Shown piece by piece: positions 1-64,000 of a stretch of DNA of 64,000 bases. Where the stretch lies: assembly GCF_000002075.1 (NCBI RefSeq), contig NW_004797684.1, positions 381,870 through 445,869 on the forward strand, in the 5' to 3' direction. This DNA comes from Aplysia californica (lineage: Eukaryota). A program made the position numbers and the translations under genes. Below the pieces are notes generated by a model. The model had not been told where the DNA came from, did no database searches, and saw nothing but the letters and a program-made list of their open reading frames with translations. Every line of letters starts with the position of its first letter. The first letter of the stretch is position 1.

Positions 1-751
1 CCCTCAGTTCTTACACCTCTCGCACTGAATAGGTCTACTTGAGCCATTCAAGTTATTACACTAATATTTCTCTACTTTGAGTTTGAGCAATAGTTTTCGT
101 CTTCACGTTTATTATATGAATCATGACACCCTGACTGGTTATTGACAATCGATATTCTAATTCTAGGTCTTTTCTCAGGCTCACAACAGGATTCATTTTT
201 TAATAGGGCCTATAGTTTATGTAGGCTAATATGATGAGGGGAAAATGTAAATAAGTAAGAACAGACTGAAATACCAAAGTCACACAAGATCCCAGTGCCA
301 CACTTGACTGGATATAGTGTACCTACATGTGTGTGTGTGTGTGTGTGTGTGTATTCACAAACATATACCTATATTAGATATAAATGGAGCACATGCTGTC
401 ATTGTTATGTAACACGCCCCTGGAAAATGGATGAGGCCCCTCCCTTTTTGAGAAGCTGGGTTGGCAGTCACCCAGCATTATAGTCATCTGTTTGAAGACT
501 ATACTACAAAATGTACATTTACATTCATTTAAAGACATTTTGACTTTTTACCATTGATTGGTGGGCTTTTTGGGGGATCATTCTTACGCGCAGTGACCTA
601 ATTTTTCCCTTGAATTGGGGTCTTGAAAAAAATTTCCAGGATTTGGTGGGGACCCTGTTTGACCCAAATCCACCCCCAGCCTCACGAGCATCTTCCCATA
701 CCATGTCTAATAGAAAAAAATTATGAATTTAATTATAACCCATGCATGCAG

Positions 752-1000
752 GTGTCCCCAGTGATGTTCTGCCACATGTGCAGATGTTGGAGTCGAACCG
801 CCCGGGACAGAGACACAAGGACAAGGAGGATGAGGAGGAAAAAGCTGCGGCAAAGCGAGAAGAAGCGAAGGAAGAAAACTTGGTGAAGGAGGAGGGACGA
901 GAAAAGGGCGTTGTGAAGGCTGCTGTGTACAAAAGCTACTGGCTGGCTGTTGGCACCTGTTTGTCCCCTAGTGTGTTGCTGGCACTCTTTTTTATGCAAG
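752..1000 (+). CDS. ABCC10: ABCC10-like exon (linker / start of TMD2)
   Basis: cag|GTGTC acceptor, AAG|gtgagt donor; LVKEEGREKGVVKAAVYKSYWLAVG. Confidence 0.85.
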
Positions 1001-4000
1001 GTGAGTGTGTGTGTGGGTGTATGTATGATGGTGTGTTGATCCATGTGTTTATTTGAATATGTGTGTGCATGTGTCAATGTGTGTGAGTGCATGTGTGTTT
1101 TATTGGGGGGTTTGTGTGTTCGTGTATAACTCAATGAGTAATAGCAAAAAACGTATTATAAGTGACAATTCTTTGATTTCTCATGCCAGAAAAGTTCCCC
1201 TTTTATATCAGTTTGGTTTCAGTGACAGTTTTACAGCACTTGCAACACAATAAGTTCATGTAAGTGCTGAAGATTAGAGGTGTTGCAAGAGAGTAACAAA
1301 CATGAAAAAAAGGAGGAGGAGAGATCAGGATGATAGATGTTTTGGTAGTAAAGAAGAAGCAAACCATACCAGAGAACTGACCAATCACCCGCTTTTATAT
1401 TGTATGAATAACAGCTGGTATTTGCCTAAAATGCTGCATCATTGAATGTGCTTAGGGGCCAGATATGGTCGGCTGGAATATACTAGCCAGCTTAGGGAGT
1501 TATTGTGAAGCTGCGTGAGCCTTCTATCGGAGGAGACCTAGTAATGTAATGAAAACTTTTGTTTATTTTTTATTAGAATGGTGCAGAAGAAAGGAGCACA
1601 ATGCTGAAAGTAGCCTGCTTCTGTTGTGTTGTGGAATGCTTCAGCTTTTTCGCTCAAAAAACGTGAATTCGAATCACAAGTGTGAAAGTGTTTTGTTTTT
1701 AAAAAATCAAATATCTCCTCGTATTTGGTAGTAGGATATTGCATATCCCTCTCAGCTCCGGTTGGCCCCGACAGACATTGTAGAAGCAGTCCACCTCTTA
1801 GATGATCTGAATTTGATTGGGGCAATGTATAAACATTTACACATTTTTGGACAGAAAAAAACGAACTGAGAACTGATGTCGGCCTTGACAATGTCCTCAG
1901 CTTCTCGCAACTTGACTGACTGGTGGCTGGCATTCTGGGTGACACACAGCCAAGACTCCAGTCCTCTCAACTCATCTGTACCTGCTGTCATCTGGCCTGT
2001 GAGGTAACAGAGAATTTGTTCTGCCATGGAGTGATTTGTGTGATTTTGGAGTGCATTGGTCTTAAAAATGCCATTGTTATTCAGTTGTTTTAAATATTTG
2101 TTTGTTCAATATCAGTATCATGTTAATTTGTTGTATTTATTCCGTATTGCTATGGTGTTTCTTGTTTCTGATGCTTCTGTTTGTTTATTAAGATAATTGT
2201 TGTGTTCAAGAGTTGTAAAGCTTAAAATATGTGATAAAGATAGTCATGGAATTGTACAGCTGACGAGATGTATAGTACTTTCTGCTCAATACCTGTTATT
2301 GTCTATGGAATGTGCGAATTTGTGGTCTTTAGACGTAAAGGATTCAGGACAAATCTTTTGTAATTTCAGCAGGTTGTTACTTGTAGATTTTTCTCCATTT
2401 AGTTATGGGTTTTTTTCTTAGCAGTTTTGAGATTTATGACCTAAGTAGATGTTACGCGGTGTGATATTCTTCTTCTTTTTTTTTTTTTCAAAGCAGAAAG
2501 GACTTTGAATTGTGCCTAAAAAATAAAAATTTACCTACTGCTGTTTTCACATATTTCATGTTTTATTTTGTTCATAGTACTGTAAAAATTTCCCTCTTGA
2601 GCTTTCCAGCTTGTGAGAAAACATTTTACATTGATTCTGCGGTGACAATTCCATTTCAGGAATATACCTGCCCAGAATTTGTCCAGCGGCTCAGATAACC
2701 TCAACTTCTACTTGGGTATTTATGGAGGTCTTGCTGCGTGTAACTCCATCTTTACACTGATGAGAGCTTTCATGTTTGCATATGGTGGGGTCAAGGCAGC
2801 GACTGTCATTCACCAGCGTCTTCTGAAAGCCATACTGAAGGTACTGGGGAAAATTGCACTACTGGTTTGCTTAGGAATGCCAGTTGAGCATTTAAAGTCT
2901 GTCTCTGATATTGATTTGTATCTAATAGTAATTTGTGAGGGTGTTTACTCTCATCAGGTAGACTTGGAGATATGTTAAATGTACGTAATTTTAACCTATT
3001 TCAGAAAAGTGGCTTGTTGCTGGAGGTTTTTGTGTGGTCTGCTCATTTTACTTCTTTCAATATTTCTATGGTTCTTTAATGTTCCTTGTGATATGTTATT
3101 GGAAAGAAATGGAAGTAGTGCGCATCCCTGACCGTCAGATTACTACATTCATTGTTGACATTGCTGCTTGATCTCGGAAAGGCTTTGTTCTCATAATTTC
3201 TACCTTATAAGTGACCACTGTGATTATTTATCTTTGATTCATCATTTTAATGAACATTTGTTGGCCCAGTGATGTCAGCGTTGCTGTATCTAATTTAAAA
3301 AGTTAGCTTTGTTCATTTTGAAGAGATACTAAGCATTTCTCTTTAGGTCAAATATACATGGTTAAAGTTGTATTTCTCAAATGTAGTTGGTGCACCCCTC
3401 ACTCACATGTGATCATATCTCAAAAACTGTTTGAGAAATCTGAACAAAAAAATGTATTTAAAAACAAACAACCAATCATCACGAAAGATAATTCTGTGCA
3501 GAAATGCGTTAGACTAAAAATATTGAGAAATGACCCTTGTGTGCCCTTTTCCCGGACACGCACATATTTTTTCCCTTTCAAAAGTATCTTTGACTGAATT
3601 GGGGAAGAAAAACTTCTTGACAACCAATTCTCTTCAAATATTTCATGATCTTACCTCACCCCAAAATTGATTTTGTCTTGATATACAGGCTCCCATGTCA
3701 TTTTTTGACATGACCCCTGTTGGCCGGATCTTGAATAGATTTTCGTCAGACTTGTACGCAGTAGATGACGGACTACCTTTCATCCTAAACATCTTCCTGG
3801 CACAAACCTATGGCATTCTGGGTACTCTGGTGATCACCTGTTATGGCCTGCCTTGGTTTACCATCTCACTAGTCCCAATGGCTGTGATCTATTATAAAAT
3901 ACAGGTGAGTGTCAATCCCTTCCTTTTTCCTCTCTTAAGTGTAGGGCGAAGTAGAATAAAAACCTTAATCCTCTGCCAAGTGTTTGCCACCTTGTGAGAT

Positions 4001-7000
4001 GTGTGGTTGGGTGGGATGTGACTTATTTCCCATCACCATTCAGTCGATGTTTCCAGTTTATCTGCTTACTTCTTTTTACTAAATGGAAGGATTGATCACC
4101 ATGTGTGAATTGGAAGAACATGTACTTGCCAGTAGTAGATTAATGCCTATTCAGGGTGCTATGATATACTTATGATGTTAACTTTAACTAGAAGAACTGC
4201 ATGGCTTTTTAAAAATTTCAGCTACTTAAATTGGAAACACTGCGAACATAAAATTGATCTAGTAGATTGGTCTTTACAGAACTTCCTGCTTGAAAAAAAG
4301 TGACCATAACATTCCTTATTTATGCTTTTTAGTGTTTGCTGATCCTTGTAGAACATTATGGGCTTAAAATTATTTAGGGTTTTTCTTTATTCCTCTTCAA
4401 CGCAATTTTGTAATTTATTTTTAAACCCTTATTCCAGCACATTCTGTCAGTTCAATACAATAATTCCCTCAGAAATAACTCCAGTATCCAACTTGCCATG
4501 GGAATTCCGTCTGCAAGTTTCAAGTCTAAAAGTGTCAGGTTAAAGTTATATATTAGTATGTGAACCTCAACAAAACCAATAAACCGTGCATTAACGTATT
4601 TTTATTTTGAAATATAAATATTATCAAGTTCAAGGCTTACAGAGTAACATTTCTGTGTCATCCCCCCCCATCTTTTACATACAAGAGGTATTTTAATTTA
4701 TTTAGGATGAAATTTGGGTCTGATAACATTCAATAAGCATTCAGTCCTGAGCATGTGTGCATTTTATGTCAACAGCATTATTACCGTCACACATCTCGTG
4801 AGCTCAAGCGTCTATCTAGTGTGTCGCTGTCGCCGATCTATAGTCATTTCTCTGAGACCATCATTGGTTTGACCACCATCAGGGCCATGCGGCATTCTAC
4901 CAGGTTAGTGGTTTGAGTCTTTGCTGCGAGTTGGGTGTTTTGCATTTCTTTTTGTTATTTCTATCGAATTTCTTGTAAATAGTTGTGGGAAATTGTAGAG
5001 CGAAATTGAAGTATTAAAAATTTTTATGTTTTTTAGGAAAGTTGTTTTAGATTGAAAATATTTATTTACACAGAATTTGAAATATTTTAACGTTTTAAGA
5101 TCTAATGACCCGCACCCAGCTGTACAGTGAACTGCGAATAAAGCTAACTTGTGTTTCGCGCACTCATATGACCTTATGCAGTTGCGAGCACCATTAAACC
5201 CCATACTAAAAAAAAGTTTTAAATATATGCTCATATTGATGCCTCTCAATGCAATTTGGACATTTTAAGAGGTGGGTCAATCCTGTACATTTGGGCCAAC
5301 TTTGATGGTGTGGGATACAACATAGGTGGTTGGAGAGTGCTCTGGTGTGGTTTGCTCCTTCTTTCCTATCAAACATCTATTGTCCTTATCTTTCCTCCTT
5401 TTTTTTGTTTGTTACACTCTTGTAACACCTCTAATCTTTGGCACCTATGTGACCTAATTGTGTTGCAAATGCGGTAAAACACTTACTAACGATATAATTA
5501 CTTCCTTATACAGGACTAAAACTCATGTCCTATGCATTCTATTCGGAAGAGCCTTCCTATTACTCCACATCTGCTGGTCTACTGTCTGGATTGCTCTCCT
5601 GATATTTTACAATTTTTAAGTTAGTGTGCTGCTGATTAATTCGTACAAACCATTTCATGCACATTTGCTGAACATTGAGAAAGTACTTTTTTTTAAATGT
5701 CTTTTTCTTTGCTTGACACCTTTTTCTTCCTGTATGCTCAGGTTACAATTAGTTGTGTTGTTCGCTCTTGATATTGATTCGTTATTCGTGCAAACCGGTT
5801 TGTGATCACTGAGTTAAATGATTCTCTAATATCATCCGCTATAGTCCCAGTGTATATCACTGATCACCCTGAGTTGGGCACTTTGGGCACTCGTGGGTCT
5901 GCAATTCATGGCTGTGTGACCCACAAGGCCTAACGAGGGGCTGGCTATGTTGCTGTGTCAGTCCTTCACAGATTGTGACATTGTGATGTCATAAATGAGC
6001 AAATGAGTTCACCTGAACGCACTGCCAAGATCAGCGTCACTGGCTCTGCTCCCTTGCTCACTCATGTCTCAAATTAGCCGCTACTTCATAAGTGAGTAGC
6101 AAATAATGAACCTCTGGGATGTACCGATAAACCTTTGCCCACATGCAGTCTGATATAATATTTGAATAATTTAGTTTAATTGCTCGTTTATTCGTGCACA
6201 TTAGAAATGAGCGCTCATTTATTTACGAAATACAAATGTGCAGTTAAAACTCAAAACCAGTTTTTATGCATCTTTTATTTGCTTTAGGTTTTCCAAAAAT
6301 TTGGGTTTTATTTTCTGGCCTGACATCATTTTTGTTATCTTGCTTCGTGTAAATGCCCTCTAACTGATATTACAGCTTTGCTTTTCCTCACAACTTGATA
6401 GACTTTGCTAGGTTAGAGCTTTCCTGTCTTTCTGTGAGCTGTTTCCCTTAAACCATAAATGACCATTAATGTGGAGATGAGTTAGATTTTACTACTTCAT
6501 GTCCTCAACATCGTAAGTAAAAATTACTAACTCTATATGACCCTGTTTTACAAGATAAGTCAAAAGTATTTGTGAAGACCAATTTTTCTTAAAACCACAA
6601 TGTATAATTCATATTGTTGATGAGAAGAAAATGAGGAAATCTGTTTGGTCGTACTTAATGTGTTGAGGATAAAGAATTGCGAGTTACACATTTTTCTTGC
6701 GACAGCAATGATCTGTTCCGAATCAAACAAGTCTTTTCTGATTGAAAACTAATTACTATGAATTCTCTCTCTTTCGATTCTTTGTCCCTAGGTTCTGTCA
6801 GGAGAACATTGTTCGCCTTGACATGAATCAGAGGGCCCAGTACGCCACACAGTTATCGGCCCGCTGGCTCGACTTCCGACTGAGAATGCTGGGTGTTGCC
6901 ATGGTAACCTGTATCTCTTTTGTTGCTGTCATTCAGCATCAGCTGTCGTCAGTTAACTCAGGTGAATAGAACCAAAAAAAATGTTTTCCATTTACTGGCA

Positions 7001-10000
7001 GTGTTTATCAAATTCTCTTTGTGTGATGTCATGAAAGCTATGAAGGTGATGGGTTCATGTTTTTTATGTGCCTTAGAAGTCAAAGTAGCCACTATGGTTT
7101 GACATAATGATAGATACTTTTATTAACTGAAATTTATGTTGAACAAAAGGCCTATTTAAAATACTGTTTATTGCAACATGAGTCGGCTCGTAGGGTTCAG
7201 ACTATTGCTGTTATCTTAGGCAAGGTTTATTTATCTTAAGATAGTAAAAACGACAGGCAAAAAATGAGATCTGAGCCTTTGTTTAGGGTAACGATTTTGA
7301 TATATATTGTGAGGGGATAATAATATTATATTTTACTGGCATTTCTAATATATTGGTTAAGTGCTTTACCTTGCTTGAAAATGAAGTGAATTCAATCCTG
7401 ACATTCCTTCCATGATTTTTTCAGGCTCTGGACAGAATTATTTTTCCCTGTTCAGTTTTGGACCTGGGGTGCATCAATTTAATGCATTACTTTGAAGCTC
7501 TAAGTTACTTTAATATGTATTGTCATATACCAAAACTGATGGGAATCAATAGAGGAATCTGTTTATATCAATAACAATAACCTATAATCTGTTTGTATTG
7601 TATTTTCCCTCAGACAAAAACGAATGGGGAAAGAAAATTGCGCAATACCTCTTCGAAAATTTCAACTTACCACATTTTCTCAGCTCTACAAGTCCTTATA
7701 ATCCATAGGAATCAACATAAAATTGTAGCGATTTCACCCCAGGACACATTTATGCAAGAATTTCACAAATTTAGTTGACTATCTTTTTTTGAAGGGCCTT
7801 TTTATTATACCAGGCTCCCTTAGATCTAGCCTACTTAGCGACAACAAAACGAACGATTTTTGCAAGAATTTCACGGAGTTTCAATCGATATTGGCACTCA
7901 GAGATTGAGGTCAGGCTTGTTTACAAGTTCTGCTTCCTTTCGACAACTTTAAAAGTAGGAACTATGTTTAAAAGTGCACATTTGTTTTGGATTTCGCTCG
8001 CATTTCGTTGAGCCGCTCACAGCAGTCGAATGGAGGCTGCGGAATAGAGCTGGATCCTGCTCACCAAATCTAAAAGTGGCGATTCGCGATTCAGTCGGCT
8101 TCAAAGAATCGCGAGCGCTCGCGGAACTGCGGTGGAACACTGACTGAAACAGAACAGTGTCATATCAACGCCACTTGGCGAGCGCGAGTCCCACTCTTGT
8201 TGTCCCACCGCCCCCCCCCCCCCACCCTTCGTTTTGCTGCTCTATCTACTGACCTCAGTTAGCAACTCCATAAATTCACCCGCCCCACCCTATGATTCGC
8301 TAAAACAATGGCTCCCTAAAATTCCTTCTGTGGATTATTTGGAACTTGTTCATTTTGTTTTAATAGGGGGGTTGGACTATTCCATCTTTTGTTATATAAG
8401 GGGAGCCATACTAAGTGTTCTGTTCCGTTCTTGCACTCGGGACTCAACTCAGCTGTAGGTTACAAACAAGCTGCAAGCAAGGTGGTGACATCTACAGGGG
8501 AGTGAATCGGACGGCGATACTGTTCCGTGTTCCGCTGAAGTGAATCGCAAATCAAGTGCCGCAGGGAAGAGCGGCGTTTCAGTTCCATTCTCGCACTCGC
8601 GACCCAGCTCTACTATGGAAAACCTCAGAGTCGCTGTCAGCGGCTGAATGGATGGAATCAGTTAAGATATTTTCAGTGCCTTTCCACTGATAAGTATCAT
8701 TCCATTGACTATGACAGGCAATTGCGAAGCAGTCTGCTTCCTTAATGACCTAAGTTGTATTGATGAAGCAGTGAAACATTTGCAAAAAAGGATCTTCATT
8801 TATTTTTCTGGGTATTTTGGGACAATTTTTTGTTTCTCATTCTTGCCTTTTATTTGATTATTCCCCAGGTCTTGTTGGACTGGCCATTTCGTATGCGCTG
8901 GCAGTGACGAACTTGTTGGGGGGCGTTGTCATGTTCTTCACGGAGACGGAGAAAGAATTTGTCAGTGTGGAGAGGTGTCAGCAGTACATCGTAGAGACTC
9001 CAGTGGAGAAGTGGAATGGAACCTTGTTTGTGAGTGTGTATGTTTTGTTGAATAGTTTTAAAAAACCAACTGACATCTGAAGTGTAGCGGTTAAGCTCTT
9101 TGCCTTTTCACAGAGAAGATAGTGGGTGGTTGGCAGGTGCTTTGGTGTGGTTTGCTTCTTCTTTTCTATCAAACATCTATCGTCTTTATCTCCCCTTTCT
9201 TCTTTTTTATGTTTGTTACTCTCTTGTAACACCTTTAATCTTCTGGCGCTCATATGCCCTTATGCAGTTGCGAGCGCCGTAAAACCTCTACATAAAAAAC
9301 CCCCAGAGAAGATATGAGTTCAATTATCTAGTGTGGAGGGGTTTTTTTGTTGGTTTTCTTTTTTTAGCGAGTATCTCCATCAGTATGCAATGATGTCGTA
9401 TCCCTGGCAGCCCAGGTCAGCCATGACAGGCACAATCAAATCAGGTTATAAGACCATGGCAGATAAGCAGTGCACCACAACACCAGAGACAGGGACCTTT
9501 TTGTTTTGACGTAAATAATAATAAAATAATAGATAAAAAGCATTTGTATAGCGCAAATCCTGCTCAACAGCAAGCTCTATGCGCTTCGCATTCTATACTA
9601 TTACCCCAGCAGACCTGAGAGGATTCTGAAGCAACCTCAACTTCCTGGAAAGCACACAGTGCAAGCAGCCATTTATTGGTGCTATAACACTAACATACTG
9701 ACAAGATCTTTTGCTTAGGAAAATTTGTGTAAAGTGCCTAACCCAAGGACACAACTTGGGCCCCCAGCTCGATCCCCCCGAACCCGCTACCTCATGATTA
9801 CGAGTCCGGTAGCCTAACCGCTAGGCCACCGACGCCACATGTGATCTTTTAAGATAAAAATCAATGGGTTTAGGGTAGATGAATATTTAGGGACAGGAGA
9901 TGCAACACTTCTAATGGTGAAACATCATGTCTGAACATCTACTATAATATACTTCTATGTGAGCACTCTCCTGTCTTAATGCAATTAGATAGAATAAGAT

Positions 10001-10019
10001 TAACTATGTGCTTTCACCA

Positions 10020-10095
<76 letters not shown>

Positions 10096-13000
10096 CTCAC
10101 TTTCTCTAGATAAAATACACAACGAAATGCTGTGCCACCTTGGTGCTAAAGGAAAAGAAGTTCTTCTTTCCCTGATAAACACCACGTGGAGAACGAGTGG
10201 AATACCAAAGGCATGGAGGATCGCCCAGATTACACCACTCCTGAAAAATGGGAAACCACCTGGAGAAGCGAAAAGCTACCGACCCATCTCATTAACATCA
10301 TGTATCGGTAAGCTTGCGGAAAGAATGATAAACAACCGCCTCTACTGGTACCTGGAAAATACTAACAGCTTAAACCCACACCAAGCAGGCTTCAGAAAAG
10401 GCAGCAACACAGAAGATCAACTTTTTAAACTGAGTCAAAACATCCAGGATGGATTTCAAGAGAGTAAACACACTGTCGCCATCTTTGTAGATCTCTAACA
10501 GGCGTACGACAGAGTGTGGAGAAAAGGCCTACTCATGAAATTGATGGACCTCGGGATACATGGCAAACTTTACAAATGGATCAAGTTCTTCTTGTCGGAT
10601 CGAAACATTGAAACCAAGGTAAACAATGCCCACTCGTCTAGAGAAGTACTCGAGGAAGGCCTACCTCAGGGTTCCTGTCTGGGTTGCACTTTGTTCCTGA
10701 TCTTCTTTAATGATGTAACGAACGTGCTGAAATCAGAAAAGACTCTTTATGCCGATGATCTTGCTCTCTGGCAGACACATCACAGCACGATAGTAGGAGC
10801 AGGGAAATTAAATGAAGACCTCAAGAGGCTCCATAATTACTGTCAGAAATGGAAACTTAAAATAAACTGCACGAAAACAGTATACACCATCTTCACGAAG
10901 AACCATAAAGCAGCCAAAGAAAATCTCAAACTAAAGATAGGAAATGAAAGTCTCCACAAAGAAGAACATCCAACTTACCTAGGAGTCAAACTTGACCATA
11001 AGCTAACCATGAAAAGCCAAGTGGAGAACATAAGGAACAAGGCAAAAAAAAGACTCCAACTTTTAAAGAAACTCGCAAGCAGTTCATGGGGGTCAGACAA
11101 ACAAACTTTGAGAGCTCTATACCTGGGTTATGTCCGATCTTCCCTGGAATACAGCAATAGCCTACTCACTATGTGCAGTACAACTACTTGCAACACCCTT
11201 GACAAGGTCCAAAACAATGCCCTTCTTTTTATAAATGGCGGCATGAGATCCACACCTACCGCCGCGTGCGAAATCCTTGCAAATGTTGAACCCCTGGGAA
11301 TCCGCAGAGATAAAGCAGTTTTGGAGCTACATGAAAGAACTAAAAGAAAGTGCCCCATCCACCCAAACAGGAAATTAGTAGAAACATGGAAACCAAAGAA
11401 ACGAATTCAACAAAAGTCAATCATGCATCACATCACAGAACAAATGGAGAGTCACCATCTACCACAAAATAGAAAAGAAACCAAAAGAGTCAACAAAAAC
11501 ATCCCTCCCCACCTTTCTTTAAAAAAGCCAATCATTACAACATCTCTCAAAGACAAGAGCACAAAATCTTCAGACCCAGTGACGCTGATGCTTGCATCAC
11601 ATCAAACAATCGACAGCTATTCAGATGACTGGATACACGTCTATACGGACGGCTCAGCATTCAAAGGCACAACCAAAGCCGGATATGGAATACTAATACA
11701 GTACCCAGATGGAAGTTCCTATGAGATCTCTGCAGCCTGTGGAGAGAAATGCAGCAACTACGATGCAGAAATGATGGCAATTGAAACAGCACTGTACCAT
11801 CTCCGCACAGTTTTTAACACTCATCCTGGAAAAGCACAGAGTATTGTGATTTTCTCTGACTCACTATCAGTATTACAAGCCATAGAAAATGACCATCACG
11901 TAAACCAAGATTTGACCCATATACTGTTTGGATCCCATCATCTGATAACATTCTGTGGCATCAACCTAGTAATGCAGTAGGTCCCCGGACACTCAGACAT
12001 ACCTGGAAATGACAGAGCAGACACACTCGCCAAACGGGGATCTAGACAGGAACAACCCAACATTCCAACTTCATACAACACTGCAAAACAAATCATCAAA
12101 AGCAACAACAAACAAGATTGGATGAACAGATGGGCCCTGGGAAAGACAGGCAGAGCAGTTTTCAAACATATGACCACAACAAAAAGGAATGACAATATCA
12201 ACCGCCTTCAGAGAAAGAAACAGACCACGATCTTCCGCCTACGAACAGAACATATACAGCTCAACTTCCACTTGAACAGAATAAACCCGGAACTTCCCCC
12301 AATGTGTCCCTTGTGTGACTATGCATATGAGACTGTGGATCATCACCTGTTCCACTGTACAGCCCTAAATGACATCAGAGCTACCCTTCTCCCACCGAGA
12401 CCTAACATTGACAACACACTCTATGGAACATTACAGCAACTGCAGCAGACCTGCACTTATCACTACATGGCATTGGACAGAAGGGAGAGAGCCCAGCTGT
12501 TGCTGGATTGATAACAACAACAACAANNNNNNNNNNNNNNNNNNNNNNNNNNNNNNNNNNNNNNNNNNNNNNNNNNNNNNNNNNNNNNNNNNNNNNNNNN
12601 NNNNNNNNNNNNNNNNNNNNNNNNNNNNNNNNNNNNNNNNNNNNNNNNNNNNNNNNNNNNNNNNNNNNNNNNNNNNNNNNNNNNNNNNNNNNNNNNNNNN
12701 NNNNNNNNNNNNNNNNNNNNNNNNNNNNNNNNNNNNNNNNNNNNNNNNNNNNNNNNNNNNNNNNNNNNNNNNNNNNNATTAAAATCTGTAATTATAGTTA
12801 ATGATCATAAGCACAAAAAGAAAATGAATTTTTAATGGACTGTAAATAAAATATTTTGGTTAGATATCCTTGTGTTTTTTACTTTTCTCTTTTCCTGCAC
12901 ACAAATCGTAATTTGGTGGGCGGTTTTCCCCCCTTTATCTCCCACCTGTAGCCCCCATCCGTCTGGCCCTCAGAGGGTGTGGTGGAGTTTGAGGATGTCT

Positions 13001-14663
13001 GTCTCCGCTACAACAACTCACAGGCCAGGGTTCTCAACGGCGTTTCCTTTAAGACAGAGCCAGGAGAAAAGGTTGGTATTGTTGGGCGTACGGGTGCCGG
13101 AAAGTCAAGCCTCTTCCTGTCGCTCTTCCGTCTGGCAGAGCTGAGTCAAGGTCGCATCATCGTTGATGATATAGTCATCAGCATGCTGGATTTGAATGAT
13201 ATAAGGTATGTGGATTCTGTGAATTATTGATTAAATTTAAATGTGCATGAATTTTAGTTTCAGTTTTTCACCCTTTTTAACACATTTTGAATTTTTTCAG
13301 GGGCATAACTTTAATATGAGCACCTTGTTTTAATTTTGATAAGGATAAAAAGAGGACTGGGAAACTTTAATTTGTTTACTCAAGGGTCAAGGGTATCATT
13401 TCCAGTGTCTTTTCAGCTGAAACTTGAGAAAGTTGCAGGGAGAAAGAGCTTAGATCTTGATTTGTGAGTTCATACTTATAGTGAAATTGCCAATGCACAT
13501 TATTCATGTGTAGTAGAGGAACAGTGGCTTTAGCCCATTTAGATGTATTGGAAGGACAGTTGCATAATATAAAATGTAGGGGAAGAACAGTGGTTGTAAG
13601 TGTTTTATGTCCCCATTGCCACAATGTAGAGAATTCAGGACCATTACAAAGACGGGAGGCGTGGACTCTTGACTGTCAGGGCCAACCGGGGCTGAATGAA
13701 ATACAGCATGCCAGCAAAAAAGATAGAGTTGAGATACTTGATAAAGTACTTCCGCACTTGGTGGTCAAATTCGAATCTATGCGTACAATGATGTTGAAGA
13801 GCCTAATCATTGCATTTTCTGACAGACATTGATATATTATGTAATAGATGGACAGTTATGTTGAACGTGGATAGTGTTTAGCATGTTATTGTAGACTCAT
13901 AGGTGACGTTTCTACTCTCAGGTCCAAGTTTGCCATAATCCCGCAAGACCCGTTCCTGTTCAGTGGCACCATCCGGCTCAACCTTGACCCTACCAGCGTC
14001 CACAGCGATTCCGATCTGTGGGCAGTCCTTGACCGCTGCCATCTGAGCAGCTGCGTAGACAGGATGGGTGGCCTGGAGGCAAAGCTTACTCAGCGCGGCC
14101 GAGAGTTTTCTGTGGGCCAGAGGCAACTGCTGTGCCTAGCTCGTGCTCTGCTCTCTCGGGCTAAGGTCAGGGCTTTTATAAGTTGTGGGGGGGGGGGGGG
14201 GAGAAAGAGATGGGGAAAGTCAGGAGGAGGAGGGGAAGAGAAAGCGGGCAGGGCGAGGAAGAGATACGAGGGAAAGAGAAAGAAAGAGAGGTTTGTATTA
14301 GAAAGAGTTTTACGACACTTGCAACACAATTAGATCATCTAAGTGCCGAAGATTAGAGGTATTACAAGAGAGTTACAGACACAAAAAAGAAAAAAGAGAG
14401 GTAACCATGATAGATAAGAGGGGTCCCATTCTTTATTTAAACTCAGAATGGATACTAGGCTGTCACCCAATCATTAGGGAAAAGCAATAAATGTACAAAA
14501 AATTATTGCAAGTAAGAAGAAGGAATTAAATTTATGCAATACTGTTGTTGTTTTCTTGTTTCCTTTTTGCTGACTACTTTGAATGCTATAATTTCAAGCA
14601 AAAATCTGAAAGTCAGTGGCACCACCGAATTATTGGATGATGATTTAGATATCACATGCGCGG

Positions 14664-14725
<62 letters not shown>

Positions 14726-15414
14726 ACACATTGTGTCTGGGGCAGATGGGCAATCTCCCTGAAAGCCAGTTTTACAGAAGAGGTTGAAAGTGTTTTAATT
14801 AAACTATCAAAGACCACTCTAACTCAAATTTCAAGGAGATGCTTTAATGCATTTTTTCGGGGGGGGGTTCAAAATTTATTTTGATGTTGTATTTGACCCT
14901 GCTTTACAGCATAGTGAAACATCAGGTTTGAGAACATTTTGGAGTTGGCCCATTTGTGTTTGACACCATCGTTTTACGTAACTTTATGTGACTGGTACTT
15001 TGCTGATGGTTTGGACATATTTTGAAAGTGAGTCACCCAAAAAAGAAATATCGTTTTTCTGTGAAGAAAAGAAATATTGAGTTGGAGCCAAAGATGTTTG
15101 TCCAACCGGTGTTTGAATAAAAATAGTGTGTAAATGTTGTGTTAACACTTCAATTTCTTCTCTTTCAGGTTCTGTGTATTGATGAAGCAACAGCGAGCGT
15201 TGACCAGGAGACGGATTCTCTCATCCAGTCAACAATCAGGCACGAGTTCCGCAACAGCACGGTGCTCACCATCGCACACCGTGTCAACACCGTGCTGGAT
15301 AGTCAGCGCGTGCTTGTTATGAAAGACGGTCAAGTGGCCGAGTTTGCTCCCCCTGACGACTTGCTCAAAGACTCGAGCTCTCTCTTCTATCAGTTTGTCT
15401 ATGGTGGTTCTTAA
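752..15414 (+). CDS. ABCC10: ABCC10/MRP7-like ABC transporter, 3' part (10 spliced coding exons; the 5' part lies upstream of the window)
   Basis: Phase-compatible GT-AG exons 752-1000, 1901-2003, 2660-2840, 3689-3904, 4776-4903, 6792-6961, 8869-9029, 12952-13205, 13922-14165, 15169-15414. Motifs: ASRNLTDWWLAFW, FFDMTPVGRILNRFSSD, DDGLPFILNIFLA, Walker A GRTGAGKS, signature FSVGQRQLLCLARA, Walker B LCIDEATASVD, H-loop IAHR. Confidence 0.9.
1209..1391 (-). mobile_element. Short retroposon family A copy
   Basis: Matches the other family A copies; TSD CTTTTATAT (1200-1208 / 1392-1400). Confidence 0.8.
1901..2003 (+). CDS. ABCC10: ABCC10-like exon
   Basis: cctcag| acceptor, GAG|gtaaca donor; ASRNLTDWWLAFWVTHS. 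Not in the ORF track. Confidence 0.85.
2660..2840 (+). CDS. ABCC10: ABCC10-like exon
   Basis: tttcag| phase-2 acceptor, AAG|gtactg donor; FYLGIYGGLAACNSIFTLMRAFMFAYGG. Confidence 0.85.
3689..3904 (+). CDS. ABCC10: ABCC10-like exon
   Basis: APMSFFDMTPVGRILNRFSSD...; CAG|gtgagt donor. Confidence 0.92.
4776..4903 (+). CDS. ABCC10: ABCC10-like exon
   Basis: [37 protein letters not shown]; AG|gttagt donor. Confidence 0.92.
5325..5490 (+). mobile_element. Short retroposon family A copy
   Basis: GGTGGTTGG...GTGCTCTGGTGTGGTTTGC...GTAAAAC. Confidence 0.8.
6792..6961 (+). CDS. ABCC10: ABCC10-like exon
   Basis: RFCQENIVRLDMNQRAQY...WLDFRL; G|gtgaat donor. Confidence 0.9.
8010..8646. mobile_element. 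MITE-like element (imperfect TIRs)
   Basis: AGCCGCTCACAGC ... GCTGTCAGCGGCT; CpG-rich interior. Confidence 0.5.
8869..9029 (+). CDS. ABCC10: ABCC10-like exon
   Basis: GLVGLAISYAL...ETEKEFVSVER; TTT|gtgagt donor. Confidence 0.9.
9122..9303 (+). mobile_element. Short retroposon family A copy
   Basis: TSD CAGAGAAGATA (9111-9121 / 9304-9314). Confidence 0.85.
9513..9837 (-). mobile_element. tRNA-derived SINE with a CORE/V-like segment and an L2-like tail
   Basis: Minus strand: TGGCCTAGCGG A box, GGTTCG B box (disrupted), TTGTGTCCTTGGG..GGCACTT, tail GCGCTATACAAATGC plus (TAT)n; an isolated tail copy lies at about 58163-58234 (+). Confidence 0.75.
10024..10098. repeat. (CT)n microsatellite
   Basis: Read directly from the sequence. 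Confidence 0.95.
10109..12526 (+). mobile_element. 5'-truncated I-group (Ingi/I/Nimb-like) LINE: RT + RNase H + C-terminal Cys/His knuckle, (ACA)n tail
   Basis: SYRPISLTS, QAGFR, GLPQGS, YADD, YLGV, RNase H YTDGSA and VPGH...GNDRAD, CPLC...HHLFHC; in-frame stops at 10496 and 11978. Confidence 0.9.
12952..13205 (+). CDS. ABCC10: ABCC10-like exon (NBD2 Walker A)
   Basis: WPSEGVVEFEDVCLRY...GIVGRTGAGKSS; AG|gtatgt donor. Confidence 0.92.
13922..14165 (+). CDS. ABCC10: ABCC10-like exon (Q-loop, ABC signature)
   Basis: IIPQDPFLFSGTIRLNLDP...FSVGQRQLLCLARALL; AAG|gtcagg donor. Confidence 0.92.
14292..14416 (-). mobile_element. Short retroposon family A copy (partial)
   Basis: 3' two-thirds of the family A consensus. 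Confidence 0.7.
14667..14730. repeat. (CA)n microsatellite
   Basis: Read directly from the sequence. Confidence 0.95.
15169..15414 (+). CDS. ABCC10: ABCC10-like terminal coding exon
   Basis: VLCIDEATASVD...TIAHR...YGGS*; candidate AATAAA at about 15890. Confidence 0.92.
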   Translation, partial: VLCIDEATASVDQETDSLIQSTIRHEFRNSTVLTIAHRVNTVLDSQRVLVMKDGQVAEFAPPDDLLKDSSSLFYQFVYGGS

Positions 15415-15509
15415 TGTGTTCAGACGTTTTGTTCGTAATCAATGGACAAAATGACAACATTTTTATTTGCTCCATGGGATGAATTTTTACGACCTTATGA
15501 ACTCTTTAG

Positions 15510-15690
15510 GTGGGTTGTTGGCGGGTGCTCTGGTGTGGTTTGCGCCTTTTTTTCCTGTCAAACATCTGTTGTCTTTACCTCTCTTCCTCCTTTTTTGTGT
15601 TTGTTGCTCTCGTGTAACACCTCTAATCTTTGGCATTTGCAGGACTTTATTGTGTTGCAAGTGCCATAAAACTCTTTTTAAACTAAACTA
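15510..15690 (+). mobile_element. Short retroposon family A copy in the ABCC10 3' UTR
   Basis: Consensus match, starting about 95 nt after the stop codon. Confidence 0.8.
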
Positions 15691-16414
15691 GAAAGGACAT
15701 AACTAGTGGAGTTTTTTTTTTGTAAATGGCAGGAATGTGTCTTCTCTCTAGGGCTATGTTTAATAACAGTAAATTCTTATTCTTTTACTTTCATTTCCTT
15801 CATTGTTGCATAATTTGATTCGGACTACTGGGTAGAGGATATGACACTTGGTACTGTGACCACTAAAGTGTTAATTTCTCATCTATGATAATAAAGTCAT
15901 GGATCTTCTCAAGGTGTTATTCAACAGTACCAATACTGCTGACATTTGAGTGGGTGGATCCAAGTACAATTTTACCCTTCTGGGAACCGAACCTATGCCT
16001 GAGCATGCAGGAATATAAATGTAGCAGTTGACCCAAAGGTTTTGTAGGCTCAGGGGACCAAAGAGTTAGGGCCAGAGATTGTCACATTTAGACGACAGTC
16101 CAGGGGTAAAAAATCAGGCCTGAGCCAGCCTCAGTCAACACGACGAAGGAGTTGAAAAGCTTTTCACTTTTGTTTTCTCTCTGCGATGTGCAGAAGAAAT
16201 CGCGATGTTGTCTTTGGGTCTCCTGGAAGTAAGACTTCAAAGAGTTTTGTTAATCTGTTGTCTCTTGCCAATGTCTTGAACCTGTGATCACTAGTCCGGT
16301 CTATATTATATAATGTTTCACACAAAGGCAGATCTCTCTGCTTACTTGATTCAAGAGTTTCTTTGTCACTCGTCAATGGTTTTGTTCAAAGGACTCGTAT
16401 TCAACAATTTTAAT

Positions 16415-16600
16415 GTGGGTGGGTGGCAGGTGCTATGGTGTGGTTTGTTACTTCTTTCCTATCAAACATCTATCGTCTTTATCTCTCCTTCTACTTTTCT
16501 TTGTATGTTACTCTCTAGTAACAACTCGTAATTGTCAGCGCTTATGTTTATATGACCTATTTATGTTGCAGGTGCCATGAACCTCTTACTAAAACTTAAC
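16415..16600 (+). mobile_element. Short retroposon family A copy
   Basis: Consensus match. Confidence 0.8.
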
Positions 16601-18034
16601 TAACAGTTTTGTTAGAATCAACTTTTCCAATTACATGATGCACAGAATAATCATCTCAATGTCTAACATTTTTTTTAACATCTACATCCTACAATTGTTT
16701 ATAACACAAGTTGTACTGATTTTTTTCTTTTACCTTTAGACGAAGGCACAAAAGTGATATTCTTTTTTCCTCTCCCCTGTTAAAAAAAAAGATTTTCCAG
16801 CTTGCAGTCAATCTGTATTCTTGGTACTACATGCCTTTGTGGGTTTTTTCCCCTCTGTCTTTCTCCACAGACCTTCAAATGGGTAACCTGGAGCTGGATC
16901 CTTGATCTTAACACTTTTTTACTTAGAATTGATGTTTTTCTCTCTCCACAACACATAAACGATGATGCTAAACTGAAACACTGAAAAATTTTTAGTAAAA
17001 AATTCTTCCAGTTGCAGGATTTATTCCTGCAAATGTTGCTTTTTTTTTAAAGGGCAATCCATGGGGAAGACACCTGAAAAATCACTGATCTGGTGATAAA
17101 ATTTATGAAGAACACTGTCATGAAAAGTTTTAACCCTACACCTATGAAATTTTTACTGCATAATGTTTCCATAAATATCCCGGTACTGACAAAGGCATTT
17201 GGCTTGAAAAATTATAAATAATTTAGGGGAAAAAATATACAGCGGATAAAATGTTTTGCTTTTACCATTAAAAAAAACAATGCATAAAAACCACTGAAAC
17301 TGAAAACTGGCTCTGAGCATAGCTACCTCTCATTAAGTGACATGATATTCCTACATGTCACTGATGCACATTATCTGATCTCATTGCTCATTCCATCTTT
17401 GTGTTGCTTTGGCACTTAAAACACACATAGCTACCTCTTCCGTATTCTTTTGGAACTGAGCTTCAACAAACTTGTGAGCCTTACTTTTAATAAATTTGTT
17501 GTCCGTCTTGGAAGGAGTGCAGATTTCGAAATGCATTTATTTAGAAGCCAGTCAAAATTTTAAAAAGTAGTACAGTTATTAGTGTTATGTTGCTTGAGCA
17601 GCGAAAAAGTCAATTTTTGGAACTGCAGTACATTATTGTTTGAAAATTATCCCCGAATATTGAAGTCAAATTTATGTTAAAATCTATTAAAATTTATTTC
17701 TGGTTGTATCAATGTCTGTACATGATGTACTTAACCCTTTATTTTCACTTTGGTTTTGTGATATACTTTTTGGTACATAGTAAGGATGTTTCAATTTCTG
17801 TGGAAGTTGCTCTAATGAAAAAGTTTTCTTTTATACTTTTTATGATTTAAAGTACTGGTCTTACAGATTTTACAGGGTTTACAACGGAACATTATTGTCC
17901 ATCAGAAAAGTGAGTTTGCAATACAAGGAGAAGTAGAACTGCAGTACAATTGTTTCTACAAAGCTAGCTGTCCCCGAATAACACATAGAGTTCAGTTCAA
18001 TGTGTATGAGGCTCTTCTACAATCACCCATTCTA

Positions 18035-18283
18035 TACTCTGCCGTAAGCTGACAATTCGCAGCAGTTTCGAGAAAAAAGAGTGGGCTTTTTTAGTCAGCG
18101 TAACCATTTAAAAATAGAGTGATTCCGAAATTTGAATTCTAATTTATTAAAAAACTAGTCACAGTTTCACTTGGATTTTTTCACACAAGTACGGTAACTG
18201 ATCAGTTCGATTTAGCAAATAATTAATTTTAGGTGCCAAAATGAAGAAGGCGTTTTGTCACTATTGTCAGCTTACGCCAGTAC
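18035..18283. mobile_element. MITE
   Basis: TIR core CGTAAGCTGACAAT ... ATTGTCAGCTTACG. Confidence 0.7.
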
Positions 18284-20341
18284 TATGGTGAATGTTTCAA
18301 GACTGCAATAGCGAAACATTTACTCCTCTTGTCATCGCTATTGAAAGTCTTGGACTCTTGTTTATGATTTAGGACTATTGTCATAAATTGTGCTGTGAAT
18401 CGTTCTCTCCTTTTTTTTTTCATTGTCTTATGTTCAGAATATACATCTTTTTTATCATCTCTATAATTGTTCCTGTTTGCTGCTGAACAGCATCTTTATT
18501 AAATGGGGTTTTGCAATGTATTAAGTATTTTTATTTTGCTTAGGTTATGATATATGATGATTGTGCACAGAATTGTCCCTGAGCATGCAGAGTCAAAGAA
18601 GAAGATCATTTTTAAAATGATCCAGGTTGTTTTGATGTCGATGGAAAGCATTTACAATCATATTCAGACAGGAAGTGCCAATATTTTCAGTAACAGGACT
18701 ATGTCAAACCAATTGCTGGAATTAGATACTTTACATTCTTGGGAGTTGTTAAGAATGAACCTAAAGAGAAAGAAATGATCACAGGTTGCCAGATTACATG
18801 TCTGTGATTACTGTTATTGCCATATTTTGTGTTGTGTAATATATGAATCTCTAATTTTGCATGTAACTGTTTAGTCTCCCATGTTCTTTGATCACGTGGA
18901 TATGATGTTGGGTAGTCCAAATATTACCTAACACTTTTTCTTGTGATTACCACTTATGTTTTGTATGTATTTTGCTTGGAACATTTCATCAGCAATGTTG
19001 CTTGTTCACTGAGTATACCCAATAGTCACATTAAGCTGTGTGTATGACGGTGTCAACGAGTTCCTTGTTTTTGTGCAATATAACACCAAAGACACCTCTG
19101 CTTAGATGTTTTGCATTATATGAATGCTGAAAAACATAAGAAATCATTTGCTTTTTGTGCTGCATTATAAAATGCTTAATACTAAGTAAAAGTATATTTT
19201 GCATGCAAAAAAAATCAAGTAACATATTTTCTCTTGTTGCCATAAAATATTTATTCTGCACTTGGTACACTCACTCATATTTATAGTGAGATAACATTTA
19301 TATATGCTTGTATTATTGATGTCTGTGTATGGTAGAATATTTCTGCCGTATGGTTTTTAACATCATTGATACCATTGACAAGTCTGTATTCAGAAGAGGT
19401 CAGAGACTGTATTACTTCTATTATGTGGTCAGCAAAAAGGCACCTCTTGGATGCCCATAAGATGCTTATCCTAGCAAATTGATCCCATCTACCTGGAGAT
19501 CAAATCTAAGGAATTCTTTAGGGGGGAAAAGCCTAATTTGTTTCTGGACCACTTGTATGGGAGCAAGAAATTGAACTGGATACTTTGTAGTGAGAGAGAG
19601 AAAAATAGAACACGTACTGGGCAGAATTGTTTCAGCACATAACACGTGTATTTATGTCCCTTTCTTGCATGTATGCATGAGTGCACGCTGCCATTGTAAA
19701 CGACCTAGACAAATTTCTCCCTGAGAGATGCATAAAGATTGTCATTGTATTTGTCTTTGCCAAGCATTAAACGTCTTGACGCGTGATTGTTTTGTCATTG
19801 TAAGCGTTTAATAAGAAATAAGTCAGTGCAACAGTGAGCATTTTATTCATACATAGATAGTCTCTCCCTTTCTTGTTTTCAAAAGAGGATAATTTTTTTT
19901 TAACTTAAAGCTCAGTCAATGTGACTCCAGTGGTGAAATTAAATCTGTCAACAATTTCCCTGAAATTCCTACAGGCAACATTCAACATGACTACATTCTA
20001 TAATGTTTATTCTTTGTTCCTTGCTCTTTCTATCAGCTCTTATCTATGTACAGGTGGAATCTTTGAGGAAAGGGTAATCTCCAAAGCAAACATTTAAAAC
20101 TTCCATTAACTACAGACTCAGAAATACGGTGATCTGTAACATATTAATTCAGTGTTGTAGATACCTGTCAGAAGCAGAACAGAGGTATCTGTGGTGTAGT
20201 GTTTGGTGTTTCACAGTAGCATGCAGATCACCTAAGTTCGATTCTGGTGTCATGAAAGTTTTTATCGAGTATCTCTGTCTTTTTTTGCTAGAATGTTGTA
20301 TCCCTCTCAGCACAGGTTCCCTGGCATGCAAAGTTGAAGCC

Positions 20342-20707
20342 ACCCCACGGGGTGGTGCTACTGATTGAAGTGTCTTTAGGCCATTCCCAAAGGGGGGACA
20401 TTAACCATGTTTGTAATTGTAAATGGGCTGATTAATCTATGTCATGCTCATAACTGTGCCTGAAATGCAACAGGGAACTACTGCTTTTTCTTTCCTAATC
20501 CTTACTATCGTCATTTTTCCTCTACTTCTTTTGTACGTTTGTCACACTCTTGTGACCCGTTTTTTACGGGGTGCCTCGATAGTCGAAGCAAGAGAGGTGA
20601 GCAGAGTAAGCCTGATTCCCTGAAAGGACTTCTCTGTTGACATCCACCCTTTGGCGCTCATATGACCTTATGCAGTTGCGAGCACTGTAAAACCTCTACT
20701 AAAACTA
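20342..20707 (+). mobile_element. Short retroposon family B copy
   Basis: TSD AAAGTTGAAGCC (20330-20341 / 20708-20719); shared tail. Confidence 0.85.
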
Positions 20708-22612
20708 AAAGTTGAAGCCGGCGTTTTAAATAATCTAAATTGTGTCAATCCTGGGGTAAGTCACTAACAAAAGTAACATTTGTATTTCTAAAGAGGCTTG
20801 AGCCAAGCTCTGTAGGTCTGCAAGTGTATCTGATTTATGCTTATTTCCTCATATGTGTTTGTTTTGTTATGGGTTGATTTTCGCACTGCTCAACATTGTT
20901 GAAGAATTAATTTGTTACCTGTTGATTTATTGGAATATTAAGTAGATGTTGATTATATCTCTTTCTTAATCCTGACTCAGCACAATCACTTTCCACCTTT
21001 ATATTCCTGAAGGATAATGAACATCAGCAGTCATCTTAAATACATGAATATGTAGTGGAATAACATAAGTGACAGCATATTTTTTATAGGATAAAATATT
21101 TGGGATGATCAATTTCTTGTTCATCCTTATTTGTTGCTGCTCATTTTTTTTTTTATCCACAATGCTATCTTGTCGTATCATCTATGTATATGTTACCTCT
21201 TTATTTTGCAAAAGATTAAGATGAGTATGCAGAAAATAAAAACAGTATTGGCAGTTAATTCTTTTTTTTTTTTTATAGATCTGTATGGGTTTGTTTTTTT
21301 TAATCACGATACTAGATTCAAATGCTGAATCATACCTTTTTAATATTTCTTTTTGAATTTCATAATTGCAGTGGCAAATAGGCATGGATGGACAAAGTAG
21401 TGTCTTGGATAAATGAACTTTTGTTTACTTTTTTACTCTTTGCCTGAATGTTGTCGAATGTGATGAGTCTTGTGGACACTTCACGTACATGTGGCGCAGT
21501 ACGGATGGTGGTCTCAGGCTTCACTTTGCTATCCGTGCCTGTTTGGAGTTTTGATGGTGCTGTTTAGTATTTGAAAAGTAAGAAATTTAATGGTACTGTT
21601 TTGTATGGGAAGTTACTTGTTACATTATTCTCAAAGCAGCTTTAAAGTGCAAAGACACAGCATTTTAACATATGTTATGATGAGCTGTGTATTTTGTTGC
21701 TTTTTATTTTAATAATCTGTATTCCCCTCCACACATTATGTCCCTCCATTTGGGAATAGATAGTTTATTTATTTTGGTGACGCTCTCTTCTTTGCATAAT
21801 TTACCCAAGTTGCCTCAATAGATTATTTCTGTAGGAAACACTTTTTGCTGATATTTAACCCTTTTTACTGTTAAGAATTACGGTAGAATTTTGATTAGAA
21901 GTGCATAATCAAAATATGTATTATAATAACAAGAAGTTTAAAGTGGGTGTCTTTACATCTTCCAACTGCTTTTATAACTACTATAAATTTATACTGTTGT
22001 GTTCATATACACAATATCATACTGAGTGGTGTTTTCACTGCTAGAATTGATTTATATAGAAAACACTTAGGTCCTTATTTTTTGTTTTGTCAATATGTGT
22101 GGACGACATCTTGATCTCTTCAGTTTAAGACCAGCAGAGTCTTTACTTCTTTATGTTTTGGCTTTACTTTTTTTTTTTTTTTGGGGGGAGGGGGGGTTTA
22201 TAATTCTCCCCTGTCATTTTGTTGAATATCTTCTGGATGATGTTGTCAGTTGCTTTGTTTACTGCTGGCCAATGGTAAATCATGTATCGTTTGTTGGAAA
22301 ATTTTCGAGGGTCTTCCGTGGATAACTGGGTTTTACAAGCATGTCCAAGTATGTCCTGATGGGAATATATCTTTTTCTACAAAAGGGATAAGTTGGAGAA
22401 GCATTTTGTTATAACTGGCAGGGAAAATGGTAGAGGTTCCATATTACTTTTTTTGTTGTATGTTTCAGTATATAGCACTGTAGCTTATAACAGGTGTGTT
22501 TTTATACTTACCTATATTTGTGTTTTGTAATTATGACATGATAACGATTTAACACACCTTAACCACAATATGGTTTGAAAGAAGACGGGATGTCCAATTT
22601 TACATCTGCCTC

Positions 22613-22890
22613 CATATGTGTCGGAACGAGGTGGAATCAGGCGCGTGTCAATTTTTGGGCATATCGAGTTATTAGTATCAACTGAAAATTAAATTTTTTG
22701 TGTCTTTAATCAACGTTTAAAAAAAAAAGTAAAATCCACACAGAAATGTGGGTTTTTTTTACATGTACATAAAACATGTTGAGCTAAAAAGTTGTTTTTT
22801 TTTAATGACCAAAACTGGAGGGAAAATGCCGGTATCTTTAATTTCATTATTTTGGCGAGCACCTAATTTTACCACGATGCCTCACATATA
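22613..22890. mobile_element. MITE with ATAT flanks (second copy at 38477-38918 in the opposite orientation)
   Basis: Shared GGTGGAATCAGGC..GTCAATTTT.GGGCAT end; imperfect TIRs. Confidence 0.65.
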
Positions 22891-23849
22891 TGGACCCACT
22901 AAGGGGGGGGGGGATAACCATGCAAACAGTTATGTATCCCAGATTCCAGAGAGGAAAAGAAATATACAGCAGGACTTATCAAGGAAATCAGGAGCTTGTT
23001 TAATTGGGATTTAGATTTGTTTGTGTATGTGTGCATGCATGCATCATTGCATGCATGTGTATTTTTGTGTTTGTGAGCCTTTTTGTGTGTCTGTAATGTT
23101 AAATGCATGCATGCATCTTTGTGTGCATGAAATGGGGTAGAGGGTTTCAATTATATGTTCATATTTCATACATTTTCTGTCGCTCCTCCATATTTGAGGG
23201 GGTTTTTTCCCCCTCCAATTTTGTTGTGGTGATTGGTCTTGTTGTCCGACTGCATTTGTTTGGTTTTTTGTATTGTTTGGGGTGTTTTTTCTGGTGTCTC
23301 GTTGTCAAACAGTTTAATGAAATGGCTCTGAGAAATAAACAATGTAAAAATAAGGATGATGTTGTATTTTGTTTTAATTCTTTACTTCTTCATTTCTGTA
23401 GTTCTGAAATCTTTGCTTTGTGCTTCTCTTCCCCCCCCCCCCCCTGAACCAACAGTCTTCAGCTGAATTTGATTCTAATGTTTTCCTCTTGCTCCCACCA
23501 ATTTGTTAAATGCTGTAAAAAGACGACCAAATTTTTCAACACAGCAGACAAAATGGGATGCCCTTTACTCATCATACACCTCCTATTAAGCACTACAAGC
23601 TATTAAGAGTAGTACTGGTGCAAAGGCTGCAATCAGTTGGGATCAACCACACATGCAACTCTTCCCAGTAGAAAAAGTAGTAGTTTTTGTTAAGTTGTTT
23701 ATTGTCATCCCTATCTTTTTAGCCTTTTCATGGAGCAAGAAGTTGAACTAGTGAGGAAGACAAAGAGAGCAGAAATGAGTCCGAATTGGAGGTCTCAACA
23801 TAATACCTTAGATATTATCGATGATACGGCACTCTGAACAACTTCATCT

Positions 23850-26800
23850 TTCCCGTAAAACAAAAAGCAGCTACAAAAATATCAACAGCAAAAGCAACAC
23901 GTCTGCCAGTTCTGGAAGATGGATGACCTTTATCACAGAGGAGAGGAGAGAATATGGAGTGTAGAATGACGCAGGGTGGTGAAAGCCGAAAGGAAGCCAC
24001 CAAACCTCCTGTCGACCAGAAGAACCACCAGACTTGGCACCTGGAATGTTCGTACAATATACGAGGCAGGGAAGGCACTGCAGGTTGCAAGAGAGATGGA
24101 GGCCTACCAACTGGACATATTGGGTCTCTGTGAGACGAGATGGACGAATGCAGAGGAGTGTCAACTTGCTTATGGGGAAACAGTTCTCTACTCTGGACAT
24201 CTGGAGGAAAACTCGCTGCATACAGAAGGAGTAGGTATTCTGTTATCAACACACGCCCAGCGGGCTTTGATAGGATGGAAAGCCGAGGGCCCGCGACTAA
24301 TATCACCTGAATTCCGTTCACAGAAGAAAGACATCAACCTTCATGTTATCCAGGGATATTCCCCCACCAATGATAAGGGCCAGGATGTGAATGAGACGTT
24401 CTACAAAATGCTACAAAATACTATTAATCAGGTTAGAAGGAAGGACATCTTGATTTTAATGGGAGACTTCAAAGCTAAGGTAGGCAGTGACAATGTAGGC
24501 TTTGAGGAAGTCATGGGGAAACACGGACTTGGAGTCAGAAACGAGAATGGAGAACTATTTGCAGATATATGTGCAACGAATGTGCTCATGATAGGAGGGA
24601 CTGTTTTCCCACATAAACAGATACACAAATCAACATGAGTGTCGCCAGACCAACAAACTGAAAACCAGATTGACCACATATGTGTCCCCGTAGGATCATG
24701 CGATTGTGCGGCCGCGCGTTTTTTCGCGTAATTCTGCAACATTTGCATAATTTTGGATTATCCGTGTTTTTTCACGTTTTTTTCTTCTTTTTTTCACAAA
24801 ACAGTTAGTTAACGCCTCGGCATGTGACTAAGGGGACGTAATCACCGCAATAAGTCTCATTGAAGTGAAAAGTTGGTTATTTCCCTTGTTAGAAGATCTT
24901 GGTTATGGGTTGTGATTTTGTTCCTTGAGCATGTTCAATTTTTCAATCCATCAAAAGTTGTTGCTCTTATGTCTGCTGATGTTTCTTGTTTGACAGGTGT
25001 CACTGGTTTTAGTAATGTGCCAGCCTCAGAGGTCCAGATGTCCTTTTTTTTTTTTTTTTTTTTACATGTTTCTTTCTTCTATAGATCTAGATCTAGATCT
25101 ACAGCTGAAAGTTACAGAGATTATTTTTTATTTTTTAAGAATTATTTTTGATTTTAAATACTGATGTGTATTGTTTTCTTTTCCAAATACACAACAAATT
25201 ACTGATACTGATATGTTCTGTTTTCAATTTTCCTGTACATAAAACATGAAAATCATGAAACTTCGTGTTGAAAAAGTGCAAAACATGTCGCGAATGGTGT
25301 TACGGTAACTTGCATAATTTTTGCATAATTTTGCTTTTTTGTGCACAATTTGGCCTTCTAAATTTGCATAATTCTACGGGGACAGACATATGTGTCAATA
25401 AGAAATTTAGGGGATCAATAAGGGATGTTAGAGTTTACAGGGGCGCAGACGTAGCTTCGGACCATCATCTGCTTATTTCAACAATCCGGCTAAAGCTAAA
25501 GCGAAGACAGGGAATTGTCAATAATAATAGGTACCGGTACAACATGGAATTTCTGAGACAGCCATCGTCAAGAGAGGAATTTAATGTAGCAGTTAAGAAC
25601 AGGTTCCAATTGTTGGAAACACTAGGCGAGGGTAGCAGCGTGGAAGAAACATGAGAGGCAATAAAAGAAGGCTGGACCGCTGTGTGTCAAGAGGTACTGG
25701 GGAAACGGAAACGTGAGCACAAGCCTTGGATATCGGCCACCACTCTGAGGAAGATAGAAGACAGGAAAAAGAAAAAGGATAAGGTAAACAGGAGCAAGAC
25801 AAGAACAGCCAAAGCAAAGGCCCAAGAAGAATACACCAAAGCAATGAAGGAGGTAAAAGTCAGCGTATGGAAAGACAAAAGAAACTATGTACGATGACCC
25901 AGCGCGCGAGGCTGAGGAAGCATCAGTGGCAGGAAACATTACATAAGAGGACTGTATGAAACATCAAGAAGATGTATGAGGGAATAAGTTGCAGTGTCTT
26001 ACTTGGAGGGCAACGGACAGACTCGTTTGAAGTGAATACAGGAGTGAGACAGGGATGCCTGCTATCGCCTTTTCTCTTTTTATTAGCAGTGGATTGGATA
26101 ATGAGACAGACAACATCGGGACAACGCGGTGGCATACAGTGGACCCTTTCCAGTCAGTTGGAAGACTTAATTAGACTTTGCCGATGACTTGGCACTTTTT
26201 TCTCACAGTCGAGCCCAGATGCATGCAACAGAAAACAGATCGCCTCAGGACCTTCTCTCGTAGTGTTGGACTCCATATTCACACGGATAAAACGAAAGTT
26301 CTACGAATGAATGCACCCGACGTTCCTATCACACTGCAAGGGGCACCATTGGCGGATGTTGAATCCCTCACCTACCTAGGAAGTGTCATCAAAAAGGCAG
26401 GGGGAACAGACGAAGACATCAAGGTCAAAATGCAAAAGGCAAAAGCAGCTTTCATCATTCTCAGGAATATATGGATGTCTAAGGAACTGGGATTGAACAC
26501 CGAGCTGAGGATCTTCAAAACAAACGTGAAGACTGTTTTACTGTATGGTTCAGAGACATGGAGGCTCACAGCATCAGCAGCAAGGATACTGCAGAGCTTC
26601 GTAAATGGATGCCTGCGAAGGATAGTGGGGATCAAGTGGTACGATCGAGTCACTAATGCTCAACTGTGGGAAAGAACAAGCCAAAGGCCAGTAAAAGAAG
26701 ACATACAGGTGAAGAAATGGAAATGGATTGGATACACCCTGAGGAGACCCCCGACAAGCATCATCAGACAGGCTTTAACGTGGAACCCACAAGGAAAACG

Positions 26801-26940
26801 TAAGATGACATGGAGGCGAGCGGTACAAGCGGAAATTGAAAAAGCGGGGACATCATGGAAACAGATAGAAAATGATGCTCAGGACAGGATTCGCTAGAGT
26901 AATGCTGTTGATGGCCTGTGCTCCACTGGGAGTTAAAAAG

Positions 26941-26942
<2 letters not shown>
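23850..26942 (+). mobile_element. Degenerate RTE-clade LINE (AP endonuclease + partial RT), (GA)n at the 3' end
   Basis: RLGTWNVRT, GDFKAKVG, ENQIDHICV, GADVASDHHL, GVRQGCLLSP, YLGS, LLYGSETW; stops, frameshifts, an internal deletion near 25970, and an insertion at 24683-25384. Confidence 0.9.
24683..25384. mobile_element. Non-autonomous TIR DNA transposon nested in the RTE endonuclease
   Basis: TIR TGTCCCCGTAG...CTACGGGGACA; ACATAT(GTGTC) duplicated at both flanks; removing it restores DHICVNKKF. Confidence 0.85.
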
Positions 26943-26987
<45 letters not shown>

Positions 26988-27003
26988 AGAAAGAGAGAGA
27001 GAG
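26943..27003. repeat. (GA)n microsatellite at the RTE 3' end
   Basis: Read directly from the sequence. Confidence 0.95.
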
Positions 27004-27296
27004 CGCNNNNNNNNNNNNNNNNNNNNNNNNNNNNNNNNNNNNNNNNNNNNNNNNNNNNNNNNNNNNNNNNNNNNNNNNNNNNNNNNNNNNNNNNNNNNNN
27101 NNNNNNNNNNNNNNNNNNNNNNNNNNNNNNNNNNNNNNNNNNNNNNNNNNNNNNNAAAGTAAAATACCGCAGTCTTTAAGTTACACTGTTTTAAAACAAC
27201 CTAAAGTAATACGTGCTGGTTGGATTTTAACGGAAAAAAAATTAATACCAGCACACGCACACAGACTCGCAGAGCTCCAGGAAAAACAGCAGCTTT

Positions 27297-27710
27297 AAGT
27301 TCTTTTTAGTATTAGTAGAGTTTCTACGGCGCTCGTAACTGCATAAGATCATAGGAGCGCCAACGAGTGGATGAAAGGGAATCAGGCTTACTCTGCTCAC
27401 CTCTCTAGCTTCAATAGCACAAAGTCTGCTTCCACTATCAAGGCACCCCGAAAACAGCAGGTCACAAGAGTGTGACAAACATGCAAAAGGAGTAGAGGAA
27501 AATGACGGTAGTTAGGATTAAGAAAGAAAAAGCGGCAGTTCCCTGTTGCAGTTCAGGCGCAGTTATGAGCATGCCATTGATGAATCCGCCCATTTTTACG
27601 ATTAACAATTCTACTGTGATTAAGAACATGTTATTGTAAATCCCCCCCCCCCCCCCCCCCTTTGGGAATGGCGTAAAGACTCTTCAGTCAATAGCACCAC
27701 TCCAGGGGTG
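27297..27710 (-). mobile_element. Short retroposon family B copy
   Basis: TSD AAACAGCAGCTTT (27284-27296 / 27711-27723). Confidence 0.85.
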
Positions 27711-28157
27711 AAACAGCAGCTTTTTCTGAAGTATCAATATCATTTGAAAAAAATAATACGTTTGTATTTTGGACATTCAGTTGGGCACCTCTTTCCTTAT
27801 ATATGTCTGTCTGTCTGTCTGCTTTGTCTACCCCACCCCTTGTCTGCTATCTTTATTTTTTTTTCCCCTTTAACGACAAAGCGGGCAAAAAAATTGTCAA
27901 TCGAACAGACTGAGACTCGAGATAAATCTCAACAAAAACGCTCATAGTGGCGTTCAGAAAAGTACCCCGTATTCTACGATCACTTGCATTACAGAAGAAA
28001 ATGTTTAGAGGTCAACTCTTATAAATATCTAAGAGTTGAGTTTTCCACCAAATTTAGCTATAAAAATAATAGGCTACTTCATCCTTCATTTGGGAAGCAA
28101 AGTAAGTTTGTTAATATACCCTGAACATCTTCCTGACACTTGTTGATGCCAAAGTAT

Positions 28158-28315
28158 GTGGGTGGTTAGCGGAGAACCGTGATGTGGTTTATTCCTCATT
28201 TCCTATCATAATTAAGCGTTTACTCTCCTGTAAGCTTACTACCCACAATCTTCGGCACTTATATGGCTTAACTGTGTTGCAAATGCTGTGAAAACCTCAC
28301 TACAACGAACAAAAA
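28158..28315 (+). mobile_element. Short retroposon family A copy (diverged)
   Basis: Diverged consensus match. Confidence 0.65.
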
Positions 28316-28384
28316 CAATGGCCAGGATGTCAAAGCACATCCTATTTTGTCTTACGAGCCTGGGCTTAAGGAGATTTTAGGATA

Positions 28385-28750
28385 CGCCGGATATTGAGCA
28401 GGTTCATACCTTTTTCCTGACAAGGTTCCTGAATGTTTTAGCGCATTATTCGAACTCCGTTATAAATGCTAACACAAGAAAGTATCCGTTGCACCAGTCT
28501 CATAAACAAAGCTAAGAGGCCTGGAATAATGTTTCGTATGTGCCAGATATTGAGCAGGTTCATACGTTTTCCCCGAAAAAGAGTACCTTTTCCCTGAGAA
28601 GGTTCCTTGATGTTTTAGCTCTCATATCTTTTACCTGAAAAGGTTCCTGAACGTTTTTGCTCATTGTTAAAACACCGTTATAAACCCTGATACTGGAAAG
28701 CATCCTTTGCACATATCTAATAAACTAAGAAGCCTGCAATAATGTTTCGT
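28385..28750. repeat. Diverged tandem duplication (about 155-210 bp units)
   Basis: GATATTGAGCAGGTTCATAC and AATAATGTTTCGT each occur twice; AAGGTTCCT occurs three times. Confidence 0.8.
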
Positions 28751-29035
28751 TAACTGAAAATGCCACAGTACAACGACTTAGACAAAAGCGTGGACAACCC
28801 AGGGTATAGTTTGGTTGTACCAGGTAGTTGGAATCAATTTAATCTATGGGGGCTCATGATACTATGATGATGAAAAATCGTTTGATTGTTTAAAATAACA
28901 AAGAAACTTTCAAATATGTATGAATTAAAATGTGCCTATTTTTAATTATTACTAATTTAATCTCTGTACACTATTATTATTATGGTAAGGCGCTTCTTTG
29001 TCGCTCGCAGAAAACTCAAAATCGATTCCCAAAAC

Positions 29036-29220
29036 GAGTGGTTGGCGGGTGCTCTGGTGTGGTTTGCCCTTTCTTTCCTATCAAACATCTGTCGTCGTCC
29101 TTATCTCTCCTTCGTCTTTCTTTGTGTTTGTTACTCTCTTGTAACACCTCCAATCTTCAGCCTTTATATGACCTTATTGTGTTGCAAGTGCCGTCGTAAA
29201 ACTCTTACTAAAACTTTAAA
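29036..29220 (+). mobile_element. Short retroposon family A copy
   Basis: Consensus match. Confidence 0.8.
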
Positions 29221-30059
29221 AAAGGAAGGTTTTTGTTTTTTTAAATCGAGTATCTCGGTCTTTCTGCCTGCCTCCTAACTAATCTAAACTGTGTCGGCGG
29301 GGCGTAAAATAGTAACATTTAGAAGAAATTTCTCATTAAAATCTTTGGTAGGCTACAAATTCTACAATCAGAATGTTTTCTTTACGACGGTGCATTTGGG
29401 AGGTCTTTCAGGAACGTGCGTGCGTGCCTGCNNNNNNNNNNNNNNNNNNNNNNNNNNNNNNNNNNNNNNNNNNNNNNNNNNNNNNNNNNNNNNNNNNNNN
29501 NNNNNNNNNNNNNNNNNNNNNNNNNNNNNNNNNNNNNNNNNNNNNNNNNNNNNNNNNNNNNNNNNNNNNNNNNNNNNNNNNNNNNNNNNNNNNNNNNNNN
29601 NNNNNNNNNNNNNNNNNNNNNNNNNNNNNNNNNNNNNNNNNNNNNNNNNNNNNNNNNNNNNNNNNNNNNNNNNNNNNNNNNNNNNNNNNNNNNNNNNNNN
29701 NNNNNNNNNNNNNNNNNNNNNNNNNNNNAAACAGAAAGATAGAAGGCCTAAAGAAGTTAGAGAAATGGATTTTTGGAAATTAAATTATATATTTTTAAAA
29801 TCCACATTGGCCATATTGTACATGGTCAGTGGAGACTTTATTGAGCATTTGAAAATATTGATTTTAGGTAGGCCACTACTGGCTTTAATTGTCCTTTGCA
29901 AACAAAATCGCACTCTTGTGTTGCTTCCACCAAACGATTGCTTGTGAAGATGTGAAATGAAGGAGCTGTCTCGTGTGAAATCAAAAGAAGAAAAGGAAAG
30001 CAACCGATATCGTTAAAATAAAACATCCCTTTTTTTAAAGTAGCGCCCCTTGACAAAAG

Positions 30060-30172
30060 CCACTCTTTTTCTGTGCATAAATTCAACATGGCGGCTTACG
30101 TTCATGGCATCGAAGATGCATGACAAGTAATAATGTTCTTCAACGATATTACGATTTTAGGAGTTTAGTAAG
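30060..30172 (+). promoter_or_regulatory. Candidate YLPM1 core promoter / non-coding first exon
   Basis: Pyrimidine-rich initiator-like CTCTTTTTCT (about 30063), YY1-type AACATGGCGGC (30085-30095), donor AAG|gtatgg at 30173. Confidence 0.45.
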
Positions 30173-32396
30173 GTATGGCTTTGACTGTGGATTGTTTAAT
30201 TTGATTTGATTCTCAGGAAAGCATGTTTATTCTTTGATAACCACGTTCAGCGGAAGGAGTTCCTCAGAGGGCCGGCCGACCGACCAACACAGCCAACAAT
30301 CCAACCACACACACAAGTGACAAAAGAAAAGAGGGGATATTTTGAGCGGGGTAGACTAGATTTCTATACCCTAAAACCTCAACCTTAACCCTAACACTAA
30401 CCCTACCTAACTCTTGTATAGATTGCTCAGTGGACCTTGTCACAGTAAGTGCCGGCTCTTTGCGGAACTCCTCCCCAGCCCCATGGCCATGCAGCAGTGC
30501 TCTGTACGGCGTAACATATATAGGCTACACACTACACCTTAATATACAGTACAGTCCTTACAACACAGTCGTGTTGTATTCATCACTCAGTCACACCATG
30601 GATCATAGCCATAGTTATAGTATAGACCTAAAAGCATTTCATATTAGTAGGTAGGCAGCTCACCTGCCCCCCGCCCCGCTCTCCTGTTTTATAGATCTAT
30701 AGTCTAGGCCTACCGCTAGATTATTGCCAATTACGAGAATGGACACCTGTACTGTAACATAGACTAGATTTAGATCTAGATATCTAGTATTTGTGCCTTT
30801 ACTACCGCCGCCAACTGTCTTACTTACTGATCTAGATCTAGATTCTAGATCCAGGGTCCTCATTCATGAAACTTTTTAAAATGTTAAATTTGCTCCGCTG
30901 TACTGCCAGTGAATTGGTCACTAGAGGCCAGACACACACACATGGCGCATAGCACCCATGCTTGGCTGCTTGATATAAATAAAATCTCTTGCCCCACACA
31001 CGTCTCTGCAAGCTCTGCCTATTTTTGTTCGGGGCCACCTCTATTCTCACCCCGGGTGAGAATAGCGCAGGCGAGTCTTTTGGCTATTCTCACCGGGTGG
31101 GCGTTCACCGTTATAGCCTAGGCCAACCAGTGAAGCGTTCACCCTGAACCACAAAATTCTACAATGTGATAACAGAATTATAGAATTCTGAGCTGTGAAC
31201 AAACGTTCTAGAAGATCTATTACTAGAGATCTAGATCTAGATCTACTGTTAGTGTTAGCTTTTTTAAAAGCGTACAATTTTGTCTGTGGGCAGTGGAGAG
31301 AGAGAAAGAGAGAGAGAGTTGTAGACAACCAAATTAATTTAGTTTTCTTGTTTAAAATCATTTTTTAACTTTGTTTAGGTCAATTTGATCGTCCACACCG
31401 ATAGACAGTATTCAGAAAGAGACAGAGAGAGAGAGAGGGGGGGGAGGAGTAGTTCTTTGTGAGAACTTCCGGGCAAAACAAAATGGCAACCCGCGTAGTT
31501 CGGCTCGATTCGAAAAATGAAATAGCCATAGCATCTTTGAAGACGATCAAATTAGCTTACTTTTGTGCTATAACGCAATGTTTTCTTGGCTTTTATCAAT
31601 TTGATCATCCACACCGATAGACAGTATTCCAAAATGAGGAAAAACAGGTCTTGTTTCACTCCGGGTGAGAATAGCCTACGCTGGCAAGTCTCACCCGGGG
31701 TGAGAGGTAGATCGTATTTTTATTCTCACCCCAGGTGAGAATAGCCACTTCCTTTGTTCGGACACTATCATGTGGAGCCTCAGCCCTGGCCCCCCTAGGG
31801 TCATTTCCGGTAGAGCCTAGTGCAATCAAATATTTGTGATGGAACTTATTCTTAAATATCTCTTTAACGGGCGAATCTATATAGATCTATATGTATAGCA
31901 ATACCATACACCCCGCGCTGGCAGTGCGAAAATGCGGTAGACTCGCCCGAGCTTGGGGTAACCCCGGGAACACGCTTATTTATAGCATTGTTCTTTGCGT
32001 CAGCCCCATGTATCATACATCAATACACACTGGAGAAATTGAGGCATTCACTGGAAAAAAAATTTTCCCGGTATCTTAGGGGACAGCAGAGATATTATCG
32101 AAGAAAGAGGATTGGTCGGTAGCGAGACCGAAACTCGCCGAATGGCACTGTGATTTTCCCACTCTCCGTATTCGCGAAATCCATCTAAATACTAACCAAA
32201 CGTCTCCAAACTCGGCAACCAATGAGAAGAAAGATGGATCTAGCCTCCGTGGATTTCCGTGTCTTAATTGAGCTAAAAACAAGAAAGTTACTGAGTGGTT
32301 TCTTTGAGGAGATTATTTACAAAATGTGTCGTCGATTAATCAGCACAATGCTCCTGCATCATCTCAGACACGCTGAACTATATAATGATAATAATA

Positions 32397-33029
32397 CAGT
32401 CGAACCTGTCTTAACGGAATCTCCCGGCTCCCCCCTTGATATATATATATTCCTCTTTAATTACTTGTGTAAAACGGAAACCTGTCCAACGCGGAAAGGG
32501 AGAGAAAAATCTGCTCCCTTCCGAGGGTTTCACCTGTCTAAGACGGAAAATGCTTTGCCCGCTCAGCCCTGATTTAAAACAAAAGTCGCAAGTTTGGTTC
32601 CGCCGGCTCTAAGCTTAACACTATGGCCATGCCGCTGGGTGAGGAAAGGGAGTAGGGGTGCAATTTGGGGGTAGATGTTACTCCATCATGTGAGCCCTGA
32701 GCGATGCAGATGGTCAGGATAGTGTGGGTGGGAAATCTCACGACTGCCCATGAGAGTGCTCGAGTAGTGAGCCACTACTGAAACTTTCCTGGGTAGACAA
32801 AAGCCAGAGGTGTGAAATTAGATTGACCAATGCCTGCCGCTCTGATCGTACGGCCAGCCGAGAAAAGAGTTCCGGGAATCATTGTTACATGATGGCAGTG
32901 AGGGGTGGCATTGATCCCACCTCCTGGGCTTTGAACCCCCTCCCCCCTCCATCTCCCCCTATATTACCCTGTCTAAGACGGAATTTTTGTCTGGCTTCCT
33001 TGCGATTCCGTCTTATGCAGGTTCGACTG
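32397..33029. mobile_element. Tc1/mariner-pogo (Tigger-like) MITE
   Basis: TA|CAGTCGAACCTG ... CAGGTTCGACTG|TA; internal AAGACGGAA subterminal repeats. Confidence 0.85.
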
Positions 33030-33685
33030 TATATAATATGTGCACGGGAGCTTGAACGGACACATGTCCAATTACACTCTGGAGCTTGCTTGGACTCGTG
33101 TTCCAATAGATGCAGCTGTATACCGATGCAGCCATTTCTAGCGCTTGTCAATCTTTTTCATTGCATTGATTTTGAAATTATAATTTGAGGGCTCTGGCCA
33201 ATATTAACTGAAAAAAAAGAGTTGAAATGAAATTTTATAAAGTTGCCCGGAGAAACTTCAAAGGAAATGTGCCAACTTGGCCTGCTCTCAAAATATCTGG
33301 TGTCGTCAGGTATCAGCACAATCACAATGACCGAAAGGCTGGCGGGTGCCCATAAGTTTTAAAAATATTTTAAGGACTCACGCTCAAATCTATAGAATAG
33401 ATCTAAGGCGGTGCGAGGACTGACAATGGCATTATAGTACAATGTGTTGGGTTAAAAAAACCCATCATTTTTGTAGAGTCCTTGAAACATAGAGCCAAAC
33501 TTCTGTTCCTATCTTTGTTCAACTTTGAAGTTACTAAGATCAGCTATGGTGGTGCGTTGTAATTAGTTAATGCTACATGTTTTAGCTGCACATGGCAATC
33601 AGGCTAGACAGAGATCTAGATAAGGCAATGTCTCAAATCACTACCTCTGTCTACCACTAGTCAAGATGGCAATTGGTGGTATCCT

Positions 33686-34776
33686 GTTATACGGCCAGCC
33701 CTGCTGTACGGCCAACTTTACGCTCGTCCCAAAGCAAGGAAAACGCGGGATCTGATCTTTGGATCTTTCGCGAACCGGGATCTTAGCCGAATTTCCAGAG
33801 GGAAGAATCCACAGTAACTCATGGTGAGGCCCAACATCAATACAATGATCTCCCCTTACTTTAATATGAACAGACATGACTCCTGGGCACTAAAAGTTCC
33901 TTTCAGGAGTAAATGTTGCCCTTTCCTTTGTTTGGGAGAAGAGTGTGGGGCTTTTAAAAAAAAATACTGTGTCAGGTGGGAACCAGTTGGCTTCAGGCAA
34001 CGCCCCCCCCAAAAAAAAATTTAAAAAAAAATTGTGTTCCAACTCTGACGGAGTTCCCCGCCAATGTCATGATGCATCATAAATTGTTGTGTTGCGACCA
34101 CACCGAATAATAATAAAAAAAAAAAATGAAAGGCAGGTTAACTGCCACCTGCCAATAGATGACCTCATTATGCAAAGTGCACTGTCCACAAGTATTGGCA
34201 CCAGTCTGTCTAGGAAGTTCGAGCGCAAAACTGAAAGACGAGAGCAATGGTCGGGGAAACGTAAGTTCCATGAGTTAACAATTTGATGGAATGCAGTCTG
34301 ATGCTTGCTTGTAGGCCCTCCCCACTTAGTGTGTGATGTAAGATCAGGCGGACGGCGCAGATGATCGTGGAAAGCAACATGTCGACGAGTTCACACCTTG
34401 GTGCGATCCCATCTGGGGCAAACATTGTAACCACTTATCGAGATTTACAACATAGATGTGATTGTGTTCACGAGAATGGATGATCCGTGACGCGACCGAC
34501 TATACAGTGTTTGCATATTTTTGCTACTTGGTTGATCAGCTGAGCGCACCCAGGCTTCTATTCTTTTTTTTTATCTTAAAAAAAAAAAATTAAAAAAACC
34601 CCTAAATTATGACCTGAAAAGCAAGATCTTAGCCAAATGTAGCTCCTTCAGTGCGGGTCAGAGCGGGATCTTACAGGTGACTTTATATATAGTTAAAATT
34701 ATATTTTTCTGAAATAGTGGGATCTTAGGCAAACTGGGACCATTTAAGCGGTTGGGATCTTAGGCGGAGATTACTG
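33686..34776. mobile_element. Degenerate pogo-like element (right end clear, left end uncertain)
   Basis: Repeated GGGATCTTAG motifs; ends GATTACTG|TA. Confidence 0.45.
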
Positions 34777-35195
34777 TACTGAGTTAGAATTGAGGCAGAG
34801 TGCTGAAGTGACTAGTCTGTTCTTATAAGTACAGGATTTATGTTGTTGTTACTGTGTATTGAAGATGCTTGTAATGGAATTTATGGGCTGGGAGTTGGGA
34901 AATTAGAAGTGGTCTTCAATGTTTATGTTGTGTCCTGGTTCCAGATCTTTTCTTTGTGGACATTTTTGCTTTCACTCTCACATGCAGAGATGCCCTGCTT
35001 TTGCCTTTTGGGGGGGCTAAACCCCCATGGATATTTTTGGTTACAGAACACATAGCACATATGGTCACTAAAACCACCTCTCATCATGTCTATTGTTTAC
35101 AAGAAAATATAAAATCTGATTGCAAGAACATCAAAAAAGGGAAAAACAGAAATCCCCAGGTTAAAAAAAACATGCAAAATATGGAAGTACTTCTG

Positions 35196-35358
35196 TAACA
35201 CCTTTCTTGTTCAAGTTTCTGTTTTTCACAAATTTATACTTATATCCATCGCAAATTACTAGATTACAAAAACCATAAAACTTTTCAAAATCTAGTATTA
35301 GCATTTTGCCACGGATGTAAATTTGTGTAAAACATAAAACTGAACAAGAAAGGTGCTA
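35196..35358. mobile_element. Fold-back MITE
   Basis: CACCTTTCTTGTTCA ... TGAACAAGAAAGGTG, with near-palindromic arms throughout. Confidence 0.75.
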
Positions 35359-36692
35359 TTATTTATGCATTGTTTGTGTGAAAGAAGGCTTCTGATGGGA
35401 GGTACAAGATTTATGCAACAGGCTAGGCTTGGTCCGGGGTGCAAGTATGATCAATGGTCTCTTGGAATAGAAAAGATTAGGTTCATTGCCACTTCATTGA
35501 ATCTGAGTTCGCTTATATAATGTGTTCCTCAAATTCGAGTTATTTTGTTGATTTTAATTGATACAAAAATGTCTCCTTTTTGTTGAATCTGAGTTTGTTG
35601 AATCCGAGTTCAACTGTATTCATATTTTACAGTTCCTTCAAAATTAGAGATTTTGTGATTTGTTTATTTTCGTCATTTCAGATGCCGAAGTTTTCATTAG
35701 TTTTCTGGTAAAATTCTGTTAAAAGTGGTGTATAAATTATTAAAATCTGGTATGGTGCACGTCTGATAATCGATAATTCACTTGGTTGCCAAAATCAGCT
35801 GATTTGAGGATGCACACTTGATGCAAGTGAATCTAGGTTTAATCACTGCTTGTGCTGTTGATTTGGAAATCATGTATGGAGGGCATGATCCGATTTGAAA
35901 CTTCAATCCTGACATAGGCTTTTTACTACCAGTGTGAGTCTCCTCCCTGTACATATACCCCTTCCTATAAGTCTATGGACTCTCACTGTCTATTGTACTT
36001 CAATCACAGCTACCAACTGGGAGTTTATTGGTTATAGGATAGTTAAAACAGACATTCAATCCTACACTTTTTGCTCATCTGAGCATCCAGACCTGTTTCT
36101 AATTAATATGTCTTTTGTCCCACTTTGCTGGGTGGATGTGGATTTTTTAAAGAGCATAAAATTATCAGTATCTAATAGAAGAGCTGGCAGTGTAATGAAC
36201 TATAATGGGGTTTCAGTGTCTTCTCTGTTAAATAGTACTGCTACCTTACACAAACGTTAAGGAAAATGATTCTGCTATGGCTAGATTTCGGATAATATTA
36301 TTAAGTGTTATTTCCCTTTGTCCAAAATTTGATGAAGTGTCCTTCAGGCTTTCCAATGTGACGATCGCTAGTCATGTGGGATAAGAAATTAGAAAAAGAG
36401 ATTACCACCGTGCAGCTGCTGAGTGGGTGCCATGTGTAGTATTTTCTGCCTCTCCAATTCACTGATGTGTTGTCGGGCAAATTTACAGGACTAGTTTAGT
36501 TTCAGGCAGTCGAGGTATGGTGGTTTAAAGTTTGAATTAAAGGGGGAAACAGTGTTTATATAGGTGACCCTTTTGTGCCTTGACTTTCCTGGCGGTATAA
36601 TGGGGGTGGGTGTAATGGAGTTTGACTGTAGTTCTCTGTGCTTAACCATGTATTCTTTTGATGGCCTTGCAGATATAACTACCGAACACAGA

Positions 36693-37088
36693 ATGTTTAA
36701 TTGGAATCCCCAAATGAGAGGGGCTGGCTTCCCCATGCCACCCCAGCAGATGATGCATGTCGCCCAAGGGCAAATGGCACTAGGGCAGCAGGTACCGTTT
36801 CAACAACAACAGCAACAAGCGCAGCAGCAACAACAACAACAGCAGCAGCAGCAGCATTGGCAATTTGCCAACATGGGTATGATGATGGGCCACCAGTGGC
36901 CACAGCAGCAGCATAACCAGGCCATGTTTCCTCAAGGCATGATGCAACAACACCATCCGGGAATGCATGGAGCTGCGGCCATGATGGTTCACGGACATCC
37001 GGTTCCGCCCACCCACCCACCCCCTGAGGAAAAACCACCGCTGCCTGCAGAACCCCCTCCTCCGCTTCCTAGCACACCAGCAGACCAG
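36693..37088 (+). CDS. YLPM1: YLPM1-like first coding exon (Q/M/P-rich)
   Basis: Acceptor ttgcag| at 36672; ATG at 36693; polyQ; ends at GC donor CAG|gcaaga in phase 0. Confidence 0.75.
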
Positions 37089-40000
37089 GCAAGACACAGA
37101 TATTTGCTCCAGTTTAAAAAAAATTTAATTAGTTAGTTGCAAAAGGGCCATTCCATGAAAAATGAAACAGCAGTGACACACATGATGTGGAGATGATGAC
37201 CCGCTAAAAACAATTTTAAACAGTGATGGAGCAGAGTTTTATTTGGTACTTTTTTGGTTCTATTTTTGGTTTTTTTGTTTGTTAGAGGAAGGTTGCCTGT
37301 CTCTCCCCCCCCCCAAAGAAAAAGAATGGCTCTATGATGACTGCTTCGAATTTTTCAGCAGTTACCATGTGTGTCACTGCGATTTCATTTTTTATGGAAT
37401 GTTTCAAAAGCTTTCACCAGAGACCTAAAGGAAACTAAAAGTGTTTGATACTGTAGAGATGCATGGTCGTAGGGCTCTCAAGTTTTTGTTTTTTTCTTTG
37501 GTATATTTATCTACCTTATATGATTGATAAATGTAATGTAAATGGAGCTTCAATTTTTCTGCAGCATTTTTAAGTCTTGCAGGCACGTAGCGATATTGGT
37601 GGGGCGTGAAAATATTTTCAATATATGTAAGAGTTTCACTGTGTACTTGATTTGAATACAAAGAATAATTGTGTAAAAGAAAAAGTTTGGGACCTGAAGA
37701 TTTATTCGCTATGTCCATGTTTCACTTTGTTCTTGCTAGATTGTAATATAATAAGATCTATATATAATGTGTACTGTCTTATGAAGCTGTGTAGATGGTC
37801 ACACTTTTTAAGCACTTGAAGAAGTTTTGTGGCCTTTATTATTTATTTGCATGATTTTTGTTTCTGTGTGCCACCTGTGTGCTTTGTCTGCTGTGATCTT
37901 ACTGTGTTTCCTTTTTGTGCTACTGGCAGCCCCGGCCACCATTACCAGAGGAGCAACCAAAACCTCCATTGCCTCAGGAACATGCGGGACAAGTGAGCGT
38001 CAATTTGTACATGAGTAGTTATTGCAGCTTGGGGTTTGTTTCGTTTTGATATCAAAAGTGATGTTTAGGCATTCTGTTTTGTGTATTGTTTTGTCTGACT
38101 GAATAGCTGTAAAGGAGAGACATTAGTCTGACAAGTACCAATATTCTATTTCAAGTCCAGAGTTTATTAGTTGTAAGACGAAGCTAAACGAGACGTGTTT
38201 CCATTTTTCATGAAAATACATGGTAGAGGAGGAATTTGAAAAGTGAAGGGAAAAGCCACTAGCAGCAAAGCGAGGATAAATGTTTTTCCACATAGTGAAT
38301 TCTTACCAAAATGTCAGAATTCTTGGTTGTTAATTTTAGTGAATCTATGTCTATAATTTGTGTAAGGAATCTCCACCTCATAGTTAACTCCTTGGCTTAT
38401 AGTTGGAGCGGACAATTGAAAAGTTCACCGAGCTCTTTTACAGCGCAGTGTAGGTGAACGAATGTAAGGGAAGTGATATATAAGGCATCATGGTGAAATC
38501 AGGCGCTTGTTGAAATAATAAGATGGAAGAAATTGTCATTTCTCAGTTTGGAAATTTTTTCCTAATTTTTGTTTTGTTTTGCTCAACACTTTATATGTCA
38601 ATTTAGAAACACTGTTATGTGTGGATTTTATGGAAAGACGTTGATTAAAGGCACGAAAAATGTAAATTTGCAGTTTCCAAGGACTCTTGAGCTATGTGAA
38701 TCACCTAACTTTGTGGCCATTTTCTCGCTAATTTGACTTCTGAAATGACACGACCCCCACCTCTTTCAGTCGCAAATATTTCGACTTCTATTCAAGATGA
38801 ATAAATATTTTTTTACTTTGAAAGCAAGGCAAATGAACAACCTTTAAGATGATACCAATAACTCCATTTATGCCCCAAAATTGACGAGTGCCTGATTCCA
38901 CCGTGTCATCACACATATGGATTTCTTAGGTAGAGGGATAAGAGGAATGGATGGAAATGTCTTACTCGTCTTTCTACACAGCAGAACATCAGGCCAGGGT
39001 TTGGGCCTGGCATGGTGAGGGGTCCCTATCCTGGTGGTCAAGCCCCACCGGGAGGTCCCAGCCAGCCTGTCCCACCGTCTGAACCGGCGCCTCGACAGCC
39101 AGCTCCCCCGCCAGAACCTTCAGCACCACAGCCTCCGGTTGTAGAGGAACCACCTCCACCAGGTGGGTCAGGTCTTGGGTTGTTTTGTATTATTGCGATG
39201 TTGTAAAATCTTTTTTGCCACTGGCTGAAGACGGTTTTTGTTAGTGTTACGGCGCTGGGAAAAAACCTGTACATGCTTGAAGTTTTATGATTTGGTACTG
39301 ATTTGGGTTTTGCTATTAATATTTGTTCTCCATGGTGTATGATATGACAGGCTGTCAATTATTGTGACCTATCGAAACCCAGTGATTAATTATGAAAAAA
39401 GCTGTTTTTCATATCAGTAATGAGTCTATTATTTTATTGACAGATCCGGAGCTGGTAGCTGAAATGGAGAAGGTGTGTGAAGAAGAACGCTTGTTTATGG
39501 AGCAATACCGCCAGTGGAAACAGCAGTATGATGACTGGCGTGAACAGAACCAGAGTGAGTGTCTGGCTACTCTGGGTTGTTTTGTCATAAAATTGCTTTT
39601 GCGTTTGATTGTGGGGAAAACATTTGGATGAATTCATGTAATGCTGCTCAGACAGAGGTTGGTTGGAAAATGTCACTGGAAGGTTCTATTTTTCTTTCTC
39701 CTCTATTGTGTATGTCTGATCGTCTTACTTTTCCCCTGCACTAAATGACCATTATTTTGGTGGGAAGAGGAAAGGGGGAGGGGGAGGGTGAACCTTTCAT
39801 TCATAAATTTGATTTATTTGGAGATTTATTGTGGCTCTTTGCCCTCTTAGTTCAGTCCTATTGGTGATGGATATGAAAGTAGTAGGGGGTACCATCTCTG
39901 AAAGAAACTTCCAATTTTGAAATGAGTTTAAACCAATTCTTTACTTTAAAAATTCTTTCGCTTCCACAGACCACCCGAACAAAGAGCAGTTTGAGCAGTA

Positions 40001-52000: not shown

Positions 52001-55000
52001 CTCGTAAATAGAAATCTAGATCTAGGCAAAGGTTTCTCCTAATCCAATACATGTAGATCTACTGCTCTACATCGTTGCACAAGTCTAAAGTGAAAGAAAT
52101 ATTTGTACTAGTCACCAAACCTAGTCAAATTCTTGTTAGTCCAACCTTTGTGTCTTGGGGAGGTTTTTTAAAAATTATTTTAAAAAAAATTTCAAATACA
52201 TTTTAATTCAGTAGCCTATAGTTAACAAATATGACAGTTTTCCCTTCCAAAAACATATATGTTCCAATATATTGCCTCAGGATCTCACTGGTTTTACTCG
52301 AGAGCGCGTGTCCGCCTTCACGTGAATTTCCTCCTTTTTTGAAATTCCTGAGTGGCAGCTATGTGATTGAGACCTTTAGCCTTTGTATTTTCACGAGAGA
52401 ATTTGCTTTGTTTAAACACTAGAAAATTATATTTCTTCATGCGGATGAATTTATATTTCTCTCAACTACGCAACAGTTAATAACTGAGTTATGAACTTGT
52501 TTGTTTTTTTGGTTGGTCTTTATTCTTTTCTTTCCCCTATTGTTTCTATCTGCCTTTTACTTTACCCTGTATTAAATGGCTTTAAGGTGTCAGTGTGCTT
52601 TTCCATTGTCAAACTCAAGCACAACTGCACAACATATTAATGATCATGTTGGTATTTGTCCATTTTAGGTGGAAGACTTACTGTGTCCTCCTGGGCGAAA
52701 TGATCGGCCACCGCAGATAGTGACCATCATTCGGGGACTGCCGGGCAGTGGCAAGACTTATGTCAGCAAGCTGCTTAGGGTGAGTGTCTGCACTAGGGGT
52801 GGGCCTTAATGTTTGTGTATGTCTGTGTTTGGTTTGTGACTGGGTGTGTTTGGGTGTGTACATTCGTATTGTTCACAGTTTGTGAATGAATATCGTTGCC
52901 GTCGTGATAAGCATAGATAAGTGACATTTGATACATTTTTCAAGAGAAAAAAAAAAGAAGATTTTTTTAAACAGATGGCTAAGAATTATCAGAATTTCAT
53001 ACCGTTTAAAAAGTCCACTTTTGATTGTTAATTTGAATATAAGTTTTTAACCAGCTTGTGAAAAATACTTTGTAGAATATGTTTCACGAAAAAAAGCAAA
53101 ATGGAAAATTTTGTTGTTATCCGATTTTATCATGATGGTGATGATATACATGTGATTTCACCATTTGAGTGGCTGCTGATCTTTTTGTGTGAGCATGTGC
53201 GAGTGTGTCTTTGTTTATATGTGAGCATGTGTGCACGTGTGTTTGGTTTTGGACCTGGCATGTTTAGATTTGATGGGTGTATGTGTGTCTTAACATTGTT
53301 GTGCCCAGTTTGAATAAATATGTGGTTTTGTATGTGAGTGGATGTTTTTGTTTTTGTTTGTGTATGAGCATGTGTGTGTGTGTGTGTAAAGCATTTGAAT
53401 GAATGTTTGTGTATTTGTGTCTTAAAGACTGCATATATATATTTTTGTTGCATTATTCATTTTGCCTCTATTTGTGTTAGTTTTAATGATGTATAATATG
53501 TGGAAAGTTTTAAAATGTATGTGTACAGTTATCTACTTTGTGCTGCAGGAGAAAGAACGACTGTGGTGTTCAAGTCACTCTCTCCTACTGTTTAATTGTG
53601 AGAATAACGCTTTTGCTTGAATTACATTTTTGTATAAGATAGGCTGCAGATGTAGATTTTACTTCTGAAATAGCATTGTAAGGTAGGATTAGAAATAAAA
53701 ACCAGTTTTGAACATTATTGCGGTGAATTTCTCCGAAATTCGGAAACCATGGCAGGTGTTATGACAAGTTATTTCCCTTGCTTTGAATATGAAGCTGACA
53801 CACTAAGTTCCATGCTAGCAGTCCCCTAAGTTTCTTGAGAAGTTGTTTGGTCTTTATGGCAATGATTGTGGATATATCTTTCGATATAGGAAAAAGAAAT
53901 CAGCTATGGAGGAGGAGCTCCACGCATGCTGTGCCTGGATGATTATTTCATGGTGGAGACAGACAAGATGGAGGTCGACCCTGACACTGGGAAAAAAGTC
54001 AAGCGGAAGGTCAGAGAATAAAAATTTTCCCTTCTTGATTTTGTCAGCTGTTGTTTTTGGAAATGTATTTTAAGTATGTTTTACTGATTTAGCAATTTAC
54101 ACTCAAAAAAGGTCAAAATAACGTTTGTTGTATGAATACTCTATGTGTCATGATTTTGTTCAAGTCGTGCTGTCTCCAGCTGAACCATTTTACTCATTCC
54201 AATTAAAATTTGACCAATTTTTTTTGTTTTTGAAAAGGGAAATAACTGGCTTACGGCAATTTCTTAAAAATGTTGTGAGATTTTGATCTCCAAATTTATT
54301 ATCTTTTGGCATTGATTGTAAGAGTGGATTGCATTCTGATTTTTACATTACAAAAAGAATGGCTTGAAAAGGTATTTGTTTTGATGTTTGATTCATATGT
54401 GGCTATTATTTCTCTAACTAATAATACTATTCACCTTGAGAATAAATAACTCTTATGCCTCTGCTTCCCTTCTTAGCCCAGTGTGATTTATTGTTGTCTA
54501 GTCATACTTTCTCTCTACAGCAAGAGGTCATGGGCGCCACTGGTAGGTCATTCTTCTTGCTTCTTTTTCTGATATATCTGTCTATCTTTATTGCTTTTGT
54601 CCCTCGCTCTAAATGCCCATTGTTGTGTTGATGAGCTTCTTCCCTTAACTTAAACAAACAAAATGAATGCATTGGTTTCTGTTTATCGGTCTTGCATTTT
54701 ATCCCCTTGCCCTAAATGCGGGATATTGTGTTAATGTGCTTCTCAAACAAATGAGTGTATCTGTTTCTCTCTATCAGTTTTACTTTTGTGAGTGTGCACC
54801 TCTTAACTCAAACTTTTATGCTTTCTTCTACATCACAGGTTCTAGAGTATGAGTACGAACAAGCCGTAGAAGAGGCGTATCGCCAGAGTTTGCTCAAGTC
54901 TTTCAAGAAAACTGTAGACGATGGTTTCTTCCCGTTCATTATCCTCGATGCTACCAATGAGAGAGTCTCTCATTTCTCGGAGTTTTGGAGCTACGCTAAG

Positions 55001-55310
55001 TCAAGAGGCTTTCAGGCAAATTTTCCTTTTTTGTGATTGAAATACTTAATTATTTGGTGTCCAGTGTCGATTTTTTCACAAAAGTAGTGCTGGTTTTGTT
55101 TTTATAGTTAGATAATGATACCCCCCCAAAAAAATGAAGTAAGAGATCTAATGGGCTACTGGAAAAGATAAATTTAGATATATGAGGGTTTAAGATTGTT
55201 TTCTAGCATTTGATCCATCATTGTGTTAATAGAAATGAGATAGCAACTTGTTTTTTTAATATTTATTTTTGGTTAATATATGTGTGGTTTTGTGAGTACA
55301 TGCATACAAT

Positions 55311-55341
<31 letters not shown>

Positions 55342-58300
55342 GTGGATGTGTGTGTGTGTTTGTGTGCACGTGTGAGTATGTGCATGTTCATGCCCTCAGC
55401 TCAAATGGACAGATGGTACATTGACGTTCTGATACAGACAACGCTTAATCCTTTTCTAAATTACTTTTGCCCTTGTTAGATGTCGAGGTGCCTCATTGTA
55501 ATTTGCAATGCAACATCCAACTCTCTAACAAGATTTTTTTTAAAAATGGTGTATACACTGTGTTGAGGATAACTCGATGCCTCTTGGGTTTCAGAATAAA
55601 GAATCAAGGATAGAGAACTGTTCTGTACAGTGGACTTAACAATCATATTATAAATGTCGGCCTGTTCTTTCTATCATTTGCGGTTTTTAGGTGTACGTTG
55701 GAGAACTGAAAGCTGACATTTCTACATGTATACAGCGCAATATCCACAAGTGGACAGAGTGGGACATTGAGAAGGTTTGTGCTGAGAAACCAAACTGAAG
55801 TGTAGGATTATCAATGTTGGGTTGAATGGCTGGATTTGTACTTGAGCTGATGTTTTTGTCGGGGGTTTTTTCCCGGCTGATTAAAAATGTTGTTAGTTCT
55901 TTGTTGGAAGTGAGATCTGTACTAAGCATGCTTTTGTTTTCTATTGTTTGTTATGTGGTTTTGACTATGTGGGTGGTTGGCGGGTGCTCTGGTGTGGTTT
56001 GCACCATCTTTCCTGTCAAACATCTGTCGTCCTTATCTCTCCTCCTCCTTTTCTTTGTATGTTACTATCCAGTTGCAACACCTCTAATCTTTAACTTTTA
56101 TATTACCTATTTGTGTTGCAAGTGCTGTAAAATTCTTACTAAAACATGAACTAAGTTTAACAATTTACTTTCATGGGTAGTTGGGGGATGTTACTGGTAG
56201 GTCGTTTATTATTCCTCTGTTATATCTGTCTGTCTTGTCTGTTTTGCTTTTTCCCAGCACCAAGTGACTATTAGCATGCCGATGTGCTACTTTTTGCTCA
56301 ACTAGAGCGAAGTAAAACTTTATTTACTTTGTCTTTGAAGACAGGAGGTCTGATTGAATAGAAAGCTAACGGTTGGTTGGTGAGCACTATGGTGTGATCT
56401 GGTTTGCTGTGAAGTGTAGTTGATGAAATGTGGCCGTTGACTCAGTGGTAAAGTGATGAGCTGCAGTGTGAAAGCACTGACTGTAAATTTTAGCTGAACT
56501 TTTGTGTTTTTCAGGAAGAAACCGACTATCTTTGTTTGGTCTGTTTTTCGGGCAGCCACTGACTATCCTTGTTTGTTCCAGGTGAAGTCTCAATGGGAAC
56601 CGCTGCCCAGCCATTACATCCGCCTGGACTTGAGGTGGTTGCTGCAAGAGGATTCTATCCCTGAGGTAGCTCTGAGTCTCAGCTTGTTGATTTGTATACT
56701 GATAGTCTGGATCATTAGTTTCTTTGAGTTAACGCGTTGAACCCTTACTATTTTTAGCCAGCTCATTGCCCTAGCCTTGTCATTTTGCGATAATAATTAT
56801 CATTATTCTAAAAGTTCAAATGTAATGAACCAATACAGGCTAGGGATTGAGAACTGGCACAGTTCTATACCTCTTCAGAATCTTCAAAACAAATCAGACT
56901 TTGTTTTTAAGTTTAATATCTGTTTTTTTTTATACTGTTTGAAAAGTTCATCTTGATTTCATATTCTAGAAAAGACCAAAGGATTGTAACGCGAAGACTG
57001 AGTTCAGATTCACAGATATCATTGCTAAGATCCATAAAAATGACATTAGTATAATGTGGGAATTGGCTTCTTATGTGGTTCTTTGGTAGGAAAAGTCGTT
57101 GTGATGATAGTTGCTGTGTGCTGGCTTTACAGCCATATTGTGAAAAACTTGTCTGTCAATATATTCCCAATAATGACTGAGGTCAGGATTAGGCAAAAAG
57201 ACCCATGTCCCAATATCACTCAGGAACGAGGTTCAGTGAGATAAACGCTCTGCCTGCATGTGCAGATGTCTTTTTTGGAGGCGGATTCTACCCTTAAGGG
57301 AATGTCCAGCTTGTTGGTGAATTTGATTGTTTGCTTTGTGAATTTCTTTTTGTCAAATACTCTTCTTATATAAATCCCGTACCGTAGATGGTTTGAGGGT
57401 GCCATAGGTAGGTCTTTCTTGGCTTATCTTCTGTTGTTTCTTTCTGTCTGTCCTTCATAACATCAACATCGAATGGGTAGTTTGTAATATCCACAAGGCT
57501 TTGCACCCATCTTATCGGCTTTGTTTAACTTGAGATAAAGTTCAATTTCGGAGGTCTGGCCTCGTAGATAACTTAACAACAGTGCTCAATGACATACCTT
57601 GATTAATTGTTCTATTTTTCCTCTTAGGTTGTCATGGAGGATACAGAGCCGGAAGAAAAAGACGAAAAGAAAGAAAAAGAAGAGAAAGACGATGAGGAGG
57701 AGGAGGAGGATGCTGGCTTTGGAGGGGTACAGTTGTCTTTTGTTGTGGATTTGTGGGCAAATTGTTTAATTTTTACATTTGACTTCCTAAGAAACAGTCT
57801 GGCACTATCTCCTCTGTTATCTCTTGTATAAGCCTGCTGTGTGTATGTTTGGAAGTGGTTTGGGGTATCATTTTTAACACTTTGCGGTCACTTGGCGCAA
57901 TAATGCGACAGTGAAAATTATCCGTTCCAGTCACCTGGTGCACTGCGCCAGGCCAGAGAAGCCCTTTGTAGTCACTCTCCTGGCTGGGTGACCAGATGGG
58001 ATATTTTGTACTGCTGTCTGTGTGACTGCAAAGTGTTAAGTAGTTCTTTCCAGTTGCTCTCATTGCTATGTGCCTTTTTAGTGACTGTGTACTGATGGAG
58101 ACAGGAAAAAGCTAGAGAGAGAACAGCATAAGTTGCATATTTTTAAAACTGTGATAAAATAGATTGTAAAGTGCAGAGAGCTTGCTGTTGAGCAGGAATT
58201 TGCCCCATACAAATGCTATATATTATTATATTATGGTGATGTTAAACTTTCATTCATCACTGGAATAATAATGATAAACCGTATTTTAGAAGTCGGTGTT

Positions 58301-61300
58301 TTATATGTAGCTGTGCACTAAAAATGCTATCGTGCTTTTAAGTGCACAGTTTTTGATCCACCCGGTATTACACTCAATGCAATGATACCATTGAATATAG
58401 TTATAGTCAGTTCAATACACCGCTCAAGAACAACTGTGGCTAGAAATCCGCCAATCTGCCACAAAGCAAATTTTATGCGAGGTACATATGTTTACTGCTA
58501 GATACAGAAAAACTGATGTGAAGAAAGAAAAGTAGCACAAAAATACAAGATCTAATTATTTACCTTGAAATAATGGGCCCCCCCTACCTCCAAGTTTTGT
58601 TCCTAGATTAAGTCTTATGTGTGTATTTCAGGCAGTGCTGAGAATGTGCAGTGTTTTGGGGGTTTTTTTCAATGGGGTTTTTCCAGAGGATGCAAGTTGA
58701 GTTGTATTCAATTCAAACTGTAAAAGCATGTTTGATTAAGATAGATTGAAAAGTTTAGTCAAAATGAGTGATGAGTACTGTACACCAGACTGACCTTTCT
58801 GTGACCTGTAACAGTTTTGACCAATTAGTTACGCCACTCACTCCTTACCCCCCCTCCCCCCCCAAAAAATAAATTTATTGAACTTACTGCTGGTACTTGT
58901 ACTATATTCAAACTTTCATCTATGTTTATTATATTATAGCCTCATTCATTGAATTCAGTGAGTGTACCATTTGGAATTTAAAACTGATACAGAGCTTATA
59001 TCCAGTTATGAATTCATGAAGAAAAGGTTTGTGTGGGTGTGTGTTAATAAAATGAGTACTGTTGTAGAAAACGATGAACTTTCTCCAAACAACATCCCCC
59101 CCCCCTCCCCCTACGCACCTATAAACATAAATACATAATGGACAGTGTGCCGTTAATCAGAATGGATATGCTGCAGAAGAGCAGTCCAACAGTGGTGGTT
59201 TTTATTTCTTTTATTTAATTTTTTTTAAAAAGCAACAGGCAATGACAAAAAAGTTAAGCACTCTAACATAACTAGAATCAGTATTTAGTCATCTACGCTT
59301 GTAATATAGATCTGTAGCTTCTTACTTTGCAGTTATTTTCTGGGTGTGTGGTAATAAGAGTACAATAGGAGAAAAACATGAACTATGCATGAACACAAAC
59401 CCCAAAATCCCCCCCTCCCCCCCAAATTAGTAGTGGTATTTAATTGAAAAAATTCTTCTGCAGAAGAGCAGTGCTAATTTTGGTGCTTTGTACTTTAAAA
59501 AGAATTTAAACAAAACGAAAGAACACCCAGGCATTCTGTGATAATGCTGGTACTTATATTAGAATCAGTGTTTAGTCATCTTCAGTTATATATATAGTTT
59601 TGTACTTTGAATTGTTTGAATGTACCTTTGAGAATCTAGTTTTGTTAGATACCTTTATTGCATTTATGAATTCATGTGGACAGTTAGAAAAATCATACTT
59701 TGGTATTGTGTGCAACAGAAGAAAAAAGAAAAGAACCAACACCAGAAGAGAGAAATTTAATAAGCAAAACAGGAGGGGGGGAAAAAATTGACACCCCTCC
59801 CACCAAAGAAGCAGAAAAACATTTTGTGTGGCTGTCTTATAGCATCTTAGACTAATTGGGATAAAGATGAATGTATCAGACAGCTCATCATCAGCTGTTA
59901 GTGTATAGTGATTTGTTTAAGCTGTAAGTAAATGCCAACACCAAAAAATGGAATGTCGTCAAAGATACTCGCATGACCTCAGACTTATTCTAGACAGAAT
60001 GTGTCATGTTTGAAAAATAAGTCATTGAATGAATGCACTCAAAAAAAAAGAAGAAGAAAAGAAATGAAACTATAGCCGTATGTTTTTTGGTACCAAAAAT
60101 CTGTTTGACTCATATTATGGTCTGTTCTGCTAACTGATTCTTTTGTGACTGTAGAGTTGGAGCTGTCTTGTCTGCAAAGGCCATACAATAATGATTAACC
60201 AGCTAATATCTGTCTGAATCCTCAGTTGGACAAAGCATGACCTGCACAGTACTGATTTTGTCATATATCTCCATTAACGTATTTCCTATCCGTCAGGTTT
60301 CAAGGGCAAGCCACAGTTTATTTTTTAAAAAAAATCATTATGAGAAATGTTCTTATCGACCAGATATCTGTAAATATGATATTCAGAACCATTCATCCAT
60401 AATTCCATTCAGGTCAATTGTACAGATGTGGCCACAGATGACTCTCTATGGCTAGCGAAAAAATTTAATCTGTTGGACTGAGTTTTCCTCTCCAGCTTTT
60501 CACTGGGTTTTGTGACAGTATTATCTGTGGGTCATTAATTTTTTACTATTTGTTCCTGTTTCAGACATAGGAGATTACTTCCTGTTAATACAATTTACTG
60601 TCTTGTTTTTGCCACAGGTTGTTGGTTGTATAATGGACTTCCTTCACAGATGTTGTTCGACTGCAAGTCTGCCAAAGAGAGAAACGAGAGACTCTTGTAA
60701 AGCTTACCTTTAGGTGCACTTTGGGAGAACTGACTCTATCATATGTTTTTATTATTTTGTTGTACATAATTTATTAATTGTGTATCTATATTTACAGAGG
60801 GGATCGGCTTTTAGAGGCTGTGACCATGGCCGTTGGTTTGCTCAAAGAATGTACTGACTCAGTTTAAGCTGCTAATGCTCAGCATTTTATTCACAGAGTT
60901 TGCTGACAAGGTTTTTCTCCTGAATTATTTTTCTCTGAATATTTTGTTTTTTCAGCTTTTTTTTGGTATACAGTCTGTTGGAAGTTTTGCCATTTGTTAT
61001 CTTATGTTTTGTTTCTTTGAGAGTGTGTGTGTGCAGGTATATGTGAGTGAATGTGTGTAGTTTCTCTAGTAATGGTCAGTTCCATTTCAGGTACTGCAGT
61101 TTTTTATATCGTTTGCTTTTGTCAACAGAAAACTGAAAGGAATCTGACATCATTACTACTATATTAACCCTTGTCTTTTACTCATAGAAGGCAGTGGCAA
61201 GTCACAGCACCACCGCCAAAATGTTCCACCAGCAAAAGAGTTTTGTTGCAAACGGAACCTTCTCACATGGAAGTTCCTAATTTGTTAAGTGTTTTGAGAT

Positions 61301-62832
61301 ATTGTGTTTATGCATGAATGTCTGTTTTATGGCTGCACGCAGCATCAGTAACATATGACTAGCATCCTGGTGTGTTGCCATGGGGGTGAGGGGAGTAAGG
61401 ATGGGGTTTGGGTTGAGCTTGGCTCTGGTGCAGCTGGTCTTGCTGCGTGTTCTGTGTTAACCTGCAGGCCTTTGTGCTTCTCTAATGTTTTGACAGATCT
61501 ATCAAAAGTCCAAGTGGGAACTCGATAAATCAGAGGAGACCTTAGGTAAGATCATATTTTTTGTTGTTGTATATCTTGATTAAATGTAATGTTTAATGAT
61601 GCAATTTTGTCAATTATTTTGTTCGTGGGAGAAATAGATAAGATGAGCTTTATTTATCCTTCAGAGGAGGAAATGAACAGTGGAAGTTCCCCAGCTCTTG
61701 CAACACTCTCTTTAGATTTGTTTGTACTCATATTAGTTAAAGAAAACAGTTTCCTATGCAAGATACTTTTGAAAAGGAACACTCTTTGTTATTAATAGTT
61801 GAAAGTGTTGCTTCATCTGTAGAGAAGACAATTCCAAATTTCAAATTTCCTTTAAGAGTGTGCAATGTGTAGAAGTTAGAAAAGGATTAATAATTGTTGT
61901 GGGTTTGTTGCAAACATGAGGGAGGAAGAAATGAAAAAAAAAAAATTAAAATCTTCTTGTCCGCCATTTTAGTGATGATGGTATTTTTATGACTTCATTG
62001 TGGAGGTAATATGATATGATAAGCGTGTGAACAGTACTTATTGTTGACACAACAGTGATGGAAGTTTGACTTAGATATTTTGTATAGAGAGAAAGATTGA
62101 TGTATAAATAATATATACTTGTTGAAGAGAAAAGCTTGTTGTACTGACTCTGTGAATGCTTTCCTCTCGTGTGTGTATCTAGACAAGCTGGACGGATTGA
62201 GGGCAGGAAAGAAACATATCGGAGAGCACCAGAGCCTCAACGACTACCTACAGCTGGACCAGATGGCGGACGAGTACTTTTCCCGAGAGTCTCTGCCCGG
62301 CAAAAAGAGGGTATGTCTGGTTTGTGCCCAACAATTATGTTTCAGTTTTTATAGTTTAAGTGACTTTTTCTACTTATATTGAATAGTTTTGCCATACTGG
62401 CTCTGAAATCTGGTGAACAAGGGAAGTTGTGATTGTCAAAGCCCTTATTCAGGAGTTCGGGAGTAAAATACCATATATATGAAGTTAATTTGATTTTGCT
62501 TGAATGTCATTAGATAATTTTGTTCCCTGTTTCTTTGCCATTAAAATCAAACAGTCTAACATTTTTTTTTCTTTTTGGTAGGTGGAAATATAGATACTGA
62601 AATTGCTTACATTAAATGTACAGTTGTGTCCTTTGTATGTGTTGCTGAACAGTGTGTGCTTACTTGTGTGTTTGTGCAGGTGCGTTGGGCGGACCTGGAG
62701 GAGAAAAAGAATCAGAGTCGTCGCAGGGACCTGGGCTTCATCGTCGGGCAGACCCAGCGTGACTGGGAGCGCATCACTGACGACCAGTTTGCAGAAAAAG
62801 CTCTCAACCAGACCAAATATTATTATAAATAG
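36693..62832 (+). CDS. YLPM1: YLP motif-containing protein 1-like (ZAP3; nuclear PP1-binding protein with a C-terminal P-loop domain), spliced
   Basis: Phase-compatible exons 36693-37088, 37930-37992, 38982-39162, 39444-39554, 39970-42434, 44749-44892, 47397-47539, 47947-48059, 49137-49277, 49666-50512, 51181-51304, 52669-52779, 53890-54009, 54839-55015, 55691-55774, 56582-56665, 57628-57726, 61497-61545, 62183-62310, 62680-62832. Motifs: HPNKEQFEQYLNQWK, DYGHG, RGLPGSGKT, LDDYF, SFKKTVDDGFFPFII, KSKWE, KKRVRWADLEEKK. Confidence 0.88.
37930..37992 (+). CDS. YLPM1: YLPM1-like exon
   Basis: PRPPLPEEQPKPPLPQEHAGQ; CAA|gtgagc donor. Confidence 0.8.
38477..38918. mobile_element. MITE, same family as 22613-22890
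   Basis: GGTGAAATCAGGCGCT ... AGTGCCTGATTCCACC inverted ends. Confidence 0.65.
38982..39162 (+). CDS. YLPM1: YLPM1-like exon (Pro-rich; NAGNAG acceptor)
   Basis: acagcag tandem acceptor; G|gtgggt donor. Confidence 0.78.
39444..39554 (+). CDS. YLPM1: YLPM1-like exon
   Basis: DPELVAEMEK...QWKQQYDDWREQNQ; A|gtgagt donor. Confidence 0.85.
39970..42434 (+). CDS. YLPM1: YLPM1-like giant exon (2465 bp, RG/RGG and acidic low-complexity)
   Basis: Contains the 823-aa ORF; ccacag| acceptor, CAG|gttagt donor. Confidence 0.88.
42490..43030 (-). mobile_element. Family A copy split by a nested family B copy (42600-42969, -)
   Basis: A 3' half at 42490-42599, A 5' half at 42971-43030; AAGGGATGTTT / AAGGGATATTT flank the B insert. 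Confidence 0.78.
43192..43588 (+). mobile_element. Short retroposon family B copy
   Basis: Matches 20342-20707; inverted relative to 42600-42969. Confidence 0.85.
44749..44892 (+). CDS. YLPM1: YLPM1-like exon
   Basis: TPGLDPEHP...ELKRRRLAMED; weak CGG|gtagac donor chosen to fit phase. Confidence 0.7.
45173..45692 (+). mobile_element. Full-length tRNA-derived SINE with a Deu/Nin-like central domain and the shared stem-loop tail
   Basis: A box TGGCCTAGAGG, B box GGTTCGAATCC, GCACGTTAAAGATCCC motif, tail GCGCTCTCATATGACCTTATGCAGTTGCGAGCGCC; TSD CTT(C)7-8AG at 45161-45172 and 45693-45705. Confidence 0.85.
45991..47171. mobile_element. 1.2-kb non-autonomous TIR element
   Basis: Perfect 13-bp TIR TAGCAATGCCAAT ... 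ATTGGCATTGCTA; CpG-rich interior. Confidence 0.75.
47397..47539 (+). CDS. YLPM1: YLPM1-like exon (DPY repeats)
   Basis: PPLPPYPRDPYDPYAPDPYYPRDPY...; AG|gtgaga donor. Not in the ORF track. Confidence 0.8.
47947..48059 (+). CDS. YLPM1: YLPM1-like exon (DYGHG motif)
   Basis: long polypyrimidine tract; ...AESFDYGHGS...; C|gtgagt donor. Confidence 0.82.
48906..49086 (+). mobile_element. Short retroposon family A copy
   Basis: Perfect TSD AAACTGAACATTG (48893-48905 / 49087-49099). Confidence 0.88.
49137..49277 (+). CDS. YLPM1: YLPM1-like exon (second DYGHG)
   Basis: APTEVIDYGHGQ...; G|gtgagg donor. Confidence 0.82.
49666..50512 (+). CDS. YLPM1: YLPM1-like exon (RD/RE mixed-charge)
   Basis: Contains the 263-aa ORF; AG|gtaggt donor. 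Confidence 0.85.
51181..51304 (+). CDS. YLPM1: YLPM1-like exon
   Basis: RSRFSRGLSP...KAEVVK; AAG|gtaaag donor. Confidence 0.8.
51564..52363. mobile_element. Non-autonomous TIR element with a 6-bp TSD
   Basis: TGATTG|CATAGCTGCCACT ... AGTGGCAGCTATG|TGATTG. Confidence 0.85.
52669..52779 (+). CDS. YLPM1: YLPM1-like exon (P-loop)
   Basis: VEDLLCPPGRNDRPPQIVTIIRGLPGSGKTYVSKLLR. Confidence 0.92.
53890..54009 (+). CDS. YLPM1: YLPM1-like exon
   Basis: EKEISYGGGAPRMLCLDDYFMVE...DPDTGKKVKRK. Confidence 0.92.
54839..55015 (+). CDS. YLPM1: YLPM1-like exon (GC donor)
   Basis: VLEYEYE...SFKKTVDDGFFPFIILDA...AKSRGFQ; CAG|gcaaat donor. Confidence 0.9.
55691..55774 (+). CDS. YLPM1: YLPM1-like exon
   Basis: VYVGELKADISTCIQRNIH... 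Confidence 0.9.
55969..56152 (+). mobile_element. Short retroposon family A copy
   Basis: Consensus match. Confidence 0.8.
56582..56665 (+). CDS. YLPM1: YLPM1-like exon
   Basis: VKSQWEPLPSHYIRLDLRWLLQEDSIPE. Confidence 0.9.
57628..57726 (+). CDS. YLPM1: YLPM1-like exon (acidic)
   Basis: VVMEDTEPEE...DAGFGG; GGG|gtacag donor. Confidence 0.82.
61497..61545 (+). CDS. YLPM1: YLPM1-like exon
   Basis: IYQKSKWELDKSEETL; G|gtaaga donor. Confidence 0.88.
62183..62310 (+). CDS. YLPM1: YLPM1-like exon
   Basis: DKLDGL...DYLQL...PGKKR; AGG|gtatgt donor. Confidence 0.9.
62680..62832 (+). CDS. YLPM1: YLPM1-like terminal coding exon
   Basis: VRWADLEEKK...GFIVGQTQRDWERITD...ALNQTKYYYK*. Confidence 0.92.
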   Translation: MRWADLEEKKNQSRRRDLGFIVGQTQRDWERITDDQFAEKALNQTKYYYK

Positions 62833-63759
62833 GCGGGCCGAGTTTTTAAGATTTGTTTGTGAAGTTCGAATTGTTGTATTATGTGACTGTGTGACAGTTG
62901 TTTCTAAAGATAAGGTGTCTTCCCCTCGGGATAGATGGATAACCTAATTTGTAAAAATGTAAATATTATTAATATAAGCTTATGATGGGTTACAGTTTTT
63001 AAGACGTTCTTTAATTCTTATCATTAATAATTCTGCTATAAGTGTTGTACGTGGCTTAGCATAAGTGTGTTTGTCTTGCATTTTAAATCAAGAAGAACAT
63101 CACACCTGTCTCTGTTTTATCAATCATTGTTCTTTTTACTTTTATGTGTTTATATTTAAATGTTCCTGGATGAGCATCCCCAAGGCGTTGAAGATAAATC
63201 TGGATTTCAGACACTGGCCAGTTTTTGTGCGACTTCACAAAAAAATCTTAATACAAGATGTTTGAGACGTTATGATCTATAAATTTTGAGTCCCTGAGCA
63301 CGAGCGTTTCCATGGGGTTTGAAAAGCTCAAGATTTTTTTTTATAGACAGTTCACACCTTTGGCTTCCTCAAGATATTTCTTCTTGAATTGAGATTGTTC
63401 CACTTTGATTTGAATTATAATCATAGTTGTCTACTTCTCATCCAAAAACTCTTTTATTGTAAAGAGTAATGCTGCTTGGAGAAGCTCCTCTCCTTTCATT
63501 GTTGTGGATAGCTGTTGTCAAGAAATCAGTTTTGTGTATTTGTGTAATCGTGTGTGTTGCTCGTTTAAAGTTATCAGTAATGAATTTTAAGCAACAAAAG
63601 ACATTTTCTAACTGGACGTTATGTACTGTAGCTGCTAGAGAGATAGATTCTACTTGAGTTTTGAACCATATTGATGTCAGTATTTGAATGTTCCTCTGAC
63701 ATTGAGTCACGTTTTTTTAATCGTTTTGTCACAAGACTTGTCACAAGACGGATGGTGTA

Positions 63760-63765
63760 AATAAA
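63760..63765 (+). promoter_or_regulatory. Candidate polyadenylation signal of the YLPM1-like gene
   Basis: AATAAA about 930 nt after the stop, followed by a GT/T-rich downstream stretch. Confidence 0.5.
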
Positions 63766-63962
63766 GTTTTGTATGTATTTCAAGCTTGTTATTTGTTGCT
63801 TTTTTATGGTTCTTTCACCAAGGTGCTTTGATGCCCTCAGTAGAATCCTGTCTCTCCTGCTTTCTTCTTTCCCACTCCCATTTTGGCATCTTTTCTTGGT
63901 CTCACACATCTATTGTCCTTGTGCTCTTTTCCATCTCTTCTATGTGTTTTTACTCTTTGGTA

Positions 63963-64000
63963 CAGTAGAACTTGGATTCAACGAGGTCGCCTGGCCTGAC
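63963..64000 (+). mobile_element. Left end of a pogo-like MITE (runs off the window); same family as the right end at about 35490-35616
   Basis: TA|CAGTAGAACTTGGATTCAAC versus reverse complement TA|CAGTTGAACTCGGATTCAAC. Confidence 0.6.

What the first reader, a model, noticed from the sequence alone, without database searches (positions are those of the whole stretch)
1209..56152. One covarying 3' stem-loop tail shared by about 17 short retroposons of at least three unrelated body types
Seen: 11 family A copies, 4 family B copies, the tRNA SINE at 45173 and a fragment at about 5100-5215 all end in the same motif followed by GTAAAAC (ATTAAAC in the fragment) and an A-rich run. Two versions occur: GGCGCTC-ATATGACCTTATGCAGTTGC-GAGCGCC (e.g. 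about 49027; 9245 differs by one loop base) and a GGCACTT...AAGTGYC stem (14292 and 42490 on the minus strand; 15632 similar). The copy at 1209 has a perfect CAGCACTT...AAGTGCTG stem. The stem therefore shows paired G-C/A-U substitutions that keep it closed. Known: stringent LINE reverse transcriptases recognise a 3' stem-loop that partner SINEs copy. Inference: this is a community of non-autonomous elements exploiting one LINE, possibly I/Nimb-type judging by the ATGACCT-loop tail. Neither LINE in this window carries this tail, so the partner is elsewhere.
Basis: partly seen in the sequence, partly recalled or inferred. Interest (0 to 1): 0.75.

Follow-up and report, generated by a model that had tools for sequence, protein, structure and literature searches.

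The report
Sea-hare SINEs sharing a LINE tail
Seventeen short mobile-element copies in a sea-hare gene region end in the same RNA hairpin, which other molluscs' SINEs borrow from a Nimb-type LINE, so this is a real but familiar kind of hitch-hiking, with a clear local case of one family swapping its tail.

Summary
The shared tail is real: 17 copies, an 8-bp stem with a 20-nt loop starting ATATGACC, then TAAAAC and A-rich repeats. The host is Aplysia. Three corrections. (1) Families A and B are not unrelated: they share a ~75-nt core with a second hairpin, so only two unrelated body types are shown: A/B and a tRNA-headed Nin-domain SINE. (2) Covariation reduces to two base pairs that differ between two master tails, v1 and v2. 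The 'perfect stem' at 1209 is probably CpG decay. (3) Exact GTAAAAC follows 11 of 17 copies. The I/Nimb guess is supported from print: a razor-clam Nimb LINE and its partner SINEs end in the same architecture. The partner LINE was not found here. New locally: body and tail trees disagree, so family A probably replaced its old tail with the younger one used by B and the SINE. A and B have fixed 5' ends but no Pol III boxes. Several SINE types sharing a Nimb tail is published; Repbase/Dfam could not be checked. New member of a known kind.

The parts
1212..1392 (-). Family A copy, old (v2) tail; 9-bp target-site duplication; outer stem pair closed, probably by CpG decay
5100..5215 (+). Fragment F: ~55 nt unrelated to the A, B or SINE bodies plus a v1-type tail closest to the SINE's; weak 10-bp duplication; AATAAA at position 38
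5322..5489 (+). Family A copy, v2 tail
9121..9300 (+). Family A copy, young (v1) tail; 11-bp target-site duplication
14292..14412 (-). Family A copy, 5'-truncated, v2 tail
15509..15690 (+). Family A copy, v2 tail, starting about 100 nt after the last ABCC10 coding match
16414..16603 (+). Family A copy, v2 tail with a 6-nt insertion in the stem region
20341..20712 (+). Family B copy, v1 tail; 12-bp target-site duplication; 5' hairpin head; A-related core and second hairpin at 20541-20556
27300..27710 (-). Family B copy, v1 tail; 13-bp target-site duplication
28158..28312 (+). Family A copy, diverged and internally deleted, v2 tail
29036..29216 (+). Family A copy, v2 tail
42486..43031 (-). Family A copy with v2 tail, split in two (43031-42976 and 42592-42486) by the B insertion
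42605..42965 (-). Family B copy, v1 tail, inserted inside the A copy with an 11-bp duplication (1 mismatch)
43192..43586 (+). Family B copy, v1 tail
45173..45692 (+). tRNA-headed SINE: head 45173-45245 with A and B boxes, pyrimidine-rich spacer, Nin/Deu-type domain around 45480-45545, v1-type tail; ~12-bp duplication
48904..49088 (+). Family A copy, young (v1) tail; 13-bp target-site duplication
49026..49067 (+). Reference tail: 8-bp stem 49026-49033 with 49054-49061, 20-nt loop, then TAAAAC
55968..56154 (+). Family A copy, v2 tail

Best explanation
These are non-autonomous retroposons of Aplysia copied in trans by an I-superfamily LINE, most likely of the Nimb clade. Each RNA ends in a copy of that LINE's 3' signal: an 8-bp stem, a loop with ATATGACC, TAAAAC and short A-rich repeats. 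The LINE protein would bind it and prime reverse transcription at a nick, leaving 9-13-bp duplications. Shown: the shared tail, its fold, the duplications, fixed 5' ends, A/B kinship, and two master tails differing by two compensated pairs. Inferred: binding by a Nimb protein; that v1 is the younger signal; that family A replaced v2 with v1 by a template switch at the stem's 5' edge; that A and B, which lack Pol III boxes and hold T runs, are transcribed by Pol II or by read-through, while the Nin SINE uses Pol III.
For: 17 of 17 copies fit one model. Stem cells pair at 87.7% versus 26-59% when slid. Same architecture in a bivalve Nimb LINE 3' end and in SINEs assigned to Nimb partners (by eye). 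A relaxed pattern over bacterial genome contigs gave 58 hits; the 3 with the best stems (7 of 8 pairs) are copies of one ~430-nt dispersed repeat with a different stem sequence and the same fold. Mosaicism: on the shared core, A (both tails) splits from B at 100/100, while on the tail the two young A copies join B, the SINE and F at 99/98. Young A differs from old A at 10 of 51 tail columns but 4 of 123 body columns (Fisher p 0.0008). v1 tails are closer to their consensus than v2 (0.08 versus 0.14, p 0.036), and a v1 B copy sits inside a v2 A copy. All four stem-arm differences between the masters fall in two complementary pairs (1 in 28 by position alone). No paired A/B boxes in 9 of 9 A and 4 of 4 B copies scanned, but present in the SINE.
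Against: No LINE ending in this tail was found: none in the window and no RT match in 58 of 58 fetched loci. The literature match is by eye, not scored. The Aplysia-trained model scores the three outside copies only 17.8-20.2 bits (E 0.18-0.68), with a chance hit ranked among them. Covariation rests on one branch; pairs changed on both sides are not above shuffles. Only 7 of 17 single tails fold significantly. The swap rests on two young A copies, and the body-only tree of A is unresolved.
Confidence: 0.8

Rival explanations
1. A and B are internally deleted (bipartite) derivatives of the Nimb LINE itself: a LINE 5'-UTR piece that supplies the promoter, joined to the LINE 3' end.
For: Fixed 5' ends, no Pol III boxes, T runs. 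B begins with a C-run and a ~57-nt hairpin. LP-SINEs with Nimb 5'-UTR heads are known in molluscs and also begin with a C-run followed by a CT-rich region. This rival is compatible with the best explanation and concerns only where the bodies came from.
Against: B and A heads show no similarity to the LP-like head in L049 (z at most 0.7). Bipartite elements are reported only for RTE, Ingi, Vingi and R2. A's first ~40 nt resemble a V-domain motif instead.
Confidence: 0.3
2. Family A is a V-SINE (RUDI/BivaV-SINE1 type) that lost its tRNA head and kept a worn Vhc motif, the pyrimidine core and the Nimb tail.
For: A 13-nt Vhc motif from the published alignments matches 5 A copies at the same position with 2-3 mismatches (9 matches in the window, 3.7 expected). 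It is preceded by the same GGTGGTT as in BivaV-SINE1 (by eye). BivaV-SINE1 uses Nimb tails whose loop is nearly identical to v2.
Against: Post hoc comparison in G/T-rich sequence; the A copies are not independent; no full alignment was scored. B shares the core but not this segment. Loss of the promoter leaves transcription unexplained.
Confidence: 0.3
3. A, B or F are ordinary 5'-truncated copies of one LINE's 3' UTR.
For: A and B share a core. F has unique sequence with AATAAA upstream of the tail and only a weak duplication, so F could be a truncated LINE end.
Against: 10 of 11 A and 4 of 4 B copies start at the same place. A and B differ on both sides of the core. F's tail groups with the SINE's at 95/93.
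Confidence: 0.08
4. The paired substitutions are not selected: CpG deamination on the two arms of a hairpin produces apparent compensation.
For: The window is CpG-depleted (0.53). The outer pair and one diagnostic pair are CG/CG sites, and v1 copies show both matching and clashing decay there. This does explain the 1209 and 15632 stems.
Against: The inner pair is U-A in 9 and C-G in 8 copies with none broken, and is not a CpG site. All 9 v2 copies carry TG on the 3' arm, so that change was fixed in the master. Outside tails keep the fold with other stems.
Confidence: 0.12

Closest known systems
Mollusc SINEs with Nimb-type tails: BivaV-SINE1, BivaV-SINE3, BivaMeta-SINE1, BivaMD-SINE1, HalSINE1, LitSINE1 (PMC4824008) and their Nimb partners (PMC11481361)
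   Same: Different bodies share one 3' tail. The BivaV-SINE1 and S. constricta Nimb ends show stem, ATGACC loop, stem, TAAAAC and A-rich repeats.
   Different: The host is a heterobranch. Stem sequences differ. Two of the families lack a tRNA head. The partner LINE is not identified here.
Nin-DC SINEs, including Aca-Nin-DC-SINE of Aplysia californica (cited in PMC4758252 and PMC5804259; the original paper was not seen)
   Same: The 45173 SINE has a tRNA head related to the local CORE SINE head (z 6.9), as reported for Aca-Nin-DC-SINE. It shares an exact 16-mer with Lsa_Nin_1 and an 11-mer with Nla_Nin.
   Different: Identity with Aca-Nin-DC-SINE could not be checked. The Littorina and Nucella Nin SINEs have other tails.
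LP-SINEs (LINE-promoter SINEs; PMC4758252)
   Same: Short, duplication-flanked, tRNA-less elements that share a tail with tRNA SINEs.
   Different: A and B heads do not match the LP-like head tested, and there is no AATAAA before the tail.
Bipartite non-autonomous LINEs (RIME, NARTc, Bov-A, Vingi derivatives; PMC5786205)
   Same: Fixed 5' end, no small-RNA head, LINE 3' end.
   Different: A LINE origin of the 5' part is not shown, and the type is not reported for Nimb in that paper.

Membership tests
LINE-mobilised non-autonomous retroposon | Dispersed short non-coding copies flanked by variable target-site duplications | tested here: met
   7 of 17 clear (9-13 bp), 4 weak, 6 none
LINE-mobilised non-autonomous retroposon | Common 3' end with hairpin and terminal short repeats | tested here: met
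Nimb-partnered SINEs | 3' end homologous to a Nimb LINE 3' end | tested here: inconclusive
   By-eye match to the S. constricta Nimb end; not scored
Nimb-partnered SINEs | A same-genome Nimb LINE carrying the tail | not testable with these tools
   No eukaryotic genome search; none in the window or in 58 loci. One Nimbus entry in column 'Ac' of Table 1, PMC11203168 (Ac read by me as A. californica)
Nimb-partnered SINEs | Trans-mobilisation dependent on the stem-loop | not testable with these tools
   Needs a retrotransposition assay
tRNA SINE (element at 45173) | tRNA-like head with A and B boxes | tested here: met
   Rfam tRNA 24 bits, E 0.079, below the gathering score; boxes at 11 and 55
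Nin-DC SINE (element at 45173) | Nin/Deu central domain | tested here: met
   Exact 16-mer and 11-mer shared with published Nin SINEs; the whole domain was not aligned
tRNA SINE (families A, B) | Pol III head with paired A and B boxes | tested here: not met
   0 of 9 A and 0 of 4 B copies; B head versus SINE head at best 34 of 500 shuffles as high
LP-SINE (families A, B) | 5' ~70 nt homologous to the Nimb-17 5' UTR | tested here: inconclusive
   No match to the LP-like head of L049; Nimb-17 itself was not available
Bipartite non-autonomous LINE (families A, B) | 5' part derived from the partner LINE's 5' end | not testable with these tools
   Partner LINE sequence not at hand
V-SINE (family A) | Vhc subdomain | tested here: inconclusive
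   13-mer with 2-3 mismatches in 5 copies; post hoc
5'-truncated LINE copies | Staggered 5' ends | tested here: not met
   10 of 11 A and 4 of 4 B share a 5' end

The most novel reading that the evidence does not exclude
A and B are a promoter-box-less class of Nimb-dependent elements, either the first bipartite Nimb derivatives or headless V-SINEs. They need a second upstream hairpin as well as the tail, and they stay mobile by recapturing each new version of the LINE's recognition hairpin. The v2-to-v1 switch, with its two compensated pairs and three loop changes, would then be a datable record of LINE protein-RNA specificity changing, and directly testable in cells.
Probability: 0.2. Interest if true: 0.55.

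Novelty: new member of a known kind. Interest (0 to 1): 0.3.

Why it matters
For annotation: these copies make up about 6.5% of the window and sit in or beside host genes of a neuroscience model animal. The tail model would collect the whole guild and lead to its LINE. For transposon biology: shared tails and tail exchange are established ideas, but this is a compact natural pair of recognition hairpins (v1, v2) on nearly the same body. That suits a specificity assay for a clade for which I found no description of the 3' structure: 'stem-loop' and 'stem loop' do not occur in the main text of PMC11481361, and stem-loop figures in the PMC4824008 passages seen concern CR1 and L2 tails.

Tried and rejected
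Rfam at gathering score: 0 hits in the window. At loose E-values only the tRNA head is meaningful; there is no ribozyme match in 42400-46000 or in L020/L049/L056. ARAGORN default: 0 genes; the lowered threshold gave noise. A strict tail pattern in genome contigs gave 0 hits; the relaxed one gave 58, of which 55 look like chance. Ideas tested and dropped: B head as a worn tRNA head; A or B related to the L049 repeat; homology of the 30 nt before the tail in A and B (at best 28 of 500) (all); F as a clear truncated copy of the SINE (547 of 1000 shuffles as high). One search used a mis-registered structure and is superseded. The bacterial promoter scan is not relevant. The clade of the window's RT/RNase H LINE was not resolved. 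The atlas gave no usable hit for the 860-aa ORF. Paper searches found no description of families A or B; the 18-nt loop string occurs in 0 papers. Unchecked: Repbase, Dfam, SINEBase, the Aplysia genome, viral and metagenome contig collections, the FASTA library of PMC11481361, the figures of all papers, and bioRxiv supplements; any of these may already hold these families.
Full report
Setting. The window is animal DNA with assembly gaps (797 N, 39.8% GC). Ten exons between 748 and 15411 match the Aplysia californica ABCC10/MRP7 protein P0126 at 90-100% identity, three of them at 100%, so the host is A. californica or a very close relative. It holds two broken LINEs. One has RT, RNase H and a zinc-binding motif at about 10109-12511 and ends in CAA repeats at a gap. 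The other has an endonuclease and DUF6451 at 23970-26897 and ends in GA repeats at a gap; calling it RTE-like is my recall.

The observation. Fuzzy search and BLAST found 17 tail copies. A covariance model of them found no more: 17 hits at 56.6-81.3 bits, then 13.8 (the 17 match by construction). The tail is an 8-bp stem, a 20-nt loop beginning ATATGACC with a weak inner helix, then TAAAAC and A-rich repeats. Standard pairs fill 87.7% of cells against 26-59% in slid controls. Individually, 7 of 17 tails fold at z of -2 or lower; the two majority tails fold at -12.5 and -14.4 kcal/mol. Seven of 17 copies have clear target-site duplications: six with the v1 tail (11-13 bp) and one with v2 (9 bp).

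Body types. Family A is ~180 nt and family B ~370-410 nt. With tails removed they still align over a ~75-nt pyrimidine-rich core in 29 of 32 tested pairs (8 of 11 A copies; the truncated, deleted and split copies were left out). Its central pair is U-A in 9 A copies and C-G in 4 of 4 B copies, with 84.5% of cells paired (14 copies); one slid control also reaches 77.6%, so this hairpin is less secure. The element at 45173 is unrelated in body (1 of 12 comparisons above chance). It has a tRNA-like head with both boxes that is related to the head of a CORE SINE at 9521-9842. It shares exact 16- and 11-mers with published Nin SINEs, so it is probably the described Aca-Nin-DC-SINE or a relative. 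The fragment at 5100 has ~55 unique bases; its tail groups with the SINE's (95/93), but its upstream part does not align significantly. Two unrelated body types are therefore shown and a third is possible. 10 of 11 A and 4 of 4 B copies share their 5' ends. None of 13 scanned A/B copies has paired Pol III boxes, and 8 of 13 hold runs of five or more T.

Covariation. Three of 12 pairs change on both sides. The inner pair is U-A in all 9 v2 and C-G in all 8 v1 copies. A second pair is A-U in v2 and G-C in v1, with noise. The third, which gives the 'perfect' 1209 stem, is a CG/CG site where v2 copies carry CA, TG, CG and other states in mixed combinations. With CpG at 0.53 of expectation, independent decay on both arms closes such a pair about half the time (inference). 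The evidence inside the window is thus one branch with two compensated pairs (1 in 28 by position). The cell-based scores exceed shuffles (0-2 of 500), but those ignore relatedness; the pair count does not (340 of 500).

Tail exchange. On the shared core, all A copies separate from B (100/100; the two branches sum to about 0.6 changes per column). On the tail, A9115 and A48898 sit with B, the SINE and F (99/98), and A48898 has zero branch length. The two young A copies differ from eight old ones at 10 of 51 tail columns and 4 of 123 body columns (p 0.0008), with a one-base insertion right at the stem's 5' edge. v1 looks younger: lower divergence (0.08 versus 0.14; p 0.036), cleaner duplications, and a v1 B copy nested in a v2 A copy. 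The simplest reading is a template switch that gave A the current tail. The direction is inferred, rests on two copies, and the A body tree alone is unresolved.

Outside evidence. Supplementary Fig. 1 of PMC11481361 aligns BivaV-SINE1_RuDe with an S. constricta Nimb LINE; both end in stem, TATGACC loop, stem and TAAAAC. The BivaV-SINE1 alignments in the PMC4824008 supplement and scallop MESC SINEs in the PMC4758252 supplement show the same layout with other stems, and one loop is nearly identical to v2. These comparisons are by eye. A relaxed pattern over bacterial genome contigs gave 58 loci. The 3 with 7 of 8 stem pairs (L020, L049, L056) are copies of one ~430-nt dispersed repeat that looks like animal DNA binned with a bacterium (inference). 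It folds the same way and has, by eye, an LP-SINE-like head. The Aplysia model ranks them among its top 4 of 5 hits but not significantly. No RT lies in any of the 58 loci. Nimb and Ingi are said to be the only I-superfamily clades in molluscs, apart from one unknown octopus clade.

Mechanism. Stringent LINE proteins recognise a 3' stem-loop that SINEs borrow. I give 0.8 to these 17 copies being passengers of an Aplysia I-group LINE, most likely Nimb, through this hairpin. The steps shown and inferred are listed in Best explanation. The origin of the A/B bodies is open between a LINE-UTR derivative (0.3) and a headless V-SINE (0.3 for A).

Comparison and novelty. Several SINE superfamilies sharing a Nimb-type tail, tRNA-less elements sharing tails with tRNA SINEs, and tail exchange are all in print. 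I found no description of A or B in ten library searches. But Aplysia SINEs named CALSINE exist in Repbase, which I could not search. What I saw of each paper: PMC4758252 abstract, passages, sections 9, 10, 11 (part 1), 12, 13 and parts of supplement 4; PMC4824008 passages and supplement parts 1-2; PMC11481361 passages, section 13, supplementary file 4 and hits in others; PMC5786205, PMC3747384, PMC5804259, PMC11203168, PMC10294476 passages only; Piskurek and Jackson 2011 not seen. No figures were seen.

Verdict. New member of a known kind, interest 0.3; the tail swap in family A is the part worth following.

Noticed in passing
window 748-15411 (+): Ten exons of ABCC10/MRP7 matching the A. californica protein at 90-100%; five tail copies and the RT/RNase H LINE lie in its introns.
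   Followed up: yes
window 9521-9842 (-) and 58151-58234: A second SINE type: tRNA head with both boxes, a CCTTGGG CORE motif and a different tail, probably Aca_CORE_1/CALSINE3-like with an L2 partner.
   Followed up: partly
window 10109-12511 (+): 5'-truncated I-superfamily LINE (RT, RNase H, zinc motif) with in-frame stops; the stop codon runs straight into CAA repeats and a gap, so no 3' UTR is seen. Ingi or Nimb not resolved.
   Followed up: partly
window 23970-26943 (+): Decayed LINE with endonuclease and DUF6451, ending in GA repeats; a B copy lies just beyond the gap.
   Followed up: no
window 36564-37136, 39921-42503, 49647-50516 (+): Large low-complexity open frames (Q/P-rich, RGG-rich 860 aa, RD-rich), probably exons of one nuclear RNA-binding protein gene, YLPM1-like by my recall; no Pfam or atlas hit. 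The RGG frame ends at the split A copy.
   Followed up: partly
window 20341-20400, 43192-43250, 27650-27710: Family B starts with a C-run that pairs with a G-run ~50 nt later, closing a long hairpin; not more stable than shuffles and no Rfam ribozyme match. The G-run is expanded to about 20 G in the 27300 copy.
   Followed up: partly
window 22611-22788 with 38577-38921; 28404-28750; 31319-31629; 37149-37401; 50718-51065: Other two-copy repeats, direct and inverted, unrelated to the tail families.
   Followed up: no
L049 1660-2115, L020, L056: Three contigs of two Sedimenticola genome bins carry a ~430-nt animal-like repeat with an LP-SINE-like head, the Nimb-type tail and CAAAT repeats; likely host DNA in the bins.
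   Followed up: partly
window 16530-16545: The 5' arm of this v2 copy has the v1-type G at one diagnostic pair (a G-U wobble) next to a short insertion; a possible intermediate, single case.
   Followed up: no
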